Virus record (IMG/VR): IMGVR_UViG_3300045988_183673 | Direction: 5' to 3' (one strand) | DNA: 64,000 bases | Source of the DNA: a virus | Shown here: piece by piece, positions 1-64,000 of the stretch | How positions within the stretch are numbered: position 1 is the stretch's first letter | Layout of the letters: each line of letters starts with the position of its first letter | Position numbers and translations under genes: made by a program | Notes under the pieces: model-generated | What the model was told of the DNA's origin: nothing | The model's database searches: none | Seen by the model: the letters and a program-made list of their open reading frames with translations, nothing else

Positions 1-13
1 TACGAATACTCCA

Positions 14-89
14 TGGAGCTTCTGACAGGACTCGAACCTGCAACCTGCTGATTACAAATCAGCTGCACTGCCAATTGTGCTACGGAAGC
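14..89 (-). tRNA. tRNA-Thr (anticodon UGU)
   Basis: The reverse complement folds as a 76-nt cloverleaf. Acceptor GCTTCCG/CAGAAGC (one C-A mismatch), D-arm GCAC/GTGC, anticodon arm GCTGA-TTTGTAA-TCAGC (U33, anticodon TGT, A37), T-arm GCAGG-TTCGAGT-CCTGT, encoded 3' CCA. Confidence 0.8.
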
Positions 90-154
90 ATGATGGCAGT
101 AAGAATACTGCCGCTGTTATGGAAAAGGATAGGAGAAGCGTTTTGTAAACGCCT

Positions 155-229
155 TGGTGACCTGTACGGGAATCGAACCCATGTTACAGCCGTGAAAGGG
201 CCGTGTCTTGACCGCTTGACCAACAGGCC
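155..229 (-). tRNA. tRNA-Glu (anticodon UUC)
   Basis: The reverse complement reads GGCCTGT-TG-GTC..GAC-A-CGGCC-CTTTCAC-GGCTG-TAAC-ATGGG-TTCGATT-CCCGT-ACAGGTC-A-CCA. This is a 75-nt cloverleaf with a canonical T-loop and anticodon TTC. Confidence 0.8.
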
Positions 230-342
230 ATATAAAGACAGACTTTTTCCCGTCTGTCATGGGTGCATGCAGCCTTTTACACTGCACATGCCGTCTTGCT
301 GCACAAATGCAGCAGTTACGTTTGGAAGGCTTGCAAGGTGTT

Positions 343-370
343 GAGTAAAAATGCTCGGGCCTTAAACCGA
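343..370 (-). terminator. Intrinsic terminator-like hairpin (CTCGG-TTTAAGGC-CCGAG followed by CAUUUUUAC on the minus strand)
   Basis: Inverted repeat and T-run read directly from the sequence. It sits at the 3' end of the ORF-less transcribed segment downstream of the promoter at 498-526. Confidence 0.45.
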
Positions 371-490
371 GGGCGGGGACTCAACCCTTGATTTCTCGCA
401 GCATGAGGTTGTGAAAGGAAATTCCCCGCCTCTACACGACTCTCCTAACAGGAAGCGCGATAACAACAAGGGAAGCGTTCCTCATTGCTA
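371..490 (-). ncRNA. Candidate small structured RNA (no ORF with an RBS). Long-range stem AGAGGCGGGGA...TCCCCGCCCTC encloses about 45 nt. Transcribed from the 498-526 promoter toward the tRNA pair.
   Basis: Strong promoter, then about 120 nt of GC-rich inverted repeats, then a terminator hairpin. It does not fold as a tRNA cloverleaf. Only a 17-codon ORF without an SD is present. Confidence 0.3.
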
Positions 491-497
491 TACTTAT

Positions 498-526
498 ATT
501 ATACCATAAAATCATTAGGTAGTCAA
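498..526 (-). promoter_or_regulatory. Sigma-A-type promoter, TTGACT-17-TATAAT with extended -10 (TGGTATAAT)
   Basis: The minus strand reads TTGACTACCTAATGATTTTATGGTATAAT, with perfect hexamers and 17-bp spacing. Confidence 0.6.
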
Positions 527-938
527 TCATAAATTTTCGAAGATTAAATCTCTGTTTGGTTCGTCTCGCAAAGGGGCTCTGGCGGCAGACATATAATATA
601 CCCGCAAGCAAAAACAGCCGAAATGCACACTAACTTCAGGATATCGACTATGATACTTTCGTCAGAATACATCCTTTCGCTCTGCGTTATCCGCATAAGA
701 AATACTTCCAGATAAACAATCGATAACCAGAAGAATGTGGCACAAAAGAGCTTGATTTTGCGTTTGGTTATAAAATGGATACCGTCTTTATCATTTCGTT
801 TGATTGTTAATGGTTTTGTAGATACAACACTACATTTTCCTTGTTTGAGTAAGATTCTGGCAGTGAAAGCCAAGCACGGGAAAAGGTGTTTTCCATCCTT
901 TCCCACTACTCGGACCAAAAACTTGGCTTTCATGACGA

Positions 939-1622
939 TTACCCGTTGATAGCTTTCAGCACATCATCAGCAAGGAACCCGGAGGAATCGTCAACGTCAG
1001 TAGCATCATTCACTCCGAACGATGCAGCAAACTCATCCTTTACCGGAGCGCTCTTCTCGGCTGTTTTCTTCTTCACTACAGGCGTGGGCGCGATGAGTTC
1101 ATCGATTACGGAAGAGACATTGGACGCGTCAACGGGAGAAACTTCCTCTGCGGGGTTTGCGCCCAACGCAGGGAGATTATCCTCTTTAATGCTGGGAATG
1201 TATCCCGTCTTTACGGAACAGTCAATCTGTGCGCCCGTCTCCACCGCAATGGACTGGCAATGAATGTACTGTCCGCTCACGACACTGTCTTTTCGAACGA
1301 TGACCTTATCTCCATCGACGGAGCCACCAACAGTGCCATCGATGTCAACAACGCTGTCTGCGACAATGCTGCCGTTCACGCTGCCCTTGCTCATATACAC
1401 CATCTTGGCTTTGACATTGCCGTCGACATGAGCACCGTGCAGGACGAGCATACCGTCAATAACGACGTTACCCATGACAGTGCCGCGAATCTCGATGTTG
1501 CCACTGGACTCAAAATCGCCATTTAGTTTGGAATTCTCGCTGATGACATCCGAGACAGCATCTCGTGCATCAGCGGTTTCCTGAACAGTGCCATTAAACA
1601 TACTCTCAATATCCTGATTCAT
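939..1622 (-). CDS. Bactofilin-like protein (repetitive beta-helix G-x-V-x-G pattern) with an acidic/Pro-rich C-terminal tail
   Basis: The sequence IEIRGTVMGNVVIDGMLVLHGAHVDGNVKAKMVYMSKGSVNGSIVADSVVDIDGTVGGSVDGDKVIV matches the periodic bactofilin (DUF583) pattern. RBS AAGGAG 7 nt before the ATG at 1622. Confidence 0.5.
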   Translation of the reverse strand: MNQDIESMFNGTVQETADARDAVSDVISENSKLNGDFESSGNIEIRGTVMGNVVIDGMLVLHGAHVDGNVKAKMVYMSKGSVNGSIVADSVVDIDGTVGGSVDGDKVIVRKDSVVSGQYIHCQSIAVETGAQIDCSVKTGYIPSIKEDNLPALGANPAEEVSPVDASNVSSVIDELIAPTPVVKKKTAEKSAPVKDEFAASFGVNDATDVDDSSGFLADDVLKAING

Positions 1623-1648
1623 ACAAAATCTCCTTAACTATGTGTGTT

Positions 1649-2161
1649 TTAATTATTATACTCTTCGCTCGAAAGCTCTTCCATACCGTTTTGCCGCAGC
1701 TTTTCGTACTCAACAGGACTGATTTCCTGAATGTCGTACGCATCAAGCCCGGTATTTTCTTTATAGGTATTGAACAGTTCCGAACGAATCGTTTCCTTTA
1801 TCTGACGATTAACCAGCAATGGATTTTTGCCCAAGTTTACAGAAAACAGAGCATCCGTTCTAAAGTCGATTTGCATATCCTTTACGCTTAGAGCAACAAC
1901 CCTGTAATAAAGATTGTGCCAGCTATGGATTTCGCCGCCCTCGACAATTTTCATATCCAGATTTTGTTCGGGGACAAAATCGATGCTTTCCAGCGTGTAA
2001 TCGTCTCCCCATTTTTGCAGCAGCTCGTCCTTCAATGATTCAAGAAGCTGCTCCGCTTTTTCATCGGTCATCGCTTCCGGGTGATGGATGGTAATCGCCA
2101 TATTCTGTTTTACACGATTCCCATCCTTATCAAGAAGCCATGCCTGCACGTATAATTGCAT
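1649..2161 (-). CDS. Hypothetical protein (170 aa)
   Basis: RBS GGAGG 7 nt upstream of the ATG. A canonical promoter lies at 2189-2217 and an upstream terminator at 2221-2251. Confidence 0.6.
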   Translation of the reverse strand: MQLYVQAWLLDKDGNRVKQNMAITIHHPEAMTDEKAEQLLESLKDELLQKWGDDYTLESIDFVPEQNLDMKIVEGGEIHSWHNLYYRVVALSVKDMQIDFRTDALFSVNLGKNPLLVNRQIKETIRSELFNTYKENTGLDAYDIQEISPVEYEKLRQNGMEELSSEEYNN

Positions 2162-2188
2162 TTCATTCCTCCCTCATTCGTATATTCT

Positions 2189-2217
2189 TATTATACCACA
2201 AATAGAGTAAATAGTCA
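2189..2217 (-). promoter_or_regulatory. Sigma-A-type promoter, TTGACT-17-TATAAT (extended -10 TGGTATAAT)
   Basis: Minus strand TTGACTATTTACTCTATTTGTGGTATAAT. Confidence 0.65.
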
Positions 2218-2220
2218 AAC

Positions 2221-2251
2221 AAAAAAGGCCCACAGCGCAAAGCTGTGGGCC
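2221..2251 (-). terminator. Rho-independent terminator (GGCCCACAGC-gcaaa-GCTGTGGGCC plus T6 on the minus strand)
   Basis: Perfect 10-bp stem. The U-run follows on the minus strand immediately after the stop of the 2261..4207 gene. Confidence 0.75.
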
Positions 2252-2260
2252 AATTTATTT

Positions 2261-4207
2261 TTAGACCAGTTTGCGAATTACTTCGCGAACCTTATTGATG
2301 CCTTCTTCGTCTGCTGTTGCAGAAGGAATGATGGTCATCTCTGCAGATTCCATATAGCTGCCTGTAATCATGTAGCTGCTAATCCAATCCGCCAGCGTAC
2401 GCAGGTCGACTGAACCATCCGTCAGATACAAGGTCTTCAGGGTGTTCAGTACAGCGTGGTATGCTTTCAGAATCTGAGGAACCCTGACGCTCTTCGGGCA
2501 GCCAGTCATAGAACGCAAACGCTCTGCGAGAATGGTATCCTCGGGCGCATGGATGTCCATTTTAATCTGGAAACGAGACAAAACGGACTGGTTCATATCC
2601 CGGCAACCCTCATAGGAGATGTTTGTAGTAGCAATGATAACGGCATCGGGATGGCGGCGAATCGTTTCACCGGTAGGAAGGTTTACGGCGCTGGTAGAAT
2701 CCAGCAAACCATTCAAACCGACAAGAACACCGGGCTTTGCAATGACGGTGGGTTCCTGAATCTCGCAGACCCAACCATTACGAATGGCCTGAATCAGAGG
2801 AGACTCAACATAGTGGAACCCATTCGCGCCGGAATCCGCACCGCCTGCCGCTGCACGCTGAATAATTGCAGCAAGACAATCGGCTTCTGTCGCATCGCGT
2901 TTTTTCTTGCCAGTGATAGCCTTGTACGCCATTTCGGGGTCATTGGAAATGTCCGTTGCGGTAGGCAGAGCGTTCAAGTCCAAATCGCCATAGGCATTCT
3001 GATACTCGTCAATGCTCATAGGCGTCTCGTTCGGCTTATTGGGCATCATCTGGCCGAGCAGGTCATAGATTTCCGTATCGCTCGAACAGGTAACAAACAC
3101 ATAAGGCAAGCCGAGACCGAGAGCAATATCCTTTGCGGTTTCCGTTTTACCGGTACCGGCCTCACCGCGCAGCAGAATGTTGCGGATGGGACGAGGCGTC
3201 TTGGAACTCTTCTGGATATGTTTGCAAAGCGAATAGGCTTCTACGCCGGGAATGTGCGAATCAGGAACGATAAGCAGTGCCTTCTCCGTATCAGTCAAAA
3301 CGCGCTTCTTATTGAGAAGGAACGCTTTTTCCAAGTCTGCGGCAGTTTTAGGCTTCTCAGACTCGGGTTCCGGCTCAGAAACAGCCATATCCTTGCCACG
3401 ACTATCCTTGAAAGGAGAAATGTTGCCGATAAAGGCGGTGGGGGCGGCTGCATCCGTGGCAACCAGAGTATCGTACAGACCGCCAACACTGTTGACAGTA
3501 GGATTGGGAATCACTCTGGACTCCAATTTGGAGTTTGCAACCTTATCTCTCGTGCTCATGAAGTAGGCAATATCTGCCAGCTTACATGCGCATTTTTTTG
3601 CTGCATCCACGTCATTTTTATTCACACTGGGCGTACTGGCCTTTGCAATAATTCTCTTGTAAAAAACAAGAAGTTTATTAAAGGTGTCGTGAAATTCCTT
3701 ATCCTGCATGTAGTAACCCCACATACAAAACAGGAAAGGCTCGCTGTAAACTTTAAGCGTTTTCTGGACATCAGCAAGACTCTTCGCATTCCCTTTCTCA
3801 TCACCAAGAAAAAATTTATTCGAGGAGAATTTGTAGAGGATGGAGAGCCGTGTTCCGAAACCGATTTTCTGAGAGTTGTATGTCGAGGAAACGGTATAAG
3901 CAGCAACACAGGTCTGATTGTCGATATCAGCGGTATTGTTGTAGCCGTAACCGTCACCACACATAGGCCATGTATGAACCTGCAAAGCACGGTTCAACGC
4001 TTTAGCAAAACCTGCGGTCATCATACCAGAGTTCGTGGGCATCTTCTTGTTGCCATTCGAGTAGTACAAGGAGCGGCGTGCAATCGCCGCAGTCTCGTCG
4101 TTGAAGGAACCGTAGTTCCCGGTGTATAAATCGCGGTCATTCAGAAAATCCACAAGACCATTGATGGGCAAGGAAGTGTTTCTGTGAAAATGAAAAATGC
4201 AATCCAT
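2261..4207 (-). CDS. AAA+ ATPase (AAA_5/MoxR-GvpN-like C-terminal half) with an N-terminal domain of unknown function
   Basis: Walker A LLRGEAGTGKTETAKDIALGLGLPYVFVTCS, hhhhE Walker B-like GWVCEIQE, sensor DAVIIATTN. Confidence 0.65.
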   Translation of the reverse strand: MDCIFHFHRNTSLPINGLVDFLNDRDLYTGNYGSFNDETAAIARRSLYYSNGNKKMPTNSGMMTAGFAKALNRALQVHTWPMCGDGYGYNNTADIDNQTCVAAYTVSSTYNSQKIGFGTRLSILYKFSSNKFFLGDEKGNAKSLADVQKTLKVYSEPFLFCMWGYYMQDKEFHDTFNKLLVFYKRIIAKASTPSVNKNDVDAAKKCACKLADIAYFMSTRDKVANSKLESRVIPNPTVNSVGGLYDTLVATDAAAPTAFIGNISPFKDSRGKDMAVSEPEPESEKPKTAADLEKAFLLNKKRVLTDTEKALLIVPDSHIPGVEAYSLCKHIQKSSKTPRPIRNILLRGEAGTGKTETAKDIALGLGLPYVFVTCSSDTEIYDLLGQMMPNKPNETPMSIDEYQNAYGDLDLNALPTATDISNDPEMAYKAITGKKKRDATEADCLAAIIQRAAAGGADSGANGFHYVESPLIQAIRNGWVCEIQEPTVIAKPGVLVGLNGLLDSTSAVNLPTGETIRRHPDAVIIATTNISYEGCRDMNQSVLSRFQIKMDIHAPEDTILAERLRSMTGCPKSVRVPQILKAYHAVLNTLKTLYLTDGSVDLRTLADWISSYMITGSYMESAEMTIIPSATADEEGINKVREVIRKLV

Positions 4208-4323
4208 GTTTTATTCCTTTCTGTAAGTAAAGGTTCCGTTAGAAACCAAGAGCGGGGGTAGAGGATTTTATTCCCCTATCCCCGCAGTATTTAATTTACC
4301 GTGTTATTTTGATTGTGCCTTAC

Positions 4324-4950
4324 TTAGAACGGCAGGTCATCGCTGTCCTCCAGCAGTTCCATATCGTCGTTCATAGACGGGGCCTGGAATGCAGGCTGAG
4401 GAGCGGCGGCAGCATGACTGGGAGCAGCGGATGCGGCAGGTGCAGCACCGCCACCGACATTGTCGCGCAGAGCAATGGGGGTGTTCTCCTTCTTTGCCCA
4501 GCGAGAAATGTCCAGCGTAGAAACATAAACGGTCGGGTTGCGATACGTTTTACCGTCGCGACCGGTGGTTTCACGAATCTCAGACAGACCAGTCAGGGTG
4601 AGTTCGGTGCCGGAACGCAGCATACCCTTGCGAAGCATGTTCGCGTAACGAGTAGCGGCGCTGCCGGAAATCATCAGCGTGTAGAACAGGCCAGCGCCGT
4701 CTTCCTTGTCAGACAGACCGGCGTAATGAGCTGCCTTATCGGCATAGTCCGCCACCACAGGAATGGTGACAAACTCCTTGCCGCTCTTGTTCATGCCAAT
4801 ATAGGCCGTACCCTTCGGGTTCAGGCGTGCAATGGCACAAACAAAGCGAGAGTTGGGGTTCTTGTTCAGTCGGTCAGACAAATACTGAAGGCCCTTGCTG
4901 TCAATAGAAGACATGGGCATGTTGAAACGGGTATTATTAGTGTTATCCAT
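4324..4950 (-). CDS. ssb: Single-stranded DNA-binding protein
   Basis: OB-fold-like N-terminus, a Gly/Ala/Pro-rich linker, and the acidic C-terminal tail ...MELLEDSDDLPF typical of SSB. Start set at MDNTNN (RBS GGAG 6 nt upstream). The ORF track begins 19 codons earlier. Confidence 0.8.
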   Translation of the reverse strand: MDNTNNTRFNMPMSSIDSKGLQYLSDRLNKNPNSRFVCAIARLNPKGTAYIGMNKSGKEFVTIPVVADYADKAAHYAGLSDKEDGAGLFYTLMISGSAATRYANMLRKGMLRSGTELTLTGLSEIRETTGRDGKTYRNPTVYVSTLDISRWAKKENTPIALRDNVGGGAAPAASAAPSHAAAAPQPAFQAPSMNDDMELLEDSDDLPF

Positions 4951-5009
4951 AACGTACTCCTTTTTTAAATAAAAAATGTTTCTTGTACGATTAAGAGAAA
5001 AAGCCACTC

Positions 5010-5040
5010 CTTTAATGTTAATAAAAGAGTGACCACGCTT
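5010..5040 (-). terminator. Leader hairpin plus U-run (GTCACTC..GAGTGGC-TTTTTCTC) between the box at 5046-5090 and the ssb start
   Basis: Inverted repeat read from the sequence. Same relative position as the conserved leader hairpins elsewhere. Confidence 0.4.
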
Positions 5041-5045
5041 TTTAT

Positions 5046-5090
5046 TTATCGTACTACTAATATAGTATTAACTTTGCAGCAACTTGCAAT
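5046..5090 (-). promoter_or_regulatory. TTGCTGCAAAGT-box promoter-like element (copy 1 of 12), upstream of ssb
   Basis: Minus strand TTGCAAGTTGCTGCAAAGTTAATACTATATTAG. Conserved core TTGCTGCAAAGT, then TACTAT about 4 nt downstream. Confidence 0.45.
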
Positions 5091-5130
5091 ACCTTTGTAG
5101 CCACTACAGCTATTTTAATTGGGCATTTGC

Positions 5131-5294
5131 ATTTCAATCTAACGCAACCCGTGTGGGTTGCAACGCATCCCATCGTCCTCATTCTTGATTTTATTTCAAT
5201 CTAACGCAACCCGTGTGGGTTGCAACACGACCTTTTCAATCAGGTACAGATTATGATGCAATTTCAATCTAACGCAACCCACACGGGTTGCAAC
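5131..5294 (-). CRISPR. CRISPR-like mini-array A. Three 34-nt repeats (5131-5164, 5193-5226, 5261-5294); unique spacers of 28 and 34 nt.
   Basis: Minus-strand repeat GTTGCAACCC-ACAC-GGGTTGC-GTTAGATTGAAAT (7-bp stem, 4-nt loop, ...ATTGAAAT 3' end as in type I-C repeats). In repeat 3 the loop is inverted (GTGT vs ACAC). No cas genes in the window. Confidence 0.5.
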
Positions 5295-5460
5295 AGCAAA
5301 CTTGTACAAACGAAACAACAAGTTGTCGTGCATTTTGCACAATGTTTGTCTGCTTTTTGACCAAACAATATGGTCAGATACTACTTACTGCAATGGAATC
5401 ATATCCTTTCTTTATAATATTTGGTGCGAAGCAATCGGCAAAACTATGCTCACTTATCAT
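5295..5460 (-). repeat. Leader-like segment, copy 1 (about 165 nt, roughly 85% identical to 6200-6350). Contains a TTGC(C/T)G-16-TATTATAAAG promoter-like motif and short palindromes.
   Basis: Direct duplication seen by eye. Sits immediately on the 5' side of array A on the minus strand. The (+) ORFs 5288..5644 and 6193..6417 are artefacts of this duplication. Confidence 0.55.
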
Positions 5461-5476
5461 TCGCACCTGTAGCAAA

Positions 5477-5511
5477 CAAAAATACCGTCACCTCATAATG
5501 AGATGGCGGTA
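5477..5511 (-). terminator. Conserved accgccatctc-type hairpin plus U-run (copy)
   Basis: Minus strand ATACCGCCATCTC-attatgag-GTGACGGTAT-TTTTGTT. Downstream of the box at 5546-5590 and upstream of leader copy 1. Confidence 0.5.
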
Positions 5512-5545
5512 TGTTGATTTTGAATATTTGTTTGCTTTTATTTTT

Positions 5546-5590
5546 GGAATGTATTCAGTATACCTACTTTGCAGCAAATTGCAAGAGAAC
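5546..5590 (-). promoter_or_regulatory. TTGCTGCAAAGT-box (copy 2), pointing toward the leader of array A
   Basis: Minus strand TTGCTGCAAAGTAGGTATACTGAATAC. Confidence 0.45.
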
Positions 5591-5662
5591 GCCCCACAAG
5601 GGCTTATAATTTCGTTTTTTCTGGGGATACTATATCCATCTTAACTTGAGGAGTGGTTTTTT

Positions 5663-6019
5663 ATGGCTGATTTCCCTTATTTGACAAAAACGGAGAAGAT
5701 TGTCATGCGTATTTTTTGGCATGCCGATAAGCCATTGACTCAATTGGATGTAATGGAAATCGCCAGACAGCGCGGTGAAATGAAATGGAACCCGCATTAT
5801 ATCTTCCTTGTTTTGGACTCGTTGGAGAAAAAGGGTGTTTTAATTGAATCCGGACACACCCGTGTCGGGAAAGCGTATGCGCGATTGTTTGAACCAGTCA
5901 TAAGCCATGTTGAATATGTCGTCCTTTATGTTTTCGAAGTGCTCCACGACAATGAAATTGAGGAATTCCTTGCCGCATTTACTGCCAAAAAAGAGGAAAA
6001 AGAAAAGAGCCTGCATTAA
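5663..6019 (+). CDS. BlaI/MecI/CopY-family winged-helix transcriptional repressor (orphan, no BlaR1 partner in the window)
   Basis: EKIVMRIFWHADKPLTQLDVMEIARQRG...WNPHYIFLVLDSLEKKGVLIE matches the penicillinase-repressor fold signature. RBS GAGGAG 9 nt upstream of the ATG at 5663. A (+) terminator-like hairpin lies at 6008-6036. This is the only solid (+)-strand gene between 900 and 32,000. Confidence 0.7.
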   Translation: MADFPYLTKTEKIVMRIFWHADKPLTQLDVMEIARQRGEMKWNPHYIFLVLDSLEKKGVLIESGHTRVGKAYARLFEPVISHVEYVVLYVFEVLHDNEIEEFLAAFTAKKEEKEKSLH

Positions 6020-6028
6020 GCAGACTCT

Positions 6029-6199
6029 TTTTTGATTTAACGCAACCCATGCGGGCTGCAACCGCCAAAGTTTTACGCTGATTCGCTCACTGCACAATTT
6101 CAATCTAACACAACCCATAAGGGTTGCAACGGTTCATCTACGATGGCACACGCTGGGCCCCCGATATTTCAATCTAACACAACCCATGAGGGTTGCAAC
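6029..6199 (-). CRISPR. CRISPR-like mini-array B. Repeats at 6166-6199 and 6097-6130 plus a degenerate terminal repeat at about 6029-6062; spacers of 35 and 34 nt.
   Basis: Repeats read atttcaatctaacacaaccc-ataa/atga-gggttgcaac (+). They differ from array A by a stem SNP and the loop sequence. The terminal repeat has degenerated, as at the distal ends of CRISPR arrays. Confidence 0.45.
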
Positions 6200-6350
6200 A
6201 GCAAACTTGCACAAACAAAGCAACAAGTTGTTATGCATTTTGTACAATGCTTGTCTGTTTTTTGACTATGCACAATAGTCAAATATCATTTACTATAGCT
6301 ATATCATATCCTTTCTTTATAATACTTGGTACGAAGCGACCAGCAAATTG
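6200..6350 (-). repeat. Leader-like segment, copy 2 (paralogue of 5295-5460). Contains the perfect palindrome TTGACTAT-gcaca-ATAGTCAA.
   Basis: Aligned by eye to copy 1. The conserved blocks are caacagcaaacttg(t/c)acaaac..., gcattttg(c/t)acaatg, and catatcctttctttataata(t/c)ttggt(g/a)cgaagc. Confidence 0.55.
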
Positions 6351-6355
6351 CAATG

Positions 6356-6850
6356 TCATTTTCCAAAGAAACCAAGAACAATCCCATTCACAAAATCAAC
6401 CAGAGGCTTATTGCTAATCACGCCAAGCAGCATCAGCGCAAATACGATTGCACCTGCGATTAAAACAATACGAAGGATTATAAATATAGGAAGACAGATT
6501 CGCCAATAGTATCCGCGTATCAGCCACAACCCACCATAGTTGCTTTTCAATCTATTGCAACGTTGACATGAGGGCACAAGGTTCTTTATGGAGTTGACTC
6601 CCTCTTTGGGTAATAGTCTTCTTGCAAGCCAATTCTTCTTCGCCATATCAACAGATATGATATGGTCTACTTGCATTTTGTCTGTATGGATTCGCCGCCC
6701 ACAATATACGCAATGATAATAGTTTCCGGGTTCGGGCGGCCAGTGTCTTATGAATTCTGTTCTGTAGTTTGTTGAACGAGTATATTTATCAGGAACGCGC
6801 AAAAACATCTTGCATCCAGTGATAGTGCTTATTCTTTGTTTCAAAAACAA
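6356..6850 (-). CDS. HNH endonuclease with a C-terminal transmembrane segment
   Basis: YHCVYCGRRI...MQVDHIISV...NLVPSCQRCNRLK gives the CxxC/H-N-H/CxxC motif. Hydrophobic C-terminus. The start may be internal (MFLRV, 6808), since the ORF overlaps the upstream gene. Confidence 0.7.
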   Translation of the reverse strand: MFLKQRISTITGCKMFLRVPDKYTRSTNYRTEFIRHWPPEPGNYYHCVYCGRRIHTDKMQVDHIISVDMAKKNWLARRLLPKEGVNSIKNLVPSCQRCNRLKSNYGGLWLIRGYYWRICLPIFIILRIVLIAGAIVFALMLLGVISNKPLVDFVNGIVLGFFGK

Positions 6851-7610
6851 AAGAAGATAGAAAGGTGTACTGTTTCAAAACCTCAGATGACTGAATGCCA
6901 TACTGTTCCCCGATATCATAAACCACAACGGTTTTCTTGTCGTGCAATCCGCGTTTCCGCTCATCTTCCTCCTGATTTGCCAGAGTAATAAGATGACGGA
7001 TGGGAACGAGAAGTCCGGTCCCATGATAGATGACATTCTTATTCTGTCCGTCTTTCCCGCCATAATTATCATTTGATGCCATGTAATCATAGGGGTAATC
7101 TTCCGTACACAGAATCTCGCGGCCCTGACTATCAACGCAGCGCCTTGCTGCCTCTCCCATATGATAATTATGGAGCCACTCGATAAAATCAAGGCGATTG
7201 ATACGGAAGATTTGATTGGTAGCCGGATAATAATAGAAGATGAATTTTGCCTTAGAGCCGTACAGCCAGCCAATCTTGGTCGATGCACTTTTCACATGAT
7301 AACCCTGCTTAACAAGCGTTACGACTTCCGTCTCAACATAAACGTTCCCCGAATCATTGAGGTCAGTCTTAACCTCAATAAGCCAAGACGACTGTTTAGC
7401 GGCAGGAATAGGATTCCCTTCACTGTTTTTTACTTGCCGAACACGGAAATCGACATCTTTGTCTTGGAATACCGCATCATCTCTCAGGTCATCAATTTCG
7501 CACTGCGGGGAATTTCCATAAATTTTCAAAAATAGATTTTCCCCGATTTTCCCGACCATCATCTGACTCTTCATATCAAAATGGTCATCATTATTGAACT
7601 CATAAGCCAT
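6789..7610 (-). CDS. Hypothetical protein (about 273 aa)
   Basis: Long ORF with RBS GGAAAGGA upstream of the ATG at 7610 (GTG alternative at 7619). Confidence 0.55.
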   Translation of the reverse strand: MAYEFNNDDHFDMKSQMMVGKIGENLFLKIYGNSPQCEIDDLRDDAVFQDKDVDFRVRQVKNSEGNPIPAAKQSSWLIEVKTDLNDSGNVYVETEVVTLVKQGYHVKSASTKIGWLYGSKAKFIFYYYPATNQIFRINRLDFIEWLHNYHMGEAARRCVDSQGREILCTEDYPYDYMASNDNYGGKDGQNKNVIYHGTGLLVPIRHLITLANQEEDERKRGLHDKKTVVVYDIGEQYGIQSSEVLKQYTFLSSFVFETKNKHYHWMQDVFARS

Positions 7611-7637
7611 GGGAATCACATCCTTTCCAATGTATCT

Positions 7638-8513
7638 TTACGCAGCCCAGTTCTCACCGGTTGCATAGTTAATTTCTACTCCCGGCTGCATATTGTAGCA
7701 GTATACGCAATACTCAATGCTTTCGCCGGAATCTTCTACGGAATACCCTTCCATGAGTACGCCGCTTGCTACAAGGTTATCTCCGTCATAGATAGGGGTA
7801 ACACGATATAATACATGTCCATCGGACTCGTGAACATAGTCTGCGACCATATTCTCAAACGGAAGCATTCCCTCAATATTCAGGTACCTTGTTCCCGTAA
7901 TGAGATTGCATTTGTTGGCATTTTCGGCGCTCAACTGAAATCCGATGAGGTGACATCTGTTGAAGACCCAGCCGCCATCCACGAAATCGTACTTCTGATT
8001 TTTCCACCCGCTTGGTTTTACTTCACTGATACTTTCTCTCCTCTCGGTCGGCATGGTTTCCTGACAGACAACGGCATAGGTAAGCCCGCAGCGACCAAGA
8101 GAATCGAAGTCTGAGTAATACTCGAAAGGCTCTGTAGAATAATCTTCATCGGTGAAATAAGGTACATTATCATTGACTGCAACATACGCATCGCCGGAAT
8201 ATGCCGGGATATCCGAAACAGAGATAAACTCGGAAGGGTTTGTCTTTATTGCATGAATACTATCCCCGACGCTTTCGCTGTTGTTGGTTTGCGAGGTACC
8301 CGTATTGCTGGTTTCAAAGTTATTTCTGTCGGGTTCCGTTTCGGCCATACTGGCGCTGGATGAAACGGTATTGAAAATTTCCTGTACAACATCGGAAATA
8401 TCAGCGTCCGGGCCCATCGAACTCTGTACGAGCCACAAAAACAGGATGATGGAAACAATCGGCATAAGCGCCCTGCCGAGTTTACCGGAAAACATTTTTC
8501 TTAAAAATCGCAT
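7638..8513 (-). CDS. Secreted DNA/RNA non-specific endonuclease (EndA/NucA-like) with an N-terminal signal/TM segment
   Basis: GWKNQKYDFVDGGWVFNRCHLIGFQLSAENANKCNLITGTRYLN resembles the DRGH-type active-site region of non-specific nucleases. N-terminal hydrophobic segment. Start set at MRFLRK (RBS GAAGGAG 7 nt upstream). Confidence 0.6.
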   Translation of the reverse strand: MRFLRKMFSGKLGRALMPIVSIILFLWLVQSSMGPDADISDVVQEIFNTVSSSASMAETEPDRNNFETSNTGTSQTNNSESVGDSIHAIKTNPSEFISVSDIPAYSGDAYVAVNDNVPYFTDEDYSTEPFEYYSDFDSLGRCGLTYAVVCQETMPTERRESISEVKPSGWKNQKYDFVDGGWVFNRCHLIGFQLSAENANKCNLITGTRYLNIEGMLPFENMVADYVHESDGHVLYRVTPIYDGDNLVASGVLMEGYSVEDSGESIEYCVYCYNMQPGVEINYATGENWAA

Positions 8514-8896
8514 TGGGATTCTCCTTCGTTTGGGGTGTTTGTTTCGGTTACTTTTATTGTACCTACTTTGCAGCAAGGGTCACGATACAGTTCGAAAATT
8601 GATGGAACTTTTATAATAGGAGATTCCCACGTCCCGGCATTTTCCTTTAATAGATGATACAGTAGGTTATGTGAAGCGGTCTTGTTCTGCCCTTTAACAA
8701 TCATTGAAATCAAAAGATTTCCATATTGCTCGTTGTTTGAATAGTCGCAATCCTTCTTCTCTTTAATGCCCACAGATGTATTACGGATAAATACATATAT
8801 GGGATTGTTTTTATAATAAATGACGCCCACGTCTTTTTGCTTATCTTTGGATGGGCGCACCTTAACGCTGAAATCCTCTTTATCCAGCGACAGCAA
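8501..8896 (-). CDS. Hypothetical protein (131 aa, TTG start). Overlaps the start of the nuclease gene by 13 nt.
   Basis: RBS GGGAGGTGAT 4 nt before the TTG. A canonical promoter at 8926-8954 lies immediately upstream. Confidence 0.5.
   Translation of the reverse strand: MLSLDKEDFSVKVRPSKDKQKDVGVIYYKNNPIYVFIRNTSVGIKEKKDCDYSNNEQYGNLLISMIVKGQNKTASHNLLYHLLKENAGTWESPIIKVPSIFELYRDPCCKVGTIKVTETNTPNEGESQCDF
8548..8585 (-). promoter_or_regulatory. TTGCTGCAAAGT-box (copy 3), embedded in the 3' end of the upstream ORF and driving the nuclease gene
   Basis: Minus strand TTGCTGCAAAGTAGGTACAATAAAAG. Confidence 0.45.
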
Positions 8897-8925
8897 TTAA
8901 ATCACCTCCCATACGACATATTTAT

Positions 8926-8954
8926 ATTATACCACAAATAGCAATAACGGTCAA
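8926..8954 (-). promoter_or_regulatory. Sigma-A-type promoter, TTGACC-17-TATAAT (extended -10)
   Basis: Minus strand TTGACCGTTATTGCTATTTGTGGTATAAT. Confidence 0.65.
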
Positions 8955-8959
8955 TCGAA

Positions 8960-8995
8960 AAGGCGACAAAAAAAGCGGCCCACAAACGTGAGCCG
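8960..8995 (-). terminator. Rho-independent terminator (GCGGC..GCCGC plus T7 on the minus strand)
   Basis: Hairpin gcggctcacgtttgtgggccgc followed by ttttttt, immediately after the stop of the 9007..10035 gene. Confidence 0.7.
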
Positions 8996-9006
8996 CAGAA
9001 ATTATT

Positions 9007-10035
9007 TTAACACGGAATCAAAAATTTAACTCTGAAAGAACCGTTCTTAACAGAACGCGAATACCTCTTTTCGTTCAATGCAGCGCACACTTTTTGTGCG
9101 GATGACTTATCTGCATATCGCTTTGCGCCTTCCTCATCCAGCGCAACGAAAAGGCTGGAGCGAGTATTTTTCGCAACAAACTTCTCTGTGCCATCAACAT
9201 CCTCGAAAGCAATAATCGCATCGAATGGTTTACTTTGAACTTTTGTGGATACGAGCCTCGTTTTTTTTAAAGATGGAAAAACCATCGAGAAATCGTGCTG
9301 AATCGCTGCTGCTTCCTCAAACGTGAATTCCTTCGCATCTTTTACATCAGATGTCATACAAACACGATTAGGAATATTCTTTCCTGCTTCGTTTTTATAC
9401 TCTATCTTTTCTACGTACCGCTTTCCTTCCTTAATCAGGACTTTTTCATGGCCGCGAGGCTTTCTGCTTGGCATCCGAATATCCTCAGACATAAAATTGA
9501 TTTCAAAGAAAACATCAGTCTTATTGTTTTTGTTCAACTCTTTCTCTTTGGATTTCGCACTTTCAGCCCATGCAAGAAACGACTTTGTGTCACGAACTAT
9601 GACTTCACATTCCGATGCAGATGTCAAACGCATATCTTCTGTATTTTTATAGTACAGAACACGACAGGAAAATCCGGTTCGATGATTCGCTTTTAGCAAA
9701 TCCTCAATGGTAACAGCAGAAGTCATACCGGAATCCAACCAGCGCCGAATATCCTTGCCGTATACCCACCGACTACCATTTTTCCACATCTCGCAATCGG
9801 CACGATTCGGCTGCATCATGTGTGCAAACTTGTCATAAAGTCCTTCCTTGTTAAGCGCCAATGCATTGAGCATCAAAGTCCAATCCCGACAACGACGCTC
9901 GCTGTAGTGATTGCCCGCCCAGTGTCGTTGCGTTACATTGTTGGGGCCTATAAGACACACGGGAGTATATAAATCAACTCCCATCTCGTCCGTTGCTTTT
10001 AAAAATACCTTCTTATACATGATTTCATATCCCAT
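9007..10035 (-). CDS. Hypothetical protein (342 aa)
   Basis: Long ORF with codon usage consistent with its neighbours. No motif recognised. Confidence 0.55.
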   Translation of the reverse strand: MGYEIMYKKVFLKATDEMGVDLYTPVCLIGPNNVTQRHWAGNHYSERRCRDWTLMLNALALNKEGLYDKFAHMMQPNRADCEMWKNGSRWVYGKDIRRWLDSGMTSAVTIEDLLKANHRTGFSCRVLYYKNTEDMRLTSASECEVIVRDTKSFLAWAESAKSKEKELNKNNKTDVFFEINFMSEDIRMPSRKPRGHEKVLIKEGKRYVEKIEYKNEAGKNIPNRVCMTSDVKDAKEFTFEEAAAIQHDFSMVFPSLKKTRLVSTKVQSKPFDAIIAFEDVDGTEKFVAKNTRSSLFVALDEEGAKRYADKSSAQKVCAALNEKRYSRSVKNGSFRVKFLIPC

Positions 10036-10052
10036 GAAAGTTTACCTCCTAA

Positions 10053-10595
10053 TCATGCAGCACCTTTCGTACCACACTGAGAACCGTTAGATTCTCCCTT
10101 GGTAATTTTTCCAGAAGTCCACGGCCCGGTGTATATGCCTACTTCTCCAAACTGCTCCAGCAAAATATCCTGAATTGCGTCCAGATAATGCCGGTAATGT
10201 TGTTTCTGCAGACCGGATAAATCTACATCGCCGTACTCGGACTCCTTCTGAATCAGTTCGACAGCCTCGGCCCATTCGTTATCCTCAACGATGATATAGA
10301 ACAACTTGTTTTCGAGAATAACCTTTCCGTTCCTGTGGTTAGGCAGCCAAGTCTGATTGGGCTCCTCGAAACTTGGGTAACGGCGCATCATCTCATTTAC
10401 AAGGTTTGTACGATACTCGTCCAGCAACAACTGGCTTGCATCATCATCGAATTCGAATTCCGGCATCTCCTCATAGGAAATATCCTTCAGCAGCCTTTGC
10501 TCGGAATCGTCCTTTTTGGTGTAACAGAGGACATTGTCATAGTCTACATAAACAACGCCTTCGTATTTCCCATCGGGACAAATATTACCTCTGCC
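10053..10595 (-). CDS. Hypothetical protein (about 180 aa)
   Basis: Start set at MGRGNICPDG (RBS GGAGG 9 nt upstream). The longer ORF-track version overlaps the upstream gene. Confidence 0.5.
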   Translation of the reverse strand, partial: GRGNICPDGKYEGVVYVDYDNVLCYTKKDDSEQRLLKDISYEEMPEFEFDDDASQLLLDEYRTNLVNEMMRRYPSFEEPNQTWLPNHRNGKVILENKLFYIIVEDNEWAEAVELIQKESEYGDVDLSGLQKQHYRHYLDAIQDILLEQFGEVGIYTGPWTSGKITKGESNGSQCGTKGAA

Positions 10596-10602
10596 CATAA
10601 AA

Positions 10603-11244
10603 TCAATCCTCCACAATAGTTTCAATTTGCAGAATTCGAGCATAGCAGGAACCGTGATTTCCGTAAATCCCGTAACCGCCATCCTCATATTCCTTGCTTT
10701 CATCTTCCGTAACGTCACAGACATCTTGTACACAGGGCATGGACTCCGCATGAAGAAAATCAACAGCCTTATCTACCGCGTCACAGGAATTTAATGCGCG
10801 AACAATGACATTCATAGGCCATGCAAGCCCACTATCTACAGTTACCTTGTAGATATTGTTGCCATCCCACGCATCGCCATTGGCAAGGTAAAGGTTTTCA
10901 CCGAAATACCATCCGTTGGCATACGGATAAATGGTCTCAAGGTCAAAATGCTTAGCAATTTCGCCAAGCCGTCCTTCCTGCATCACAAGACCATGACTGT
11001 CCTGCAAGTTGGTAAAGGACGAAATTCGTTTCAGCACAGCACTCTCGGAATGCATATCACAGATAGTCTCTTTGATAACCTCATCGATTTCATCCCATGT
11101 ACTGGCATCCACGATGAATATGGCGTTATCGCTGTACTCAAGTACCCAAATAGTGTGATTTTCTTTCTTTACATCCTTCGTAGGAAGGAAAACGACATTG
11201 TTGATTTTAAAAGTGTCATTACAAACAGAAATCGGCATACTCAT
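10603..11244 (-). CDS. Hypothetical protein (213 aa)
   Basis: RBS AAAAGGAGCG upstream of the ATG at 11244. Confidence 0.55.
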   Translation of the reverse strand: MSMPISVCNDTFKINNVVFLPTKDVKKENHTIWVLEYSDNAIFIVDASTWDEIDEVIKETICDMHSESAVLKRISSFTNLQDSHGLVMQEGRLGEIAKHFDLETIYPYANGWYFGENLYLANGDAWDGNNIYKVTVDSGLAWPMNVIVRALNSCDAVDKAVDFLHAESMPCVQDVCDVTEDESKEYEDGGYGIYGNHGSCYARILQIETIVED

Positions 11245-11276
11245 AAAATTACGCTCCTTTTTACTTGTTTGACAAC

Positions 11277-11312
11277 AAAAATACCGCCACCTCTTACGAG
11301 ATAGCGGTATAT
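11277..11312 (-). terminator. Conserved accgccatctc-type leader hairpin plus U-run (copy), 30 nt upstream of the 10603..11244 start
   Basis: Minus strand ATACCGCTATCTCGTAAGAGGTGGCGGTAT-TTTTGTTG. Confidence 0.5.
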
Positions 11313-11340
11313 CGATTTTGAATTTTTGCTGCCTTTTATT

Positions 11341-11380
11341 TATCGGATATACTTAGTATATTGACTTTGCAGCAAAAGGC
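11341..11380 (-). promoter_or_regulatory. TTGCTGCAAAGT-box (copy 4) with a 17-bp palindrome ATATACTAAGTATAT
   Basis: Minus strand TTGCTGCAAAGTCAATATACTAAGTATATCCGATAAA. Confidence 0.45.
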
Positions 11381-11400
11381 AAGAAGACTGCGCTGCAGGC

Positions 11401-12474
11401 TTATCTTGCGAACAGCTTTTTCACCATACTGGCAGCATTATCGCCTTCTGCCGAACCCTCTAACTTACTGGCAACGAAATCAACGACAGCCATTGCCATC
11501 CAATTTTCGGTTCCGTACATTTCAAATGCTTCTTTGCGTGCATCACAATAGGTGAACGCAACAGCGTTATTCAGAATCGCCATGCCCAGAACTTCATTGA
11601 CATCGTCTGTCGTGTAATTACGCAAAAATGTCTCTAAATCCGACGTTTCTTCGTCTGCCGTCTCCTTGATATTGTTTTCGAGCCAACGTTTCGAAATGGC
11701 TACGGTTTCCTCTACACTTTCATAGTCTTCATCGACGCAGCGGGTCAGAAATACGGCCTCATCCGGACCAAGATTTTCATCCTCACTACACGAACTTGTC
11801 ACGGACTTTTTGAAAAGCTCAGGAACTTTCTCCGTTCCCATTTCGCCGATGATGTACTGTTTGGCGTCGTCAAAACTCGAAAAAGACTTGTAAGAGCTCA
11901 CATACTCCAAAGACCTAAACTTGTTCTCAGCTATATCGATGATAGCTTCTGACAAGGAGGTTTTTTGGGGATGTTTTTCATCCTCAAGGGAAAGAAGCAG
12001 CAGTTTACGCAGTTCTCGGATATCGAGCGCATCAAGGTTTACGAATTCATGAACCGCCATAAAATCATGGTCAGTGATTTTGGTGATGGCATAAAATTCG
12101 AACTCTTCTGTGCCGAATTGACGACGGCACTCAAAATTGTCCGCATCAATCAAATACCACCGGGTAGCCTCACGTTCTACCTTACACAGTGCTTCCGAGA
12201 GCTCCAACAGCATACGCTTGATGGCATCTGCATCATCAAGAAGCTCTCGCAAACCCGGCGCACCAGACATGCCGAGGTTTTCTTTTGCGTGCTCTTCCGG
12301 GTCAAAGTCATTCGCGTAATCAAATACCTCATCACAGAAATTCAGTTTTGGAACGGTGAAATAGAAATCTTCACCAGCAGGACTGCCCTGACTTAATTCA
12401 ACGGTATCGTTGTCATCATAAGACACAGACCAACCAAGTTCCTCCCATTTTTCCTCAAACTGATACAAAAACAT
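11401..12474 (-). CDS. Hypothetical acidic protein (357 aa)
   Basis: RBS GGAAAGGGGA 6 nt before the ATG. Confidence 0.55.
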   Translation of the reverse strand: MFLYQFEEKWEELGWSVSYDDNDTVELSQGSPAGEDFYFTVPKLNFCDEVFDYANDFDPEEHAKENLGMSGAPGLRELLDDADAIKRMLLELSEALCKVEREATRWYLIDADNFECRRQFGTEEFEFYAITKITDHDFMAVHEFVNLDALDIRELRKLLLLSLEDEKHPQKTSLSEAIIDIAENKFRSLEYVSSYKSFSSFDDAKQYIIGEMGTEKVPELFKKSVTSSCSEDENLGPDEAVFLTRCVDEDYESVEETVAISKRWLENNIKETADEETSDLETFLRNYTTDDVNEVLGMAILNNAVAFTYCDARKEAFEMYGTENWMAMAVVDFVASKLEGSAEGDNAASMVKKLFAR

Positions 12475-12492
12475 ATTTTATCCCCTTTCCAA

Positions 12493-12527
12493 CAAAAAAC
12501 CGCCATCTCTCACGAGATAGCGGTATA
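12493..12527 (-). terminator. Conserved accgccatctc-type leader hairpin plus U6 (copy), 20 nt upstream of the 11401..12474 start
   Basis: Minus strand ATACCGCTATCTCGTGAGAGATGGCGG-TTTTTTG. Confidence 0.5.
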
Positions 12528-12555
12528 TCGATTTTGAATTTTTACTGTTTTTTAT

Positions 12556-12595
12556 CTATCGGATATACTTAGTATATCGATTTTGCAGCAAAAGG
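12556..12595 (-). promoter_or_regulatory. TTGCTGCAAA-box (copy 5) with the palindrome GATATACTAAGTATATC
   Basis: Minus strand TTGCTGCAAAATCGATATACTAAGTATATCCGATAGATAAAA. Confidence 0.45.
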
Positions 12596-12619
12596 CAAGG
12601 TGATTACAAAAAGAGCTTT

Positions 12620-12976
12620 TCACATCCCGATTTTCTCAAGATACGGGATAGCGGCACGCATCCTTTCGCACTCCCAACTCCTGCGTGGGTTGCGTTCGTG
12701 CTTCTTGATGAACTCCTTCATCTCGGCGGAGGTTTCGGCACCCAGTCCGATGGCGGCTAAGATTTCCCTTGCACCGTCACACTTCATGGCTTTCAGGGTA
12801 TCCGACTCAATTTCGCGTCCGCCCTCAAACGGCTGCATAAATTTGAGTCTGCAGAACGGGAGGTAGCCTTCCGGTGCATTATCGCCGATATTCCAAATGA
12901 TATAGCCGAGAGGCGGTTCCGTTACGACTTCGTAGGTATCGCATACGCCAAGCGCAGTAGTATGATGGATTTTCAT
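12620..12976 (-). CDS. Hypothetical protein (118 aa)
   Basis: RBS AAAGGGAG 7 nt before the ATG. Confidence 0.55.
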   Translation of the reverse strand: MKIHHTTALGVCDTYEVVTEPPLGYIIWNIGDNAPEGYLPFCRLKFMQPFEGGREIESDTLKAMKCDGAREILAAIGLGAETSAEMKEFIKKHERNPRRSWECERMRAAIPYLEKIGM

Positions 12977-12993
12977 TGTGTTGCTCCCTTTCT

Positions 12994-13473
12994 TTACAAG
13001 TTAAGTGTGACAGGACGTTCACTCAATTCATATTTCTTTGTCTCAACGCCGGAAATCCTGAACATGTGACGCGCTGCAATATTATTATTGGAATTTTTGT
13101 ACTTATCGTCCAGATAGACAATACGCTTGATTCCGCTTTGAATGATTGCTTTCGCACACTCATTGCACGGGAAGAGCGTGACATACATCGTAGACCCGTG
13201 CAGGTCTTTCCCGGCATTGAGGATAGCGTTCAGCTCCGAGTGACAGACATACATATACTTGGTTTCGAGTTCATTTCCTTCCCTGCCACAAGGCATGATA
13301 TCGTCGTCGCAGCCAATCGGCATACCGTTGTATCCCAGTGACAGGATTTTATTGTCACGCACAATGCATGCGCCTACCTGACTGTTAGGGTCTTTGCTGC
13401 GCATTGCAGATAACATCGCAATACCCATAAAGTATTCATCCCATGAGATATAATCTTTCCGTTTTTCACTCAT
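12994..13473 (-). CDS. dCMP deaminase (cytidine/deoxycytidylate deaminase family, ComEB-like)
   Basis: Zinc-ligand motifs CHSELNAIL (H-x-E) and PCNECAKAI (PCxxC). N-terminus MSEKRKDYISWDEYFMGIA as in dCMP deaminases. Start set at that M (RBS GAGGAG 7 nt upstream). Confidence 0.8.
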   Translation of the reverse strand: MSEKRKDYISWDEYFMGIAMLSAMRSKDPNSQVGACIVRDNKILSLGYNGMPIGCDDDIMPCGREGNELETKYMYVCHSELNAILNAGKDLHGSTMYVTLFPCNECAKAIIQSGIKRIVYLDDKYKNSNNNIAARHMFRISGVETKKYELSERPVTLNL

Positions 13474-13477
13474 GTAT

Positions 13478-13774
13478 TTACTCCTCTTCTTCTTTGATGA
13501 CCTTATACCGGCTTTCAATCTGATAATCATCGCCGTCCCAGCAACGAACCACAAAATCGAAGTCATCCGGGTCTTCATCGACCGCAAAGAACACGCTCTC
13601 TGCACTGCCGTTATTTTCCCGGTTGCTTAAATTCAGTTCCTGCGCGGCCGCAAAAGCATTCAGCTCTGCTGCCATATATGCCATATCCTCTGTCGGATAG
13701 GATGCAGGCAGATATTCATCCTCGGACTTATGCGCGGCGTTGTAATAGTATCCGCGTTTCAAAATCTTATACAT
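13478..13774 (-). CDS. Hypothetical acidic protein (98 aa)
   Basis: ORF abuts the deaminase start. Confidence 0.5.
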   Translation of the reverse strand: MYKILKRGYYYNAAHKSEDEYLPASYPTEDMAYMAAELNAFAAAQELNLSNRENNGSAESVFFAVDEDPDDFDFVVRCWDGDDYQIESRYKVIKEEEE

Positions 13775-13847
13775 TCTTCATACTCCTTTGTGTTTTAGAG
13801 TGTTTGATAAACGCTGCTCACCTGCATGAGCAAGCGGGTTTTAGGCA

Positions 13848-14288
13848 CTAAACCTCCGAAATGTGAATTGCGCCTTTCGCGGCCTCGACACATTCATCGA
13901 AGTGATTTTCAATGTATTGAGCAATCGCGTCAAGTCGGACATTTAGCGATGTTTGATTGAACGATGTTCCGGTTTTGCTTTTGAACGAATGCTCTGCTTT
14001 GCGATATACTTCGTTTAGATATTCGTCAATCGCTTCCAGTTTTTTCACGTCGTTCTGAGCATTGTGCAGGAGATATGTTTTGTTGTCCGTTTTAAGAAAC
14101 AATTTGCTCTTTCCTACAATGTCTCCGTACACACTGCAAGCAACATACCCGATTTTTGCATCAACGGGTAAATTGTTCCAAGTTCTGGTTGTTGTATGTG
14201 GTTGGAAATCACCTTTTCCGCCGTTGTACTCCCATTCGATAAACTCGCGAATTGTGAGCAAGTCGCCATCGTCATTTATGATAAGCAT
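13848..14288 (-). CDS. Hypothetical protein (146 aa)
   Basis: RBS GTGAGGT 6 nt before the ATG. Confidence 0.5.
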   Translation of the reverse strand: MLIINDDGDLLTIREFIEWEYNGGKGDFQPHTTTRTWNNLPVDAKIGYVACSVYGDIVGKSKLFLKTDNKTYLLHNAQNDVKKLEAIDEYLNEVYRKAEHSFKSKTGTSFNQTSLNVRLDAIAQYIENHFDECVEAAKGAIHISEV

Positions 14289-14297
14289 AGTAATACC

Positions 14298-14483
14298 TCA
14301 CACTTTGTAAATCCATGAACCAACTCGCACGACATCGCATTTGTAACCCCAGAAGAGTTTTCGCATTCCTCTTACGCTGCCACTAATGTGAATACACGGG
14401 TTGTTTTGGATGTACTTGGAGGATTTACCCGTTCGCTGTTCATATTCTTTGCGTGAACGGTAATAATGCCCTGTCGTTTTCAT
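14298..14483 (-). CDS. Hypothetical small basic protein (about 61 aa)
   Basis: Internal start MKTTGHYY chosen (RBS GAGAGGTG upstream). The longer ORF overlaps the upstream gene. Confidence 0.35.
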   Translation of the reverse strand: MKTTGHYYRSRKEYEQRTGKSSKYIQNNPCIHISGSVRGMRKLFWGYKCDVVRVGSWIYKV

Positions 14484-14493
14484 GCTGCACCTC

Positions 14494-15255
14494 TCAGTCT
14501 GCCGTATAACCGTTTTTGGCGTATTGTTTAAACGCATCATCCAACTGCATATTGAAACGCTCGCCGATGTCAGCGTCCTTGAATTTACGAATTTTGGCGA
14601 GAGCCTTGGCGTAATTGATGTCATACCCCTCTCCATAGTGCCACAAAGCGGGATGATTTCCACCCCAATTCATAGAACCGTTATTGAACGCCAAACATTC
14701 GTGTAAAGGAAAATCACGCGTATTATGCACGATATTAAAGCAGCTTAAAAAACTGCCGCCATTGGAAAAACCGGTTGATTCACGCATCGTAAAAAGACCG
14801 TTTGCTGGCACATAACAATTAACTGAGTTATAGCCTCGTTCTCCGTCTTGATTCCAAGTTTCGATGGTAATAAGTACGCCGGAATCCAGATTCGCCCATA
14901 CATCAAAGATATTGTCTTTATCAATGTCTTCTTTGTATTCATGTGCAAAACCGAGCTCCTGTAAAATACGAGTCAGTTCCTCATACGGAACAGCCTCTAC
15001 TTCACCAGTTTTTTCGTTGTATTCCTCGTAGAAGTCATAAGGAACATTCTTCATCGTGGCGAGAATGCAGTTTTCTCTGTTTTCAAAGGAAACCACTTTG
15101 CCATATCCTACATGAAGGCTCTTCCAATTTTTGATGATAATAACCTTCCCGTACTCGTTATAAGAAATGAGCTTACCATTCTTTTTGGACCTCCGGATAC
15201 GGTAGACATTATCTGCGCTGATTCCGCTCAGGTCAATAGTATCGTTCATATTCAT
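14494..15255 (-). CDS. Hypothetical protein (253 aa)
   Basis: RBS TGAGGTAAG 4 nt before the ATG. Confidence 0.55.
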   Translation of the reverse strand: MNMNDTIDLSGISADNVYRIRRSKKNGKLISYNEYGKVIIIKNWKSLHVGYGKVVSFENRENCILATMKNVPYDFYEEYNEKTGEVEAVPYEELTRILQELGFAHEYKEDIDKDNIFDVWANLDSGVLITIETWNQDGERGYNSVNCYVPANGLFTMRESTGFSNGGSFLSCFNIVHNTRDFPLHECLAFNNGSMNWGGNHPALWHYGEGYDINYAKALAKIRKFKDADIGERFNMQLDDAFKQYAKNGYTAD

Positions 15256-15280
15256 AAATCTTACCTCATTTCACTTTTTG

Positions 15281-15589
15281 TCAAGTTGTAGATACAACCG
15301 TTTGAATTTTCTCGGCAATCATAGTCGCCATATGCTTTGCTTCTTTTTCCGCACATGCGTCCCAGACCTCAAAATACTGGTAACCATAATAGCGACCATG
15401 AATTTCGGAATCACTCCCGCTTTGGTGGAACCAGATAGCTGAACCTTTTTTATCTTGCATTGCCTGCCGCACAGCGACCACAAAGTTCGTTGCATCAGCA
15501 TCCCAGAAGGGCCGCTCATAATTGAAGTCAATGCCCCAACCGTGGCAAGAATCTGGCTTGTGAATTCTAATAGGAGAAATAGCTGTCAT
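15281..15589 (-). CDS. Hypothetical protein (about 102 aa)
   Basis: Start set at MTAISPIRIH (RBS AAGGAA upstream). Confidence 0.45.
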   Translation of the reverse strand: MTAISPIRIHKPDSCHGWGIDFNYERPFWDADATNFVVAVRQAMQDKKGSAIWFHQSGSDSEIHGRYYGYQYFEVWDACAEKEAKHMATMIAEKIQTVVSTT

Positions 15590-15608
15590 TTTCAATTCAT
15601 TCCTTTCG

Positions 15609-15643
15609 CAAAAAATAGCGGCCATCTCTGACGAGATGGTCGC
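15609..15643 (-). terminator. Conserved leader hairpin (gcgaccatctc...gagatggccgc variant) plus U-run
   Basis: Minus strand GCGACCATCTCGTCAGAGATGGCCGC-TATTTTTTG. Confidence 0.45.
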
Positions 15644-15699
15644 AATGTAACTTGATTTTAAATTAAGATAATAGAAGCTAACAAATAGCGCTTTTTATT

Positions 15700-15740
15700 T
15701 ATCTTAGTGCTTTTATTGTAGCTACTTTGCAGCAGTTTGC
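15700..15740 (-). promoter_or_regulatory. CTGCTGCAAAGT-box (copy 6)
   Basis: Minus strand CTGCTGCAAAGTAGCTACAATAAAAG. Confidence 0.45.
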
Positions 15741-15758
15741 AAGAACGGTGTCGTCTTC

Positions 15759-17165
15759 TTAAGCATGTTCAGGCAACCACTGCTGCGGGTAGGCTCGAAG
15801 TTTGTTGCGTGGCACACAATCGTTCAGAGCGGAGTTTTCAGCGAGCGCCATATCGATGATGTAATAGTCATCACCATTACGCATCACATCAATACTCCAC
15901 TGCCCTACCAGTTCGACAGCAGGAAGAATCTTCTTAATTTCCTCCAGAATCATCCGAGCACTGTCATCGTATCGAGATTGCAGGATATCCTCGTGCATCT
16001 GATAGATGACATAGTCGTGGCGTTCCTGCGGAGTGCTTGCGTTCTTGAACTTACCCTTCATTACATCGGCTCGCCAATAAGGGCTGATACCCAGCACCTC
16101 ATCAGCGTCGAAATCGACGAATACGCGGTACTCAGTATGCAGCGGCAAACCGTTGTAGATGGTCGGGTTGTGTTCCTTGTCCTTGATATATTCCCTGAGC
16201 ACCCACTCGTTTGTGGTATTCGCACCATAGAAGCAGGTATTGTTCAAAGGCGAAGCCATAGAACAGGTCAGATGATTCAGGAACAGGAAATACTCGCCCA
16301 TCTCATTGATTTCCTTCGGGTCATGGATATGAGCGTTGCGAAACTCATACTTGGAAGAATAAGTTCCGGTCTTGATGAAGTAATCCTCGTGCTCATCCAG
16401 CTTGAATATCCGCTTGCAATAACGGTTTACGATTTCCTTGGTTACGGGATTCAGGGTTTCAAAACCAAGGCGAGTGAGCTGCAGCATCGGCAGCGGAACA
16501 CGCAAAATCTTGGTATCAGGAATCCTGAAGAATTTGTTCCCGTACAACGCTTTTGCCAGCGGCGGAAGCCAAAATCCCATCGTGTTGGGATTCATTTCGA
16601 GCATCTGGTAGGTGAAGTCGTCGAGGTCAAGAATATCAAGACCCTGACGGAACTGGTTGTAGTAGAACTTTTTCATGCGGTCATCGCGTACATCCTTGTA
16701 CTCGGCGTAATTCTGAAGCAGAATCTTATACGACGGCTCCGAAATATCGACCTTCACGAGATTTCCTGTCAGCTGAGGTCTGAGCTCTTCCGGGTATTTT
16801 TTCAGGTCATTGTTCGTTACCGGCACAGCGTATCGAGATGCTGCATAGTTTACATAATATCCGCCGCGTTTATCATTGTAGATGTACAGGCGAGTACCAT
16901 CTGTTAACTCACCTACGATACGGTCAATGAGTGTTTCAAGGTCCCGCGTAAACGGCACCCTCTTGTCAAACATAGCTTTGACAGTAGCGGTATCCCACTG
17001 TAAAAAGTTCTCGGATAATGCCCCGCTGTCCAGCACCTGTTTCTTGTAGGTGTCCTCGAATGTTTTGAGGGCATCAGGGCTGGTTTTCAGCATTGCGGCA
17101 AGTTCTTCGTAGGAAAACGATTTATCTTCCCTTTTGGTCATCATTTTACCAATTTTGGCAATCAT
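15759..17165 (-). CDS. Hypothetical protein with a possible ATP-grasp-like C-terminal region (about 468 aa)
   Basis: The C-terminal WSIDVMRNGDDYYIIDMALAENSAL resembles the ATP-grasp E-x-N strand. Start set at MIAKIGK (RBS AAGGAGG upstream). Confidence 0.4.
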   Translation of the reverse strand: MIAKIGKMMTKREDKSFSYEELAAMLKTSPDALKTFEDTYKKQVLDSGALSENFLQWDTATVKAMFDKRVPFTRDLETLIDRIVGELTDGTRLYIYNDKRGGYYVNYAASRYAVPVTNNDLKKYPEELRPQLTGNLVKVDISEPSYKILLQNYAEYKDVRDDRMKKFYYNQFRQGLDILDLDDFTYQMLEMNPNTMGFWLPPLAKALYGNKFFRIPDTKILRVPLPMLQLTRLGFETLNPVTKEIVNRYCKRIFKLDEHEDYFIKTGTYSSKYEFRNAHIHDPKEINEMGEYFLFLNHLTCSMASPLNNTCFYGANTTNEWVLREYIKDKEHNPTIYNGLPLHTEYRVFVDFDADEVLGISPYWRADVMKGKFKNASTPQERHDYVIYQMHEDILQSRYDDSARMILEEIKKILPAVELVGQWSIDVMRNGDDYYIIDMALAENSALNDCVPRNKLRAYPQQWLPEHA

Positions 17166-17191
17166 ATTTTCGATTTCCTCCTTTTTGGGAA

Positions 17192-18214
17192 TCAGGTGTT
17201 TGCAAAATTCGGATTCTTCCAAATCAACTTATTCCCGTAATAGACTTCGGGAATGTACTTGATGGGAATTCTGCGATTGTCTTCGAGTTGCGAATCGTTG
17301 TTCGCGATAAACTCCTCGATGCGATTTTCTTCACTGCGCGGGGTGATGTTGCAAGTCGAAAAACCTCCACCGTACAGGATATCACTGTTCATCATACCTT
17401 TGACCGGATACTTTACTTCGGTCGTTTTACCGTTGATGTTCAGGACAAGGCGAACGGTTTCGTATTGCTTAGCAAGTTCCACAAGAAGCCTGAACATGAT
17501 TTCCTGAGTGTTCGGACTATTGTACTTTCTCATATACTCTTCCGTCAACTCTTCCACCACAGCCAATGTAATCCCGTATAGGCGTCCAGACCGCCCGGAA
17601 TTTGCCTTTTTGATTTTCTCCATCGTCCGTTCAGCCCAGCCGGTGGGATTAGCAAGATAATCCACTACCAGTTCATCGGCATTTGTGGATGTCAGGCCAA
17701 AGCAAGACCCGTTTCCAATCTCATCGACAATGCTGTCAATAGGGCTGCGATAATTCTTATACCCCTTTATTATGCGACAGAAAGCGTTCTGCCGTGCTAT
17801 CTTGTCGTAATGACTGCCCTTGAGAATTTTCTTGTCTTCTTCCGTCACATTCTCTCGGAACATATCGAACAGCTTCTGTGCCATTTCCTCTATGACAGAA
17901 TCCGAGGTAAAAGAAGAACGGCAGAAAATCGTTTTGAAGTCCTGTGTTTCATTGACGGTTTTGGCATTGTCGACAACGAGGCAAAGGAAGCGTATCTCTT
18001 GGTTGAATGTTACGGGTTTCTTTTCCAAGGTTCCATAAAACCGCTGCCCGTACAAGGCATCTACCTTGTGTTCGCCATTGGCGAGCGGAACACGAATGAA
18101 ACGGTAGTAGCGCCCGGACGGTTTTCCGGTATCGGGAATTGTGTTGCCTTCGAACACGGATGCGCCGGATTTGATAGCCTGCTCAAAATCCTCACGAGTT
18201 AAATTGATAGTCAT
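17192..18214 (-). CDS. Hypothetical protein (340 aa)
   Basis: RBS GAAAGGAAG 5 nt before the ATG. Confidence 0.55.
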   Translation of the reverse strand: MTINLTREDFEQAIKSGASVFEGNTIPDTGKPSGRYYRFIRVPLANGEHKVDALYGQRFYGTLEKKPVTFNQEIRFLCLVVDNAKTVNETQDFKTIFCRSSFTSDSVIEEMAQKLFDMFRENVTEEDKKILKGSHYDKIARQNAFCRIIKGYKNYRSPIDSIVDEIGNGSCFGLTSTNADELVVDYLANPTGWAERTMEKIKKANSGRSGRLYGITLAVVEELTEEYMRKYNSPNTQEIMFRLLVELAKQYETVRLVLNINGKTTEVKYPVKGMMNSDILYGGGFSTCNITPRSEENRIEEFIANNDSQLEDNRRIPIKYIPEVYYGNKLIWKNPNFANT

Positions 18215-18243
18215 AATTTCTTCCTTTCTGTTTTTATTATTTT

Positions 18244-19008
18244 TTAGCTATTTTCTTCGATGCACAATTCGCTGCTACGAATGTTTTCCAACCATTTTTC
18301 ATCCATAACATTGCCAATACGATACTTCCTCTGGGATTCATAGGACCAGTCACAACCGACGACAACATCACCGATGGCATTCAGATACAGTTCTCCATCA
18401 GTGATATTGATTCCGGCTTCATTTCCCGGTTTACAATCTCTCTCATATTCAATCACAAGTTCCGAAACTATAGGTTCTCTCTTTAGAATCTGATTTGCGT
18501 TGATAGTTTTGGCACGACCCTCGTTAATGAGATATTGCTTGCGAAAATCCGTTACTTTATCATTACGATTATATCTCAAACCGCTAAGAATACTCGCACT
18601 TTCGCGGGGAATTTCTTCATGAAAATCATCGCTGCTGATACAAAGACCACACGAATAGTCATCCTTGTCATCGCAATAATTCCACCATTCGAGGCTCGCC
18701 AAAGCGAGTTCTACCATCTTATCGACGGCTTTCCCGTTGGTTACCATATAAAAACTCCCAACGGAAATGTTTCGCTCTCTTACGGCGTTCAAAGTATAGC
18801 GAATAGCAGGAATGTTCAAAGAAATTTCTCCACCCGTAAAGGTCAAGGAACTGATGTATCCTGCATTAGCAAAACTGTCAAGAAACGCATCGATATATCT
18901 TTCCTGAATATCGACCGCCTCCGCATCACCACGCAAACAATGCGCACAGCACATATTACAGCGACGGGTAATCTCAATTACCACATCACATGCACTCGAA
19001 ATATACAT
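18244..19008 (-). CDS. Radical SAM enzyme (CX3CX2C) with additional C-terminal Cys pairs
   Basis: ITRRCNMCCAHC (C-x3-C-x2-C) near the N-terminus, and a GGE SAM-binding motif (TFTGGEISL). Start set at MYISSA (RBS AAAGGAG 8 nt upstream). Confidence 0.65.
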   Translation of the reverse strand: MYISSACDVVIEITRRCNMCCAHCLRGDAEAVDIQERYIDAFLDSFANAGYISSLTFTGGEISLNIPAIRYTLNAVRERNISVGSFYMVTNGKAVDKMVELALASLEWWNYCDDKDDYSCGLCISSDDFHEEIPRESASILSGLRYNRNDKVTDFRKQYLINEGRAKTINANQILKREPIVSELVIEYERDCKPGNEAGINITDGELYLNAIGDVVVGCDWSYESQRKYRIGNVMDEKWLENIRSSELCIEENS

Positions 19009-19025
19009 TCTATTTACTCCTTTCA

Positions 19026-19337
19026 TCAATTCTCGTCCGCAAAGCTCTCATTGCGGTCAACGATGATATCCACATCAAGTGGTGTAATTTTACCCAGACC
19101 GTAATTCAAGAAGAACGAGCCGGGAATGTCATCGACATCGCCCCAGTTCCAGCAACCACAGTTGATTTCAAGCTGTCGTTTGCCTTCGTCCGTCTTGAGA
19201 TAATCTTTGATTGCGCCGCGCAGGACGCTTTCCGGGTCATAGATTTGCTCCGGATTATAGCTGAATTGCATCAGCGTGCATTCCGTTGTGGATAAGTCAA
19301 TAGCCTCATTGGCAACAATTGTAAAAACCTTTGTCAT
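19026..19337 (-). CDS. Hypothetical protein (about 104 aa)
   Basis: Start set at MTKVFTIV (RBS GAGGAGGA 5 nt upstream). Confidence 0.45.
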   Translation of the reverse strand: MTKVFTIVANEAIDLSTTECTLMQFSYNPEQIYDPESVLRGAIKDYLKTDEGKRQLEINCGCWNWGDVDDIPGSFFLNYGLGKITPLDVDIIVDRNESFADEN

Positions 19338-19359
19338 AGTAATCCTCCTCAATAAACAG

Positions 19360-19815
19360 TCAGGCACAACGAACGCGAATGACATTATCATCATTCGACA
19401 AGCAAACAATCACGTCCACATCTGGCCCCTCTTTCTCAAGAGCACCTTCAAGGATTGGCTTGATTTTGTGCCATTGATTTTCTGTGATTTTGCAGCCGGG
19501 GCTCATAAGCAGAATATTTGCTTCGGCCAGCTTTGCTTTCATGACCACTTGTAGGAAACAACCGTATAGGTATCCGTAATTCACCTTGTTACTTTCAAGA
19601 CAAATCATATCTGCTATTACGGTCCTTTTATTACCATAGCAGTTCACAACATGTCCCAAGTGATGTTCAGATTTGTCATACCGTACCTTGGCATCCGGAA
19701 ACATGCTTTCAATAGATTCGTTTTTGAAAACACCACTGCTATCACAAAAAACACAAACGATATTTTTGCCGGGAAACTCCTGACTTGATAAACAGCTTTT
19801 TGTCTTTTTTATCAA
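19360..19815 (-). CDS. Hypothetical Cys/His-containing protein (151 aa, TTG start)
   Basis: ORF with a TTG start. No in-frame ATG lies near the RBS. Confidence 0.4.
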   Translation of the reverse strand: MIKKTKSCLSSQEFPGKNIVCVFCDSSGVFKNESIESMFPDAKVRYDKSEHHLGHVVNCYGNKRTVIADMICLESNKVNYGYLYGCFLQVVMKAKLAEANILLMSPGCKITENQWHKIKPILEGALEKEGPDVDVIVCLSNDDNVIRVRCA

Positions 19816-19844
19816 TTTTTCTTCATCATCCTTTCGGCGATAAC

Positions 19845-19880
19845 AAAAAATACCGCCACCTCTTACGAGATAGCGGTATG
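19845..19880 (-). terminator. Conserved accgccatctc-type leader hairpin plus U-run (copy)
   Basis: Minus strand ATACCGCTATCTCGTAAGAGGTGGCGGTAT-TTTTTGTT. Lies 30 nt upstream of the 19815 start. Confidence 0.5.
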
Positions 19881-19904
19881 TTGATTTTGAATTGTAATTG
19901 TATT

Positions 19905-19950
19905 TTATCTATCGAATATACTTAGTATATCGATTTTGCAGCAATTTGCA
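19905..19950 (-). promoter_or_regulatory. TTGCTGCAAA-box (copy 7) with the palindrome TCGATATACTAAGTATAT
   Basis: Minus strand TTGCTGCAAAATCGATATACTAAGTATATTCGATAGATAAAA. Confidence 0.45.
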
Positions 19951-20008
19951 AGCGCAGCTATTTAGTGGCGCTTCAACTTTTTCCGGGGGTTTTATTTTTT
20001 CGCTTTAC

Positions 20009-20806
20009 TTACAGCAAACTCATCTCTGCACGATACGCATTGGCGTCGTAGCCCCAGATATTACAAGCAAAATCGATTGCTGCGTTACCTTTGCTGGGAT
20101 AACCGTCGTCAACAAAATCTCCTTTGCAAAGCGCATACCATCCACAATTACTTCCGATATCCTCATCCGCATATTTTACACGAATATTGGCGTGTGGAAA
20201 TTTACGGCTCAGTTCGACAATGGCGCATGCAGGTGTATTCCAAGGGGTTTTAAAATTGATGGCAATTTCCGTATCATTTATTCTACGGATATTCACATCA
20301 AAAACATCCCACTTTACGCCCCAGTTTGCGACACGCCAATAATACCATGAAGCATATCCATATTTTACGGCATTTTCCAAAGCACGCTCCGCTACAGTAT
20401 CGAACTCTTCGACATTATAGGGGATACGTTTCAGGTTGATGAGTTTGCTATCTTTCACATGTTCCAGTTTGGAGCGAGCTTCCGCAGCTTCCTTGCAAAC
20501 ACCAACCATATCTGATGCAGTAAGTTTTTCCTTCCTGTGCAGGAGAAAAGTTTCTCTGCAAATAGCCTTTCTTACGTTTTCCGGATACTTCTCCGGGTCA
20601 ATTCCGTATTTATTTACGGCCGCCCATGCGAGCATCCTGTCACATGGCGATACGATTTGCAGTGATTCCGGCATAGGAACAACAGACTGAAGCGAAAAAT
20701 CTTTTTCGCCATCATCGTCTTTTCCCTTGACACGATTCAGAAAATCCTCCAACTCTGCCTGAGAATTGAAAGAAACAGACATGATATTCATGATATTGTT
20801 TGCCAT
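20009..20806 (-). CDS. Hypothetical protein (265 aa)
   Basis: RBS AAGGAG 7 nt before the ATG. Confidence 0.55.
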   Translation of the reverse strand: MANNIMNIMSVSFNSQAELEDFLNRVKGKDDDGEKDFSLQSVVPMPESLQIVSPCDRMLAWAAVNKYGIDPEKYPENVRKAICRETFLLHRKEKLTASDMVGVCKEAAEARSKLEHVKDSKLINLKRIPYNVEEFDTVAERALENAVKYGYASWYYWRVANWGVKWDVFDVNIRRINDTEIAINFKTPWNTPACAIVELSRKFPHANIRVKYADEDIGSNCGWYALCKGDFVDDGYPSKGNAAIDFACNIWGYDANAYRAEMSLL

Positions 20807-20823
20807 TTATTTTCTCCTTTGTC

Positions 20824-21012
20824 TTACGCGGGTATGCGTACGCAAGAATAGTGGCAAGCTCCACAATTCAGGAACTTTGCCCGCTTCATCGCCTCATCCA
20901 AGCTGAACCGCGTCGCTTCGTTAATGTTGGCAGTATCACTCTTACACTCTACGTAAAAACGCACATCTCCAAAAAACGGGTCTTTACGGCTTAGCGCATA
21001 CATATTTTCCAA
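20824..21012 (-). CDS. Hypothetical small Cys-containing protein (62 aa, TTG start)
   Basis: RBS GAGGAGG 7 nt before the TTG. Confidence 0.45.
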   Translation of the reverse strand: MENMYALSRKDPFFGDVRFYVECKSDTANINEATRFSLDEAMKRAKFLNCGACHYSCVRIPA

Positions 21013-21024
21013 AATAAGTCCTCC

Positions 21025-21765
21025 TCAAATGTACCTCTCCCAGAACTTTTCGAATTCCTCGCTCGGCATCTGTGCTTCCGTTTCATCCAACAGTCTTTCG
21101 TAAGAATCACTGGAAACATCGGTGCCAATAAAATCGGCAACGGCATCATGACCGCGCTGCATCAAGGCGTCTTTCAGAATCGCCCAACGACATTCGTGAA
21201 TGGCATCATCCAGCGTTTTGTTGCCAGCAGGCTGCCAATACTCGCCTGTCTGCTGAATTCGATAAAACTCATCCAGCGCATCATCAACATTGTTTTCGCT
21301 AAGAATATCGTCAATAAAATTGACAGGATAATCCTTGCCGTTGATTTCCACTTCTGCATAACTGAAACAGTCGTCGTCACACGGCATTGCTGCACAGGTG
21401 ACATCGAAAATTTCGTGCGTTTTCTTGTTTACCTTGCAAGGCAACTGGAATGTTGCTCCGGACTCGAAGTAAGAAAAGACAACCGCTTCCTCAACATCGT
21501 TGTCGGGACATTTCGCAGACTGGATGAATTCCGGCATAGACAGCACATCAATACTCTCTCTTCGGTCGCCCATGGCAGGATAAACCTTCATGATTGTATA
21601 ACCATCATGCTGCAGCTTTCGGATAGCACGGCACAGGTCGAGATGCATTTCATGAAGACTGATGCCACTACCTCGTCCGTCTTTTTTGGTATAGATTTCG
21701 ACAACTACATCTTCAGAGGTGGTCTGAACAACATAATAAGTCTTATCATTACAAATCTTAAACAT
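21025..21765 (-). CDS. Hypothetical protein (about 246 aa)
   Basis: Start set at MFKICNDK (RBS GAAGGGAGA 8 nt upstream). Confidence 0.5.
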   Translation of the reverse strand: MFKICNDKTYYVVQTTSEDVVVEIYTKKDGRGSGISLHEMHLDLCRAIRKLQHDGYTIMKVYPAMGDRRESIDVLSMPEFIQSAKCPDNDVEEAVVFSYFESGATFQLPCKVNKKTHEIFDVTCAAMPCDDDCFSYAEVEINGKDYPVNFIDDILSENNVDDALDEFYRIQQTGEYWQPAGNKTLDDAIHECRWAILKDALMQRGHDAVADFIGTDVSSDSYERLLDETEAQMPSEEFEKFWERYI

Positions 21766-21786
21766 AGCACTTATCTCCCTTCTCAA

Positions 21787-21984
21787 TCAAACAAAAGCCA
21801 GAAAATCGTTGGCCGGAATCTGTCGCTGGGCATCGTAAGCGGTGCCGTAGACATCATCACCCCAACTGATTTGCACATCCTTCGTCCACAGAGCAAGCTC
21901 AGACATTTTTGCTGCCACGGCTTTTGCGGAGCTGCAGATATACTTCTTGACGGCGTTGTTTTCTTTTACGTTAATTGTAAACAT
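21787..21984 (-). CDS. Hypothetical small protein (about 65 aa)
   Basis: Start set at MFTINVKE (RBS AAGGAGG 8 nt upstream). Confidence 0.45.
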   Translation of the reverse strand: MFTINVKENNAVKKYICSSAKAVAAKMSELALWTKDVQISWGDDVYGTAYDAQRQIPANDFLAFV

Positions 21985-22003
21985 TTCAATTTCCTCCTTA
22001 ACA

Positions 22004-22036
22004 CAACAAAAAACAGCCATCTCGATTGAGATGGCT
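22004..22036 (-). terminator. Conserved leader hairpin (cagccatctc...gagatggctg) plus U6, 22 nt upstream of the 21984 start
   Basis: Minus strand CAGCCATCTCAATCGAGATGGCTG-TTTTTTG. Confidence 0.5.
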
Positions 22037-22084
22037 GCACGAACAGATTTTGAACTAAAACAAGTCAAGGAATTGATACTTTGA

Positions 22085-22128
22085 TTTATCTTAGTTCCTT
22101 AATTATATCTACTTTGCAGCAATTGACA
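22085..22128 (-). promoter_or_regulatory. TTGCTGCAAAGT-box (copy 8)
   Basis: Minus strand TTGCTGCAAAGTAGATATAATTAAGG. Confidence 0.45.
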
Positions 22129-22159
22129 AGATAGCCACAACAGGAATGCAACATCGTAT

Positions 22160-22381
22160 TCACGGTACTTTTTCAACGACATCTTCACCGTAAACCACGA
22201 ACAGACCAGAGCCGTTATCCCAGCAAACCATGATACTGCCGGTATCGTCTATACCTGAAACTGTGCCGAGTGTTTCAATAGGCGGAGCCTGAATATCATC
22301 CATTTTCAGCAGTTTCACGCGTGTCCCAGCTGGATATTCGGCACGGAGCGCAGCGACGATTTCTCGATTTGGGAAAGTCAT
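22160..22381 (-). CDS. DUF4314-like small protein
   Basis: GTRVKLLKMDDIQAPPIETLGTVSGIDDTGSIMVCWDNGSGLFVVYGED matches the DUF4314 pattern, which is often found on conjugative-element and phage anti-restriction (ArdC-type) proteins. Confidence 0.5.
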   Translation of the reverse strand: MTFPNREIVAALRAEYPAGTRVKLLKMDDIQAPPIETLGTVSGIDDTGSIMVCWDNGSGLFVVYGEDVVEKVP

Positions 22382-22397
22382 AAATGTACCTCGCTTC

Positions 22398-22937
22398 TTA
22401 ATATGTCACGGTGTCAAAGAACTCCTGACATTCCTCATCGTTCAACACAACACCAAAGTAGGCAACACGCTCGACGGTGGTTTCCCACACCTTAACGGTA
22501 CGCGTCATAGGCTGAACGACCCACGAATGCTGTCGCCAAAGGCCATCTTCGCTCAGGGCATATCCGGTCGCAATCTGACATCTGCCACGATTTGCATCCC
22601 ACAGATAAGCAGCGTTCTGATGGCAACGACAATCTTCGCCCTTCTTCATGTACTTGGAGCCATAGAAGAACTGTCCTCGTTCCAAAACTTTTTCCGCATC
22701 CTCATCACGGGTATTGAGCAAAACCTCATCGCCGCCGAAAGTTAAAATTCTATCACGCAGAGCACGCAAAGTCTTTTTCATTTCGTTTGTGAGCCAAGGC
22801 GCGGTAGCGTCCTCGTTGTACAGCTGCATTGCCTCCACTCGTTTTTTCCAGTCCTCACTCATCGGATTCCACTTGATAGGTTTCGCAACCATATCAGGAG
22901 AAGTCATAGGCGTTTTAGCGTTCCAACTATATTTCAT
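22398..22937 (-). CDS. Hypothetical protein (about 180 aa)
   Basis: Start set at MKYSWNAK (RBS GAGGAGGG 10 nt upstream). Confidence 0.45.
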   Translation of the reverse strand: MKYSWNAKTPMTSPDMVAKPIKWNPMSEDWKKRVEAMQLYNEDATAPWLTNEMKKTLRALRDRILTFGGDEVLLNTRDEDAEKVLERGQFFYGSKYMKKGEDCRCHQNAAYLWDANRGRCQIATGYALSEDGLWRQHSWVVQPMTRTVKVWETTVERVAYFGVVLNDEECQEFFDTVTY

Positions 22938-22953
22938 ATCGATTATGCCCTCC

Positions 22954-23301
22954 TCATTTACAAAGTGCGGTATCAATACTCTTCGTAATAATGACTGTCC
23001 ATTTGGGCGATGCGTTCTTGGCAATATCCACACCGTAGCTGATAAGTGCGCCGGGATTCAGCAAAGTGTCATCGGCGGCCGCCATAACATCATCAACATA
23101 GATAACAGCAGGCTTATCAGCCAACATCGCAAGAGAAAATGCAGCCATTCCGCTATCAGTTCCCTTTTCTTTTTCAATATGCCTTAACAACATACCCAAA
23201 AAAGAACCAGTGCCGAGAGACTTTCCCTTGACAGAGATATGAATAATCTCCGGCTGAACAGTCCCAAAATCACCATGCTGAATTGTAATATCTTTAAGCA
23301 T
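22954..23301 (-). CDS. Hypothetical protein (115 aa)
   Basis: RBS AAAGGAA 4 nt before the ATG. Confidence 0.5.
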   Translation of the reverse strand: MLKDITIQHGDFGTVQPEIIHISVKGKSLGTGSFLGMLLRHIEKEKGTDSGMAAFSLAMLADKPAVIYVDDVMAAADDTLLNPGALISYGVDIAKNASPKWTVIITKSIDTALCK

Positions 23302-23368
23302 TATATTCCTTTCTTATACTTTTTAATAAAAACCGCTCACCCGAAAAGGTAAGCGGTTGGGTTTTGAA

Positions 23369-24052
23369 TTATGCAAGCAAAGGATATATTTCTTTCTTTA
23401 CAGCTCTCATCAGTGCTGCAGCATGCGCTGCGTTTTGTGCATTTCCGGCACCGGCATGAGAAATCTTAGGATTGACATGCGTGATGAAATTCTTTTTGTA
23501 AGGAGAAGAAATTTTCTTTGCAGCATCGATAATCTTGTTTGTGTTTTCAGTGTTAATTTTTTGCTGAATACACAATTCTCGAAGTCGTGCGCAAAAAACT
23601 TCCTTACTTTTGCTATCAGTGATAGCAGAAATACTTTTCACCGTTTCCGGTGATTCTTTTTGTGCGGGTGCTGCATCACAAGTCATTCGACTAACACAAA
23701 ATCCATTTTCGCACATGGTCTGAATAAGCCCATCATATCCTTTATCTCCCGATACGATGATATAATGGCTTTTCTTCCCTGTTGTGCAAAGGCTTCCAAG
23801 CTTGGCCGCAATGTGAAAATCCATGCTGTTTTTTCCTGCATTGGAATTGCAGAACTCAACTTGGTTAGCTGGATATTTTGTCAGGAATACCTGCAACTCT
23901 TTGAGTGACATACAGGTGGCCTCTGGACCGAGAAAGATAATTAGTTTATCTCTTTTGGTCTTGAAATACACTGTCTTTACCCATTTTTTAGGGATATTCT
24001 CAGTGTCAATCAGCCAAACGGTTCGAGTGCAGCTCACACATTTCACCCCCAC
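23369..24052 (-). CDS. NYN/PIN-like (LabA-type) nuclease-domain protein
   Basis: VWLIDTENI...IIVSGDKGYDGLIQ matches the NYN-domain acidic-residue pattern. Start ambiguous (GTG at 24052 or ATG at 24040). Confidence 0.45.
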   Translation of the reverse strand: MGVKCVSCTRTVWLIDTENIPKKWVKTVYFKTKRDKLIIFLGPEATCMSLKELQVFLTKYPANQVEFCNSNAGKNSMDFHIAAKLGSLCTTGKKSHYIIVSGDKGYDGLIQTMCENGFCVSRMTCDAAPAQKESPETVKSISAITDSKSKEVFCARLRELCIQQKINTENTNKIIDAAKKISSPYKKNFITHVNPKISHAGAGNAQNAAHAAALMRAVKKEIYPLLA

Positions 24053-24339
24053 ACTTCGGTGACTTTCCGAGGGATGCCGTGCTTGTCGATTTTCCGTCGA
24101 TAAATCGTGAATTTGCTCTTGGGATGAGCATTCACATAATCGTTTCTTGCGACATCGGTGTTCGCAATCAACAGATTTTTATCGGCAATAAGAACGCTTT
24201 CCCATCCGGAATCGAGAAGCGTACTGGCAACATCCTTGAAAGATACGTCTGCAGGCGTATCGCACTTACAAACCCCTCGTGCGATAGGATGCGCAGTGGC
24301 AATGATTTTTGCTGCCGTCATCACAGTCTCGTAACTCAT
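24043..24339 (-). CDS. Hypothetical protein (98 aa)
   Basis: RBS GGAGG 7 nt before the ATG. Confidence 0.5.
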   Translation of the reverse strand: MSYETVMTAAKIIATAHPIARGVCKCDTPADVSFKDVASTLLDSGWESVLIADKNLLIANTDVARNDYVNAHPKSKFTIYRRKIDKHGIPRKVTEVWG

Positions 24340-24351
24340 AGTGTCCTCCTA

Positions 24352-24609
24352 TCACGCCACCTCGAAATACTTTTCGACATCGCTGTTGATAGAACGCGCA
24401 GGAACACCCTTGGTCTTCTCACTGTAGTAGCCACGCTTTTTCAGCGTGTTCTTAACAATAGAAATGCTCTTGTCGCTGCGCATGGTACGCTTTCTCTTTT
24501 CGATGCGTGCAGAACGAATGCGCTTTTCGTACTTCTGCATACGCACAACATCCATGATGATAGGAGCAGTAGTCTCCGCGATATACTCATTAAAAGTTTT
24601 CATGTTCAC
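24352..24609 (-). CDS. Hypothetical basic protein (85 aa)
   Basis: RBS GGAGGA 9 nt before the ATG. Confidence 0.5.
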   Translation of the reverse strand: MNMKTFNEYIAETTAPIIMDVVRMQKYEKRIRSARIEKRKRTMRSDKSISIVKNTLKKRGYYSEKTKGVPARSINSDVEKYFEVA

Positions 24610-24640
24610 ATATCCTCCGTAATATATTATTTTTCTAAAT

Positions 24641-24675
24641 AAAAAAGGCAGCTATTTTCTCAAAAATAGCTACCT
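24641..24675 (-). terminator. Leader hairpin plus U6 (GGTAGCTATTTTTGAGAAAATAGCTGCC-TTTTTT), 35 nt upstream of the 24609 start
   Basis: Read from the sequence. Sits about 100 nt downstream of the box at 24745-24790. Confidence 0.5.
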
Positions 24676-24744
24676 TTAGTACATTGTGATTGGCGATAAT
24701 TCAATCATGCACGCCCACAAAACTCTGGTACGATGCATTGTGTG

Positions 24745-24790
24745 ATTTTATTTATCGGATAACTATATATTATTAACTTTGCAGCAATTT
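24745..24790 (-). promoter_or_regulatory. TTGCTGCAAAGT-box (copy 9)
   Basis: Minus strand TTGCTGCAAAGTTAATAATATATAGTTATCCGATAAATAAA. Confidence 0.45.
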
Positions 24791-24850
24791 GCAAGTACAG
24801 GATACAATAAAAAGCGCCTCCCGTATTACGGGGAAGCGCCTTAGTGTTAT

Positions 24851-25450
24851 TTATTCTTTGTTATCCGAAGAAATTTTCGGAGACTTCTTCTTCTCAACGA
24901 AAGCATCAATCGTTCGGCCGAAACGATTAAGAAGCATTGCGCCAAGATAAAGAATGATGCCGCTAATCATGATACCAACATCAAGCGTCTCAAATCCTGC
25001 GAAACTCTTGCAATAAATAGAACTGACTGCGAGAGCGCCAAGCGTTGGCAGCGAAGCAATCGTTACCGTAAGTGCCGCATACACAACACTATTCAGAACA
25101 GTACCAATACTTGCAATGATGCCGCGCTTTTTAAATGTGCGCTGCTTATCGTAGGACATCTGATAAGCCCCGATAAGACTTGGTTCACGAATAATGTCGC
25201 GCAGATGCAGCAGGCACCACGCCAAAACAGCACACCCGATGCCGCAGCCGACCTTATAGGCACTCATGCGAGAACCCCACAGGTCATTTGCGTTGGCGGG
25301 AACGACGAACGCCAGAATGTTGAACAGGACGGCAAACAAGACGAACATTGCCATGTGGGGATTCTTGGCAGTGTTGCGAGCCTCGTTCTTTGCCTTACTG
25401 GCGACTTCCTCGGTCTGATTGTGAATTTTTACATTGAGAATCTTTTCCAT
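24851..25450 (-). CDS. Integral membrane protein (4 predicted TM helices)
   Basis: Hydrophobic segments. RBS AAAGGAAAGG upstream. Confidence 0.55.
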   Translation of the reverse strand: MEKILNVKIHNQTEEVASKAKNEARNTAKNPHMAMFVLFAVLFNILAFVVPANANDLWGSRMSAYKVGCGIGCAVLAWCLLHLRDIIREPSLIGAYQMSYDKQRTFKKRGIIASIGTVLNSVVYAALTVTIASLPTLGALAVSSIYCKSFAGFETLDVGIMISGIILYLGAMLLNRFGRTIDAFVEKKKSPKISSDNKE

Positions 25451-25495
25451 TTTTTTACCTTTCCTTTCGTGTGGACGATTTAGTTGTAAATCGTT

Positions 25496-25813
25496 TTAAT
25501 CTCTGTGATAGCGTTGCATCATACCGAACATAGCCGCAAGCGCCAATGCAAGGTAGATGTAAGTGTATCCCTTTTCAATCATGTTCAGAATCACGATGGT
25601 AAAGCTCGAAAAAGCACCACAATAAAAAGCGGCACCAAGTTTATCGACCAAAAACATCAACATCTGGGCAACGACTGCCGCAGGAACAAGAAGCTTGAGA
25701 CGCTTGGCCTCAATGATTCCGTCCCAGTCAAGAACAGCAATGAAGCTGGCTCCCATGCAGATGACCCAAACAAAAGCGAAAATAAGGGTTGCTGTGTCAA
25801 AAAAGTTACTCAT
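25496..25813 (-). CDS. Small membrane protein (3 TM), tandem paralogue 1
   Basis: About 45% identical to the 25869..26183 product (FFD...DWDG..EAK...YCG.F.S.TI..L.MIE.....Y...YLA...AAMFGM..RYHR). Start set at MSNFFDT (RBS GGAGG 8 nt upstream). Confidence 0.55.
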   Translation of the reverse strand: MSNFFDTATLIFAFVWVICMGASFIAVLDWDGIIEAKRLKLLVPAAVVAQMLMFLVDKLGAAFYCGAFSSFTIVILNMIEKGYTYIYLALALAAMFGMMQRYHRD

Positions 25814-25868
25814 ATCAGTTACCTCCAAAATTACTGATGGTTTACGGGTTTATGGACATCGAATCGCA

Positions 25869-26183
25869 TTATCTGTGATAGCGCTTTGTCATGCCAAACA
25901 TAGCTGCAATCATAATCGCCAAATATGCGTACAAATACAAGTTCTCAATCATTCCAAGAACTGAAATTGTAAGACTGGCGAACATACCGCAATACAGAAC
26001 AGCACCAATTTTTTTGATGATGAACAGCGTGGCTTGCGCAATGATGGCGACAACGAGAAAAACTTTGATGTATTTAGCCTCAAATAAACCATCCCAATCG
26101 ATGGCAAGGAAGATACAAGCCCCCACAGCGAGAGCCCAAACCAAAGCAGCAACAGATGCAACAGCGTCAAAGAAGCTTAACAT
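25869..26183 (-). CDS. Small membrane protein (3 TM), tandem paralogue 2
   Basis: See paralogue 1. Start set at MLSFFDAV (RBS GGAGGT 7 nt upstream). Confidence 0.55.
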   Translation of the reverse strand: MLSFFDAVASVAALVWALAVGACIFLAIDWDGLFEAKYIKVFLVVAIIAQATLFIIKKIGAVLYCGMFASLTISVLGMIENLYLYAYLAIMIAAMFGMTKRYHR

Positions 26184-26304
26184 AGCGAATACCTCCATGT
26201 TTTAAATTAGGTTAATGTTCGGACATCTATATAAACAGCAAAAAGCCGCCAATGGGACAATCCACTGGCGGCTCAGTTGCCGATTGCAATAATACAGTTA
26301 AATC

Positions 26305-26350
26305 ATTTGATTTATGTTATGTCTCAATTATATTAACTTCGCAGCATAAT
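26305..26350 (-). promoter_or_regulatory. Degenerate ATGCTGCGAAGT-box (copy 10)
   Basis: Minus strand ATGCTGCGAAGTTAATATAATTGAGACAT. Confidence 0.35.
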
Positions 26351-26362
26351 GCAAGAGCTTTT

Positions 26363-27334
26363 TCAGAAGACTTCGTCAAGTTTTGCACATACAATAAAAC
26401 GAGTATCGTAATTATCACTGCCTGAACAGGTGGACAAAATCAAAACCTTATCATTCAATCCAACTTCTGTGGCGTACTGATTGTAAGAGTAAGCTTTCAT
26501 ACTTGCAATCTCTGTCAGAAAATACGAATCATCCGGATTCGCAATGGTATAACTTGGGTCAATAGGATAATCGGCAACGGCAAAGATTTTCCATCGTGTC
26601 TGTTGTTCACCCAAAGTAAGATAAATATACCGATGTTCTTTTGCAAAGTTGACATCGCGGAAGTATTTCAAAACACTGAATTTCTTGTGCATACTGTTTC
26701 CGTTGCTATGTCCAAAAATAACAGTTACTCTGTACATATCGTCAACATTGCTGACATTCCATTCGGAGGGAACAAAATAAGCGCCCCAGATACTTTCCCT
26801 ATCGAACTCATTGTGAGTCAGGTAATAATCATCGTCTGTGGGATGCTGCAAAATGGGCTCATCTGTAACATCAACGCCGGGAACAGTTAAGTAACCAACG
26901 GTGTTCTTGGAATACGCTGGCTTTGGTGTCGGTTCCGGTTCTGAATCACTCTCACTTGAATTAGAAGACGGGATAAGAATCGAGGGGGTAGAAACGGGTT
27001 CTTCTACATCGTCGGAGATGTCTCCTGTTTCATATGCAGGAATATGATAGTAATCATACGCCTTCCATCCAATATAGCCAATCATGGCAATAAGAACGAT
27101 GCAGATTACGACCAACAAAACTGTCCAGATGGAAAATCGCCGTTTCTCTTTGCCCTCTGACGCGTCCATCGCATCCATCGATTCATTGTCATCCTCGTCA
27201 TGACTTGCCTTTTGATGAGGGAAGTTTTCACCAGTTCCATCATCCTCATCATTTGGAATGTAATTGTACGCACCAAGTTCCTGCTCGAAATGTTCTTCTT
27301 CAGGCAGTGGTGGAATAATAGGTGTTTTTGCCAT
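26363..27334 (-). CDS. srtB: Class B sortase (membrane-anchored, with an acidic N-terminal cytoplasmic region)
   Basis: Catalytic His in VIFGHS, catalytic Cys in LILSTCS, Arg in RFIVCAKL, and the sortase-fold motif YLTVPGVDVTDEPILQ. One TM helix. RBS AAGGTGATG upstream. Confidence 0.75.
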   Translation of the reverse strand: MAKTPIIPPLPEEEHFEQELGAYNYIPNDEDDGTGENFPHQKASHDEDDNESMDAMDASEGKEKRRFSIWTVLLVVICIVLIAMIGYIGWKAYDYYHIPAYETGDISDDVEEPVSTPSILIPSSNSSESDSEPEPTPKPAYSKNTVGYLTVPGVDVTDEPILQHPTDDDYYLTHNEFDRESIWGAYFVPSEWNVSNVDDMYRVTVIFGHSNGNSMHKKFSVLKYFRDVNFAKEHRYIYLTLGEQQTRWKIFAVADYPIDPSYTIANPDDSYFLTEIASMKAYSYNQYATEVGLNDKVLILSTCSGSDNYDTRFIVCAKLDEVF

Positions 27335-27345
27335 AATACATCACC

Positions 27346-28509
27346 TTATTCAGCTGCGGCAGACCGCTCGTACACATCAATGCAGTAGTTGCCCATAATC
27401 TTGTTGTACATGCACTCCTGTGCCAAAGGACCTGCCCCATAGGTATCAACGGCGTTATCATAGTTACTGCCAATATAAGCTTTCACTTCATCGACAGACG
27501 GTTTATAGTCCTGTTCCTCTGCCAGATACTGCGCAACAAGGCTCAGTAAAACATTTTCTTCCGTCTGACTACGAAGACTTTCTGAATACTCCTCCGAGGT
27601 CTTATAATTGCTGTATGTCTGAACGAATGTCTCCAAGTCCATATTGTAGGCAGTTGCTTCGTTTTCGACATACTTCAAGTTGGTTTCAAGACTCAGGTTG
27701 ACAAGGTCTGTCGTATCCTTTTTGAGTTTTACATTGTCAATGAAATACTGTTCAATCTCATTCTGAATCTTATTCATACGAAGATTCTCTTCAACATATT
27801 CACGAAGCAGGTCTACTGTAGTTACAGCAGTGCCGTCTTGCAGCTTGTAGCCACTCATGATACCGGCAACATCAGCATCTGTCATGCTATATTGAGAAAT
27901 CTTATTAAGCGTTACATGGAAAACAGCTTCCTTGTTGGCGAGCTCGATAGTCTGCTCGCCTGTGGTTCTATCTGTTGTACTGCTATATCCATCAGGGAAT
28001 GTTACTGTGACGTCAAACGAATCCCCCGTGTTATGCCCGACGATTTGCTCTTCAAATCCGTCAATAAAGGTATTGGAACCGAGTTCCAAATCGTAGTCTT
28101 CTGTTGTTCCACCGGTAAAAGCAACACCATCAACCGTACCCTCATAGTCAATGTTCACAACATCGCCTTCCTGTGCGGCGCGGTCTGTTACCTCTGTCGT
28201 CAGCTTGTAATTGGACTGAAAATAATCCAACTCGCTTTGAATCTCCTCGTCTGTAACGACGTATACATCTTTGCTGACCGTATACTTCTTATAATCCTTG
28301 GGCATCTTTATGTATTTGGACGCAGTCACATCACGAAAATACCCGTCATCATCAAGACCGAGGTCATACTCAACAGCGGAAGCTGTTTCGGAGGTGGCTG
28401 TTTCCGCAGTCTCAGATGCACTTGTATCGGCCGTATCTTTACTGCACGCGGTCAATGCAATACATGCAGCACTGATGACCGCCAGAATCATTTTTGCGTT
28501 TTTCTTCAT
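27346..28509 (-). CDS. Lipoprotein with a trigger-factor-like FKBP-type PPIase domain (extracytoplasmic foldase, PrsA-analogue)
   Basis: Lipobox ALTAC-S after a signal peptide. GDVVNIDYEGTVDGVAFTGGTTEDYDLELGSNTFIDGFEEQIVG matches the trigger-factor PPIase core. Start set at MKKNAKM (RBS AAGGAG 6 nt upstream). Confidence 0.65.
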   Translation of the reverse strand: MKKNAKMILAVISAACIALTACSKDTADTSASETAETATSETASAVEYDLGLDDDGYFRDVTASKYIKMPKDYKKYTVSKDVYVVTDEEIQSELDYFQSNYKLTTEVTDRAAQEGDVVNIDYEGTVDGVAFTGGTTEDYDLELGSNTFIDGFEEQIVGHNTGDSFDVTVTFPDGYSSTTDRTTGEQTIELANKEAVFHVTLNKISQYSMTDADVAGIMSGYKLQDGTAVTTVDLLREYVEENLRMNKIQNEIEQYFIDNVKLKKDTTDLVNLSLETNLKYVENEATAYNMDLETFVQTYSNYKTSEEYSESLRSQTEENVLLSLVAQYLAEEQDYKPSVDEVKAYIGSNYDNAVDTYGAGPLAQECMYNKIMGNYCIDVYERSAAAE

Positions 28510-28565
28510 GAAAATCTCCTTTATAAAAATACCCCGGCAGACAGGTTGCCTACCGGGGCAGTATT

Positions 28566-28817
28566 TTAAACGAACAGGAACGGAACGTGAAGCAACAGAG
28601 CGTATGCCGCATCCATAATGCCAATAATAACGGCGGATACAGCACTCACAACAAGAACTGCTCCGGTTCGATGGAGCGTGTTGTGCATACTCGGCCAAGT
28701 CACATTTTTGGGTGCAACCAAATTGTGAAGCTTCTTAGGCGTGCTCTTGACGAAAGAAGGAATTGCCTTCACGAAATTCGCAATAGCCGTTCCTACCTTT
28801 TTCAGTTTATCTTTCAT
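28566..28817 (-). CDS. secE: SecE-like small membrane protein
   Basis: KNVTWPSMHNTLHRTGAVLVVSAVSAVIIGIMDAAYALL matches the SecE K-V-x-W-P motif plus a single TM. Start set at MKDKLKK (RBS GGAGG 6 nt upstream). Confidence 0.6.
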   Translation of the reverse strand: MKDKLKKVGTAIANFVKAIPSFVKSTPKKLHNLVAPKNVTWPSMHNTLHRTGAVLVVSAVSAVIIGIMDAAYALLLHVPFLFV

Positions 28818-29068
28818 GCCGCACCTCCTACTCCGGTTACTACGAACATGATGATTGCGATAACAAGCAGAATAGCTGTACATACAGCAACCAGTTTATT
28901 TGCGGACGTTTTCGTGCTGTCTTTAGCATTCGAGCGCATTGTATCACTGATTCCGGTGATAACACTAAGACTGTTCTTGTCGGCCTTATCCATGGAAAGC
29001 GTAACCGCACAAACCAGAACAGAAACCAACAGAATCAAGATGCACAGAATGATTTCATAAATTGCCAT
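28814..29068 (-). CDS. secG: SecG-like small membrane protein
   Basis: An 84-aa protein with N- and C-terminal TM helices (MAIYEIILCILILLVSVLVCAV...LVAVCTAILLVIAIIMFV) separated by a polar loop, as in SecG. Confidence 0.55.
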   Translation of the reverse strand: MAIYEIILCILILLVSVLVCAVTLSMDKADKNSLSVITGISDTMRSNAKDSTKTSANKLVAVCTAILLVIAIIMFVVTGVGGAA

Positions 29069-29083
29069 TGTGTTGCCCTCCCG

Positions 29084-30424
29084 TCAATTCAAGAAACCCT
29101 TGTGATGGCGAACCACCAAATGGCTGTTAAGAGAATCGATAACTTCAAGCGTAACACCTGTGACAATCAACAGACTGGTACCGCCAAAGTGCATGTTCAG
29201 ACCTGTAACCGCAGTTGCCAAGATAGGCACACATGCAATAACCGAAAGAACAAATGCTCCCGAACCGGCGAGAGAATGGCAAGCATTGCGCAAATAATCA
29301 CTGGTAGCTTTGCCTGCTCGAATACCGGGGATACTGCCGCCGTTCTTGCGCAGGTTGTTTGCCATTTCGATGGGGTCGAATGTGATGTCGATGTAGAATA
29401 AGTTGAATGCGAAAATCAGGGCTACATACGCAACATCATAAATCCAATTCCGCGAATTCCAAGATGCCAGCGCCATATACAGGCTGGGGTGCTTGTTGTA
29501 ATCGAGGAACATCGTCACGAGAGACGGCATACTGCAAATGGTGGACGAGAAAATAATAGGCATAACACCCGACATAATCAGTTTGATGGGGATATAACTG
29601 GACTGACCAGTGGATGCTTTGTTCCCCACATTTTTACCGGCATACTGAACAGGAACGCGGCGCTCTGCATCGCTTGCGAAAACGACATAGAAGGTGGCCG
29701 CCAAAACAAAGAGGATGACGCCGGGAATCATCAGATAATACCACCATCCATTTTCTTTGCCCATTGCAATAGAGTTCTGGAACAACGAGATGACAGCATC
29801 CCATCTGGAAATGATACCGGTAAAGATGATAAGGGAAATACCGTTGCCAATACCTTTTTCGTCAATCAGCCATCCAAGCCAGATGACGATTTGAGAACCA
29901 GCAGTCAGAATGGCAATAACAGTAATGGCTTCCACGACCTGCGAAATGCCGGAAGTGTATTTCATCGCACCGTAGTTCTTCATAATAAAGAAGTACCCGA
30001 TAGCTGTTACGACCGCCAAACCACAACCAACATACTGCGTGATTTTATTGATTTGCTTCTGCCCGCCGATGTCCTTGCTGATTTCTTCCAGTTTCGGAAT
30101 CGCAACAGTCAAAAGCTGGATGATGATGCTTGCGTTGATGTATGCAGATACGCCAATCGCAAATACCGCACACTGAGAAAGTGCGCCACCGGAAACCAGA
30201 TTGTAATAATCCAGTACAGAGGTGCTTCCGAACATAGTCTGAAGCGCAGCGGTGTTTACGAACGGAATCGTAATACCGCAACCCAGACGATAAATCAGAA
30301 GACAAAGGATGGTGAAGAGAATCTTGTTGCGAACATCATCCACCATCAGCTTCTGGAAGATGGTGCTGTTCGAATAAGACTTTTTGAGTTTCGGCTTTTT
30401 CGCCGGATTTTTAATGTTGTCCAA
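29084..30424 (-). CDS. secY: SecY-family protein translocase subunit (paralogous/accessory; not in the rplO-secY-adk context)
   Basis: VRNKILFTILCLLIYRLGCGITIPFVN (SecY N-terminus), ten hydrophobic segments, and the conserved SASIIIQLLT plug/TM2 region. TTG start with RBS GGAAGGAG. Confidence 0.85.
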   Translation of the reverse strand: MDNIKNPAKKPKLKKSYSNSTIFQKLMVDDVRNKILFTILCLLIYRLGCGITIPFVNTAALQTMFGSTSVLDYYNLVSGGALSQCAVFAIGVSAYINASIIIQLLTVAIPKLEEISKDIGGQKQINKITQYVGCGLAVVTAIGYFFIMKNYGAMKYTSGISQVVEAITVIAILTAGSQIVIWLGWLIDEKGIGNGISLIIFTGIISRWDAVISLFQNSIAMGKENGWWYYLMIPGVILFVLAATFYVVFASDAERRVPVQYAGKNVGNKASTGQSSYIPIKLIMSGVMPIIFSSTICSMPSLVTMFLDYNKHPSLYMALASWNSRNWIYDVAYVALIFAFNLFYIDITFDPIEMANNLRKNGGSIPGIRAGKATSDYLRNACHSLAGSGAFVLSVIACVPILATAVTGLNMHFGGTSLLIVTGVTLEVIDSLNSHLVVRHHKGFLN

Positions 30425-30448
30425 TGCTTACTCCTTCCGCGACTGAGA

Positions 30449-30724
30449 TTATCGAGCAAAGAAAGCAACGATGATTCGCATCAGAAAGGCTACAACGGCC
30501 AACTTCGTTGCAAGCCACATGAACCAATCGAGTTTGTCGATACCTTCGTCGAATACATTTGTTGCGGCAGCATCTTTTTTGTTACTGTCGCAATCCCCGT
30601 CAACATGGTTTTTCTTGATTTTGTTGCGATTAAGCACAAACAAAGTTCGAAACAAAGCCCATGTTGCAATACAGAATCCGTATACGATTAGAAGCTCGAT
30701 ACAGAAACTGTGCAAAGACGACAT
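30449..30724 (-). CDS. Small membrane protein (2 TM)
   Basis: Start overlaps the stop of the upstream gene (translational coupling). Confidence 0.5.
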   Translation of the reverse strand: MSSLHSFCIELLIVYGFCIATWALFRTLFVLNRNKIKKNHVDGDCDSNKKDAAATNVFDEGIDKLDWFMWLATKLAVVAFLMRIIVAFFAR

Positions 30725-31401
30725 TAAGCGGATGCGCCGTTGGCGTCAGGAGTCGTATTGGAGGCGGTCTCGGCAACGGCCTCTACCGGAGTTTCCGTGA
30801 CAGTCTCTGCAGGAGAAGTGATATCCCCGGTGATTGTGGGGACGTTGGCATCTTCTGCGACCGACTCATTGACGGGCGCTTCAATAACCGCATCCTTGAC
30901 TCCATCAGCAGTCACTTTCTTTGCTGCGATTTTTGCGAAGTGCTCATTGCGCTTTTCACGGCAAGCCTTGCAGCGGGTGGGGAGCTTGTAGTCATGGACG
31001 ACATACCAGTACAGCTCGCGATTGGTAAACTGCAGCTTCTGACCGCAATCTGCGCAGGTGTCTTCCAGACCGATGTTATCCAGCCCACGCTTCACGAAGT
31101 CGCGATGAATCTTGCGGCATTCCGGGCAGCGGTTCGGCAGAGAATAACCGTGGCTCTCGAAGAAATCGCGGTCACGATTGGTGATGTCGAATTCATGACC
31201 GCAGTCAACGCACTTGCGGGTCTCAAACACCTCATTGCTCTTTGCATCAGCTTCCTTGCGAGCTTCATCCTCTGCGCGGCGCTTTGCGAAATCGTCACGC
31301 ATACGACACTCGCGGCACAACACCTCGCTCTCATTGGCGGTGCTGAACGGCTTGTTGCACTTCTCACAGGTCTTGCGGAATTTCTTTGCTGCATCTTTCA
31401 T
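30724..31401 (-). CDS. Zinc-ribbon protein with three C-x2-C...C-x2-C pairs and an Ala/Thr/Glu-rich tail
   Basis: CEKCNK..CRECR, CVDCGH..CPECRK, CADCGQ..CKACREK. RBS AAAGGAGA upstream. Confidence 0.55.
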   Translation of the reverse strand: MKDAAKKFRKTCEKCNKPFSTANESEVLCRECRMRDDFAKRRAEDEARKEADAKSNEVFETRKCVDCGHEFDITNRDRDFFESHGYSLPNRCPECRKIHRDFVKRGLDNIGLEDTCADCGQKLQFTNRELYWYVVHDYKLPTRCKACREKRNEHFAKIAAKKVTADGVKDAVIEAPVNESVAEDANVPTITGDITSPAETVTETPVEAVAETASNTTPDANGASA

Positions 31402-31445
31402 GGTTTAAGTCTCCTTTATGGTAAAAAAATTAAAATAATGATTGA

Positions 31446-31961
31446 TTAGGCGTTGGGACCAGAAAAAGAATCGATAATTTCATCAACGTGGACGTTCAAG
31501 TCGGACTTGTCATCATCTTTCTTGGCGGGCTGTTTTACAGGAACAACGATATCAGGCTCATTCTTCTTTTTCTCCGCCGCCTTTTCTTCAACAGGCTTCT
31601 CTGCGGATTCATCCTTGGCCTCAGTGACCTCGGACGCGCTATCGGAATCCACCTTGCCGGATTCATCCTTATCGGCATCAGGATTCGCCTCGGTTGCCTT
31701 ATCAGTATCCTTTTTCGTCTCATCATGCTTGCGTTCTACGCGGATGACATGAACGGCAGCCACGGGCGCGTGATGAATATCATCGATGCACTCATCGCAA
31801 CCGCAGCACTCATCACAGTCATCACAATCGTCGTCATCATAAAGATAACCGTCATCCTCCAACTCTTTGATGACCTCGTTCTTCACATACTTGGTCGTGA
31901 GTTTCAGGGCAACGGCTGCAACAGTGGCGGCACCAATAACGGACAGAATGTTCTTCTTCAT
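31446..31961 (-). CDS. Secreted acidic Cys-rich protein (signal peptide; DDCDDCDECCGCDEC cluster)
   Basis: N-terminal signal peptide, then a poly-Asp/Cys cluster, then a Lys/Glu/Asp-rich tail. Confidence 0.5.
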   Translation of the reverse strand: MKKNILSVIGAATVAAVALKLTTKYVKNEVIKELEDDGYLYDDDDCDDCDECCGCDECIDDIHHAPVAAVHVIRVERKHDETKKDTDKATEANPDADKDESGKVDSDSASEVTEAKDESAEKPVEEKAAEKKKNEPDIVVPVKQPAKKDDDKSDLNVHVDEIIDSFSGPNA

Positions 31962-32008
31962 AAATTTCTCCTTTGACTAAAAAGCAATGTTTCGCTTGGA
32001 ATATTTAT

Positions 32009-32037
32009 ATTATACCACATAAATATAATGTGGTCAA
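32009..32037 (-). promoter_or_regulatory. Sigma-A-type promoter, TTGACC-17-TATAAT (extended -10), for the secY operon
   Basis: Minus strand TTGACCACATTATATTTATGTGGTATAAT. Confidence 0.65.
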
Positions 32038-32179
32038 TACAAATTGCGAATAAAAAAATGCCCCGCCGAAGCAAGGCACGTAAAATATCAGAAGTGTCTT
32101 ATCAGATTGCGCCGTAAAACCCCTTGTTTTAGCTATGGGGATATAAGGCGCAGTGAAACTTAAGTTGTAATGTTTACAA

Positions 32180-33490
32180 ATCGCACAAGTATTGAATGGC
32201 GAGCTGTGATATAATAAATCAAAAAACTTCTCAACGGCAAAAGGATAAAATGGGATGACATTTCAAAAGGGTGTAAAATTTAGAATCTACCCAAATCGGG
32301 AGCAGCGCAATCTGATTGACCGCACTCTCGGTTGCAGCAGACTCATTTACAATAAAGGTCTTGCCATGCGGGAGGACGCTTTCAAAAGCGGGGAAAAGTG
32401 CGGCTACAAGCAAACTTCTGCTATGCTGACAGCGCTCAAGCAGGATGCGAACTACGCGTTTCTCAAAGAGGTGGATTCCATTGCTTTGCAGCAAGCGCTG
32501 CGAAACCTTGATGCCGGATACACAAACTTTTTCGAGCATAGAGCTGCACATCCAAAATTCAAAAGCAAAAAAAGCGCCAAACAATCATACCGCACACTCA
32601 ATATTGATAACGGTATACGCATTTCTAATAAGCGCATTCACTTACCGAAAATCGGTTGGGTAAAAGTTCATCAGTCTATGGAGATTGGCGCAATTCACAA
32701 CGCAACAGTAGCACGCACAGCCACCGGTAAATATTTCGTAGTTCTTAATGTGGAATATGACCCTCAGCCTATGCCAAACAACGGTTGTGTAGTAGGCATT
32801 GATGTTGGACTCAAAGAATTCTATTCCGATAGTAACGGTACTGTGGTTAATAACCCCAAATACTTGGAGAAAAAAGCCAAAAAACTTGCTCGCGAACAGC
32901 GGCGTTTGGCTCGCAAACAGAAAGGCTCACATAATCGTGAAAAGCAGCGTATAAGAGTCGCTGCCGCCCACGAAAAGATTGCTAATCAACGAAACGATTT
33001 CCTTCAAAAACAGTCTACTATGCTGGTGCGTGAAAATCAAACCATCTGCATCGAAGACCTTAATGTAAAAGGAATGCTTCATAATCATAAGCTTGCAAGA
33101 GCTATTTCCAGTGTTTCGTGGTCGTCTTTCTTTAGCATGCTGGAGTACAAAGCCTATTGGTACGGTTGTACAGTAATTCGTGTACCTACATTCTATCCGA
33201 GCAGCCAAACATGCAGTTGCTGCGGCTATAAGAATGTGGCTGTCAAGAACCTCAGCATCCGTCAATGGGAATGTCCGTCTTGTCACACGGTTCACAACCG
33301 CGATAAAAACGCTGCCGTTAATATTTTGCATAAAGGGCTTGAGCAAAAGTCCGCTTGATAAATACATACCGTACCGTGGGACACACGGGAAGTAACGCCT
33401 GTCTGACATCGTGTAAGACGCAACAACCTCGGTTGCTGTGCAGTGGTGGTTGATGCAGGAATCCCCCTGCTTTAGCCGTGGAGAGAATGT
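32180..33490 (+). mobile_element. IS200/IS605-family TnpB-only element (IS1341-like). Boundaries approximate.
   Basis: A single (+)-strand tnpB interrupts a purely minus-strand region. The structured 3' flank (33359-33490) is a candidate omega-RNA/right end. Confidence 0.55.
32255..33358 (+). CDS. tnpB: TnpB (IS605 OrfB-family RNA-guided endonuclease-like transposase accessory protein)
   Basis: RuvC-like GIDVGLK near residue 180, IEDLNVKGM, and the C-terminal zinc finger CSCCGYK...CPSCH. 367 aa. Confidence 0.85.
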
Positions 33491-34143
33491 CAACGAATAC
33501 CGTATCCCATATCTTGTCGTACAAGTTTTATTTCCGAAGTGTCTTTCAGACTGTTCGGGAACATCTCTTTAGCGTAATCCTGATAGCGTTTCGTAACATA
33601 CTTTACGCCGAGTTCTTCCGGTTTGATATCTGCTGCGGTTTTTCTGATACGTTGATTCGATGCGCGAGAAGAACATTTCTTGCATAAGCAAAGCGCGACA
33701 TTAGAAATGCCTTCATTCCCGCAGACGGCGCATTTTGCATGCGTCTTATCTCTATCCCATTCCTTTATTTCTTTTCCGTTTTCCGGGTCTATTACAAGGC
33801 GGTTGCGCTTACAGCGGCGCACATAGAACACGCTTTGGCAGCAGGCAACGCATAAGCCTAAATCTTTGCGGTAGTGAGAAGAGAGACCATCTGTGACTTC
33901 ACCGCACAAAAGGCATTTATTTTGAGAAACAATATTCTTGTACTTATTAGCCTTGTTCTCTAATAGCTTTTTTATGATTTCACCGGTCTTATCGGGTTCA
34001 GGAGGATACGCATCCCATCCGTTTACAGGAAAAAAGCTGGAAAAGTCGTTCCATTCATCATCAGAAAACGAACAGCCAACAGGTTTGAGTATCTTAGGGA
34101 GTTTATTGGACCATACTTTTTCTGCATTAGACTTCTTCGGCAT
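33490..34143 (-). CDS. Cys-rich zinc-ribbon protein (about 217 aa)
   Basis: Multiple CxxC pairs. Start set at MPKKSNAEK (RBS AAAGGAGGAG 5 nt upstream). The 3' end abuts or overlaps the IS right end. Confidence 0.5.
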   Translation of the reverse strand: MPKKSNAEKVWSNKLPKILKPVGCSFSDDEWNDFSSFFPVNGWDAYPPEPDKTGEIIKKLLENKANKYKNIVSQNKCLLCGEVTDGLSSHYRKDLGLCVACCQSVFYVRRCKRNRLVIDPENGKEIKEWDRDKTHAKCAVCGNEGISNVALCLCKKCSSRASNQRIRKTAADIKPEELGVKYVTKRYQDYAKEMFPNSLKDTSEIKLVRQDMGYGIR

Positions 34144-34174
34144 ACAGGCTCCTCCTTTGGAAGGAGTGACAGAA

Positions 34175-35599
34175 TCAATATTCTGCCACGATGTTATCAT
34201 CGGGTTTCTTCTTTATCAAAGAGTCCCCAAATCGATTTACATGTTCTTTCGGCGGTTCAATGACCTCGATGTCGGTATCCTCCACTTTTTCGATTTCGTC
34301 AGAGGAATCGTCGTCTTTTTCATTCTGAACCTTATCCGATGGATTGGTGATTTGTGCATCCTCTTTTGCAACATCTGAAAGCAAATCAAATGTCAACTGA
34401 GAATTTGAGGACGCTGGTTTCTTTTCTCTTTTCTTGGTTGTTTGGCGTTTTTTGGAAGTTCTTTTTGACTTTACAGGTTCATTGGAACCACCATTGCTTG
34501 TTTTTGCACTTGCTGTGTTTGAATCAGCAACCGCATCCGCTGAAGCCTTATCCTTGTTTGTTTCTGTGACGGGTTCCTGAACCTTTTTGTTTTTTGATAA
34601 ATCATCTTTGTCGGATTGTTTTGATTCCAAAGCAGAAGACTCTTGTGCGTTTGAGCCTTGTTCTTCTTGCACTACAGATTCTTCCTTTACTGGAACCTTG
34701 GCAGTTCCCTTCTGCAAAAGGCCATCGATTGCTACAACGGCCTCAGACTTCTTTTCTTCGGACTCCGCCTTTTGTACTGCACGGCGAATCGCCTCAGTTT
34801 TTTCTTTCTTTTCTTTTTCTGCTGATGCGGTATTTTCGCTTTCCTTTATCTCAGCAGGCACATTCATGTCAGATTTCGAATTCCACCACTTCTCAATAGT
34901 AGTAATCCTTCTTTCTACTAATATTATACCACAAAATTTGTGGTTTGACAACTTGCGGCTCGGCACAAAGCATACAATACCGCACAGAGAAACAACCAGT
35001 AAAACAATAGCAAGTCCTGCATCAAAAATAAAACAGATAAACGACACCGGAATCAGCAGCTCGCAGATACCGCGCATGATAAATACTGTTTTATCTCCTT
35101 GGTCTTTTCGGTTTTGCATAAAACTGTCTCTCCCCTTCTGCGGGTGATAAGACAAACCACTTGACAAGCCGTTTGTTGCCCAATCACAAGGTATCTCGTA
35201 AGTCTTTTCTCCTAAGCTGTCTGTGTACTGAATTACAGCAATATCAAAATACTCACCATTCTTCTGTGATGCCAAGAATGCACGTAAGAATTCATTTCCA
35301 ACAGACCGCGCAGGAACAATAATCGTTTCGATGCCGTCAGAATCTTTTGCGGCGATATCTACTACATAGGTATCATCTTCACCGCGCCATACGTTCTGCA
35401 CAATACCGCGCACCAATATACCGCGCTTATGAACACGCCTTCCCATAAAAGTAAAGGAGTTTTCAGAATACCACGTGTTTACCATGCAATACGCAGCAAT
35501 AATAAGCAATGTAAGGTACTTAACATTTATGGTGATAATGCTTAAAGAAAAAATATACGGAACGAGCATCAGCAAGACGAATGATACAAAGCTATTCAC
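34175..35599 (-). CDS. Membrane protein (2+2 TM) with a long low-complexity Lys/Glu/Ser C-terminal region. Possibly two genes (see findings).
   Basis: GTG start, translationally coupled to the upstream gene (GTGA overlap). An internal promoter-like TTGTCA-17-TATAAT lies at 34923-34951. Confidence 0.45.
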
Positions 35600-36270
35600 T
35601 TTGAATCACCGCCTTCGCCAAATCCGTCCAAAAAGACAAGATTTTCTTTTGTGTGTTTCTTTTTTTGTTCAATAACTTCTTTTTCAGCTTCTTGTTTGAC
35701 TTTATCGTACGCTTCCAACGGACTCATAGAAGGTACTGATTTCTGCGTATCAGCAGGGACGATAGTATCATCGTTTTTGACGGCTGTCGTTACACGACTG
35801 CAGGTTACGAGATTTCTGTCATTAAACGCAGTTACGCCATCCTCATTTGATTTAAAAATAAAGTCATACATAGCACCAACGAAGAAAGAGTTTTTAACGT
35901 TTTTCTTTGATTCGTTGACGCTGAGGAAAAAATCGTATTTTCCGTTTTTGTCGATAAACTCTCCATCCTCATTGACAGGGATGATTCGATAGGTTGAAAT
36001 CTGCTGGCGAATCATATTTTTGCTGGACTCATCGGATACAACAATTCCCTTAACAGTCTTATACCGTTCATTTTTTTCATCATTATGAATCTCATAAATT
36101 TGAAAAATAAAATAAGCGGCGCACATCAAGCCGATGAGAAGAATCTTCCACTCCTGCATTACAACAACACCGAAAATAGAAGCAATCAAGAACAGAATAG
36201 CGATAAGCCCATTCTTCACATACATAGATGTGATAAGAGATTTGCAATCCGGATGATAAATCTTAGACAT
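35596..36270 (-). CDS. Membrane protein (2 TM), about 224 aa
   Basis: Start set at MSKIYHP (RBS GAAGGCGGTG upstream). Confidence 0.5.
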
Positions 36271-36271
36271 T

Positions 36272-37258
36272 TTATTCACCGCCTTCTACGTTAGAATCTT
36301 TATCTGCGCTGTTTGTCGTACTGGCAGACTGTAAAATACTTGCACCCTGCTCATTCAAAACGTCCTCGATTGTCTTGTCGCGTAGTTTAATACTGGACAA
36401 AACAACATCGTAAGACTCCCCAGACGAAGTAGTTACCCGTGCGATATATTGAATGGTCGTATCCCCCGCAAGCAATGCGCCATCTATTGTTTGCTTCTGA
36501 CGATTTCCATCCTTATCTTCGGTCTCAACCACATACATATCCTGTGACGCTTTTTGTGCAGATACAGAAGACGTCATAACAATATCTCCGGCCTTCATAT
36601 CAGAGGTCGCAAACTTGTTTACGATGGAACCTGTTCTATCCACAAAGAACACGGGGGTATCCTGCTGCATCTTCCCGTCGCCATCTACAAAATGCGAACC
36701 GCATAAGGATTCGTATTCGTTGACACTCAAAGTCTTATAGCTGAGTTCTGAATCCTCGATGGTATCCCCAGAAGGAATATCCACATTTACGACAGCAACT
36801 TTATATTCTCCGGTAAGCTGCCCGCTGATTTGGACCCAGTTTGTGTATACGAAGAAGCCAATAGCGATGGCGACAACGGCAACAATGAACATTGCGATAC
36901 CGATATTACGCTTGTTATTGTTTTTGATGATTTGTGCCTGTTCTAGGATTTCCTTACTGGCATGCTTAGTATCTTTAAGCGTCTGGTTTGCTTCATCCAG
37001 TGTATCGCTTGTCTTTGTAAGCACTTCGTAAGCTTTGGTCTCTCTATGGCCGACATTCACATTCAGCCCTTTTGCGCCATTGTTGTTGGCAGACTTTGCG
37101 TTGTTGTATTCGGCGCGAAGCGTTTCCACAACGGAATCGTCAAGCGTCATCTGTTCCCCGTTAGGCAGAATTACCGTACCATCATCATAGACATCGAAAA
37201 CACGTTCCTTGCCTTCATACATGGCGCGTACCTGACCGATAACATAATGCTCATTCAT
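36272..37258 (-). CDS. Single-pass membrane protein (about 328 aa)
   Basis: Start set at MNEHYVIG (RBS AAGGGGTG 8 nt upstream). One TM near residue 130. Confidence 0.5.
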   Translation of the reverse strand: MNEHYVIGQVRAMYEGKERVFDVYDDGTVILPNGEQMTLDDSVVETLRAEYNNAKSANNNGAKGLNVNVGHRETKAYEVLTKTSDTLDEANQTLKDTKHASKEILEQAQIIKNNNKRNIGIAMFIVAVVAIAIGFFVYTNWVQISGQLTGEYKVAVVNVDIPSGDTIEDSELSYKTLSVNEYESLCGSHFVDGDGKMQQDTPVFFVDRTGSIVNKFATSDMKAGDIVMTSSVSAQKASQDMYVVETEDKDGNRQKQTIDGALLAGDTTIQYIARVTTSSGESYDVVLSSIKLRDKTIEDVLNEQGASILQSASTTNSADKDSNVEGGE

Positions 37259-37272
37259 GTTTATCACACCCC

Positions 37273-37767
37273 TTATCTCTTGTACTTTTCGAACACCTTG
37301 CGCGAAGGAGCTCTCGGACCGCACATCTTGCACTTTTTACTCTGCTCAACATAATCAATGAGCATCTGACGTTCCCATTCAAGGTATTCGTCCATATTTT
37401 TCTCTTTCCATGAATCGAATTTGCCGTATGAAACACCGAGATAACTGGCGAATATGCTGACAGCATTCAGCATATAATCATTCGGGATTACAACCCTTTT
37501 CCCGTCCAGATTGTAAGCATGTCCCGTAGTGATTTTATTTCTTGTCTGTCCTATCTTCATTCGCCTCGTTTCTGTGTTCTTCTTTACCTGAGTTTCTCTT
37601 CTTAGGGTACTGCAGGACTTGCAATATTGAATGTTTTTGGCGGTAGAATAAAAAATTCTGCCGCATTCCTTGCATTTGCGTTCGTACGTTATGGTTTTAG
37701 GAGTTGTACTTTGTTTTTGGGTTTCTGTATGGTTGCTGTTTTCAGAAGTACAATGATTCCGAGCCAT
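37273..37767 (-). CDS. Zinc-ribbon protein (CKECGR...CKSC; CKMCGP)
   Basis: RBS AAGAGGTA 6 nt before the ATG. Confidence 0.5.
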   Translation of the reverse strand: MARNHCTSENSNHTETQKQSTTPKTITYERKCKECGRIFYSTAKNIQYCKSCSTLRRETQVKKNTETRRMKIGQTRNKITTGHAYNLDGKRVVIPNDYMLNAVSIFASYLGVSYGKFDSWKEKNMDEYLEWERQMLIDYVEQSKKCKMCGPRAPSRKVFEKYKR

Positions 37768-37783
37768 AATCTGTACCTCTTAT

Positions 37784-38845
37784 TTAAACGCGAGCGTCAA
37801 TCAGGCAATTCAGCAGCCCGTTCGCGTCACAGCCAAACAATAAGCATCCGAACACACCAATGGCATGTCCTTTTCTGGTAGAGAATGTTCCTGCCGTAAC
37901 ACCAAGATGCCCGGCAATCTGCTCATCTGTCCAGTTGTACTTTTTCCCCTCAATCATTGCAAGGATAACGTCATAATAACGTTGACCAAGCGGGAACTGT
38001 TTCATGATTTCGATAGCCCCTCGTATGAGTTTCACATACTCCACAATGAGATAGGCATCGCTTCTGTTTTTATCAGAAACTTTGATTTTACTCAAATCTT
38101 CGTACGAAGAAGACCCAAGCAACTTCATGGCGGGGTCCTTTGACCGTGAGGCACGATACAGAATACGCGTGTATTCCGTAAGGAGCAGCGGAACATTATG
38201 ATAAAGGCTTGCTTCTTCTACCCCGTCCACATCACTGCTTGTCATCAGGATTTTATAATATTCCTTGATAACACTACCTGCTGTATTGTAAACGGATTCA
38301 ATGCACCGCTCGCAATACTTCATGATTTTGATGCGTCCATTCTTCGGAAGAACAGCGGGATTCAGAAAACAGTCAAATACCTCCCGCATGCTGGAACAGT
38401 AGTCGACTTCGTACAAAAGCTCTGACCGCGATTCCTCAATAGCATCGAGAAGCATCTGACAACTTTCGAAGTATTCTTTGCGTTTTCTGAAATGCAAAGA
38501 CTCTTCCTCAATGTTCGGAGCCAGCCAGCTCTGAATACGGCGCAGACGGGAAATGGCTTCGACATCACACATCTCATCGTCGTGAACGTCTTCACAGTTC
38601 TGCATCATAACATCAAGGTCTTTCGCCTGCATCATCCATTTGAGTGCCGGATACAATATCATCAGAACAGCAGCTTCTTTCAGTTCCGGCCGCTCTTCCA
38701 CGACACGATTTACACACTTCGTCAGCACATAAGAATTGGGGATGTCTCCGCCAAAGCTTCTACGCAGAACAATGTTGTCATGCATAATGGCATCGAGCAA
38801 TGCGTAAAGCTGCTGTTCTTGGGCTTTATTCAATGCTTCGGACAA
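37784..38845 (-). CDS. HTH protein with a sigma-70 region-4-like C-terminus (candidate alternative sigma factor or regulator)
   Basis: The C-terminal YNWTDEQIAGHLGVTAGTFSTRKGHAIGVF resembles a region-4 / LuxR-type HTH. TTG start with RBS AAAGGAGGG 5 nt upstream. Confidence 0.4.
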   Translation of the reverse strand: MSEALNKAQEQQLYALLDAIMHDNIVLRRSFGGDIPNSYVLTKCVNRVVEERPELKEAAVLMILYPALKWMMQAKDLDVMMQNCEDVHDDEMCDVEAISRLRRIQSWLAPNIEEESLHFRKRKEYFESCQMLLDAIEESRSELLYEVDYCSSMREVFDCFLNPAVLPKNGRIKIMKYCERCIESVYNTAGSVIKEYYKILMTSSDVDGVEEASLYHNVPLLLTEYTRILYRASRSKDPAMKLLGSSSYEDLSKIKVSDKNRSDAYLIVEYVKLIRGAIEIMKQFPLGQRYYDVILAMIEGKKYNWTDEQIAGHLGVTAGTFSTRKGHAIGVFGCLLFGCDANGLLNCLIDARV

Positions 38846-39285
38846 TTTGTCTTCCCTCCTTTCGCAAGATTCGTTTCGATGTAAATGCACGTGTTGTCAT
38901 GTACGGTTTCGGATAAAAGGCCACTGTAATAGAACATGACCTTGTATTTCTTTGCGGTACAGGCATATTTGAGTCGCGCCCAAAGGTCTTTGTTATGACT
39001 GGGCTCAGTGTCTCCGTCCTCTACCCCAAAAGAGGCACCGGTGCGTGCAATCACACTATCACTGCTGAATACTGCGATTTGAGACCCTGTCGGCAATCCG
39101 ATATTCTCAATAATGCGGCAAAGCTCTGCCAATTTCAGCCTCGTATAACCAATCGGAGCGGCCATAAAGTAAGTATCCTTCTGCCTATCCGACTTGGCGG
39201 AAGGATTTACGACAAAACTGTGGACGCACACCTCACCGTTCAACTCCGGCGTTTTGACGATATCAAGATAGATAATAGTGGCCAT
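38830..39285 (-). CDS. rnhA: Ribonuclease HI-like protein
   Basis: Order of motifs matches RNase HI: IIYLDIV (D10 region), YTRLKLAELCRIIENI (E48 helix), IAVFSSDSVIARTG (D70), NKDLWARL, and a C-terminal HD-like region. Confidence 0.6.
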   Translation of the reverse strand: MATIIYLDIVKTPELNGEVCVHSFVVNPSAKSDRQKDTYFMAAPIGYTRLKLAELCRIIENIGLPTGSQIAVFSSDSVIARTGASFGVEDGDTEPSHNKDLWARLKYACTAKKYKVMFYYSGLLSETVHDNTCIYIETNLAKGGKTNCPKH

Positions 39286-39311
39286 AAACTGCTCCCCCTA
39301 ACGTACAGTGA

Positions 39312-39340
39312 TTGACTTTTTCGCGTTTTTGTGGTATTAT
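39312..39340 (+). promoter_or_regulatory. (+)-strand promoter TTGACT-17-TATTAT (extended -10), followed by the 8-bp inverted repeat TTACCGGT-N16-ACCGGTAA (operator-like) at 39361-39392
   Basis: Read from the sequence in the divergent intergenic region 39286-39439. Confidence 0.55.
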
Positions 39341-39439
39341 ATAAGTGCAGTAAAGGTATAATTTATATTACCGGTTACAAAGATTGTTGCTACCGGTAAT
39401 TGTATGAACTTGTCTGTCAAACCAAACAGGAGGGAAATT

Positions 39440-40102
39440 ATGAGTAATAACATCAACGAGAACTCCAAGCCAGTAGAGAACATCTTCGACGCTTTCTCAA
39501 TGGGGAGCAAGATGAATACCGCTTCCAAACAAGAACGAGCCAAAATTGTGGCTGCATTTATGGAACAGGCAAAATCTTGCTTTGTTGACACGGAGAATAC
39601 CGTGAAATATCTGAATGTTCTGATGGAACGGACGAGACTCCGTTATGGGTTTACCGCTGATGAATTTGCAGCAATGTTGGGATACAGCAGCACTGCCGCT
39701 TACAACAAGACATTCATGCAACCAAATGCAAATTTTGGAACTGTAGTATTTCCTTATGTGGTTCAGTTTTGCTATCTGTTTGGCTATAATTTGTCAATTC
39801 CTGATTCCGTGTCTGCTCCGCAAACAGTGGCAGACCTATACTCTTTGGAACTGGCTTCTTTTCTGATTTCTCTTGGCCCCGATGCAATGGATGATATTTC
39901 AAGAACATTGGTCGGTGCCGAATACCTTGACCCGAATTTAAGAAAAACAAGTTCTCAAATACTTTCAAAGGCAAAGAAATACTTCTATGGTAATGATGGT
40001 GAAGCGTTACCCAATGAAGTTCAGTACCGCAACAGATTAGATAACGCTGAGAATAAGATTAAGCGTCTCGATAAAATAGAGAAAGCCAATCACGACAAAT
40101 GA
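39440..40102 (+). CDS. HTH-containing regulator-like protein (220 aa)
   Basis: RBS GGAGGG 5 nt before the ATG at 39440. FTADEFAAMLGYSSTAAYNKTF is HTH-like. Confidence 0.5.
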   Translation: MSNNINENSKPVENIFDAFSMGSKMNTASKQERAKIVAAFMEQAKSCFVDTENTVKYLNVLMERTRLRYGFTADEFAAMLGYSSTAAYNKTFMQPNANFGTVVFPYVVQFCYLFGYNLSIPDSVSAPQTVADLYSLELASFLISLGPDAMDDISRTLVGAEYLDPNLRKTSSQILSKAKKYFYGNDGEALPNEVQYRNRLDNAENKIKRLDKIEKANHDK

Positions 40103-40567
40103 TTAGCCGCCAAACATATCGGCTAACTGTAATGCAAGCATCGCTTCTTCTGAAATAGGAGGCGGTGCTTCTTCTGTTTTTGGAGTTGTATTGATGGTTT
40201 GTGTGTCTGTAATGTTTTGGGGGGAGTAATTTGAAGCTGGCGCAGCTACCGCAATCCCGTTTTTCTGAATGCTGCTTGTCACTGCATCTACAATCTGAGG
40301 GATACAGCTTCTGATTTCTTCTGCTATTGTGTTTTGCAGTTCCTCTTTTAAGATGGACTGCGCTTCTTGCATCTCATGTTGTTTTGTAGCCTTGTCGATT
40401 ATAGCATTTACAACCGCATCGGTTTTTCCGCCGCGTTGCAAACTGTTCAGATAATCATATACAAGTACATGATTGTCTTTGCTTAAATCAAAAACAAGTG
40501 TGGTTCGTACCGTCGTGCCAACGGTCTCTTTTTCTGTTTCATTCTTTTTGGGACGTCCACGCGGCAT
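40103..40567 (-). CDS. Hypothetical protein with an N-terminal AT-hook-like MPRGRPKK
   Basis: ORF convergent with the gene at 39440..40102. Confidence 0.45.
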   Translation of the reverse strand: MPRGRPKKNETEKETVGTTVRTTLVFDLSKDNHVLVYDYLNSLQRGGKTDAVVNAIIDKATKQHEMQEAQSILKEELQNTIAEEIRSCIPQIVDAVTSSIQKNGIAVAAPASNYSPQNITDTQTINTTPKTEEAPPPISEEAMLALQLADMFGG

Positions 40568-40600
40568 TCAGTGCTCACCACGCTTTCGAAAACGGTGCTC

Positions 40601-41560
40601 TTAAATTTCACCGCTCATGGTAAGCTTTGCACGAGCCATGATTTCATATCCTTTTGCATTTGCGGTTACATCCGTCAAGAAGAAAAGGTTCTTGGTGTCA
40701 ATGGCTCGCTCGATGCTTTCGCGCATCATAGCAGAACCACCGCCCATAAAGATGAAATAGGATGTTTTGAAGTCGTCCTTGATTTTTTCGGAAATCGTAC
40801 GAATCAATGCTGTTGCATAATTGTCTGCGGTTTCCTTGGCAATTTTCACGGCGTTTTCATCGACCAGCATGTTGTTGTTCCCTGCAAGGATTGCCTCAGC
40901 CATGTAGTCATCGACCGACAAGGAACAATGGACACGCAGCTCGCTCTCGACAGTGCTCAGGAGTTCAATGACTCCACGGTCATAGCTTTCGCAGAAAGAA
41001 AGGTCCGGAGCATAAGTGTTGCCACGACCAGAGAAACGAATCACATCCGTGGTATACCCGCCGATGTCTACGACATAAGAACGGGGATAGCGCTTGATTT
41101 CCTTCTGAATCTCGCTTGCTGCCGTAATAGAAAAGCCCTGAGGATAGACAAAGACATGCTTGACAGTAATCTCAAACGGGATATCTTTGTACATGAAATT
41201 GATGAGTTTCCCGCTTTTGCCGAAATACTCATCATACTTCGCTTTCAGGGACATATGCTGCGGGGGCAAGCCCATCGCGAGGCATACATCGTATTTGTAG
41301 AATTTCTGATTGGGATACTTCTTTATAAGGTTCTTTGCTACGGCAATCAGCGTCAGCAAAAAGTAAGTATCATCCTTCGTCTTATCCTGCTGATAAGGCG
41401 TGCGGCTGTCATTGAGAGAATAATACTTCCCCATATAGCACATCGTCTCTCCCTTGATAGCCGGTTCAGTCGTACCGTGACGAACAAGACCAGTGGGAAA
41501 CGGCTCACAGCCAGGCGTCTTCATTGCTTTGTTTCCGGTATCTACTCCAATAATCTCCAT
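40601..41560 (-). CDS. Actin-like ATPase (ParM/StbA/Alp family), candidate segregation protein
   Basis: N-terminus MEIIGVDTGNKAMKT (phosphate-1 loop), and later DIGGYTTD (phosphate-2 / DxGxxT). Start set at this M (RBS GGAGGA 6 nt upstream). The ORF track extends 100 codons upstream. Confidence 0.55.
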   Translation of the reverse strand: MEIIGVDTGNKAMKTPGCEPFPTGLVRHGTTEPAIKGETMCYMGKYYSLNDSRTPYQQDKTKDDTYFLLTLIAVAKNLIKKYPNQKFYKYDVCLAMGLPPQHMSLKAKYDEYFGKSGKLINFMYKDIPFEITVKHVFVYPQGFSITAASEIQKEIKRYPRSYVVDIGGYTTDVIRFSGRGNTYAPDLSFCESYDRGVIELLSTVESELRVHCSLSVDDYMAEAILAGNNNMLVDENAVKIAKETADNYATALIRTISEKIKDDFKTSYFIFMGGGSAMMRESIERAIDTKNLFFLTDVTANAKGYEIMARAKLTMSGEI

Positions 41561-41798
41561 AAAAAATCCTCCGAACGAGTCGCAATATAGTTGAAAGTAC
41601 GAATTTTGGGATACTCTGCGCGATAAAATATAAGTGTCTACCAGATAACAATGGGACTCACTGACTGATGTATAGCGGTTGTTAAAACGGAAAGAACAAC
41701 TAATATACAACTGCCTGTTGTTATCATGATACCACACATGCAGTTGTCCAGCAACGAACTTTTGTTCGCATAGACAACAAAAAAGAAAGGAGTTATTT

Positions 41799-42029
41799 AT
41801 GCCATCCACCTTTGATACCATGGTAGGAAAGCGAATCAAAAAGCAACGAATGGAAATCAATTACAGCCAAGAACAGTTGGCGGCAAGCACGAATTGTTCC
41901 TATCGCTGCATCCAAAAATGGGAGTCAGGAAAGACGATGCCGCGAGCACAAATGCTATGCAATTTAGCAAAAGCCTTACATGTTTCGTCTGACTGGCTGC
42001 TTGGTATTTCCAATGACAGGAACGGTTAA
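41799..42029 (+). CDS. XRE-family (Cro/CI-type) HTH transcriptional regulator
   Basis: GKRIKKQRMEINYSQEQLAASTNCSYRCIQKWESGKTMPRAQMLCNLAKALHVSSDWLLG is a canonical XRE HTH. RBS AAAGGAG upstream. Confidence 0.8.
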   Translation: MPSTFDTMVGKRIKKQRMEINYSQEQLAASTNCSYRCIQKWESGKTMPRAQMLCNLAKALHVSSDWLLGISNDRNG

Positions 42030-43375
42030 TTGTTTACCGGAAAAACCAGCGTCTTAGCGATTGTCTCAGCAAGGTCTTGAAACTCGCTCTCAACGTGCTC
42101 CGGGATAAAACCGATAGCAGCTTCCCTCTTCAAAACGTCGATAGCCTTCGTAAACTGAGAACGGGTGTACGAATACCCCCAACGAAGACCATCGGCGTTT
42201 TGCTGTAGAATTTCGCAAAGCGGGTCCAGTACAACAAACATGATTTCCTTCACGTTGTTTTCCGTGCAGATACGCATAGCCTCGATAGCTCCGGCAAAGC
42301 CGTACTCCCATTCATCGCTCGTGTGTCCACACATACCGTGGATGATTCGCTTGTCTCCCATATCTACCACGATACCGTAAGCGCCTTCACGCGTCTCGTC
42401 GTTGTAAACGCAAGTGAGGAATACATTCGTACGGAATGCATTCGAAGCCTTCATGGCGGAATCATATTTTGAACCACGGTCGCTCTTCATCGGAACAATG
42501 CCGGTAATAGAAAGCTTGTCTGTCTTAGGCTTCTCCATCTGCATACCGGACTGTCCACGAGCCATGATTGCACTATTCCCTTTCTGAGGAGATTCTGTGC
42601 GCTGTGCAGGCTGTGAAACAGGCTTCTGAACGGGTTTCGCCTCTGACTTCATTTCCGGCGCAGAAACCGTCTTATCCGTCACGGGCTTTTTATCCTTAAC
42701 CGGAATGACAGGAGGCTTGGGCTGTTCCGAAATCTGTTCGGAAACAGAAGGCTTTGCAATCACCGGAGCAACCTTCTTCTGTTCCGGTTCGGCATCTTTC
42801 GGCCCTTGTTCGTTTTCTTCCGTTTTGTTCAGAACCGTTTCAAAAACATGGAGCGCTTCCTTCGTTTTAGACTCGGTAGCCTCATTCTTGGATTCGTCCT
42901 TTACAGGAAGAGATTCTTCTTTTACGGGTTCATCCTTTGTTGCAGGCTTGACGACGGGATTTGATTGCGGTTTCGGCTCTTTCTTAGCGGTGACACCGAA
43001 AAGGTTTGCGAGACGTTCTTCCTCTTTCTTCTTCCTTTCAGCTTCCTGCTTCTTGCGTTCTTCCGCAAGCTTACGTTCCTGCTCTGCCTTTTCGGCTTCT
43101 TCTTTTTCAATTTGCTTGCGCATCTTTGCGCGGCGAGCCTCCTCGATGCGCTTTGCTTCTTCTTCTTCTTTCTTTTTCTTTTCGAGATACTCAGAGTGAA
43201 TCGGACGAGATGTCGTGGGAGCTGCCTGCAGAGGCTTCTTTGCTTCCACCTGTTCCACCTTATTCTCCTCCTTCTTGAGTTTTTCCTTTTCTGCGGCATC
43301 AACTTTGCGCTGTGTCATATTGTTGAACAGTTTATTCAACGCCTCAGACTCGGCGATATAAGACTCCTTACTCAT
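42026..43375 (-). CDS. Protein with a KEKE/charged coiled-coil N-terminal region and a C-terminal RNase H-like domain
   Basis: The C-terminal GAYGIVVDMGDKRIIHGMCGHTSDEWEYGFAGAIEAMRIC...EIMFVVLD shows the RNase H-like D/E/D order. Confidence 0.45.
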   Translation of the reverse strand: MSKESYIAESEALNKLFNNMTQRKVDAAEKEKLKKEENKVEQVEAKKPLQAAPTTSRPIHSEYLEKKKKEEEEAKRIEEARRAKMRKQIEKEEAEKAEQERKLAEERKKQEAERKKKEEERLANLFGVTAKKEPKPQSNPVVKPATKDEPVKEESLPVKDESKNEATESKTKEALHVFETVLNKTEENEQGPKDAEPEQKKVAPVIAKPSVSEQISEQPKPPVIPVKDKKPVTDKTVSAPEMKSEAKPVQKPVSQPAQRTESPQKGNSAIMARGQSGMQMEKPKTDKLSITGIVPMKSDRGSKYDSAMKASNAFRTNVFLTCVYNDETREGAYGIVVDMGDKRIIHGMCGHTSDEWEYGFAGAIEAMRICTENNVKEIMFVVLDPLCEILQQNADGLRWGYSYTRSQFTKAIDVLKREAAIGFIPEHVESEFQDLAETIAKTLVFPVNN

Positions 43376-45038
43376 TACCGGTTGCCTCCTTTTTCGTGAT
43401 GAGTGTATAGATTAACTCCTCTGTAAGAGGAATAGATGTAACATTGGGCAGATGCTCGAATCGAATACCACGAGCCTTACAAATCTGCTTCGCCTTTCCG
43501 TACAAAGAATGACTCATCTGTGTAACACGGAAAATAACAATGTCACTGTTTGCGATAAGCGCATCGCAGGTAGCCAGATTACACTGGTCAACATACGAGA
43601 TATCCGGCTGTGCATTACGAAGCATGTTGACAAAGTTCTGCTGTCCACCGCAGAAAACAATTTTCTTGTTCTTTGCCATCTGATTCAGCTCTTTATGATA
43701 GTCTATGACTTCTGTTTCCTGTTCACAGATACCTGCATCGGAATCATCAAAGTCATCAAACTCGGAAGTTTCTGGCCGAAGCTGAATGAGCTTTCGCTCT
43801 GCGTTCGCCAACAGCTTTTCCAGTTCATGGATTCTACTCTCGGCATCATCGTTCTTTTTGCGCAAAGCCGTTTCTCGTTTCATGGATGTGGCCTTGAAAT
43901 CGTAAAGTTCTTTCTTGACCTTTTCCAGTTTGGCGTTTGTACTTGCCTCAGCCACTTCCTTTTTGACTTCGGAAGCTTTTTGCTTTAGCTGCTCCTCGTA
44001 TTTTTTGTTTTCGAGTTCGCGTTTTCTCAGCTTTCTCTGGTTATAGATTGTAGTGCTCTTTTCGAGAATCGCATTCTTTTGCTGCTTTTCTCCAAAAGAA
44101 GAAACAACATATTGCCAGACAAGAGCAATATAAGCATCACGAATTCCTCTGTCGATAGACGCTCTATGTACCATCTTTCTCGGGTCTACTGTGCAGCTCA
44201 TTGCCATAATTGCGCAAATTCGCTCTTTCATTTTCTCCGTGATGGGGAACTTATAAAGCGAATGATGATTGACACCAATACTGGTAGAAATCCGAAAAGA
44301 ACTCATACACATATCGATACGCGGACGACTGGACATATTTAACGGAGGCGTTGGAGCAACGCCATTCTTGACGGCTTGCGTAAAGAAATCCGCCATTTCC
44401 GGCATATCCCAGCTGTTACAGTCACTGTCGTATCGCAGCGCATAAATCATATCGCCGAGTGTGGCGACATCCCAGATATCGGACACTGCTTCTTTCACAA
44501 AGGCCATCATCGCTTCCGTGCCGCTGTCAGAGAAGGAGTTATCGAAATCTTTGACGATTTTCCTGATACTGTCTCCGTCCTTCACGGATGCTGCCTGAAA
44601 AATGTCCAATGCAGCCTTAAATCCACGCGTAATGGTTCTCTTACTCAAATCATTCTCGTGGAACATCTTTTCGAATAGCTTATCCGATTCGCCGTCGATT
44701 TTCTTTACAATCTGGTACAGCGTGGGATTCGTTTTATCGGCTTTGATGACCAGATACGAAAGGATGTCAAGTGCCGTATCTGTCAATCCATCATTCCCTG
44801 CAAGAATGATGGTAAGGTCATTTTCGCCTTTAAGGATTTTCCTTTTCATCTTCTGGCAATCGTTGTCTGACTGAGCCAGTTCAATGATTTCCTTCCTCAA
44901 AGGGAAGCACTCGATTAGAAAAGCAATCCGCTGATACACAAAATCAACGGTGCTGATTTTAAATTCTCGCGGGAAATCCCTGATTTCAGCAATATCATCA
45001 GGAATCACAAAGCCGTTAATCACATTCTGTGTAACCAA
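43368..45038 (-). CDS. Hypothetical protein with a central coiled-coil (556 aa, TTG start)
   Basis: RBS GAAGGAG 8 nt before the TTG. Confidence 0.5.
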   Translation of the reverse strand: MVTQNVINGFVIPDDIAEIRDFPREFKISTVDFVYQRIAFLIECFPLRKEIIELAQSDNDCQKMKRKILKGENDLTIILAGNDGLTDTALDILSYLVIKADKTNPTLYQIVKKIDGESDKLFEKMFHENDLSKRTITRGFKAALDIFQAASVKDGDSIRKIVKDFDNSFSDSGTEAMMAFVKEAVSDIWDVATLGDMIYALRYDSDCNSWDMPEMADFFTQAVKNGVAPTPPLNMSSRPRIDMCMSSFRISTSIGVNHHSLYKFPITEKMKERICAIMAMSCTVDPRKMVHRASIDRGIRDAYIALVWQYVVSSFGEKQQKNAILEKSTTIYNQRKLRKRELENKKYEEQLKQKASEVKKEVAEASTNAKLEKVKKELYDFKATSMKRETALRKKNDDAESRIHELEKLLANAERKLIQLRPETSEFDDFDDSDAGICEQETEVIDYHKELNQMAKNKKIVFCGGQQNFVNMLRNAQPDISYVDQCNLATCDALIANSDIVIFRVTQMSHSLYGKAKQICKARGIRFEHLPNVTSIPLTEELIYTLITKKEATGNE

Positions 45039-45062
45039 GTTATCAACTCCTTCACCGGCAGT

Positions 45063-45344
45063 TTAAGTTCGATGAACTTTGTTTTTCATACAACAAGGAA
45101 GGCAACAGACACCGTATGTGTTATTGCCCCACTCGCAATGCGCTCGACTGCAAATAACACCGCGTTGGGCTTTGACGGTTTTCTTCTCTTCTTTCTTCTT
45201 TTCGATTTCGCCTTCCCGAAGAATGGTCTTTACTTCCTTTGTTGTGATACCATACTTTCTGGCAATCTGAACGACCGTTTTTCCTCCGTTGAATTCCTCT
45301 ACAGCCTGTTCATGTGTTACGCCACAGCCAAATTTTCCGTACAT
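45063..45344 (-). CDS. Small HTH plus Cys-cluster protein
   Basis: GGKTVVQIARKYGITTKEVKTILREG is HTH-like. C-terminal Cys/His-rich region (CSRAHCEW, CCLPCCMKNKVHRT). RBS GAGTGAGGG upstream. Confidence 0.5.
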   Translation of the reverse strand: MYGKFGCGVTHEQAVEEFNGGKTVVQIARKYGITTKEVKTILREGEIEKKKEEKKTVKAQRGVICSRAHCEWGNNTYGVCCLPCCMKNKVHRT

Positions 45345-45373
45345 GATTTAACCCTCACTCTAAATACGGCAAA

Positions 45374-45417
45374 AAGGCCATGCGCTCTATTTCCTATAAG
45401 AAATGGCGGTATGGCCT
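45374..45417 (-). terminator. Terminator hairpin (AGGCCAT...ATGGCCT with an inner stem) plus U-run, after the Dam gene
   Basis: Composite inverted repeat followed by TTTTT on the minus strand. Confidence 0.5.
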
Positions 45418-45428
45418 GTTTGCCTCGC

Positions 45429-45947
45429 TTAAATAATCGAGAACTTACGCTTTTTGTTTGTGAACTCAACAATCATAGAAGGACGACGACTGCCGATAGT
45501 CTCTTTCCGATTCTCAGAGTCAATGAACAGATAAGGGTTCGTCATCTTGATTCTGGCAGGCAGAAACTTTACCCTTACTCCCTGCTGTCCATAAATGTAT
45601 CTCTGGAACCAGTCAGAGTCCGTAGAAACGGGTAAAAGCATGACGACCGTGGTATTCTTTTTCCTTGACTCCTCGTACGCCTTGCGCACCCACAACTTAA
45701 AGGACTTATGCCCTGTCGGGGGATTGCAAAATACTGTTTCACCTTTCCAGTCCTGCAAGAGACCATCGACACGCTCCGTGTAATATTTCTTGCATTTATG
45801 ATTTTTGTCCGATGCAGCCGCATCCAGAGTGAAACCGTATTCCTTGTTCAGGTCATCGAAAAGCCCCTGAGGCGTCTCCCATTCCTGTTTGTGAGTATTC
45901 TTGACTGCATAAGTCTTATCCGTTGTTTTCGTTTCTACGCTGTTCAT
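45429..45947 (-). CDS. dam: DNA N6-adenine methyltransferase (phage-type Dam, PF05869-like), orphan
   Basis: TPQGLFDDLNKEYGFTLDAAAS and the catalytic NPPTG motif (VFCNPPTGH). No restriction-enzyme partner in the window. Confidence 0.65.
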   Translation of the reverse strand: MNSVETKTTDKTYAVKNTHKQEWETPQGLFDDLNKEYGFTLDAAASDKNHKCKKYYTERVDGLLQDWKGETVFCNPPTGHKSFKLWVRKAYEESRKKNTTVVMLLPVSTDSDWFQRYIYGQQGVRVKFLPARIKMTNPYLFIDSENRKETIGSRRPSMIVEFTNKKRKFSII

Positions 45948-45976
45948 GGCAATCTTCCCCTTACGATTGATGATGT

Positions 45977-46615
45977 TTATTTCGTGGTCTTTGGGCCTTT
46001 TAAAAGCCCCTTGGTTCTGAGAATGTTCCGCACATATGCAAGGCGTCTTCTGCCAAAGCCATGTGCATTCTGCTTACTTTTGTTTTCGGCATAAGCCATA
46101 TCAGAATACTTGATGCCGTCTTTGTAATGCTTCAAGAGATAATCTGTAACAGTCGTATCTCTGATTGCAAGAATAGCATCGACAATTCTCGCTTCTTCTT
46201 TTTTCGAATAAGGATAATCGTCGATGTTATACCTGACCCCGTCCAGCCCGCAAATGATATTCACGGGCCAACCCTTACGGAAGGCAATGTTTGCTTCGCG
46301 GATATTCCGTTCTGTCATGACATCGCCGGTCTTATCTCTTCTGTGCCTGTACAATGTTCGCTGCGCACAGGCTTTGCATACACCCCGCGCATATATGATA
46401 GAAAGCCTATTACAAATAGGGCATTCTTCGATTCGGACATGCTTTCCGGACTTAACGGTTTGATAATCCAATCCGTTGATGTAAGTCTTATTGTTAAAGG
46501 TGATTGTTTCCGCACCCTTGTATTCAGGAAACTCATCTCCCGTATAAGTTCCCTTCATCTCTGCGGGAAGGGTATCTGCGTCGCTTTGAAGTACGTAGAA
46601 TTTCTTTTTGCTCAT
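45977..46615 (-). CDS. Hypothetical Cys-containing protein (212 aa)
   Basis: CPICNR...CKACAQR zinc-ribbon-like. Confidence 0.5.
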   Translation of the reverse strand: MSKKKFYVLQSDADTLPAEMKGTYTGDEFPEYKGAETITFNNKTYINGLDYQTVKSGKHVRIEECPICNRLSIIYARGVCKACAQRTLYRHRRDKTGDVMTERNIREANIAFRKGWPVNIICGLDGVRYNIDDYPYSKKEEARIVDAILAIRDTTVTDYLLKHYKDGIKYSDMAYAENKSKQNAHGFGRRRLAYVRNILRTKGLLKGPKTTK

Positions 46616-46634
46616 GGTCTACCACCGTTTCTGC

Positions 46635-47354
46635 TTATCCTGCGATGCTGCTTTCAGCAACCTCGAATGGCTTTACATCAACAAGCCTTACAGAAACAAT
46701 GGTAGCAAGCAGGTCTTTGGTGCTATTGAAGATGATGTTCTTCTTCTCGCCAAAGGTATCATAGAACTGAGCAGAGCAGCGATTCGGATTGTCATCGGTA
46801 TCCAGCATTTTGAATCCACTCTCTCCTCTGCACAGCATCGTGGTAATATAACTACCCATGTTGCAGAAGAAATCGGTTGTAGTGAACCGGAATACCGGAG
46901 GCGTTTTCTTACGGATGGTGATGTACCGCTCGTAAAGCTCTCCGTTGATTTCCGTAACCATCAGAAGTTCAAAGGTACAGATGAACTGCCCTGCTGTCGG
47001 TGACGGAATTCCGTGCGTAGGAGTTCCCTTGTGCTGCGCCGCACTCTCTGCCTCGTACATGATTCCGTACTGTGTAACGTTGACGGTGCCGAGATTGTCA
47101 ATCTTCTTGACAGTCTGATGTTTGACGAGATAGCCGTCGTACATAAGACGGTCAATAATTCTCTCGCCCTTGGCTTTCAGATTGTCGCCCTCAATCGTTG
47201 AAACGACTTCGTCAGAACCCTCGTACTGATAGCCAACGACACGACCAAAACATGCAGGCGCATCGTTTTCACTTTCTACTTTCAGGGACATAACTGACCC
47301 GAAAGGGCAATACTCCGGAATTCTTTTCTTTGCTACATAACGTTTTTCTACCAT
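46635..47354 (-). CDS. Hypothetical protein (239 aa)
   Basis: RBS ACGGGGGAC upstream. Promoter at 47519-47547. Confidence 0.5.
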   Translation of the reverse strand: MVEKRYVAKKRIPEYCPFGSVMSLKVESENDAPACFGRVVGYQYEGSDEVVSTIEGDNLKAKGERIIDRLMYDGYLVKHQTVKKIDNLGTVNVTQYGIMYEAESAAQHKGTPTHGIPSPTAGQFICTFELLMVTEINGELYERYITIRKKTPPVFRFTTTDFFCNMGSYITTMLCRGESGFKMLDTDDNPNRCSAQFYDTFGEKKNIIFNSTKDLLATIVSVRLVDVKPFEVAESSIAG

Positions 47355-47518
47355 TGAATCTGTCCCCCGTGTTTGCTTGTTGATTCGTATGATATTGCCT
47401 ATTTATTCTAATATAGTCAACATCAAAAAACTGCGTAAAAAATCGCACAGATGTTCTTCTGCGCTGTTCCACCATAGAAATATCACCGATATTCCCTGTT
47501 CATCTTGAACATATCTAT

Positions 47519-47547
47519 ATTATACCACATTAAAACAAGGTAGTCAA
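47519..47547 (-). promoter_or_regulatory. Sigma-A-type promoter, TTGACT-17-TATAAT (extended -10)
   Basis: Minus strand TTGACTACCTTGTTTTAATGTGGTATAAT. Confidence 0.6.
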
Positions 47548-47615
47548 CGACAAAAACCGTCGCAAATGTTAGTTTTCGCATTTACGACGGCTGAAGTTAT
47601 ATTTTTTTGAGCAAA

Positions 47616-49151
47616 TTATTTTATATCGCTTGCGTTTTCGTCAGGTTCGATGTGTGCATTGTCATCAGCCTTCTCGATTACAGGCAAACCGTGAATGTTG
47701 ATATTGCGGTCAGTCTTAGCATTGATACTATTCGCACGAACGATATCGGCCATATCAATACCGGTAGCTTCCTTGACGGTCTGCATGGTCTGTGCCATCA
47801 GCACAGGAACATTCCCAGACACGCCGGAAACGCCAGATGCATCGCCGCCGATGATAGATACTTTATCGATTGCAGACAAGGGCTGAGCTACATTCTTAGC
47901 GACATCAGGCAGGACCTTGATAAGCATCTCGGCTACAGCAGCCTCGTTGTACTGCTTGTAAGCCTCCGCCTTTTGTTTCATAGCTTCGGCTTCAGCAATA
48001 CCCTTCTGACGGATAGCCTCAGCTTCTGCCTTACCTACAAGGGCAATACCTTCGGCTTCCTGCTGCTTTGCAAATTTCTGAGCCTCAGCAGCACGTTCGG
48101 CTTCGTATTTTTTTGCTTCTGCTTCTTTTTGGCGTTTATACAATTCGGCATCCGCAGCTTTGCGAACCTCTGCATCCAGTTTTCTCTGCTGAACCTCGGC
48201 TTCCTGTGCAGCAAGGTCGACCATCTTCTTCTGCTTTGCGATTTCCGCATCAGCTTCGGCTTCTTTGATTTCCTTGGCGCGAAGATTTGTCTGAATCTGT
48301 CCTGCAGCGTTGGCATCAGCAGCAGCCTTGTCAGCCTCGGCCTTCAATTTGGCCTTTGCCAGCTGCAATTCATTGTTGCGCTGTGCAATAGCAGTCTGGG
48401 CTTCAACTTCCTTTTCATTGGCTGCCATTTCAGCGTCAGCCTTTGCGCGAGCAATATCACGAGCGGCTTCGGCACGAGCAATCTCTGCACGTTTCTTAAC
48501 GGCTTCTTCCTGCTCAATACCAATAGCCTCAATGACGCCGTGATTGTGACCCTGCGCATCAACGGCGTCTTTTACATCCTGCACATTGAAGGTCACAACT
48601 TCGAGGCCCATCTTTGCAAGGTCGGGACGGGCATTTTCGATTACTGACAGCGCCATTTGTTTACGATTTGTGAGAATCTGGTCAACCGTCATATCCGAAA
48701 CGATTTCGCGTAGGTTGCCTTGCAAGACATCATTTACTTTGTCATTGATGCCTTTTTCGTCCATGCCAAGGAAGTTCGAAATAGCCGACTGCTGACGACC
48801 CGTAATATATTCCTTGACATCCTTTGCACCAGATGCCTGAACCTCAGAGTCGAGAACAGTAGAATTATCGCTGTATACCTGAATCGTTACAACAGAATCA
48901 ATCCAGAGCGATACTCCTTCTTTTGTCTTGACACCCGTCTCAGGGGTTTTGACATCAATTTTCAGAAGACGCATATTCAGCTTATCTGCACGCTGCAGCA
49001 CAGGGATGACGAATGTACCCTTTCCGCAAACGACTTTGGGCTTTTTCAAGCCAAATCCAGTCACAACGATGGCTGCTGTGGGAGGCGCTTTTTTGTAGCA
49101 TGTGAATGCAAACAAAACAAACAATACGACAATGATAATTCCTAAAAACAT
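47616..49151 (-). CDS. Flotillin-family SPFH/band-7 protein
   Basis: N-terminal TM, an SPFH domain, and a long Ala/Glu-rich flotillin-type coiled-coil (AEAARDIARAKADAEMAANEKE...). RBS AAAGGAG upstream. Confidence 0.75.
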   Translation of the reverse strand: MFLGIIIVVLFVLFAFTCYKKAPPTAAIVVTGFGLKKPKVVCGKGTFVIPVLQRADKLNMRLLKIDVKTPETGVKTKEGVSLWIDSVVTIQVYSDNSTVLDSEVQASGAKDVKEYITGRQQSAISNFLGMDEKGINDKVNDVLQGNLREIVSDMTVDQILTNRKQMALSVIENARPDLAKMGLEVVTFNVQDVKDAVDAQGHNHGVIEAIGIEQEEAVKKRAEIARAEAARDIARAKADAEMAANEKEVEAQTAIAQRNNELQLAKAKLKAEADKAAADANAAGQIQTNLRAKEIKEAEADAEIAKQKKMVDLAAQEAEVQQRKLDAEVRKAADAELYKRQKEAEAKKYEAERAAEAQKFAKQQEAEGIALVGKAEAEAIRQKGIAEAEAMKQKAEAYKQYNEAAVAEMLIKVLPDVAKNVAQPLSAIDKVSIIGGDASGVSGVSGNVPVLMAQTMQTVKEATGIDMADIVRANSINAKTDRNINIHGLPVIEKADDNAHIEPDENASDIK

Positions 49152-49166
49152 GGTATACTCCTTTTC

Positions 49167-49397
49167 TTATCTGCAATGGGATTTGCAATACTTTGACACT
49201 TTGCTGGCGACCTCTTTCTTGAATGCATATTCATCACATTGTGCCAAACGCATTTTATATATCTCCTGCTGTTTGGCAACACGAGCCGAATAGCCTTCGC
49301 ATACGGAATGACATCCAGCTTTGCGATGTGGGCATTGATAACAGGTTCTAAAAATGTCGTGTTCGCTCGCACTTCCAGTATTGCTGTTCGATGTCAT
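49167..49397 (-). CDS. Small Cys-rich protein (76 aa)
   Basis: Several Cys and His residues. RBS AGGGGGAA upstream. Confidence 0.45.
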   Translation of the reverse strand: MTSNSNTGSASEHDIFRTCYQCPHRKAGCHSVCEGYSARVAKQQEIYKMRLAQCDEYAFKKEVASKVSKYCKSHCR

Positions 49398-49435
49398 AAA
49401 TGGAATTCCCCCTATCTTTCCAATTGATATATTAT

Positions 49436-49464
49436 ATTATACCACAAATAAGCAAAAGAATCAA
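49436..49464 (-). promoter_or_regulatory. Sigma-A-type promoter, TTGATT-17-TATAAT (extended -10)
   Basis: Minus strand TTGATTCTTTTGCTTATTTGTGGTATAAT. Confidence 0.5.
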
Positions 49465-49516
49465 TTAAAAAAGGCAAGCAAGATACTTCTCGCTCGCCTT
49501 CTGCTTTTCTGTGTTG

Positions 49517-50605
49517 TTAGGTTTTTTCGCTGTCTTCGCTATCTTCTTCTTTGCGGCTATCTTTAGAGAACCCGACAAAACCGCATGCGCCTGCGGAAAT
49601 TCCGAAGATTACTGCCATGATGGGCATGATGAGTCTGTTTCGATATACAGCGCCTACAATGAAATTGGCGTTAGCTACCTGCTCCAATACATAGTGCGCA
49701 ATCGCGCAAATCGTAAGTTCAGAAGCGTTACCGAACGATTCATCAAGACCGATGCTGAGCAACGACATGGAATAGGTTGCGCTGGCTACATACTTAATTT
49801 CGATAGGTGCAGCGGTTTCATATACAGCTACATAACTCTTGCCGGTATTCTTTTGACCGTAGATAGACAGTGTGCGGTAGAATCCGCCTTCTGCCCTTGC
49901 TACTGGGTCGCTTGTCCACTTACCGCCTGTGATTTTATAGGAATCACTGTTCAGACCGATGGCAGACATCAAATCACGCTTATAACCATCCCAAAGCGGT
50001 GTGGCGGGATTGTATGTGTGGACTTTTCCGAGATAGACATATGCGGTGGCACCTTCCGGAATTACGACTTGTCCATCAATCGTGAAATCGACCCATGTAT
50101 CGGTGTCCTCGACTTCATTGACCTCTTTCAGAACGCCTTCAACTTCCGTACCATCATCAAGAGTGAAGGTCTTGTTTTGCGGGGCGTTCGGTTTCTTGTC
50201 TTCGCCTTTATACTCTACTGTCATTTCTGTGGGAATATCGGCTTGCTCTTCCGTGTACTGAACATCTTCGAGCGGCAATTCATACTGTTCTCCGCCCAGC
50301 GTTACAGTATAAGTCTGAGGAACTTCTTTTACAGTCAAATCCGTATATTCTACGGTTTCTTGATACTTGGTATTGAGTTCCCTTTGCTGATAATCTACGC
50401 TGTCTTCGTCGAGGACATAGGTATTACCGTTCTCCTCAATTTCCTTCGGAAGAGGATTGGCATCGGCTTCTTCTTGGTCCTTGTAATTGAACTCACGAGT
50501 GATATCAATATCAATATCACCAAGAGAAGTCAACGCTTGTGTAGAAATACATCCTACACAAAGCAGCGCACTTACAAAAGCAAGCACTCTCATTACATTT
50601 TTCAT
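49517..50605 (-). CDS. Lipoprotein (signal peptide LLCVGCIS), about 363 aa
   Basis: Start set at MKNVMRVLAF. No good SD is near it, so the start is uncertain. The ORF track extends 85 codons upstream through the promoter box. Confidence 0.45.
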   Translation of the reverse strand: MKNVMRVLAFVSALLCVGCISTQALTSLGDIDIDITREFNYKDQEEADANPLPKEIEENGNTYVLDEDSVDYQQRELNTKYQETVEYTDLTVKEVPQTYTVTLGGEQYELPLEDVQYTEEQADIPTEMTVEYKGEDKKPNAPQNKTFTLDDGTEVEGVLKEVNEVEDTDTWVDFTIDGQVVIPEGATAYVYLGKVHTYNPATPLWDGYKRDLMSAIGLNSDSYKITGGKWTSDPVARAEGGFYRTLSIYGQKNTGKSYVAVYETAAPIEIKYVASATYSMSLLSIGLDESFGNASELTICAIAHYVLEQVANANFIVGAVYRNRLIMPIMAVIFGISAGACGFVGFSKDSRKEEDSEDSEKT

Positions 50606-50659
50606 AGCTTTTTTGGGCGTCTTAGCAGCTTGTCTGCCTGTACGCCGCCTCCTTTCGAA

Positions 50660-50700
50660 TTCTCCTTTTATTGTATCTACTTTGCAGCAAATAGCAAAGA
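50660..50700 (-). promoter_or_regulatory. TTGCTGCAAAGT-box (copy 11). Here it is preceded, not followed, by a terminator (50705-50738).
   Basis: Minus strand TTGCTGCAAAGTAGATACAATAAAAGGAG. Confidence 0.45.
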
Positions 50701-50704
50701 AAAA

Positions 50705-50738
50705 AGCCGAGCGGCTTATCACCGCTCGGCGTCCCCAT
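50705..50738 (-). terminator. Rho-independent terminator (GCCGAGCGG-tgataa-GCCGCTCGGC plus T6 on the minus strand)
   Basis: Perfect 9-bp stem after the stop of the 50745..51296 gene. Confidence 0.7.
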
Positions 50739-50744
50739 CTTATT

Positions 50745-51296
50745 TCAATTTTCGTTTGAATCTTCATCGAAGCTTGTGCTGACCCGTTCCTCTTTCGGAA
50801 TGTACTTGGGTGTGGGTTCACAGCGACATTTAAGTACATACTCACTGTCTCCAAATGCAAGCTCCATCAATGCTAACGGGTAGGCAAAAAATAGTTTCTT
50901 AGCAAACGCTTCATCTTTATCAAATGCTCTGGCAAGCTTCTTGTAAAAAAACCAGCAATAAATCGCCAATGCAATGGTACAGACTACATAATCGCAATCC
51001 AAAATCGTAAAGCGTGGATGTTGAACTCTATCCATAAAGAACGCAATCCAAAAGAACGATGGAATGCATGGGGCAATAGAACCGACACCGTATACTATGG
51101 GATATACACCGTAAGAGCCGTATGCGAAAATTAACGGCGATGCGCCTTTCTTGTACGCTTTATAAGACATTTTCATAACGCATACAAAAACAGTTATGAG
51201 CACGGCGTAAATCGGGAGCATGGCAATAACATGGAAAATACCGAGCTCTCTTGTAAAGGTGTACAAAAGTGTGCTTAAAAATAAAATAACTGGCAT
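50745..51296 (-). CDS. Integral membrane protein (4-5 TM)
   Basis: RBS GAGGAGG upstream. Promoter at 51319-51347. Confidence 0.55.
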   Translation of the reverse strand: MPVILFLSTLLYTFTRELGIFHVIAMLPIYAVLITVFVCVMKMSYKAYKKGASPLIFAYGSYGVYPIVYGVGSIAPCIPSFFWIAFFMDRVQHPRFTILDCDYVVCTIALAIYCWFFYKKLARAFDKDEAFAKKLFFAYPLALMELAFGDSEYVLKCRCEPTPKYIPKEERVSTSFDEDSNEN

Positions 51297-51318
51297 TCTT
51301 ATTCCTCCTCTTTTTTAT

Positions 51319-51347
51319 ATTATACCACATTTTGTTTTAATGGTCAA
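51319..51347 (-). promoter_or_regulatory. Sigma-A-type promoter, TTGACC-17-TATAAT (extended -10)
   Basis: Minus strand TTGACCATTAAAACAAAATGTGGTATAAT. Confidence 0.6.
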
Positions 51348-51544
51348 CTTGTATAATACAAAAAAGATAGCCACCCATTTCTGAGCGGCTATCTGAAGAT
51401 TTGAGGTTCGCATTCAGTGCCTAAACACTGTTTTGCTTCCCTGATGACTGGTTTTATCGTTGCTCGCCAACCGCAGGTCTATACATCCTGCATCGCACTT
51501 TGAGAAAATAATCGAGTTTATGTGCCAGCCTCACAAGGCGTCTT

Positions 51545-52204
51545 TTAGCCTACTGCGGTTTCGTCAGCAGGGGCCTCGGACTCAGCAGCAGAATCGGCCT
51601 CGGCAGTATCCTCAGAGGAAGCCTCCTCAGTGGATTCGGCGGCATCGCCATCAGTCTCGGCGCTTTCAGCCTCGCTGTCGGAAGCCTCACTGTCAGCAGC
51701 TTCGGATTCAGCAGTGCTCTCAGCCTCGGATGCGGCCGCTTCCTCAGCAGGCACGGAGGTAGCCACCAGCAGATTGCCCTCGGCATCAGCCTGACCACAG
51801 TTGTACAGATATGCGAACGCGGCGCTCAGATTGTCGAACTTGGACAGGTCAGGAACCTCAACAGTAGAACCGTCATCAGCGGTCTTGGTACCGTCGAAAT
51901 GAACGCTGCCATCCTCGTCATAGCGAACGGTGACGGTATAGCCATCGCTTGCCAGAGCCTCGGTCATATAAGCGGCATAAGCGTTCATGGTGGTCTTCAT
52001 CTGGTCCTCACTCAGAGAAACACCATCGGGCATCTCAGTCAGCTTGCTGTTATCCAGAACCTCAACTGCGGACTCACTGGTCGCGCCGCTTGCACTGGCA
52101 GCATCATCCTTCTTGCCACAACCAACAAATGCAGTGCAGGCCATTGCCATAGCGAGACACAGCGCAGCACCCTTCTTTACAGAACTCTTGTTAACCTTCT
52201 GCAT
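51545..52204 (-). CDS. Lipoprotein (lipobox FVGCG) with an acidic Ala/Glu/Ser-rich C-terminus
   Basis: Start set at MQKVNKSS (RBS AAAGGAGAAG 6 nt upstream). Confidence 0.55.
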   Translation of the reverse strand: MQKVNKSSVKKGAALCLAMAMACTAFVGCGKKDDAASASGATSESAVEVLDNSKLTEMPDGVSLSEDQMKTTMNAYAAYMTEALASDGYTVTVRYDEDGSVHFDGTKTADDGSTVEVPDLSKFDNLSAAFAYLYNCGQADAEGNLLVATSVPAEEAAASEAESTAESEAADSEASDSEAESAETDGDAAESTEEASSEDTAEADSAAESEAPADETAVG

Positions 52205-52272
52205 GAGTAACTTCTCCTTTTTCATGTGTGTTTGTTTGATGTGCATAAACAAGCTTCATGCACTATGCTTAT

Positions 52273-52301
52273 ATTATACCACCAAAAGCGTAAATAGTCA
52301 A
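52273..52301 (-). promoter_or_regulatory. Sigma-A-type promoter, TTGACT-17-TATAAT (extended -10)
   Basis: Minus strand TTGACTATTTACGCTTTTGGTGGTATAAT. Confidence 0.6.
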
Positions 52302-52380
52302 CAAAGAATAGCGCCCCACAGATTTACCTGCGGAGCGCTATATGTTATCTCTTACGCGGAGTAGAGATTATTTCAGTTGG

Positions 52381-55300
52381 TTACTGCTTCTTTTCCTCGG
52401 TTTTATCCTCGGTCTTTTCAGCAGTTTTTTCTTCGCTATCGCCCTTCTTCTTCTTGACGATGACAAATGCGCCAACGCCAATCAGAGCAACAACAACGAT
52501 AACAGGAACGATGATGTCTGCGCCAAAACCAACGCCAGTCTTGTAGTTAACTACAACAGGTGCCGGAGTGGGAGCAGGTTCATTCTTGACTACAGGAGTC
52601 GGAGTCGGTCTGCTTTCTTCCGGAGGATTCTCCAGCTTAACACTTGCTACCCGAACATCACCGTAGTTGCCTGCCTTATCGACTGTACGGGTCACAATGT
52701 AACCAGTCCAATCGGGGCTCAGCTTGAAGGTAACGTAACCGTTGTCCTTATCAATGTTTGTGACATCGACAGTCTCGAACTTGGTTTCGTCGAAGGTGTA
52801 ATCGCCCTTAGCACTCTTGGCAATAGCAGAACCATTGACCTTGTAATACTGAATCTTAGCGACACCGGAGTTGTACTCGCCATCCAGAGCGGAAATAGCA
52901 GGAACGGAATCCTTGACCTTTACAACAGGCACGAAGTCAGGGTCTTCGGTATCGTCCTTATCACCGTTTTCGTCGGGAGTAGCAACGACATCGTTACCGT
53001 TTTCATCACCGGTCTCGTCGCCGGTTGTGAAGAGAGCGGGCTTACCATGAGCAATACGAAGCGTAGTGGCTTCGGTCTTGTCATCGGTCGTTTCGGTCTT
53101 CTCGGACTCGCTGGGAACTTTCTCCTCGGTACCGGATTCGGTTTCATCCTTCTTGTCGGAATCTTCCTTCTTATCGGTATCGTCGGTATCGTCCTTCTTG
53201 TCGTCTTCCTTCTCAGGTGCCTTGCCGGTCTCTTCACCAGTAATGAACACATTGATGGTGCTCTCGAACTTGACGAACTTCTCGTTCAGCAAATCGGTCT
53301 TATTGGTGGAATCAACCTTATCGGCAGCGAAAGCAGAAGCAACGACAGGAGCTTCGGTATCAACAGATGTGGTGATAGTTCCCATCTCGGTAATGGCACC
53401 TGTCTTCAGGTCAATCAGGTAATAGGTAGAAGTAACCTTCTCACTATTAGCGGAAATGACCATCTTCTCGGCCCACTCAGCATCGGTCAGGGAATCGCTG
53501 GTTCCGATTGCGTAACCCTTAGGAGCGATAACTTCAACCTTAGAGTTGAAGTACAGGCCACTCAGGTCATCAGTCGTCTTCTTGGTAACCTCAACAGGCT
53601 TGCCGGTCTTTTCGTCAGCCACAGTACCAACGATAGTTGCAGGTTCTACATCGGCAAGATGCAGACGCTGAACTTCGAGGTCTCCTGTGGTAGGCAGGTA
53701 ATTGTAGTTGTCGTAAGCGCCGCCAACATACTTGAAAGCGTCCTTCGTCAAGCCAACATTACCGAAGATACCATCGATGCTGGAAGCAACAATGAGTTCG
53801 AAGGAAGGCAGCTTAACGGTTTCAGCAGTCTCGTCGAAAGCGTAACCGCTGGTCTTGATTTCGGGAATCTCCGTCTTAGTGCCATACAGCTTGACGACGG
53901 GGTTCGGGTCGAGAGTAACCGTCAGGTCTTTGCGAGCGATAACAAACTGACCATCGGCTTCGTTCTTATCGGCATCGACGACATTGATTGTTACTGCGTA
54001 ATTCTGCTCAACAGCAGCATCGTAATCAGAGGTAACGGTGTAGGTGTAAGTACCAGCGTTCTTGACATTCTCAGTCTTGAACTGGCTGTCGCTCTCCACG
54101 CCGTCATCGCCGCTGGCGATGTCAGGAGTCAGAGTCGCCTTTGCATCAGCAGTCAAGGGAGCAGTCTGTGCATTGTCGGTGGTCTTGTCGTTCTCGAAAG
54201 GAGTATAAACAAGTGCCATCTTCAGGCCCAGAGAATCAGGTTTGACAGCTGCACCGTGTGTACCGTCGCCATTGGTGGCAACAGCATTTACGGTGAAGTC
54301 GGGGTTAGTGGTATCGCCATAGACGATATCCTTGGGCTCGGTGACAGTGACTTCGACCAGACGTTCGCCAATGGTATAAACGCCATTAACAATCGTAATC
54401 AGGTAATCGTCATTGTCGTAAGAACCGACCATGTCGTATGCACCGTAATTCTTGACAGATTCGGGCACGCTCTCCGCAACCAGAGAAGCAGCACCGTCAG
54501 CAGACTTCATGGAAATCTCTTCGGCAACCGCATTCTCAACATCCTTCTGAGTGATGCTGATAATAGCTTTCAGGTCATCGCCATTTACGATGGTCTTCTT
54601 ATCGGCATCGCCAGTATAGGTAAGAGTATTGCTCAGTTCAGCCATTTCATTGCCGTAGACAGAACCAACAGTGCCGATGGTCCAAGTCAGAGGACGCTGA
54701 GTGACCGTGTAAGTGCCGTTCATAGCAGTTACCAGATAATCCTGATAAGAAGCCTGACCGACGCGGTGAGCCAGACCGGAGAAGGAAGGAACAATGTCAT
54801 AGCCTCCGACATGGCTTGCAGAAGTGACGAGGCACAGGTTCGTGCCTTCCAGAATATCACCATTGACCAGAGCTGCCTTGGCAGTGTCACCAGTGTATTC
54901 CAGAACGTTCACGGTACCGTAATCAGACCAATCTTCAACAGCAACATCGTCGCCATAGATAGAAGTCTGGGGTTTAGCGGTGACAGTGATGGGACGCTTG
55001 TCGATAACAAAATCAACGGGAGCGTAAACAAAGGTGTAGTTGTTTGCTGCGGCATTCTCAACATTTGCAGGAACGACCTTGCCGGTACCAGCGTGAGAAG
55101 CTACCGTTGCGGGAGCTCCCTCAGCATCGGTAAAGTTGAAGGTCAGGTTTGCAATGCTCAGGACACCAGCATCATCGGGAGTGGTGTTGCCCTTGACGGG
55201 TTTCACAACGAATCCATCGAAAATCAGGTCATCGCCGGAGAGAACAGGGTTCTCATCGCCGTAAATCTTGCTCTGAGCTGCCAGAGTGACATTCAGAGTA

Positions 55301-58300
55301 GCAGGAGTGATTTCGAAGGTGTTGTTTACGCGGGTGATGTTGAAGTTGACATCGTCGCCCTCGATAATCATCGGGTGCTTGCCGACATCTTCACCAGCAT
55401 CGGTGCCAGCGTCAGGACGAACAACCTTCAGGTTTGCAAGGTCACCTGCATCTTCGCTTACATAGTAAGCGCCGTCGCCAGTTGCAGTCCAAGTCAGTTC
55501 GGGGTCAGCCTCGCCGTAGACCTTCTTCTGGCCTTCGTCAACAACCACGATTACATCGCGCTTATCGACATGCAGAGAACCATCAACAAAGACGATGGGG
55601 TCATAGTTCTTTGCGCCCTTGTTTTCCAGACCGCTCATGGTGATGACATAATCGCCAGCAGCAGGACGAGCAGGAATCTCGGACAGAGAACCGTCAGCAT
55701 TCTTGATGTTGTAGACAACCGAGCCAGTGAATGCGGAAGCAACGGTGTCATTGTTCTTCAGGCCAGTAACGGTGTAGCTGAACGTGGGAACGGTGCCGCC
55801 ATAAATCATGGAGTAACCGCCAGCCACGGTAAAGGTGACCTTAACGGGCTTGATGGTCAGAGTAGCAACTTCCATAGCTTCGGGCTCGGTGGTGGAAGAA
55901 CCAACGTCGACGGAAGTGCCGGAGCCAGTCACGATGGTGATGGCGTAGTTACCGTACTTGTTGTACAGAGTAGAGCTGATGGGGTATTCACCGACATCCT
56001 CACCGGCTTTGCGAGTAACAGAGCCGCTCAGAGCACCAGTAGTCAGTTCCAGCGTATTCTTCTTCAGACCATCGTTGGAAATGTTGCCGGAAATCTCGCT
56101 GTAAGAGAATGCGGGGTCTGCATCGCCGTAATCCTTCTCGTAGTTGGAGAAAGTCAGGGTGATGGGACGAGGAGTGATGGTGATGGTAGAATCAATCACC
56201 GTCAGGTCGTAGTTGGCAGGCTGTGCGTAGATAGCTTTCAGAGCATAAGTGCCAACGCTTGCGGAAGCAGAAGTTGCACCGGAAGTCAGGGTAATGCCCT
56301 TAAGAATCTTTTCGGCTTCTGCTGCCTGAACATCAGTAGTAGTCAGCAGACCAGTGCCGCCCTTGATGTAATCCTTCACGTTCATAGAAGTGAGGGTCTC
56401 ACCATAGGTCTTTTCGGTTTCGAGCAGGTTGATAACGGCAGTACGCTTATTGATGGTGAAGCGAACATCATTGGTGAAGCTGATACGATAGTTCTTTGCC
56501 ATCGTCTGCTCATAGATGTTACCGCTGTAAATCGGATAAGTGCCAGCGTTCTCGCCTGCTTCACGGCTCAGACGAGCCTGTGCGAAGTCGGCCTTGGGTT
56601 CTGCGAAGCTGGTGGTGTTGTAGTCGAAGATGACATAGGTATCGTTGACTGCAAAGCTGGGGTCAGTCTCGCCGTAAGTCTTGGACAGGCCATAGCGAGG
56701 AGTGATGGTCAGGGGCATCTGATGAACAATCAGCATGTTCTTGCCATCGGGCTCAGACAGCTTAACGCTGTTTGCGGGCTGGTTATCCAGACGGAAGGTC
56801 AGGTTGTAAGAACCTGCATCGTACAGACCAGAAGCGTTCGCAGTAGCCTCAACGGCGATACGAACAACACCCAGAGAAACATCCTTGCCGTCCATCTTGA
56901 TATTGACGGTTTCGCCATCGTGGTAAATCTGAGTGCCATCGGAGGTATTCACGTTGACGGAAACTTCCTTGGCGATGGTATCGGGCTTCTTCTCACCGTA
57001 AGTAGTCTGCAGTGCGTTGAAGGTGACAGAGACATCAGCCTCGGTGACTTGGAACGTGGCCTGCGGGGCAATCGTTACGATGTAGTTGGGGTTCTCATCA
57101 TAAGAGATGGTAGCCTCATAGTTGCCGACAACCGTAGTGGGGTCTTCCCACTTGGTCAGGTCGATGTGGATGTTCAGCGGGCTGCCCTGCGGGTCAACCA
57201 CATTGATAGCCTGAGAACCGGTCTCGTCATACAGCGCATAGCTGGGAGTGTTCTTACCGGCAACGCCGTACTTACGGACGCTGTTGGTAGTACCCTTGAT
57301 GGTGACAGGCAGTGCATTGATAGTCAGTGTACCGCTTGTACCATCGCTGTAAGTACCGGTGTAAACGATGTTGTAGTTGGGGTTGGTGTAACCGGAAACA
57401 ACAATAGGATAGGTACCGACACCAGTCAGCTTGCCAACGGTATTGTCAACGCCATACTTGATGGTGACAGTACCGCCCAGAGAAGCGACAGTATCATGGA
57501 TGCCAATTTCATCGTTGCTTGCGAAGTTCTTGTATTCCAGTGCGCCGGTAATGTCGGCATCGCTGGGATTCTCTGCGCCATACAGACGCTCACGGTTCGG
57601 AACGGTGATGGTCAGAGTACGCTTGGTGATAGTGTACTTATCGGGAGCATTGAAGGTGATGTCGTAGTTCTTGGCGATTTCAGCAGTCTGGAACTGTGCA
57701 TCGCTGTAAGCGTAAGAGCCAACAGTCTCGCCGACCTCACGAGTCACAACGCAGCCAGCAAAGTCGGAACCAACACGGCCGCCCTTGCCATTGACGGGGT
57801 CAAGAGTAAAGGCAACGCCGCCCTTGGCATCACTGTCGCCGTAAACCTTCGTCTGACCACCCATCACATTGATGGCGATAGGACGCTTGGTGACGGTCAG
57901 CTTGCTGTTGACAAAACGAACCAGATAGTTGTCGTAACGGTCGTAGTTCTTGCCATCGGCATTGGGGTCCCAGTCAGAAGACCAACGCTCCTGAGAAGCA
58001 CCCTGCACAGATGCGCTGACGGTGTATTCGCCAACATTGGCAGTTGTAGGAGTGCCGCTGTTGCCAGCCGCATCCACCATGGTAAAGCCAAGCTTATCCT
58101 CGGTCAAACCGATGCTTGCCTGTGTATCGTTCAGCTTGAAACCTTCGATGGATTTAATCTTGCCGGAACGAGCAGCGCCATACATTGCGGACAGGTCATC
58201 GAGAGTGACAGTCAGCATTGCAGGATGGATGATGTACTTGCTGTTGATGACCTTGACGTCATAGTAAGCAGTGCATGCAGGGGGAACTTCGACAGTCATC

Positions 58301-60333
58301 GGATATTCGCCAACATTCTTATTGTCGATATCCTGACGCTGTGTTGTCAGAACCATGCTGACCAGCTTGTTCACACCGTCATCAGCGGTGATGTCAGAAC
58401 CGGCGACAATACGCTTATCGGAGGCCACTGCCTGAGCAGCACCGTTATAAGCAACAGCGTCGAAGGTGATGGTGGAAGACTTGCCCTTTTCAGCCTCACC
58501 ATAGATGGCATCAATCTGGTCATTGGTGATGGTTACGTTACGCTTGGTAATTTCAAACGTTGCGGTAGCAAGGTTGATGTTATAACCATTGATAGGCGCA
58601 TTCGTCTGGATATTGCCGATTGTAACAGTGTAGCCACCGGGAGCAGAGGTGATGCTGGGCAGAACAACGGTGGGTTCACCGCTCAGACCAAGCATCTCTT
58701 TCAGAGCAACTGCGTTGGATTTGTGCTCGTTGTTGGTCTTATACTCGAAATTCGTCTTATCGGTATCAGACCAGCCGGTAATCACGAAGTCAACCTGAGG
58801 ATTCTGCTGACCATACTGACGAGTGGCTTTGCTGCCGGTCGTCTGTACGCCATCATTGCCCTTGAAGACAAATACAGGAGTCAGGGTCAGAGTCTTTTCA
58901 GAAACGACAACATACACATCGCCGGTATTGGGCTGAATGTCGATGTTGTAGTTCGTGTTGCTCTTCGCGGAGGAACCTAAGATGATTTTGTAAGAACCGG
59001 TAGTGTCCTTATCAAAGTTCTCTGTGGTCAGAACATCCGCAGGAAGCAGGTCGCCGTCAACCAGACCACCATTGGTATCCATAACGGTGTAGTTAATCTG
59101 GCTGATGGTATTGCCCTTCGTAACATAGGTGGTATGAGGGACAATGTAAATCTGACGCTTGTTAATAGTCACACCCGTGTCATTGCGGATGTTTTTGGAA
59201 GAATCCAAGTTGGAACCGTCAATGATGGTGTAATTCAGACCATTCACAGTAACGCTTGTGGCACCTGTATCAACATAAGTCGGATAAGTACCGGCATTGC
59301 AATGAATGTCTGTGGGATTCTGGCCGTCGCCGTCAGCCGGAGCATACATGATGAAGCTCAGACCGTCGATAGCTGCCTGAATATCCTTTTCGACTTCCTG
59401 AGAAGTACGGGAATCAGCAGTGCTGTATTCGATGGTCAGACCCTTAGACTTGAAAGAGTCACCGTAGGTGTAGGTAACAGTCTGAGGCAGAATGCGAATA
59501 ACATTCTCCTGACCGCTAATCTTGGTATACTGAATACCAGTGCCTGCGGCAATCTGCTTACCAGTCTCAGCAGCGGTGATTGCCTGATAGTCCCCGATGA
59601 CAGTCGTAGAACCGCCGCCATCAAACGCGCTGGCACCGCTGTTGTCTACAGGGTTTTCCTGACGGTCGCAAACCTGCAGATACAGGTCAGACATGTCAAG
59701 GTATGCATTCATGACGGGCTCTGCGACCTGCTCATCCTCGCTCAGAGAATAATACATGTCCTCAATGGGTTCCCAGTCATAAACTGCATCCAGTTCCTCA
59801 GTACGACGCGTGACCATCGCATCAAGAACCGCATTTTCCTTGTCAGCCTGCCATGCCTTGCTTGCAAGACCGAAGTTGTTTGCAGCAGTCAGAATTTCAT
59901 CTTTACGGCTTACAAGGGCGTTAGCCGCATCGATAAATGCCTGTGCTGCTTCACTGATGCTGCCAGTGGTAGAAGCTTCGCTGGAAGTGCTGGTGCTTGC
60001 ACCAGTATCAGAGGCAGCACTGTTTGCGTAGGCAGTGGTCGTTTCAGACCCCGCCTGACTTGTAGCCTCAGAAGAAACATCGCTCGTCACAGAAGTGTCG
60101 CTGGACGCGGAACTTGCTGTGTCGGTAACATCGCTTTTCGGCGCGGGAGTAGTAGCGGAAGAGTCGGAGTTTGTTGTCGTAGTGCTGAGTGCATCAGTTT
60201 CCTTCGGAGCTTCTTCACTCTGCGTGATTCCACTCGCGCTCTCTACTGCATAAGCAGTGACAGGAGCAAACTGAGACAGGCACATTGCTACGGCGACAAT
60301 CGCACTCAAAAACCGCTTACGAGGTTTCTGCAT
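52381..60333 (-). CDS. Giant cell-surface protein (about 2650 aa). Signal peptide, many MBG-type (YG-x3-P) Ig-like repeats, and a C-terminal sorting signal NYKTG + TM + KKKKGD.
   Basis: Start set at MQKPRKRFLSAIVAVAMCLSQFAPVTAYA (RBS AGGAGGG 8 nt upstream). Repeated ...TITKRxLTIT..xxKxYGxxDP... modules. The C-terminus is a classic cell-wall sorting signal. Confidence 0.7.
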   Translation of the reverse strand: MQKPRKRFLSAIVAVAMCLSQFAPVTAYAVESASGITQSEEAPKETDALSTTTTNSDSSATTPAPKSDVTDTASSASSDTSVTSDVSSEATSQAGSETTTAYANSAASDTGASTSTSSEASTTGSISEAAQAFIDAANALVSRKDEILTAANNFGLASKAWQADKENAVLDAMVTRRTEELDAVYDWEPIEDMYYSLSEDEQVAEPVMNAYLDMSDLYLQVCDRQENPVDNSGASAFDGGGSTTVIGDYQAITAAETGKQIAAGTGIQYTKISGQENVIRILPQTVTYTYGDSFKSKGLTIEYSTADSRTSQEVEKDIQAAIDGLSFIMYAPADGDGQNPTDIHCNAGTYPTYVDTGATSVTVNGLNYTIIDGSNLDSSKNIRNDTGVTINKRQIYIVPHTTYVTKGNTISQINYTVMDTNGGLVDGDLLPADVLTTENFDKDTTGSYKIILGSSAKSNTNYNIDIQPNTGDVYVVVSEKTLTLTPVFVFKGNDGVQTTGSKATRQYGQQNPQVDFVITGWSDTDKTNFEYKTNNEHKSNAVALKEMLGLSGEPTVVLPSITSAPGGYTVTIGNIQTNAPINGYNINLATATFEITKRNVTITNDQIDAIYGEAEKGKSSTITFDAVAYNGAAQAVASDKRIVAGSDITADDGVNKLVSMVLTTQRQDIDNKNVGEYPMTVEVPPACTAYYDVKVINSKYIIHPAMLTVTLDDLSAMYGAARSGKIKSIEGFKLNDTQASIGLTEDKLGFTMVDAAGNSGTPTTANVGEYTVSASVQGASQERWSSDWDPNADGKNYDRYDNYLVRFVNSKLTVTKRPIAINVMGGQTKVYGDSDAKGGVAFTLDPVNGKGGRVGSDFAGCVVTREVGETVGSYAYSDAQFQTAEIAKNYDITFNAPDKYTITKRTLTITVPNRERLYGAENPSDADITGALEYKNFASNDEIGIHDTVASLGGTVTIKYGVDNTVGKLTGVGTYPIVVSGYTNPNYNIVYTGTYSDGTSGTLTINALPVTIKGTTNSVRKYGVAGKNTPSYALYDETGSQAINVVDPQGSPLNIHIDLTKWEDPTTVVGNYEATISYDENPNYIVTIAPQATFQVTEADVSVTFNALQTTYGEKKPDTIAKEVSVNVNTSDGTQIYHDGETVNIKMDGKDVSLGVVRIAVEATANASGLYDAGSYNLTFRLDNQPANSVKLSEPDGKNMLIVHQMPLTITPRYGLSKTYGETDPSFAVNDTYVIFDYNTTSFAEPKADFAQARLSREAGENAGTYPIYSGNIYEQTMAKNYRISFTNDVRFTINKRTAVINLLETEKTYGETLTSMNVKDYIKGGTGLLTTTDVQAAEAEKILKGITLTSGATSASASVGTYALKAIYAQPANYDLTVIDSTITITPRPITLTFSNYEKDYGDADPAFSYSEISGNISNDGLKKNTLELTTGALSGSVTRKAGEDVGEYPISSTLYNKYGNYAITIVTGSGTSVDVGSSTTEPEAMEVATLTIKPVKVTFTVAGGYSMIYGGTVPTFSYTVTGLKNNDTVASAFTGSVVYNIKNADGSLSEIPARPAAGDYVITMSGLENKGAKNYDPIVFVDGSLHVDKRDVIVVVDEGQKKVYGEADPELTWTATGDGAYYVSEDAGDLANLKVVRPDAGTDAGEDVGKHPMIIEGDDVNFNITRVNNTFEITPATLNVTLAAQSKIYGDENPVLSGDDLIFDGFVVKPVKGNTTPDDAGVLSIANLTFNFTDAEGAPATVASHAGTGKVVPANVENAAANNYTFVYAPVDFVIDKRPITVTAKPQTSIYGDDVAVEDWSDYGTVNVLEYTGDTAKAALVNGDILEGTNLCLVTSASHVGGYDIVPSFSGLAHRVGQASYQDYLVTAMNGTYTVTQRPLTWTIGTVGSVYGNEMAELSNTLTYTGDADKKTIVNGDDLKAIISITQKDVENAVAEEISMKSADGAASLVAESVPESVKNYGAYDMVGSYDNDDYLITIVNGVYTIGERLVEVTVTEPKDIVYGDTTNPDFTVNAVATNGDGTHGAAVKPDSLGLKMALVYTPFENDKTTDNAQTAPLTADAKATLTPDIASGDDGVESDSQFKTENVKNAGTYTYTVTSDYDAAVEQNYAVTINVVDADKNEADGQFVIARKDLTVTLDPNPVVKLYGTKTEIPEIKTSGYAFDETAETVKLPSFELIVASSIDGIFGNVGLTKDAFKYVGGAYDNYNYLPTTGDLEVQRLHLADVEPATIVGTVADEKTGKPVEVTKKTTDDLSGLYFNSKVEVIAPKGYAIGTSDSLTDAEWAEKMVISANSEKVTSTYYLIDLKTGAITEMGTITTSVDTEAPVVASAFAADKVDSTNKTDLLNEKFVKFESTINVFITGEETGKAPEKEDDKKDDTDDTDKKEDSDKKDETESGTEEKVPSESEKTETTDDKTEATTLRIAHGKPALFTTGDETGDENGNDVVATPDENGDKDDTEDPDFVPVVKVKDSVPAISALDGEYNSGVAKIQYYKVNGSAIAKSAKGDYTFDETKFETVDVTNIDKDNGYVTFKLSPDWTGYIVTRTVDKAGNYGDVRVASVKLENPPEESRPTPTPVVKNEPAPTPAPVVVNYKTGVGFGADIIVPVIVVVALIGVGAFVIVKKKKGDSEEKTAEKTEDKTEEKKQ

Positions 60334-60639
60334 GTTAGTTGCCCTCCTAATAATGTGAGTGTTCTGTGGTTTTACCACAGCCGGATTTATATACACCCTT
60401 ACCTACTCCCTAGTGTGCAGCCTCGATTGTAGATAAGAAAGTATATCAAAACACAAGCAATCAAATCGCATATTTACAATATGCCACAAAAAGACAGAAA
60501 AGTCAATCAAAAATTTTGGCACAAAAATGCCACCCATGAACGCATTCTCATATTTCATATGGACATGGATGGTTGAAACATTAACGCAAAACCTGCTTGA
60601 CTATAGCTATTATTTGTTCTGAGAAATTTGATGCTGTAT

Positions 60640-60672
60640 TTATATCTATTATATTACTTACTTTGCAGCAAC
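60640..60672 (-). promoter_or_regulatory. TTGCTGCAAAGT-box (copy 12), upstream of the roughly 300-nt leader of the giant gene
   Basis: Minus strand TTGCTGCAAAGTAAGTAATATAATAGAT. Confidence 0.45.
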
Positions 60673-60717
60673 GGTCAATAATTATTCTGAAAATTAGAAG
60701 TTTTTTACGCAAAAAAA

Positions 60718-60756
60718 AGAGCGGCAGCTCTTTCGAACCACCGCTCTATTGTTTTA
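60718..60756 (-). terminator. Rho-independent terminator (AGAGCGG...CCGCTCT plus T8 on the minus strand)
   Basis: 7-bp stem plus a long U-run immediately after the stop of the DUF11-repeat gene. Confidence 0.65.
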
Positions 60757-60760
60757 CCGC

Positions 60761-63700
60761 TTATTCAGCGGAATCATCCTTATGGTTATCTTTGTTGTCG
60801 TTTTCGTCCTTCTTGCGCTTGTGGTTTACTACCACCAGAGCAGCGACGCCAATGCCAACCATTGCTACCAGACCAACAATGCTCTGTGCAAATCCGATAC
60901 CCGTCTTCTTGTTGCTCGTGAAGATAGAGAAGAGGGAGAAGGGCTTGCCGTCTACCTTGAAGATATCGAGCCAGCCAATCGGCGGGGTCTTGGGCTTCTC
61001 AGTAGGAACAGGGGTCGGAGTGGGCTTCGGGTTGTCAGGAGTCGGAGTCGGCTTAGGCTCGTCAGGCGTTGTGGGAGTAGAGGGTTTCACAACAGGGACT
61101 TTCACCTCGTTGGAAGGTTTCTCTACATCTTCATCAATCGGCTTGGACGGGTCCTTACCATGACCCGGATTCTCGGGGTCTTCGGGATTCTGACCCGGAG
61201 CCTTAGCGACAGCCACGTTAATGACATCGTGTCCGGCATCTGCGTCAACGGCAACATAAGAATAGGTCAGAGTGAAGGATTCGCCAACAGGGATACGAGC
61301 AATAGTGAACGTTGTCGTTGCGCTATTGTAAGTATATCCATCACCGTTCTGGGCTTCAATATGGCTTGCGCCATCATTGTTGTCCTTTACGGTTACATTG
61401 ACAAGGTCTACTTCACCGGTATTGGTTACTACCACACGATAATTGATGGTTTCACCGACATTGACTTTCGTCTTGTCAGCACTCTTCACAATCGTGAGGC
61501 TCTTTTCGAGCGGAACATCCGTTTCCGTACCGGAGCCCGGAACTTCCACATCAACCTTGTTGGACGGAATATCCGTATCAGGGTCAATCGGTTTCGTCGG
61601 GTCTTTACCCTGTCCGGGATTCTCCGGGTCTTCAGGGTTCGTACCGGGAACATGAATCGTCGCTACGTTTTCAAGAATGTGCGTGGTCACATCGGCGATA
61701 CCGACAGTATAAGCGTAGTGGACAACCACATCGCCGCCAGCAGGAATCGTGTCGATGGTGAATACACCATTCTCATAGTGATAACCAGCGCCATCCACTG
61801 CGAAAATGCTTCCGGAGAAGTTATTCTCATCAGTCAGAGCAGCATTCTGAATATCGTGGTCTTTACCATTGTGTACCGTTACGGTATAGGTGACAGTCTC
61901 ACCCGGCTTTGCGACAGTCTTGTTTGCAGACTTCCAGATGGTGACAACGCCATCATCAGGCTTCTTCACATCGACTGTATTGGACGGGATATTATACTGC
62001 TCGCCATCGTGCGTGTACTTAATGGTTGCGGTATTTTCCATAACGCTCTCATCGGTCGTCTCTACCGTATAGGTATAAACGATATCAAGAGCCTCACCGG
62101 CATCCAGATAACCGATAGTCCAAGTGCCGTCTCCGTTATAGGTATAGCGGTTAGAACTCTCAGCCGTAACATCACCCGCAAAGTTGTTATGGTCTGCGAC
62201 AGTGATATCGTTTACGGTTTCGTCTGTCGTATTCTTCACCGTAATGGTGTAGGTCACAACATCCGTTACCTTGGCAATATACTTATCGGCATCCTTTTCA
62301 ACATCGATAGGCGGTGTCGGGTCTTTCACAACAGCAGCGTTCAGAACCTTAGGAGCATCAGCGGTAACTACCACATAGGTGAAGTTAAGCGTTACGCTCT
62401 CGCCAGCCTTTACAGTGCTGATGGTATAGGAGTTGTCGCCGTTATCCGCAACACCATCCATAGGTACGAAGTTGAGCGTTCCGTTGCCATCGAAGAAGTC
62501 TTCGACAACAACATTTTCCGCATCAACCTTGCCCTTGTTGGCGACAGTAACCGTATAGTTGAGCGTATCGCCAACCTTGGCTTCTGCCTTATCAACGGAC
62601 TTGGTGATTTCAATTACAGGAATCTCTGTTTCGGTTTCAGAGCCGGGAACTTCCACATCAACCTTATTGGACGGAATCTCCGTATCGGGGTCAATGGGCT
62701 TCTCGGGGTCTTTGCCGTGACCCGGATTATTCGGGTCTTCGGGATTCGTACCGGGAACATGGATTGTTGCAATGTTTTCGAGAATCTGCGTGGGCACATC
62801 ACTGATTTCAACCGTATAGGTGTAGTGGATAACCACATCACCACCTGCGGGAATCTTATTGATAGTGAATTCACCGTTCTCGAAGGTGTAATCCGCACCG
62901 TCAACGCCTACGATTTCACCAGCAAAGTTGTTGGTATCAGTCAAACGAGCGTTCTCGATGTCGTGATTCTTTCCGTTATGCACCGTGACAGTGTAGGTAA
63001 CGACTTCACCCGGCTCAGCCTTCGTCTTATCGGCAGCCTTACGAATGGTGACAACACCATCGTCTGGCTTCTCAACATCAACGGGGTTAGAGGGGATGTT
63101 GTAGTCGGTGCCGTCCTTGCTGTAAATCACCTTTGCAGTGTTTTCGATGACGGTGGCATCCTCAGCCTGCATCGTATAGGTGTAGGTGATGTTGATGGTC
63201 TCGCCAGCAGCGATGGACGGGATAGTCCACGTCTTGTCGCCATTGTAAATGTAATTATCAGCGTTTTCGGCCTTGATTTCGCCCTTGAAGTTGTTGGTAT
63301 CAGTAACCGTTACATTGTCAACAGATTCGGAAGTGGTATTCTTCACGGAAATCGTGTAGGTTACAACCTCGTCTACCTTTGCAATGTGCTTGTCGGCTTC
63401 CTTCTCAACATCAACAGGCGGTGTCGGGTCTTTAATTACTGCGGCGTTCAGCACGAGAGGTTCGTCTCCTTCAACTACAACATAGCTGAAACGAAGCTTT
63501 ACGCTCTCCCCTGCCTTGACCGTAGAAATGTTGTAGGTGTTATCTCCGTTATCTGTCACGCCGTCCATGGCCTTGAAGTTCAGCGTTCCGTTTCCGTCAA
63601 AGAAGTCCTTAATCAGAACATTCTCGGCATCCGCGTTACCGCCGTTCTTGACAGTAATCGTGTAGTTCAGAGTATCACCAATCTTGGCGGTAGGCTTATC

Positions 63701-64000
63701 TACAGACTTGGTAATGGAGATTTCCGGAATCTCGGTCTCAACTTCGGAACCGGGGACTTCCACTTCGACCTTGTTGGACGGAATATCCGTATCGGGGTCA
63801 ATGGGTTTATCCGGGTCCTTGCCGTGTCCGGGATTCTCAGGGTCTTCCGGATTCGTGCCGGGCACATGTGCCGTGGCAACGTTTTCCAGAATGTGAGTGG
63901 GTACATCTGCAATCTGCACCGTGTAGGTGTAGGTCAGAACAGCGTCTGCATCAGCAGCAATCTTATCGATTACAAAGTGTCCGTCAACGAACTTGTAGCC
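60761..64000 (-). CDS. DUF11 (conserved-repeat-domain) surface protein, partial; the N-terminus lies beyond the window end. C-terminal sorting signal SNKKTG + TM + HKRKKDEND.
   Basis: At least three tandem modules of about 330 aa (...ADVPTHILENVATIHVPGTNPEDPENPGxGKDPxKPIDPDTDIPSNKVDVEVPGS...). The reading frame stays open to position 64000. Confidence 0.7.
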   Translation of the reverse strand, partial: GYKFVDGHFVIDKIAADADAVLTYTYTVQIADVPTHILENVATAHVPGTNPEDPENPGHGKDPDKPIDPDTDIPSNKVEVEVPGSEVETEIPEISITKSVDKPTAKIGDTLNYTITVKNGGNADAENVLIKDFFDGNGTLNFKAMDGVTDNGDNTYNISTVKAGESVKLRFSYVVVEGDEPLVLNAAVIKDPTPPVDVEKEADKHIAKVDEVVTYTISVKNTTSESVDNVTVTDTNNFKGEIKAENADNYIYNGDKTWTIPSIAAGETINITYTYTMQAEDATVIENTAKVIYSKDGTDYNIPSNPVDVEKPDDGVVTIRKAADKTKAEPGEVVTYTVTVHNGKNHDIENARLTDTNNFAGEIVGVDGADYTFENGEFTINKIPAGGDVVIHYTYTVEISDVPTQILENIATIHVPGTNPEDPNNPGHGKDPEKPIDPDTEIPSNKVDVEVPGSETETEIPVIEITKSVDKAEAKVGDTLNYTVTVANKGKVDAENVVVEDFFDGNGTLNFVPMDGVADNGDNSYTISTVKAGESVTLNFTYVVVTADAPKVLNAAVVKDPTPPIDVEKDADKYIAKVTDVVTYTITVKNTTDETVNDITVADHNNFAGDVTAESSNRYTYNGDGTWTIGYLDAGEALDIVYTYTVETTDESVMENTATIKYTHDGEQYNIPSNTVDVKKPDDGVVTIWKSANKTVAKPGETVTYTVTVHNGKDHDIQNAALTDENNFSGSIFAVDGAGYHYENGVFTIDTIPAGGDVVVHYAYTVGIADVTTHILENVATIHVPGTNPEDPENPGQGKDPTKPIDPDTDIPSNKVDVEVPGSGTETDVPLEKSLTIVKSADKTKVNVGETINYRVVVTNTGEVDLVNVTVKDNNDGASHIEAQNGDGYTYNSATTTFTIARIPVGESFTLTYSYVAVDADAGHDVINVAVAKAPGQNPEDPENPGHGKDPSKPIDEDVEKPSNEVKVPVVKPSTPTTPDEPKPTPTPDNPKPTPTPVPTEKPKTPPIGWLDIFKVDGKPFSLFSIFTSNKKTGIGFAQSIVGLVAMVGIGVAALVVVNHKRKKDENDNKDNHKDDSAE

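Follow-up and report, generated by a model that had tools for sequence, protein, structure and literature searches.

A block of small genes in the backbone of a Hodor-type gut megaplasmid and its possible part in plasmid establishment

Huge phages commonly carry large tRNA sets, a tmRNA, the nucleotide-metabolism genes for NrdD and dCMP deaminase, and HNH genes; a large share of their ORFs are ORFans, and their CRISPR mini-arrays stand without cas genes next to them. CRISPR systems on plasmids are mostly directed against other plasmids, and some CRISPR mini-arrays are CreA-like or otherwise regulatory. Leading-region anti-defence islands of conjugative plasmids form another class of comparable loci (Samuel et al. 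2024, PMC11541004). The closest described elements are the Hodor conjugative megaplasmids of human gut bacteria, reported in a bioRxiv preprint of February 2026 (Yuan et al., PMC12934698). According to this preprint, TerL occurs in Hodor only within inserted prophages, and oriT is recognized by a short HD nuclease, one hypothetical gene before it and a 268-381 bp non-coding stretch. In its main text, methods and legends, the CRISPR wording is limited to 'an apparently degraded repeat array', and a tRNA/tmRNA set, a promoter-leader-terminator cassette, a divergent SSB or dispersed mini-arrays with variable spacers are not mentioned.

Here, we describe a block of small genes in a 64-kb window (the whole stretch of DNA analysed), which derives from an extrachromosomal element of ~350 kb. 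Across human gut metagenomes, this element is widespread and nearly clonal. The exact AAA+ protein of the block is present in 412 collection blocks, on human gut contigs of 217-355 kb and on none above 1 Mb. IMG/VR contains contigs of the element of up to 346 kb, filed under viral genomes; no close relative was found among GTDB representative genomes, and megablast against phage and plasmid collections returned no match. Left of the window lie a Rep_3 gene (Rep3_N/C) with a ~2.4 kb non-coding stretch, genes for ParA, ParB, a topoisomerase, a RecG-like helicase and an SLT domain protein, and a short HD nuclease gene; NrdD is also encoded on the element. In gene content and layout, the element matches the Hodor megaplasmids (PMC12934698), probably their group G2. 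In the ~120 kb read we saw neither VirB4 or VirD4 nor cas genes, so conjugative status and a type I-C system rest on the preprint. Likewise, visual inspection of the ORFs in these ~120 kb, part of which were Pfam-scanned, revealed no capsid, portal or terminase. The window contains the following features around the block:

14..229, minus strand: tRNA-Thr and tRNA-Glu, the first two of the element's 25 tRNAs plus tmRNA
26363..30724, minus strand: Hodor secretion module (Pfam, NCBIfam), including a 91-aa hypothetical protein and the next five genes
26363-27334, minus strand: sortase B (NCBIfam sortase_srtB, E=7e-22)
27346-28509, minus strand: trigger-factor-like protein
28566-28817, minus strand: SecE (precomputed match)
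28814-29068, minus strand: SecG-like protein (NCBIfam secG)
29084-30424, minus strand: SecY
40601-41860, minus strand: ParM/Alp-like protein (Pfam)
45429-45947, minus strand: orphan Dam (Pfam)
47616-49151, minus strand: flotillin (Pfam)
52381-60396, minus strand: MBG_2 surface protein of 2671 aa (Pfam)
from 60761, minus strand: giant DUF11 protein cut off by the window end, up to which there is no stop codon

An earlier note had proposed the two edge tRNAs as attachment targets; they turn out to belong to the element's own set and do not serve as attachment sites. Its Dam and ParM-like calls right of the block are supported by Pfam, and two RNase H-like genes and XRE regulators could not be confirmed, with no Pfam match at E<=0.01.

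The block is indeed a dense array, running from 939 to 24603 (~24 kb), with 34 protein genes in public calls on near-identical contigs where ~45 had been counted before. The genes are small and mostly without known function (~25 ORFs are unannotated), and they form about 10 short transcription units. Minus-strand orientation, previously claimed for all of them, applies to 33; the remaining gene, at 5663-6019, lies on the plus strand between two CRISPR arrays. Polymorphic codons in the 34 ORFs are synonymous in 684 cases and non-synonymous in 301, and this purifying selection argues that the genes are real. On the left the block naturally ends at the tRNA array, and on the right at the sortase B gene (26363). 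It is plasmid backbone between the tRNA/tmRNA region and the SecY-sortase surface module, and holds this position in every sampled genome. The idea of a bounded, separate mobile element is thus not borne out: strain comparison revealed no insertion boundaries, only internal insertions and deletions between flanks that are the same in all samples. Its genes are:

939..24603, minus strand: the small-gene block (34 called protein genes)
544..933, minus strand, just outside the block: 129-aa remnant carrying the RRXRR N-terminus (Pfam RRXRR, E=2e-5)
939-1622, minus strand: bactofilin-domain protein (Pfam)
1649-2161, minus strand: 170-aa protein, syntenic with the SSB in a divergent relative (L095/L096)
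2261-4207, minus strand: MoxR/CbbQ/midasin-type AAA+ ATPase (AAA_5; Pfam, with PDB phmmer matches to midasin, CbbQ and NorQ)
4324..4950, minus strand: highly divergent SSB (predicted fold and C-terminal tip)
5663..6019, plus strand: 118-aa winged-helix protein (weak precomputed Pfam match to Penicillinase_R/BlaI)
6356 to about 6808-6850, minus strand: HNH nuclease (Pfam HNH)
6789-7610, minus strand: 273-aa protein of unknown function
7638 to about 8513-8576, minus strand: non-specific nuclease with a hydrophobic N-terminus (Pfam Endonuclea_NS_2)
12592..19842, minus strand: 7.25-kb module of eight to nine small ORFs and the next three genes
12994 to about 13473-13605, minus strand: dCMP deaminase (Pfam)
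15759-17165, minus strand: 468-aa phrog_12834 protein (PHROGs)
18244 to about 19008-19029, minus strand: radical SAM enzyme (Pfam)
20009..24037, minus strand: small unknown ORFs beside the next three genes
20009-20806, minus strand: Api92-like/DUF1281_C protein (Pfam)
22160-22381, minus strand: DUF4314 protein (Pfam)
23369 to about 24037-24052, minus strand: PIN7/NYN protein (Pfam)

The nine domain calls made earlier for the block all hold, eight by Pfam and that of the SSB by predicted fold and C-terminal DLPF tip only. The winged-helix gene and the full tRNA/tmRNA set were absent from the earlier note, as were the CRISPR mini-arrays, the plasmid-specific promoter motif and the conserved leader with its terminator. 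Gene content is subject to turnover among lineages, and samples can differ by deletions of kilobase size. One public genome (L020) lacks the 7.25-kb module, with a deletion junction that falls within the repeated promoter-leader cassette, and in one variant (L018), the SSB and AAA+ genes are separated by an inserted gene for a complete RRXRR protein of 512 aa. A ~52% identical relative (L095/L096) has homologues of about 10 of the 34 genes; gene order is conserved only for SSB, AAA+ ATPase, 170-aa protein and bactofilin.

The SSB has a ~150-aa OB-fold domain, an Ala/Pro-rich linker and an acidic, conserved C-terminal ...DDLPF tip. It has no sequence match in Pfam, PHROG, NCBIfam or PDB, and an exhaustive HMMER search yielded no more than two distant homologues, neither of them a canonical SSB. 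An AlphaFold (AF2) model from a 5-sequence alignment reaches a core pLDDT of 70-87, and each of the 50 best Foldseek matches to it in PDB is a bacterial SSB (probability 1.00, TM up to 0.80). The C-terminal ...DLPF tip is invariant across all homologues. Based on predicted fold and architecture, the assignment as SSB stands.

The block also contains two CRISPR mini-arrays, both type I-C-like and with leaders:

5131..5294, minus strand: mini-array B, 3 repeats GTTGCAACCCACACGGGTTGCGTTAGATTGAAAT and 2 spacers, with leader at 5295-5442 and promoter motif at 5557-5576
6029..6199, minus strand: mini-array A, 3 repeats (the last degenerate) and 2 spacers, with leader at 6200-6347 (81% identical to that of B) and terminator at 6003-6031

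Their spacers differ between samples. Spacer 6131-6165 of array A perfectly matches a protospacer that is flanked by a 5' TTC PAM and lies in the primase/helicase gene of an integrase-bearing human gut element (L100). Over the whole replicon, at least 13 leader-plus-repeat cassettes with arrays of 1-6 repeats are scattered, some of them as polymorphic insertions in 5' untranslated regions, and some spacers elsewhere on the element imperfectly match the element itself next to a TTC PAM. The arrays, at least, are a part of the block that serves defence, not anti-defence.

Each of the about 10 transcription units begins with the same predicted plasmid-specific promoter. The window has 12 copies of the motif, cTTGCnnTT-TGCTGCAAAGT-nnnTAnAnT, where 0.02 would be expected; all are on the minus strand, and 10 of them fall within 5.0-26.4 kb. 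The 346-kb contig carries it at 29 more sites, and the divergent relative has it as well. Many of these promoters are followed by a conserved ~70-nt leader ending in an intrinsic terminator:

5062, 5557, 8556, 11355, 12571, 15715, 19924, 22102, 24767 and 26327, minus strand: promoter motif, ten copies by motif search (span 5062..26346)
50670 and 60651, minus strand: promoter motif, two further copies by motif search
11281..11310, minus strand: leader terminator hairpin, ATACCGCTATCTC-loop-GAGGTGGCGGTAT followed by a T-run
12499-12524, 19850-19879, about 5483-5510 and 15622-15639, minus strand: other copies of this conserved hairpin
5002-5034, minus strand: variant of the same hairpin

RNAalifold supports the leader hairpin with 11 pairs, 6 of which show compensatory changes. 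The individual promoters reported earlier thus correspond to a shared motif at 12 sites, but the terminators recur in the leader, 45-75 nt downstream of the promoters, and not at gene ends. This promoter-then-terminator order could also mark small RNA genes instead of attenuators.

From gene context, we infer an oriT ~24 kb left of the block, near contig position about 75 kb. The site is predicted from a 225-aa HD protein with weak MobH/HDIG matches (MobH E=0.033), ahead of which lie a hypothetical gene of 256 aa and a gap of 269 bp; this gap is itself another copy of the promoter-leader-terminator cassette. With this prediction, the block lies 24-48 kb from oriT on its non-relaxase side and is transcribed towards it, separated by roughly 20 protein genes, the 25 tRNAs and the tmRNA; a NADAR gene is the first beside the predicted oriT. 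The presumptive transferred strand would serve as template for the block genes, and, if the prediction is correct, a recipient would receive them with the first 7-14% of the plasmid. At least 230 kb of the plasmid have the one-strand polarity and the promoter in common, so these 'leading-side' features do not single out the block; the layout more likely reflects co-orientation with replication. No Frpo-like single-strand promoter hairpin was seen over the -35/-10 elements. The comparison with a leading region of a conjugative element therefore stands in part: conjugative nature according to the preprint (PMC12934698), non-relaxase side, SSB and Dam agree with it, whereas the ~24 kb distance, the plasmid-wide polarity and the lack of such hairpins do not.

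As the best explanation, with a probability of about 60% for the whole, we regard the locus as a Hodor backbone block with establishment and conflict functions, placed with respect to a predicted oriT. The SSB, nucleases, deaminase and crRNAs would then constitute a conditionally expressed set for plasmid establishment, DNA handling and inter-element conflict, a role that is most likely given early entry and transcription from the transferred strand. A Hodor-encoded factor may control expression by acting on the shared promoter or the leader terminator. That the small ORFs are candidate anti-defence genes, as the earlier note had it, is a possibility; the block ORFs gave no match to known anti-defence families in Pfam, PHROGs and NCBIfam. 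PADLOC returned domain-level or weak matches only: a dCTP-deaminase domain (E=7e-30, domain only), pVip (1.5e-6), a PtuB-type HNH, and IetA by its Walker A motif only.

A classical leading-region island (PMC11541004), with small ORFs that are mostly anti-restriction, anti-CRISPR or SOS-inhibiting and expressed from the incoming single strand, seems unlikely to us. It would account for the predicted leading side, the T-strand template, the SSB and orphan Dam, the NADAR gene beside oriT and the ORFan-rich, fast-turning content; however, some 24 kb with roughly 20 genes and 25 tRNAs intervene, ArdA, KlcA, PsiB and Acr families are without match in Pfam, PHROGs and NCBIfam, Frpo-like hairpins were not seen, the orientation is plasmid-wide, and CRISPR arrays are defence. 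The latter, with a real protospacer in another mobile element, would rather suit a plasmid defence island that protects plasmid and host against phages and rival elements and is no establishment or anti-defence region, as would the weak PADLOC similarities, the nucleases and the PIN domain. Yet these matches are generic and domain-level except for the deaminase domain, a complete known system and nearby cas genes are lacking, and the SSB/AAA+/bactofilin core is unlike a defence system, making this reading quite improbable.

Still fainter is the prospect that the viral classification in IMG/VR is right, 'megaplasmid' is wrong, and the block belongs to a huge phage as its early or auxiliary region. 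The filing itself, the 25 tRNAs and tmRNA, NrdD, dCMP deaminase, HNH genes and mini-arrays, and several PHROGs matches speak for it; it is opposed by Rep_3 with its long non-coding origin region, ParA/ParB, ParM, topoisomerase and sortase/SecY modules, by the ~120 kb in which no capsid, portal or terminase caught the eye (partly Pfam-scanned), and by TerL being confined to inserted prophages according to the preprint (PMC12934698). A genomic island integrated at a tRNA gene of a bacterial chromosome, suggested by the two tRNA genes at the left edge, is hardly credible: it is contradicted by the tRNA array, which runs on into plasmid replication genes, and by flanks that are constant in all samples; moreover, no contig is longer than 1 Mb, and the GTDB representative genomes include no close relative.

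Compared with known systems, the backbone block we favour shares with the auxiliary regions of huge (jumbo) phages the tRNA set, tmRNA, NrdD/dCMP deaminase, HNH genes, mini-arrays without adjacent cas genes and ORFans, but belongs to a replicon that has a plasmid replication and partition module and that, in the parts read, showed no virion or packaging gene. It resembles leading-region islands (PMC11541004) in lying on the oriT side predicted to enter first, with the T-strand as template, and in its SSB, orphan methyltransferase and many uncharacterised small ORFs; it differs in its position 24-48 kb from the predicted oriT instead of adjoining it, in having no known anti-defence genes, Frpo-like promoters or umuCD boundary, and in an orientation bias that spans the whole plasmid. 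Like other plasmid-borne CRISPR and mini-arrays, those found here are short, have their own leaders, lie far from cas genes and include one spacer against another mobile element; unlike them, they amount to at least 13 cassettes on one replicon, some polymorphic in 5' untranslated regions. With Hodor, as far as the preprint describes it (PMC12934698), no difference contradicts membership. Both are human gut elements of ~350 kb with a GC content near 45% that were filed as huge phages in viral databases, and both carry the hyp-SecY-SecG-SecE-trigger factor-sortase B module, a ~2650-aa MBG-domain surface protein (here 2671 aa) adjoining a giant protein, ParM, ParA/ParB, Rep_3 with >2 kb of non-coding DNA, a short HD nuclease with a 268-381 bp gap upstream, and type I-C-type repeats.

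The element from which the window comes, whose nature and boundaries the earlier note had left unsettled, is a member of an already described megaplasmid family. We file the window as a stretch of a Hodor megaplasmid, probably of group G2, because its left flank reproduces the 'compact region' and the G2-type HD nuclease layout of the preprint that described these conjugative elements in February 2026, as far as its accessible text goes (PMC12934698). According to that accessible text, Hodor megaplasmids have a mean size of 357 kb and a GC content of 47.1% (G1) or 44.6% (G2), come from human gut and wastewater, and have been misfiled as huge phages in viral databases. Their gene set comprises Rep_3 with >2 kb of non-coding DNA, ParA, ParB, ParM, VirB4 and VirD4, and the listed parts of the type IV secretion system (T4SS) are VirB4, VirD4 and VirB6. 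The relaxase-type gene is a short MOBH-like HD nuclease with a separate helicase; in G2, a 268-381 bp non-coding stretch lies upstream of it, with one hypothetical gene between. A surface module has the order hyp-SecY-SecG-SecE-trigger factor-sortase B, a giant protein of >7300 aa adjoins a ~2642-aa protein with MBG domains, and TerL is reported solely within inserted prophages (PMC12934698, accessible text).

IMG/VR files the same sequence under 'viral' contigs, which reach 346 kb. Public assemblies encode its exact AAA+ protein in 412 blocks; the contigs concerned are from human gut and 217-355 kb long, with none above 1 Mb. Its Api92-like protein is found in 1273 such blocks. These contig sizes, together with GTDB representative genomes that hold distant homologues only and no close relative, are those of an extrachromosomal element of >300 kb in human gut metagenomes. 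A megablast search of the dense gene run at 939-24603 (the block) against phage and plasmid collections returned no matches. With tblastn, the AAA+ protein had only distant matches in phages, and the ParM-like protein encoded in the window had plasmid matches, at 23-32% identity, in megaplasmids of Clostridia, without a close relative. The window features that bear on the assignment and on the following paragraphs are:

939-24603, 33 genes on the minus strand and one on the plus strand: the block
5131-5294: array B, a three-repeat CRISPR array between the HNH and SSB genes
5663-6019, plus strand: 118-aa winged-helix protein, the sole plus-strand gene of the block
6029-6199: array A, a second three-repeat CRISPR array between the same two genes
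20009-20806: Api92-like DUF1281_C protein (Pfam)
26363-30724: Hodor surface/secretion module, with the order hyp-SecY-SecG-SecE-trigger factor-sortase B kept

The window further encodes a 2671-aa protein with nine MBG_2 stretches, corresponding to the MBG protein of Hodor, and adjoining it a DUF11 giant protein of at least 1079 aa that runs past the window end. We walked leftward from the window on the 346-kb IMG/VR contig 3300023499_000220, checking the main gene calls with Pfam and NCBIfam, and found, nearest first:

rest of a set of 25 tRNAs and a tmRNA, around a TROVE/Ro60-like gene
HD protein, NrdD and a NADAR gene
269-bp non-coding stretch, then a 256-aa hypothetical gene
225-aa HD protein (HDIG, 3e-4; MobH relaxase, 0.033)
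SLT transglycosylase, topoisomerase, RecG-like helicase and a 905-aa protein
ORF-free stretch of ~2.4 kb, then Rep_3, ParA and ParB

Rep3_N/C, ParA (AAA_31/CbiA) and ParB_N thus lie with an ORF-free gap of ~2.4 kb on one contig, as in the replication region of Hodor. The 256-aa hypothetical gene and the 269-bp gap beside an HD nuclease with weak relaxase homology (MobH, 0.033) fit the G2 layout, and an SLT lytic transglycosylase gene is present left of the window. Genes for VirB4, VirD4, VirB6 or Cas proteins were not found in the ~120 kb of the element that were read, and conjugation and the type I-C system are taken from the preprint. As for a tailed huge phage, inspection by eye of the ORFs in about a third of the element, some of them also run against Pfam, brought up no virion or packaging gene. 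'Inocle', a giant element of oral Streptococcus, was rejected on GC content (24-32% versus ~45% here).

The long ORFs of the window lie nearly all on the minus strand, and the whole window has a negative GC skew. In public gene calls on near-identical contigs, the block has 34 protein genes; the one-strand array described in the earlier note therefore stands, while its count of about 45 genes was too high. These ORFs are real genes, since polymorphic codons of the 34 ORFs across 21 related loci are synonymous in 684 cases and non-synonymous in 301, with almost no stop codons. Pfam agrees with the domain calls made from the sequence (bactofilin, AAA_5, HNH, Endonuclea_NS_2, dCMP deaminase, radical SAM, DUF4314 and PIN7/NYN), and the AAA_5 protein belongs to the MoxR/CbbQ/midasin type. 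About 25 block ORFs have no match in Pfam, PHROGs, NCBIfam or PADLOC, and the PADLOC scan of the block gave no complete defence system. Against PDB sequences, the radical SAM enzyme has only a generic match to YydG, and a 468-aa block protein has none. Outside the block, an operon at window 33490-38890 encodes five or six proteins, membrane or uncharacterised ones (236, 474, 227, 353, 164 and 368 aa), with a weak SAF-domain hint and no recognisable T4SS features.

The 208-aa protein at 4324-4950, called SSB in the earlier note, matches nothing in any sequence library: Pfam gives no hit even at E<=0.1, placing it outside PF00436, and HMMER, run exhaustively against 1.8 billion representatives, returned only two distant homologues and no canonical SSB. 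Its C-terminus, ...EDSDDLPF behind an Ala/Pro-rich linker, has the disordered linker and acidic tip ending in (D/E)(D/E)(I/L)PF that characterise SSBs, and five homologues share the DLPF tip without change. A single-sequence AF2 model was too poor to use (pLDDT 46.6); a usable one, with a core pLDDT of 70-87, was built from a 5-sequence alignment. In Foldseek against the PDB, the best 50 matches of this model are all bacterial SSBs (probability 1.00), with a highest TM of 0.80 to B. subtilis SsbA, so that the model has the OB-fold of an SSB DNA-binding domain. The call was right, as judged by predicted fold and DLPF tip: the protein is, on this model, an SSB too divergent for sequence models.

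Running through the block and far beyond it is a repeated cassette. The motif cTTGCnnTT-TGCTGCAAAGT-nnnTAnAnT occurs 12 times in the window versus 0.02 expected, always on the minus strand and in 10 of 12 cases within 5.0-26.4 kb; it reads as a putative -35 element, conserved spacer and -10 element. On the 346-kb contig, the parts that were fetched have the motif in 29 further places, and a divergent relative has it too. In most copies a conserved start (..GATAAATAAAA..) comes next, frequently with TTCAAAATC after it, and a terminator hairpin comes last. This hairpin has a conserved core, (C/T)ATCTC...GAG(A/G)TGG, and covarying outer pairs, and the RNAalifold consensus has compensatory changes in 6 of 11 pairs. 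The unit order is stop codon, promoter, ~70-nt leader, terminator, next gene. Individual promoters and terminators, as proposed from the sequence, are present, but the terminators mostly sit behind the promoters, which suggests control by attenuation or antitermination, or else small RNA genes. Rfam at gathering thresholds found only two tRNAs, and a permissive search gave chance-level matches only, so the leader RNA does not belong to a described family. At three promoter copies (11350-11375, 12565-12592 and 19918-19945), the -10 element and transcription start form a perfect palindrome, GATATACTaAGTATATC, which could be an operator.

The cassette also bears on how the block varies. The block lies at the same place in all sampled genomes and its changes are internal only; no boundaries of its own were found, and the idea of a separate element with such boundaries falls. 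One public genome has a 7.25-kb deletion (window 12592-19842) with its junction inside the repeated 100-nt cassette. Near-identical cassettes at 12495-12598 and 19850-19951 flank this module, and the locus concerned (L020) lost exactly the DNA between them; the cassettes thus also act as recombination sites. Other internal changes are a 3.4-kb deletion, small insertions, and the insertion of a 512-aa RRXRR protein, which in one variant (L018, 1152-2690) sits between the SSB and AAA+ genes. A 129-aa RRXRR remnant adjoins the tRNAs at window 544-933; the RRXRR domain is typical of IscB-type proteins. In the divergent relative, whose SSB is 52% identical, the order of SSB, AAA+ ATPase, 170-aa protein and bactofilin is kept, and about 10 of the 34 block genes have homologues.

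The tRNA-Thr and tRNA-Glu at the left edge, suggested as attachment sites, are instead members of the element's own tRNA set: in locus L029 (3125-17121), the TROVE/Ro60-like gene is surrounded by 25 tRNA genes and a tmRNA whose tag peptide is DTNRYAAPIAA. Other large IMG/VR contigs have TROVE homologues (51-64% identity) that likewise sit within tRNA clusters. The accessible text of PMC12934698 makes no mention of tRNAs. Farther left, the 269-bp stretch that fits the oriT description (L052, a locus of this flank, 3670-3938; contig position ~75.3 kb) has the usual promoter motif with its leader and terminator hairpin, as do >30 other sites, plus an extra inverted repeat, CAGACAGCAATAGTTGTCTG. 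This stretch being another cassette copy weakens a preprint-style oriT assignment. Going from the predicted oriT towards the window, one first meets a gene of the NADAR family (L052, 3939-4397; TIGR02464, 7e-30); it also matches the NCBIfam model 'NADAR family anti-phage protein', below that model's cut-off.

The earlier note had likened the block to the leading region of a conjugative element. The block lies 24-48 kb from the predicted oriT, which separates it from the HD nuclease; this is the predicted leading side. Of its 34 genes, 33 are read towards that site, the direction in which the transferred strand would serve as template. This is the polarity expected in leading regions, and the leading-region islands described adjoin oriT on the first-transferred side, whereas the block is 24-48 kb away from the predicted site (PMC11541004). 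Over a span of at least 230 kb, the 41 distinct promoter sites all point the same way, so that polarity does not mark the block; plasmid-wide, it more likely reflects co-orientation with replication. Single-strand promoters of the Frpo/ssi type were not found: the ssDNA folds of six promoter regions are short local hairpins without a long -35/-10 stem. Pfam, PHROGs and NCBIfam scans of the block gave no anti-restriction, anti-CRISPR or SOS-inhibitor family. Side and polarity thus agree with a leading region, but with a plasmid-wide polarity, no Frpo-like hairpin and no known anti-defence family, that reading is only partly supported.

Arrays A and B each have a ~150-nt leader (81% identical to each other) and share the repeat GTTGCAACCCACACGGGTTGCGTTAGATTGAAAT, which we take to have type I-C form. 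The repeat is palindromic and ends in ATTGAAAT; with a leader, polymorphic spacers and a protospacer flanked by a 5' TTC PAM, the arrays have the features of type I-C. Spacers are 33-36 nt long, some atypical trailer-end ones 28-30 nt. Across 12 sequences (11 loci and the window), repeat number and spacers vary, with leader-end spacers differing and trailer-end spacers in common. For the conserved array A spacer at 6131-6165, a 65.5-kb human-gut contig (L100, ORRW01000250.1) contains a perfect 35/35 protospacer with TTC on its 5' flank, inside a 794-aa gene that is primase/helicase-like by eye (L100 1-4204). Its neighbours, again by eye, are a 65-aa excisionase-like gene and a 413-aa tyrosine-integrase-like gene, so the target region looks like an integrative mobile element. 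From the spacer variation and this perfect TTC-PAM protospacer, we read the arrays as functional type I-C arrays targeting another mobile element. The 37 spacers had no match in phages and, among plasmids, only an implausible near-match in Arsenophonus plasmids; in IMG/VR the search returned only the arrays themselves. No cas genes occur within the 64-kb window or the 50 kb to its left, and a type I-C cas operon is not adjacent. Four left-flank proteins (502, 661, 248 and 554 aa) considered as Cas candidates are not Cas proteins.

The repeat is present at no fewer than 13 sites of the 346-kb contig (loci L066-L086), solitary or in arrays of 2-6 and mostly with the same leader: at ~91.9, 103.7, 104.5, 149.5, 182.6, 222.6, 237.1, 243.6, 246.2, 263.1, 275.7, 278.8 and 288.8 kb. 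Its IMG/VR matches are confined to a few large gut contigs, several of which are this element. In one variant (locus L011, 20806-20839; ~91.9 kb), a solitary repeat is inserted upstream of the TROVE/Ro60-like gene, exactly between promoter and ribosome-binding site; other variants, L003 among them, lack it at this site. At window 52234/52248, a variant (L077, 3484-3781) carries a 300-bp leader-plus-three-repeat cassette just upstream of a 235-aa gene, 81.5% identical to window 5131-5423, whose first 'spacer' copies neighbouring 5' untranslated sequence. Other Hodor arrays (L075, L076, L081, L071, L073 and L078) have spacers matching Hodor sequences beside a TTC PAM, namely a lipoprotein gene of another variant (1 mismatch), the conserved leader-terminator cassette (3 mismatches) and one of the element's tRNA genes (5-6 mismatches). 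The 223-249 kb part of the contig (L082, L072 and L079) has a six-repeat CRISPR array and, all as judged by eye, another ParB-like gene, helicases resembling RecD2 and UvrD, a DnaC-like ATPase, two TnpB-like genes and a CCA-adding enzyme.

Tentatively, and with a probability of roughly one in five, these observations may be parts of one scheme: a plasmid-wide riboregulatory switch, CRISPR cassettes that are mobile in the plasmid, and solitary repeats that couple genes to Cas. Promoter, ~70-nt leader and terminator would act by antitermination, by attenuation or as a small RNA family, thereby silencing dozens of Hodor transcription units, including the block and its mini-arrays. Release would come from a plasmid-encoded factor, for instance once the plasmid has just entered a new host. 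The CRISPR leader-plus-repeat cassettes would move within the plasmid, and solitary repeats between promoter and ribosome-binding site would couple gene expression to Cas processing or binding.

Thousands of human gut samples contain Hodor megaplasmids, most of whose genes have no assigned function. The block now has a place on the plasmid map, near the predicted oriT and between the tRNA/tmRNA set and the surface module. If its small ORFs act when the plasmid establishes itself in a new host, they would be a source of candidate anti-defence proteins in gut Bacillota, a group from which, to our knowledge, few are known. Mini-arrays with a protospacer elsewhere can reveal competing elements and may help to find the plasmid host; the host of the L100 element could point to that of Hodor. 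The plasmid-specific promoter and leader-terminator cassette could define the regulatory programme of the plasmid. The element and Hodor have Rep_3, ParA, ParB, ParM and the non-coding stretch in common; the promoter-leader-terminator cassette and the scattered CRISPR cassettes, neither described as far as the accessible text of the preprint shows, are the features worth following up (PMC12934698).

Follow-up and report, generated by a model that had tools for sequence, protein, structure and literature searches.

Huge phages (>200 kb) are known to carry CRISPR-Cas systems without an adaptation module, Cas1, Cas2 and Cas4 being absent, and Cas5d-type processing has been described for a type I-C variant (Al-Shayeb et al. 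2020, PMC7162821). Virus-borne mini-arrays serve inter-virus conflict (Medvedeva et al. 2019, PMC6858448; review PMC11656645), and for plasmid type IV-A3 systems the acquisition of spacers in trans has been shown experimentally (bioRxiv 10.1101/2023.06.23.546257; summarised in PMC11656645). The locus analysed here lies in a 64-kb stretch of viral DNA (the window), where two small clusters of repeats flank a BlaI-like repressor gene. These twin clusters are very probably genuine huge-phage CRISPR mini-arrays, which would work with the lineage's own type I-C interference genes and target rival related phages. The kind is already known, namely huge-phage CRISPR-Cas without an adaptation module for phage-phage conflict, and the locus is a good example of it, not a new kind.

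Like the systems of Al-Shayeb et al. (PMC7162821), the present one is phage-encoded, with compact arrays and no Cas1, Cas2 or Cas4. It differs from the I-C variant described there in having a bona fide Cas3, where that variant has a helicase in Cas3's place, and from those systems generally in its unusually many dispersed arrays (13 sites in a 346-kb genome), which have their own leaders, and in the placement of the operon array upstream of cas3. With the mini-arrays of PMC6858448 it shares the small number of spacers (1-2), the targeting of close relatives and the mismatched allele in the carrier, which together follow superinfection-exclusion logic; those arrays, however, depend wholly on host Cas and have host-identical repeats, whereas the phage lineage studied here has interference genes of its own, and among GTDB species representatives no host with this repeat was found. 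Canonical type I-C (Dvulg) has the same cas3-cas5c-cas8c-cas7c genes, no cas6, a TTC PAM and a repeat of the same plan, GT(C/T)GC-stem-loop-stem-G...GATTGAAAT, but the present system has no cas4-cas1-cas2, many tiny arrays instead of one long array, and an array ahead of cas3. Plasmid type IV-A3 is likewise a mobile-element CRISPR system without an adaptation module, with arrays that gain spacers and a role in inter-element competition; it is, however, a IV-A system with DinG that acts by repression, and adaptation in trans is only presumed here. Racrs (Camara-Wilpert et al. 2023, PMC10651486) are repeat units that phages carry behind promoters, some of them of type I-C, and the family studied here has 26 solitary repeats among the matches listed. 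In contrast to Racrs, the twin arrays hold real spacers that turn over, and no acr gene adjoins them in the window.

The twin arrays and their surroundings

The region is made up of the following features.

5002..5089, minus strand: second promoter-plus-hairpin cassette, downstream of array A and ahead of gene 4324-4959(-)
5131..5294, minus strand: CRISPR mini-array A, with repeats R1 5261-5294 (leader side), R2 5193-5226 and R3 5131-5164 (terminal)
5227-5260 and 5165-5192, minus strand: array A spacers A1 (34 nt) and A2 (28 nt)
5295..5460, minus strand: leader A, with promoter-like -35 TTGCCG (5441-5436) and -10 TATTAT (5419-5414)
5489..5584, minus strand: upstream phage cassette, promoter-like TTGCAATTTGCTGCAAAG-N4-TATACT (5584->5557), ~45 nt, then a terminator-like hairpin (5505->5489)
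5663..6019, plus strand: gene for a BlaI/MecI/CopY-family winged-helix repressor, 118 aa (Pfam Penicillinase_R E=8.7e-7; PHROG 1077)
6003..6031, both strands: bidirectional terminator-like hairpin common to the BlaI-like gene 3' end and the array B trailer
6029..6199, minus strand: CRISPR mini-array B, with repeats R1 6166-6199, R2 6097-6130 and R3 6029-6062 (degenerate, terminal)
6131-6165 and 6063-6096, minus strand: array B spacers B1 (35 nt) and B2 (34 nt)
6200..6350, minus strand: leader B, 81% identical to leader A, with -35 TTGCTG (6346-6341) and -10 TATTAT (6324-6319)

On the minus strand the 34-nt repeat reads GTTGCAACCC-N4-GGGTTG(C/T)GTTAGATTGAAAT. Five near-perfect copies (5131-5164, 5193-5226, 5261-5294, 6097-6130 and 6166-6199) have 0-1 mismatch, the chance expectation for such matches in dinucleotide shuffles of the window being 0.00, and a sixth copy (6029-6062) is degenerate with 5 mismatches; all six lie where the earlier note on this DNA had placed them. 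The repeat is partly palindromic, GTTGCAAC within it being its own reverse complement. The 7-bp stem and 4-nt loop which that note had described are predicted in all copies (-11.1 to -12.6 kcal/mol, z = -2.6 to -3.5). Its observation of loop variation over a kept stem also stands, but it had read the loops on the plus strand; the RNA strand has ACAC, ACAC and GTGT for array A and, for array B, GCAT, TTAT and TCAT. Across the family the stem variants are mostly wobble-compatible, and in the repeat of a sister lineage (Cas7c 50% identical) both sides of the stem have changed in a compensatory way (GCATCCC/GGGATGC); these changes preserve base pairing, which speaks for the structural selection that had been suggested. 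The direct repeats are regularly spaced and separated by unique spacers within the 28-35 nt reported before (A1 34 nt, A2 28 nt, B1 35 nt, B2 34 nt). No CRISPR-DR family of Rfam matched positions 5000-6400 (E-value mode), and Rfam on the whole window at the gathering threshold returned two tRNAs and nothing else.

The claim of duplicated leaders with a promoter-like motif was borne out. Positions 5261-5442 and 6166-6347 share 81% identity over 182 nt, and both leaders carry TTGC(C/T)G-16-TATTAT on the minus strand, as promoter-like TTGCCG-16-TATTAT at 5441->5414 in leader A and, by reading of the sequence, as TTGCTG-16-TATTAT at 6346->6319 for array B. Leader B begins directly after the stop codon of an HNH ORF, and the final ~100 nt of leader A ahead of R1 form part of the canonical leader common to most arrays. 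Of 156 arrays in the family, 128 have this leader in conserved form, the repeat-proximal 100 nt being >90% conserved, and terminal repeats have 2.34 mismatches on average as against 0.53 in first repeats (150 arrays); the arrays run from a leader with a promoter-like site to a degenerate terminal repeat. They are probably transcribed on the minus strand, from the putative leader promoters, and in this the earlier reading is supported. The upstream cassette (5489..5584) accompanies many array modules and is also found ahead of ordinary genes; in the related contig L151 the same promoter-hairpin cassette stands upstream of the cas3-adjacent array. The 19-nt core of the cassette at 5002-5089 is a duplicate of 5566-5584, so that array module A is bracketed by direct motif copies.

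The gene between the two trios had been called a BlaI-type repressor, and the matches to Pfam Penicillinase_R (BlaI/MecI family) and PHROG 1077 agree. The gene is convergent with array B, whose trailer end it faces; it is 95-100% identical at 14 relative loci (tblastn; 15 matches counting the window), and has a paralogue, 34% identical, that abuts a different array. In relatives the BlaI-like gene is matched by sp31, a spacer of other phages, at 2-4 mismatches and beside a TTC PAM. The placement of a repressor between two arrays had been seen as a special locus design, a view we do not share: a genome has at least 13 dispersed leader-array modules, of which the twin arrays make up two, and the BlaI-like gene is simply the gene between two of many such modules. 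It is possible that the protein regulates the arrays, with the leader palindromes and the TTGCAANTTGCTGCAA motif as candidate sites. The neighbouring ORF 4324-5007(-), which had been taken for ssb and for a sign of a replication-origin context, had no match in Pfam, PHROG or PDB, to SSB or otherwise, and this identity is unsupported. Replication genes (DnaD-like, DnaC-like, RecD2, ParB) are located elsewhere.

Type I-C genes in related phages

The window is 97-99% identical to IMG/VR viral and human-gut contigs (relatives of 227-354 kb), and it derives from a huge, phage-like human-gut element. In the 64-kb window padloc found neither type I nor adaptation cas genes, its Cas-model matches there being to TnpB/IS605 OrfB (32255-33355), and TnpB is unrelated to the repeats; across the window and the IMG/VR loci together, padloc gave nothing beyond TnpB/IS605 OrfB and helicases. 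The cas operon surfaced on a padloc scan of metagenome loci (Cas3c 4e-181, Cas8c 2e-72, Cas7c 2e-46). Related contigs of 227-354 kb carry a full cas3-cas5c-cas8c-cas7c operon with this repeat (cas3-cas5d-csd1-cas7 in the Pfam annotation), with an array directly upstream, and 346-kb and 243-kb relatives have the twin arrays plus a partial cas3 beside another array 120-140 kb away. PDB matches in relatives include type I-C Cas3 at 5e-79 and also Cas5 dvulg, and the type I-C signature genes cas8c (Csd1), cas7c (Csd2), cas5c (Cas5d) and cas3, with no cas6, are present at L030 and L151-L154. For the window's own genome we infer a cas operon from the relatives that are 97-98% identical to it.

The earlier note's statement that there are no cas genes thus holds in the window and fails for the lineage, where relatives carry a partial cas3 and related contigs the full operon. 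The same genes speak against its proposal that the arrays borrow a host type I-C machinery; only the adaptation step may be borrowed, given the missing cas1, cas2 and cas4. For the CRISPR reading it had also required that the host or relatives have a cas locus bearing this repeat; relatives do have such a locus, so that the reading passes. The type I-C style that it saw in the repeats agrees with the cas3-cas5c-cas8c-cas7c operon found with this repeat and with the TTC PAM. The repeat itself has the GTYGC start, GC-rich hairpin and GATTGAAAT handle of type I-C, with a length of 34 nt as against 32-33 nt.

Adaptation genes cas1, cas2 and cas4 were found neither within 10 kb of the operon on four contigs nor in the sister lineage, and there were none among the strong padloc matches near arrays; the Cas1- and Cas4-sized ORFs downstream of cas7c in L030 had no PDB match. 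The locus therefore departs from type I-C in having no cas4-cas1-cas2 module. Because these genes were not found near the operon, spacer acquisition probably occurs in trans. A search for the exact repeat 20-mer gave 0 matches among GTDB species representatives, and a relaxed stem-plus-handle pattern in GTDB led to Cohnella fermenti only. The repeat of this organism (33 nt, GTCGCAACCCGTATGGGTTGCGTGGATTGAAAT) is very similar and has the same stem, but the phage repeat has one extra nucleotide between stem and handle. The genes checked beside the C. fermenti arrays belong to sugar use and to a type III-Dv-like effector; none of them is of type I-C.

Spacer turnover and targets

Equivalent sites in the relatives hold different spacers, with the trailer-end ones common and the leader-end ones variable. 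At the array A site the spacer sets of relatives are F19 F33, F19, F60 F23, F15 F23 and F69 F70, and at the array B site they are F2 F8 (9 contigs), or F43, F44, F54, or F36 F37 F38. Turnover is also seen in longer sets (F62 F39 F14 F10 F40 F6, F30 F14 F10 F6 and F92 F14 F10 F6), spacers being gained at the leader end among related genomes. To judge from these comparisons, the twin arrays are actively updated CRISPR mini-arrays. The 346-kb relative has 13 dispersed mini-arrays of 1-7 repeats, each with its own leader, and some of these sites are empty in the window. In the metagenome loci (at least 120), short arrays of 1-7 repeats and no long host-type array occur among the matches listed, and the commonest spacer length in 176 related arrays, again among the matches listed, is 35 nt.

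Protospacers in other loci of this phage family were found for 32 of the 115 unique family spacers. In 16 of ~24 real protospacer matches the 5' flank is TTC, as against ~1.6% by chance, which is the type I-C PAM (5'-TTC on the spacer-matching strand). Across the family, spacers thus match foreign DNA beside a PAM. For example, the 346-kb phage contains a perfect, TTC-flanked protospacer of F10, whereas a carrier of this spacer has 2 mismatches and ATC in its own allele; between the carrier's tRNA-Tyr and the spacer resembling it there are 5-6 differences. The targets include an Ig-domain structural gene. On the evidence of such alleles, carriers escape their own spacers.

The search for spacer matches, which had been proposed as a check, gave a divided answer: family spacers match related phages, but the window's own four do not. 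These four have no protospacer in 1.07 Mb of related loci, their exact 24-mers occur in IMG/VR in carrier arrays only, and local searches under relaxed conditions yielded nothing beyond a weak 23/34 match for B2; nor did any of the four show a partial match in a promoter. The 115 concatenated family spacers had no match in INPHARED, and megablast of window positions 1-25000 against INPHARED phages gave nothing.

Proposed mechanism and alternative readings

Each array would be a small minus-strand transcription unit made up of a leader promoter, a leader of ~120 nt, repeat-spacer-repeat-spacer-repeat and a terminator. The pre-crRNA would fold into 7-bp/4-nt repeat hairpins and be cut by the phage's own Cas5c; processing by Cas5c is an assumption because the repeat has 34 nt, as against 32-33 nt in canonical I-C. 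The crRNA would be loaded into a phage Cas5c-Cas8c-Cas7c Cascade, which together with phage Cas3 would destroy DNA with a protospacer beside a 5'-TTC PAM, as expected from the known mechanism of the family. The targets would mostly be closely related huge phages co-infecting the same host, so that rival strains are excluded. New spacers would enter at the leader end, where their integration would most likely be the work of a host type I-C adaptation module acting in trans.

It is unlikely that the clusters are orphan mini-arrays with no Cas of their own, whose crRNAs would be processed and used wholly by a host type I-C system. Such a state is the classical one of virus-borne mini-arrays (PMC6858448, PMC11656645), and it would fit a 64-kb window without cas genes and a phage operon without adaptation genes. 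But the relatives which carry the twin arrays at 97-98% identity have a partial cas3 beside another array, and the related 227-354 kb contigs have the full I-C interference operon behind an array of this repeat. Moreover, no bacterial genome with this repeat was found among GTDB species representatives, and only short arrays (1-7 repeats), with no long host-type array, occur among the matches listed; the lineage is not devoid of cas, nor did a host-identical repeat emerge. We regard it as very improbable that the arrays are RNA anti-CRISPR decoys like Racrs, or crRNA-like regulators, which would soak up or redirect Cas or repress without cleavage. Type I-C Racrs are documented (PMC10651486), as are phage crRNA-like regulators (bioRxiv 10.1101/2024.10.29.618823); in the sister lineage an AcrVA2-like gene lies beside the operon. 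Repression could come from spacers that are short, like the 28-nt A2, or that match only in part; among the matches listed, 26 of 176 family arrays are a solitary repeat plus leader, and a short terminal spacer is common, 22 of them having 25 nt. Against this, the twin-array spacers (two per array) are mostly full-length, 34-35 nt, and turn over, family spacers match TTC-flanked rival protospacers, and a spacer of 25 nt is the shortened form of a 34-nt one with a TTC-flanked protospacer. In addition, phage Cas3 looks intact, the window's spacers showed no partial promoter target, and no acr gene was recognised near the twin arrays.

The clustering and partial palindromy of the repeats, and the DNA-binding protein gene which they flank, could also be read as iterons or operators, that is, as protein-binding sites of a replication origin or of the BlaI-like repressor. 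This alternative, raised in the earlier note, is scarcely credible and was rejected on the inter-repeat sequences, which are hypervariable among 98%-identical genomes, and on the occurrence of the same repeat at 13 scattered sites in one genome, as well as beside the cas operon. Such spacers elsewhere in the family come from TTC-flanked sites in other phages, and no rep or ssb gene was recognised next to the repeats, the neighbouring 'ssb' having no support as an SSB and the replication genes lying elsewhere.

Read as phage CRISPR mini-arrays with type I-C interference genes of the lineage, the locus offers a clean natural example of CRISPR warfare among strains of huge human-gut phages, whose near-identical genomes differ chiefly in the rival alleles that they remember, and whose carriers hold PAM or seed escape variants. 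It raises the question of how phage arrays without cas1, cas2 and cas4 keep gaining leader-end spacers. The compact cas3-cas5c-cas8c-cas7c set with its 34-nt repeat may be of interest to builders of type I-C tools. Current understanding is not overturned, adaptation-less huge-phage CRISPR and viral mini-arrays both being established.

A more speculative, and in our view doubtful, extension is that leader-array units are duplicative, semi-mobile cassettes which enter new intergenic sites, notably 5' untranslated regions, and form a distributed memory refreshed in trans, with the BlaI-like paralogues, which recur beside array trailers, as possible dedicated regulators. If this were true, the memory of a phage would be spread over at least a dozen mini-arrays, each transcribed by itself and notably at sites directly behind a conserved promoter-hairpin cassette, and a host adaptation complex would refresh the memory of an interference-only phage. 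An array site that is filled in eight relatives is empty in the window at 52234/52248, and around that insert a target sequence is duplicated. One leader has been swapped between arrays, and the 19-nt promoter motif brackets array A.

Twin mini-arrays and the element that carries them

The minus-strand unit GTTGCAACCC-N4-GGGTTG(C/T)GTTAGATTGAAAT was found at 5131, 5193, 5261, 6097 and 6166 with 0-1 mismatch each, where no match is expected in shuffled window sequence, and a sixth, degenerate copy lies at 6029. For all copies, a 7-bp stem closed by a 4-nt loop is predicted. These repeats form two three-repeat arrays, array A with spacers of 34 and 28 nt and array B with spacers of 35 and 34 nt. 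The two arrays share a duplicated segment of 182 nt that takes in the first repeat as well as the leader (5261-5442 vs 6166-6347, 81% identity), with a predicted promoter-like TTGCYG-16-TATTAT in both leaders. The gene between the arrays (5663-6019, plus strand) belongs to the BlaI/MecI family. The repeat scan, leader alignment and family match thus bear out the arrangement described in the earlier note, that is, twin repeat clusters with duplicated leaders around a BlaI-type gene, while its label of ssb for a gene neighbouring the arrays finds no support, as no family is detectable for that gene. A repeat-like sequence without the hairpin (6525-6561, minus strand GTTGCAATAGATTGAAAA...) within an HNH ORF (6356-6850, minus strand) could be a relic, or its resemblance could be due to chance.

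The 3' 20-mer of the repeat had no match among 185,579 GTDB species genomes. It occurs at 23 loci in IMG/VR, where its contigs reach 346 kb, and human-gut metagenomes have at least 120 loci with it, on contigs of 234-303 kb; several repeat-bearing contigs match the window at 97-99% identity over many kilobases. Since these near-identical gut and viral contigs are of such size, the window is a piece of a huge human-gut phage-like element. The word phage is based on the IMG/VR listing and several strong PHROG matches; megablast of window 1-25000 gave no match in INPHARED, and no capsid or terminase genes were found in the parts of the element examined. Besides HNH and non-specific nucleases, the window encodes:

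14-229, minus strand: tRNA-Thr(TGT) and tRNA-Glu(TTC), at the window edge
27346-30424, 40601-41860 and 47616-49151, minus strand: SecY homologue (E=7e-87), FKBP-domain protein, ParM/Alp-like actin (ATPase) and flotillin/SPFH protein
32255-33358, plus strand: TnpB / IS605 OrfB gene (HTH_OrfB, OrfB_IS605 and TNB domains)
52381-60396 and 60761-63919, minus strand: giant proteins of 2671 and 1052 aa (MBG-domain repeats; DUF11/DUF7507 repeats)

SecY, FKBP, actin and flotillin are unusual viral cargo, and the two giant proteins look, from their domains, like surface or adhesin-type proteins. In padloc, TnpB scores as Cas12f or V-U; diverged copies of it occur in related loci, and it has no association with the type I-C repeats.

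Spacer turnover, targets and escape alleles

Related loci totalling 1.07 Mb gave 176 arrays with this repeat, which have 1-7 repeats each and spacers mostly of 33-37 nt. At the array A site, genomes of about 98% identity to the window have differing sets of one to three spacers, and two of the collected loci (L018 and L004) have the trailer spacer in common and differ at the leader end. When arrays were grouped by their downstream flank, trailer spacers were kept, leader-end spacers were variable and internal losses were occasional at many sites. Such a pattern is typical of polarised CRISPR acquisition.

For 32 of the 115 unique spacers, a protospacer was found at another place in the collected phage loci. 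In 16 of about 24 real cases it is immediately preceded on its 5' side by the trinucleotide TTC, the established type I-C PAM, which confirms the orientation of the arrays. An Ig-domain structural gene is targeted by several spacers; further targets are the BlaI-like gene itself, a DnaC/IstB-like gene and a phage tRNA-Tyr. In the carriers, the targets of their own spacers are present as escape alleles; for example, the allele of one carrier has ATC instead of TTC together with two mismatches to the spacer. The spacer copying tRNA-Tyr is fixed in 11 contigs (arrays in L003, L005, L008 and L013; related sites at L013 7724-7758 and L078 10686-10720) and equals the 3' end of the gene with the TTC PAM adjoining; the tRNA-Tyr of the carrier itself has 5-6 differences, among them compensatory changes in the T stem. 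A six-tRNA cluster adjoins the array in carriers of this spacer.

The earlier note had weighed a CRISPR reading with type I-C-style repeats against iterons or operators. Repeats themselves bear on this choice: degeneracy is greater in terminal than in first repeats, stem variants mostly keep pairing through G-U wobble, and a sister lineage (contigs with 50%-identical Cas7c) has a full compensatory stem change. Together with spacer turnover, TTC-flanked targets and escape alleles, these features exclude iterons and operators, a reading we therefore reject. The arrays are, on this comparative evidence, real and active, and the CRISPR reading of type I-C style is right.

Dispersed and polymorphic array modules

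In a 346-kb relative, 30 repeats make up 13 arrays at 13 sites, most of them on one strand. Most arrays have a leader of about 200 nt in common, with more than 90% conservation in its last 100 nt. A recurring phage cassette lies immediately upstream of many modules, among them array A and the cas3-adjacent array, and also precedes ordinary genes. It has a promoter-like motif followed, after about 45 nt, by a conserved terminator-like hairpin. The motif, TTGC(A/C)WNTTGCTGCAAAG-N3-4-TATACT/TATAAT, has 11 matches against 0.4 expected:

Motif starts (plus-strand coordinates, cassette on the minus strand): 5072, 5567, 11365, 12581, 15725, 19934, 22112, 24777, 26337, 50680 and 60661

The hairpin, ...ATACCGCYATCTC-loop-GAGRTGGCGGTATTTTT, is near-identical in at least five copies and directly precedes the RBS of the gene that follows. 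The cassette could act as a leader for antitermination or attenuation, or could represent a family of small RNAs.

Array sites are polymorphic. At 52234/52248 the window has 13 bp where eight relatives have a 306-bp module, located within a 5' untranslated region and flanked by a duplicated 28-nt target sequence, and 1.1 kb of the window (22939-24040) is replaced in three relatives by a 393-bp two-repeat module. Array B has an array A-like leader in two relatives, which indicates that arrays have recombined with one another.

In 14 relative loci, the BlaI-like gene is conserved together with the arrays on either side of it. A paralogue with 34% identity runs convergently towards the trailer of another array (L014 5768-6070, L036 6451-6753), and a truncated 3'-end remnant of the gene also abuts an array trailer (L014 8687-8808). 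Such copies suggest that arrays were duplicated with the gene or are functionally linked to it; the paralogue hints at a link, or it may reflect mere segmental duplication. With 13 array sites in the 346-kb relative, the special repressor-centred architecture proposed earlier is unsupported as stated.

Interference genes in relatives and known systems

No cas genes were found in the 64-kb window, where the only padloc matches are TnpB, so this claim of the earlier note holds for the window; it fails for the lineage, relatives of which carry cas3-cas5c-cas8c-cas7c. A padloc scan found Cas3c, Cas8c and Cas7c among ORFs of the metagenome loci. One of these (L030) has, in this order, a leader, a two-repeat array, cas3, cas5c, cas8c and cas7c, and PDB searches returned a type I-C Cas3 and a Dvulg-subtype Cas5. 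The flank on the left of L030 matches part of the 346-kb phage contig at 98% identity. That contig has both part of an L030-type cas3 (L017) and the twin arrays (L009), as does a 243-kb contig (L079, L041). Looking up the Cas7c protein gave 191 contigs, the longest of 378 kb. On four contigs (62-354 kb, three being 227-354 kb) the Pfam-annotated order is cas3, cas5d, csd1, cas7, with a 4-5-repeat array directly upstream of cas3 and tRNA-repair genes before the operon:

L151-L154 1-4452: CCA-adding enzyme, Thg1, RlaP and metallophosphatase

In the sister lineage, an AcrVA2-like gene lies just upstream of cas3 (L155 2801-3742).

Since relatives with the twin arrays carry part of a cas3 gene and related contigs encode the type I-C interference operon, the phage lineage supplies interference itself, and the borrowing of host machinery is not supported as it had been proposed. 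No cas1, cas2 or cas4 was found within 10 kb of the operon in the four contigs and the sister lineage, and two ORFs of Cas1 and Cas4 size downstream of the operon in L030 had no match in PDB searches. Adaptation is thus more likely provided by the host in trans than encoded far away on the phage.

The locus fits the known picture of huge-phage CRISPR and viral mini-arrays. Huge phages encode most CRISPR types, almost always without Cas1, Cas2 and Cas4 (Al-Shayeb et al. 2020, PMC7162821), viral mini-arrays aimed at relatives are documented (PMC6858448, PMC11656645), and so are in-trans adaptation by plasmid type IV-A3 systems (bioRxiv 10.1101/2023.06.23.546257) and type I-C RNA anti-CRISPRs (PMC10651486). 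Particular to the present locus are a true Cas3, the 34-nt repeat, the array upstream of cas3, and unusually many dispersed, individually promoted, site-polymorphic mini-arrays. A near-identical repeat stem is found in Cohnella fermenti (NZ_SSOB01000001.1, 408-454 kb, L145-L150; repeat GTCGCAACCCGTATGGGTTGCGTGGATTGAAAT), in arrays of about 100 repeats that adjoin genes resembling type III-Dv fused Cas7-Cas5-Cas11 and multi-RAMP effectors.

Follow-up and report, generated by a model that had tools for sequence, protein, structure and literature searches.

We found that a huge, uncultivated phage-like element of the human gut uses one standard switch dozens of times. In it, a fixed 12-base tag is built into an ordinary host-type promoter, and a stop signal stands between promoter and gene. 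This anatomy matches that of a lambda Q/AlpA-type cassette, here multiplied genome-wide. The window, i.e., the whole 64,000-nt stretch of DNA analysed, shared 97-99% identity with IMG/VR contigs 241 and 346 kb long. The element has a size of up to at least 346 kb, and its host is probably a Firmicute. All 12 minus-strand copies of the box counted in a first-pass annotation were located (Table 1), and at least 36 box promoters, all on one strand, were found in the 130 kb of the 346-kb contig that the search covered. Note that transcript starts, termination and read-through are throughout predictions from sequence.

Matches to the box TTGCTGCAAAGT with at most one mismatch numbered 13 in the window versus 0.56 expected by chance, and all lay on the coding strand. 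Eleven of the 12 promoter boxes match in this way, and the twelfth (26336-26347) reads ATGCTGCGAAGT; the matches at 32483 and 39663 are intragenic and have no -10. Immediately 5' of the box lies a -35 TTG(C/A/T)nn with a 16-nt spacer in 11/12 window copies (the remaining copy has GTGACC), and the box is followed, after exactly 3 nt, by TAnnnT. The general form of the promoter is a -35 TTGCnn, a 16-nt spacer and a -10 TA(T/C)A(A/C)T, with the near-invariant box at -27 to -16, a core palindrome TTTGC-N-GCAAA, and a conserved A ~6 nt past the -10 as the likely start site. Among 87 unique copies, the last -10 position was T in 94% and the base at box+27 was A in 94%, both positions lying outside the pattern used to search for these copies. 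A sigma-70 consensus scan was passed by nine of the 12 window box promoters, and the box promoters have the layout expected for sigma-70/sigma-A (TTGnnn and TAnnnT 16-18 nt apart, with a purine start 5-8 nt on). Judged from these hexamers, the box promoters are sigma-A-type and the box is their spacer; by its position and conservation, it fills the place of a factor-binding element between -35 and -10. The first-pass annotation had called the boxes non-sigma-A-like, had seen no recognisable -35, and had offered an element-specific sigma as one explanation, which is unsupported because the promoters carry -35 and -10 hexamers of the sigma-A type, 16 nt apart. The -10-like hexamer that it placed behind the box is present, always at 3 nt rather than at 3-4 nt, and the palindrome GATATACTAAGTATATC, described as perfect in three copies, is perfect at 12562-12578 only, with one mismatch in each of the other two.

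Table 1. Box cassettes of the window; all features lie on the minus strand (-), and "conserved" denotes the conserved hairpin family.
Cassette	Promoter	-35 and -10	Box	Predicted start	Leader terminator	Start codon	Other features
1	5062..5089	TTGCAA (5084-5089), TACTAT (5062-5067)	5071-5082	A at 5055	5002..5034, non-homologous to conserved family, plus U-run	4950	Leader 5' end GUACGAU pairs with AUCGUAC directly past terminator
2	5557..5584	TTGCAA-16-TATACT	5566-5577	5550	5482..5512, conserved, inside outer helix P1 GCAAACAAAU / UUUGUUUGC		Type I-C-like CRISPR mini-array 5131..5294 (3 repeats, 2 spacers), predicted to be transcribed from this cassette
3	8556..8583	GTGACC-16-TACAAT	8565-8576		None	8513	Gene for signal-peptide Endonuclease_NS_2 protein
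4	11355..11382	TTGCCT-16-TATACT	11364-11375	11348	11281..11310, conserved, P1 GGCAGCAAAAA / UUUUUGUUGUC	ATG 11244	
5	12571..12598	TTGCCT-16-TATACT	12580-12591 TTGCTGCAAAAT		12499..12524, conserved	ATG 12474	
6	15715..15742	TTGCAA-16-TACAAT	15724-15735 CTGCTGCAAAGT		15618..15643, conserved	ATG 15589	5'-terminal hairpin P0 before terminator
7	19924..19951	TTGCAA-16-TATACT	19933-19944		19850..19879, conserved	TTG 19815	
8	22102..22129	TTGTCA-16-TATAAT	22111-22122		22013..22038, conserved	ATG 21984	5'-terminal hairpin P0 before terminator
9	24767..24794	TTGCAA-16-TAATAT	24776-24787		24644..24677, non-homologous	ATG 24603	Separate terminator ahead, 24811-24842; leader box UAAAUAAAA pairs with UUUUAUUUA past terminator
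10	26327..26354	TTGCAT-16-TATAAT	26336-26347, degenerate ATGCTGCGAAGT		26244..26273, non-homologous	ATG 26183	
11	50670..50697	TTGCTA-16-TACAAT	50679-50690		None	ATG 50605	Terminator ahead, 50706-50730; lipoprotein-like gene
12	60651..60678	TTGACC-16-TAATAT	60660-60671		None convincing		Terminator ahead, 60718-60747; downstream gene for 2671-aa MBG-domain protein

A hairpin with a U-run was found in the leaders of nine of the 12 window copies, where at least seven had been noted before. Six of the nine form one conserved family, and a covariance model of this hairpin returned exactly the six copies named in the first-pass annotation and no further window match. The non-homologous hairpins at 5002, 24644 and 26244, the first two of which had been noted near 5010 and 24641, retain a G+C stem plus U-run. 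The leader hairpins have, in sequence, the make-up of intrinsic terminators (G+C-rich stem, 3-8-nt loop, immediate U-tract, transcribed strand), with stems of 11-15 pairs at -13 to -23 kcal/mol followed by 4-8 U, and folding z-scores were -2.7 to -7.1 across all nine window leaders. In the conserved hairpin, five lower-stem pairs show compensatory changes, and G-U wobbles are tolerated on the transcribed strand only. Hairpin and U-run were present in 84/95 unique cassettes and in 36/45 non-redundant cassettes, and the terminators of the cassettes lie 12-100 nt after the transcript start.

The hairpins lie close before the next gene, as had been claimed: their end is 24-60 nt from the start codon in the window (median 50 nt in the cassette family), and the RBS and start codon are usually within ~25-60 nt of the terminator, a distance so short that there is no room for a second promoter. 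Since no other promoter serves the genes or the element's own CRISPR arrays, their expression would need the stop signal to be overridden or to leak. Furthermore, in 15 of the 45 non-redundant cassettes the promoter is flanked by two terminators, one ahead of the box and one in the leader, indicating that the leader hairpin cannot be put down to termination of the upstream gene. The order of promoter, terminator and gene proposed in the first-pass annotation is thus real and recurrent, and its natural reading is termination close to the promoter, with read-through that is either regulated or partial; the likeness to lambda Q/qut-tR' drawn there holds for the anatomy. The box promoters at 8565, 50679 and 60660 have no convincing leader terminator, suggesting that the box is able to work without one.

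A search with the leader motif only found the box 52-55 nt upstream in 75/78 unique copies, with no box mismatch in 54, one in 20 and two in one, and with TATACT as the -10 in 73/75. In 3/78 cases, the hairpin module has no promoter and marks the 3' end of a gene or a CRISPR array, as expected of a genuine terminator. The conserved hairpin family was found behind box promoters in all six window cases and in 29 of 30 cases in IMG/VR loci, the sole exception being a copy at a locus edge. Seven strong consensus promoters of the form TTGACY-17-TGnTATAAT also occur in the window; six have no leader terminator, and the one at 47547 has a weak hairpin only.

Near its 5' end, at ~+6 to +16, the predicted transcript carries a conserved leader box rich in A, A(U/A)AA(A/G)U(A/C)AAA. 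This leader box and the terminator co-occur (7/4/2/32, Fisher p = 2e-4), although the cassette copies are paralogues, and counts and p-values such as these overstate their independence. Sequence conservation extends to the upper stem, AUCUC/GAGAU, and to the motif UUCAAAAUC; if the mechanism were purely promoter-loaded and blind to the terminator, neither would be needed. The outer helix P1, present in class I leaders and absent from class II, shows covariation, its pairing being kept by five different sequence pairs, and P1 duplexes are more stable in cognate than in non-cognate combination (-7.6 vs -6.05 kcal/mol, p = 8e-4). At gathering thresholds, Rfam returned two tRNAs and no leader family for the whole window, and a permissive scan of 4900-26500 gave matches only far below threshold. 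Described RNA families (nut and put leaders and others) were rejected, as no curated Rfam model matched.

We tentatively favour, with somewhat less than even confidence, an element-specific regulon in which a factor acts on the box in the spacer and polymerase has to get past an intrinsic terminator close to the promoter, a Q/AlpA-like version being the most economical. An element-encoded DNA-binding factor would bind the box, and the dozens of promoters that have it would make up the regulon. The leader terminator would hold the units unproductive, giving short leader RNAs only, and polymerase started at a box promoter would turn terminator-resistant and then read the genes. In the Q/AlpA-like version, the factor would dock on the spacer element and move to polymerase early in elongation. 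Polymerase carrying it would ignore any hairpin downstream, so that non-homologous terminators could be tolerated in the same slot. A leader-RNA-based (N/put-like) route or a general phage antiterminator would be equally workable on this anatomy. The leader helices P1 and P0 would matter in read-through RNA only, where they probably give 5' protection or a processing site.

In the lambda Q cassette (PR'-QBE-SDPE-tR') and the Pseudomonas AlpA/PalpB-tB cassette, the binding element lies between the -35 and -10 of a sigma-70-type promoter with an intrinsic terminator downstream; a short, terminated transcript is the expected product when the factor is missing, and the identity of the terminator is irrelevant (PMC9388147, PMC9371919). 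The box cassettes likewise have an element in the promoter spacer, then an intrinsic terminator, then genes. However, a genome here has at least 36 cassettes rather than one, the terminator here lies only 12-100 nt from the start, and the box cassettes belong to a probable Firmicute host and have extra conserved leader RNA elements. They also differ in showing no clear sigma-dependent pause element and no Q or AlpA homologue among the listed Pfam matches, for which reason the mechanism is one that we only infer. Specifically, neither Q-lambda (PF03589), Q21 (PF06530), Q82 (PF06323) and AlpA nor any helix-turn-helix family occurred in the Pfam matches of 68 window ORFs (25 of 26 families listed), and the same Q and AlpA families were absent from the matches listed for 204 ORFs of related loci. 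Past the start, -10-like hexamers were mildly enriched (38/45 cassettes vs 30.6 +/- 2.8 in shuffles) at scattered positions, none being fixed in position across the 45 cassettes, and the conserved leader A(T/A)AAAT varies at position 2, where such a hexamer has its critical A.

It is rather unlikely, in our estimate, that no antitermination factor is involved, the box serving as an operator through which a global repressor or activator controls initiation alone, and the hairpin as a constitutive, partly leaky terminator that scales the output of a strong promoter and insulates the units. The palindromic core between -35 and -10 occupies a classic repressor position, terminatorless box promoters exist, the strengths of the hairpins vary like a rheostat (G-U pairs; a C-A mismatch in the 5482 type), and no antiterminator family is among the Pfam matches listed for the window and related loci. 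In plasmid RK2, the short palindromic operators of KorA and KorB recur at many promoters of one replicon, some of them inside the promoter; here, too, a palindromic box is repeated at many promoters, and ParB-family (ParB_N) proteins are encoded in related loci. However, RK2 promoters are not known to have leader terminators, the operator sequences differ, and no binding protein was identified here. Moreover, at -15 to -23 kcal/mol and with 5-7 U, the leader terminators look as strong as gene-end ones, so ~80% of the regulon would be poorly expressed if leak were the only route. A fixed attenuator also leaves unexplained both the co-occurrence of leader box and terminator and why terminators follow box promoters but, among the seven consensus promoters, only the one at 47547, weakly.

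Less probable still is an RNA processing or stability module, in which P1 + P2 or P0 would be an RNase III site and/or 5' stabiliser and the U-run secondary, on the model of SP82, a Bacillus phage whose early mRNAs contain Bs-RNase III sites. The leaders of SP82 early mRNAs have conserved processing hairpins, the targets being stems with internal loops and a single downstream-side cut (PMC1935012). In class I leaders, P1 + P2 form an irregular helix of ~24 bp whose asymmetric internal loop has 13-14 nt, which may correspond to the shape expected of an RNase III site (extended irregular helix of ~20 bp or more with an internal loop, in a leader or intercistronic position). P1 covariation and the greater stability of its cognate duplexes fit this reading, as does the start of P1 or P0 1-3 nt from the predicted 5' end in 5/9 window leaders. 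P1 also takes in bases 3' of the U-tract, so it would exist in read-through RNA only. On the other hand, class II leaders have neither P1 nor this composite helix, and a U-run follows every hairpin, the non-homologous ones included, although a processing site needs none. Such a module would supplement termination control and not substitute for it.

It is very improbable that the cassettes chiefly make abundant 60-130-nt non-coding RNAs sharing the 5' box, UUCAAAAUC and hairpin, acting as decoys or regulators in trans with the genes incidental: the units run complete from promoter to terminator and contain several conserved RNA segments, and their dozens of copies would give high dosage, but ORFs and a CRISPR array without a promoter of their own start 24-60 nt past the hairpin, unrelated hairpins can stand in for the conserved one, and neither an Rfam family match nor a target was identified.

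The cassettes were also compared with other phage systems. In the SPO1/SP82 host-takeover module and the T4 early and delayed-early regions, short operons of small genes are transcribed from numerous strong host-type promoters on a single strand, and terminators set temporal classes apart in the SPO1 and T4 early regions. Unlike the box promoters, those of SPO1, SP82 and T4 early genes are not known to have an invariant 12-bp spacer or a systematic terminator between each promoter and its first gene. As in lambda N/nut and HK022 put, where they stand just past early promoters and terminators follow, a conserved linear element and a hairpin lie in the leader. However, the conserved hairpin here is the terminator itself, its loop shows no conservation, where in lambda it is the loop of boxB that N reads, and there is no sequence similarity to nut or put. 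T4 middle promoters resemble the box promoters in combining a host -10 with a phage-specific upstream box, and the MotA box begins TTTGCT, but it replaces the -35, being centred near -30 and 11-13 bp before the -10. A MotA-type middle promoter was rejected because the box promoters have a -35 and their box ends 3 bp before the -10.

A search of the window for TTGCTGCAAAGT with at most one mismatch gave 13 matches against 0.56 expected, every one on the minus strand, as are all genes of the window. Eleven of these 13 lie in intergenic cassettes, in which a promoter carrying the conserved 12-mer (the box) is followed by a leader and a gene, and the two at 32483 and 39663 lie within ORFs and have no -10. 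Of the 12 copies listed in the first-pass annotation, 11 were thus recovered at this threshold; the twelfth, ATGCTGCGAAGT (26336-26347), has two mismatches, with TATAAT and a terminator downstream. The box had also been described as having no recognisable -35, which proved incorrect, given that TTG(C/A/T)nn lies directly 5′ of it in 11 of the 12 window copies (GTGACC in the other), with a 16-nt spacer. The gap from box to TAnnnT was exactly 3 nt in the aligned window copies, and 9 of the 12 box promoters passed a sigma-70 consensus scan. Because -35 and -10 elements at 16-nt spacing flank the box, the box is the promoter spacer, at -27 to -16, and by their sequence the cassette promoters are of the sigma-A type. 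Across 87 unique copies, drawn from the window and from related contigs, conservation was 94% both for the T that ends the -10 and for an A at box+27 (6 nt past the -10, with a pyrimidine just before it); note that both positions lie outside every search pattern used. The box core, TTTGC-N-GCAAA, is a palindrome. A literature search on the 12-mer found nothing relevant.

In addition, AGTATA, on the far side of the predicted start, mirrors the -10 TATACT in the class I cassettes at 11346-11362, 12562-12578 and 19915-19931. The resulting palindrome, GATATACT-A-AGTATATC, had been reported as perfect in all three; it is so at 12562 only, is imperfect in the other two, and is partly kept in other class I copies. 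Its role may be that of a second operator or of a 5′-end hairpin.

The hairpin arm ATACCGCCATCTC was over-represented in the window, and a covariance model recovered there exactly the six conserved leader hairpins named previously, 40-76 nt 3′ of a box. Non-conserved hairpins with a U-run in the same slot were likewise found at 5002-5034 and 24644-24677, to which a third, at 26244-26273, was added; such unrelated hairpins retain the stem and the U-run. The leader hairpins have all sequence features of intrinsic terminators, with an apparent strength equal to that of gene-end terminators, and the nine window leaders with a terminator all gave folding z-scores of -2.7 to -7.1 relative to shuffled controls. 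The leader matched no family in Rfam. The conserved terminator hairpin, P2, has 13 pairs and a loop of unconstrained sequence; compensatory changes occur in the lower five to six pairs, and the upper five, AUCUC/GAG(A/G)U, vary solely between U-A and U-G. Since its G-U pairs would be A-C mismatches on the opposite strand, P2 is a feature of the minus-strand RNA and not a DNA operator. A DNA-level operator at the hairpin was rejected, as loop length is not fixed (4-6 nt) and complementarity of the arms requires G-U pairs.

Other parts of the leader are conserved as well. The single-stranded motif UUCAAAAUC lies 5-20 nt 5′ of the conserved hairpin, and a leader box, A(U/A)AA(A/G)U(A/C)AAA, is found at roughly +6 to +16. 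The presence of the leader box is associated with that of the terminator (contingency table 7/4/2/32, Fisher p = 2e-4, a value that overstates independence because the copies are paralogues), and it is absent from the terminator-less cassettes with boxes at 8565 and 50679. Class I leaders, which have the -10 TATACT and the hairpin ~40 nt from the start, form an outer helix around P2 (P1), in which an A-rich 5′ segment pairs with the U-tract and the next 6-8 nt. This pairing is kept by at least five different sequence pairs, and cognate P1 duplexes were more stable than non-cognate ones (-7.6 vs -6.05 kcal/mol, p = 8e-4). Class II leaders have the -10 TACAAT or TATAAT and carry a 5′-terminal hairpin, P0, formed by AAGAUAAGUCAAA and UGAUUUAUUUU.

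The order of box, terminator and gene put forward in the first-pass annotation is genuine. Specifically, besides the leader terminator, a separate terminator lies 12-73 nt upstream of the box in 15 of 45 non-redundant (<85% identical) cassettes, which rules out that the leader hairpin is just the terminator of the preceding gene. Cassette 9 of the window has terminators on both sides (the upstream one at 24811-24842), and cassettes 11 and 12, without a convincing leader terminator, have upstream ones at 50706-50730 and 60718-60747. The hairpin lies 24-60 nt from the start codon in the window (median in the family, 50 nt), leaving the downstream genes no space for promoters of their own, so that they would depend on read-through. 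The window also has seven consensus promoters with an extended -10, TTGACY-17-TGnTATAAT, and none of them contains the box. The reverse order proposed for these, terminator then promoter, was observed in several (e.g., 8954, 32037, 51347 and 52301), each with a terminator directly upstream, and a leader terminator was missing from all seven but the one at 47547, which has one weak candidate hairpin. The box and consensus promoters may represent different temporal classes.

Beyond the window, the cassette recurs across related contigs of the element. In the 130 kb examined of the closely related 346-kb IMG/VR contig, box promoters number at least 36, all on the same strand, and a leader hairpin with a T-run was present in 84 of 95 unique and 36 of 45 non-redundant cassettes. 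The conserved hairpin family had 30 members in IMG/VR loci, 29 of them with a box (at most one mismatch) 40-76 nt upstream and one at a locus edge. Because these loci had been fetched via the box, a reverse test was done, in which a leader-only pattern was scanned over 241 million metagenome records. Among the 78 unique copies obtained, 75 were preceded by a box at a distance of 52-55 nt, free of mismatches in 54 copies, with one mismatch in 20 and two in a single copy; TTGnnn stood at -35 in all 75 and TATACT at -10 in 73. The three exceptions, on human-gut metagenome contigs (L192, L202 and L205), are UUCAAAAUC-hairpin-U-run modules without a box promoter, one directly after a CRISPR array and two at the end of a coding region, where coding sequence replaced the promoter. 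These promoterless modules apparently serve as ordinary terminators, suggesting that the module is an independent, recombining terminator unit. A scan of 185,579 species genomes for the promoter pattern gave, with one exception, just single chance-level matches, indicating that the box is not a recognisable host regulon, and the element itself was not found among these genomes. Contigs of 94-99% identity had too few substitutions for orthologue footprinting, and a search for more distant relatives with another box, made through the flotillin-like protein (76-90% identity, contigs up to 389 kb), showed neither box nor repeated motif in the neighbourhood of that gene.

The exception in the species scan was a Lactobacillaceae promoter (L078-L109; e.g., L079 2806-2911, minus strand) of the pncB-pncA (NAD salvage) operon, which adjoins an NrtR-like Nudix regulator and reads TTGCATTTTGCTGCAAAGTATTTATACT...TAAATAAAAGT-N7-ACTTTTATTT. 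It resembles the box promoter and leader box, and the similarity reaches past the search pattern; the likeness is probably a coincidence.

Features of the window and of one related locus
Feature	Position	Strand	Remark
Consensus promoters TTGACY-17-TGnTATAAT (extended -10)	8926-8954, 32009-32037, 34923-34951, 47519-47547, 49436-49464, 51319-51347, 52273-52301	-	none with the box
CRISPR mini-array 1	5131-5294; repeats 5294-5261, 5226-5193, 5164-5131	-	behind cassette 2
CRISPR mini-array 2	6029-6199; repeats 6199-6166, 6130-6097, degenerate 6062-~6029	-	terminator at 6003-6031 follows
SecY, SecE, FKBP/trigger-factor-like, flotillin, bactofilin, actin-like ParM/Alp7A	27346-30424, 47616-49151, 40601-41860, 939-1622	-	gene set
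Giant MBG- and DUF11-repeat surface proteins	52381-60396, 60761-63919	-	
Signal peptidase	L002:2253-2813		related locus

IMG/VR viral contigs of 240,696 and 345,980 bp matched the window at 97-99% identity, as did numerous contigs from human-gut metagenomes, the longest of 302,730 bp. Among cultured phages and plasmids, megablast with 4000-26500 gave no match, and tblastn with the actin-like and SecY proteins reached nothing but ordinary SecY genes and faecal 'Bacteriophage sp.' fragments lacking annotation. Besides the secretion and cytoskeleton genes, a set unusual for a phage-like element, the window encodes two tRNAs, dCMP deaminase, Dam, and HNH and NS-type nucleases; ThyX, NAD-ligase, CCA-adding enzyme, ParB_N proteins, signal peptidase and type I-C-like Cas proteins are encoded in related loci. 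Neither a capsid nor a terminase gene was seen in the parts of the element examined, and the label 'huge phage' follows from the IMG/VR classification and gene content. A Firmicute host is indicated by the promoters and by the strong ribosome-binding sites of the GGAGG type.

Terminator-bearing cassettes of the window precede small proteins without assigned function, except for cassette 2, which precedes a CRISPR mini-array. The three window cassettes without a convincing terminator lead to a signal-peptide nuclease, a lipoprotein-like protein and a 2671-aa surface protein, and two terminator-less box promoters of the related locus L002 lead to a 337-aa protein without assigned function (at 127) and to a small membrane protein followed by signal peptidase (at 1789). 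Few as they are, these cases hint that the terminator gate does not apply to exported proteins. Paralogous units of cassette and mini-array recur in the 346-kb and 241-kb contigs. Both window arrays have the type I-C-like repeat GTTGCAACCC-NNNN-GGGTTGCGTTAGATTGAAAT, and related contigs carry equivalent arrays with different spacers (21 distinct) and encode Csd1, Cas7 and Cas3-like proteins. No CRISPR spacer was directed against the box promoters.

Since the 12-bp spacer is invariant across paralogues whose flanks have diverged beyond alignment, a sequence-specific DNA-binding factor is called for, and since terminators follow box promoters and not consensus ones, with one weak exception, so is a link between initiation at the box and passage of the terminator. 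We tentatively favour, at somewhat less than even confidence, an element-specific regulon in which a factor would bind the spacer box at the promoter, and antitermination, most simply loaded at the box, would overcome the promoter-proximal terminator so that the downstream gene is read. Lambdoid Q cassettes and AlpA are known systems with exactly this anatomy, including a protein-bound promoter element, which in lambda Q and AlpA lies between -35 and -10 (PMC9388147, PMC9371919). A mechanism of this type is indifferent to the identity of the terminator, which fits the hairpin replacements observed here. Some findings speak against strict membership of that group: no -10-like pause element was found at a fixed position after the start; no Q or AlpA family protein was among the matches listed in a Pfam and PHROGs search of 68 ORFs of the window and 204 from other loci; and conservation of the leader box, UUCAAAAUC and the upper stem suggests that the RNA, too, is recognised by something. 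Sigma and NusG/KOW families were likewise missing from the matches listed. The same Pfam and PHROGs search gave one HTH_17 match, probably from unrelated single-hit contigs, and an RNA_pol_Rpb1_5 Pfam match (E = 2e-16) among 33 ORFs of loci L058-L075, whose source is either this element or an unrelated single-hit contig.

The invariant box would also be accommodated by a pure initiation operator followed by a leaky attenuator, which we regard as unlikely; it does not account for leader terminators behind box promoters and, with one weak exception, none behind consensus ones. Improbable, in our view, is an RNase III site or 5′-stabiliser module as in SP82 (PMC1935012, and references 19 and 20 of PMC4838370). 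P1 and P0 include bases present only in read-through RNA, and a role in stability or processing is therefore very likely for them under any mode of termination control; the hairpins themselves keep stem and U-run when replaced. That the cassettes are small-RNA genes, ending at the hairpin, is the least probable, with a start codon so close behind. Note that the antitermination reading and these rivals are not mutually exclusive. A wider form of the antitermination reading, which we hold to be rather doubtful, is that huge gut phages have a hitherto undescribed system of processive antitermination acting across the genome. In it, host sigma-A polymerase would acquire an element factor unlike Q, AlpA, N and NusG paralogues, at the box and/or via the leader box, UUCAAAAUC and AUCUC/GAGAU stem; this would take place at several dozen promoters, and one protein would time most accessory genes and the phage CRISPR mini-arrays.

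To our knowledge, almost nothing is known about gene scheduling in uncultivated phages of hundreds of kilobases. The cassette family offers a compact, sequence-defined handle on it, in which a single combination of 12-bp tag, leader and terminator recurs at least 36 times, as well as a ready marker for annotating transcription units of a widespread human-gut element. Its parts (sigma-A promoter, intrinsic terminator and promoter-embedded element) are all of known kinds, and precedents exist for the logic, as we infer it from sequence. The novelty lies in how they are combined and on what scale: a single standard cassette recurs dozens of times in a genome hundreds of kilobases long, in front of phage CRISPR arrays too, with extra conserved leader elements and no recognisable factor among the matches listed. 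If a tag-loaded factor overrides the terminators, the single-copy Q/AlpA principle would extend to a whole-genome regulon in a Gram-positive-type system, phage-borne CRISPR arrays would be under conditional, terminator-gated control, and the cassette could be a candidate orthogonal switch.

Rearranged cassettes were also observed beside CRISPR arrays. Upstream of array 2, at 6336-6349 (minus strand), a box promoter is reduced to its 5′ half (ATTGCAATTTGCTG), fused straight to a CRISPR leader homologous to that of array 1; it is a natural deletion of the remaining box, -10, leader and terminator, and the gene immediately upstream of it (6356-6850) encodes an HNH endonuclease. In the related loci L027 (~3452-3600) and L058 (~414-484; both minus-strand indices), the class II leader hairpin breaks off after ...GAGAT and continues straight into a CRISPR repeat, which takes the place of the terminator 3′ arm, and in L058 the 'spacer' between two repeats is a diverged leader copy (UUCAAAAUC... 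and the 5′ arm).
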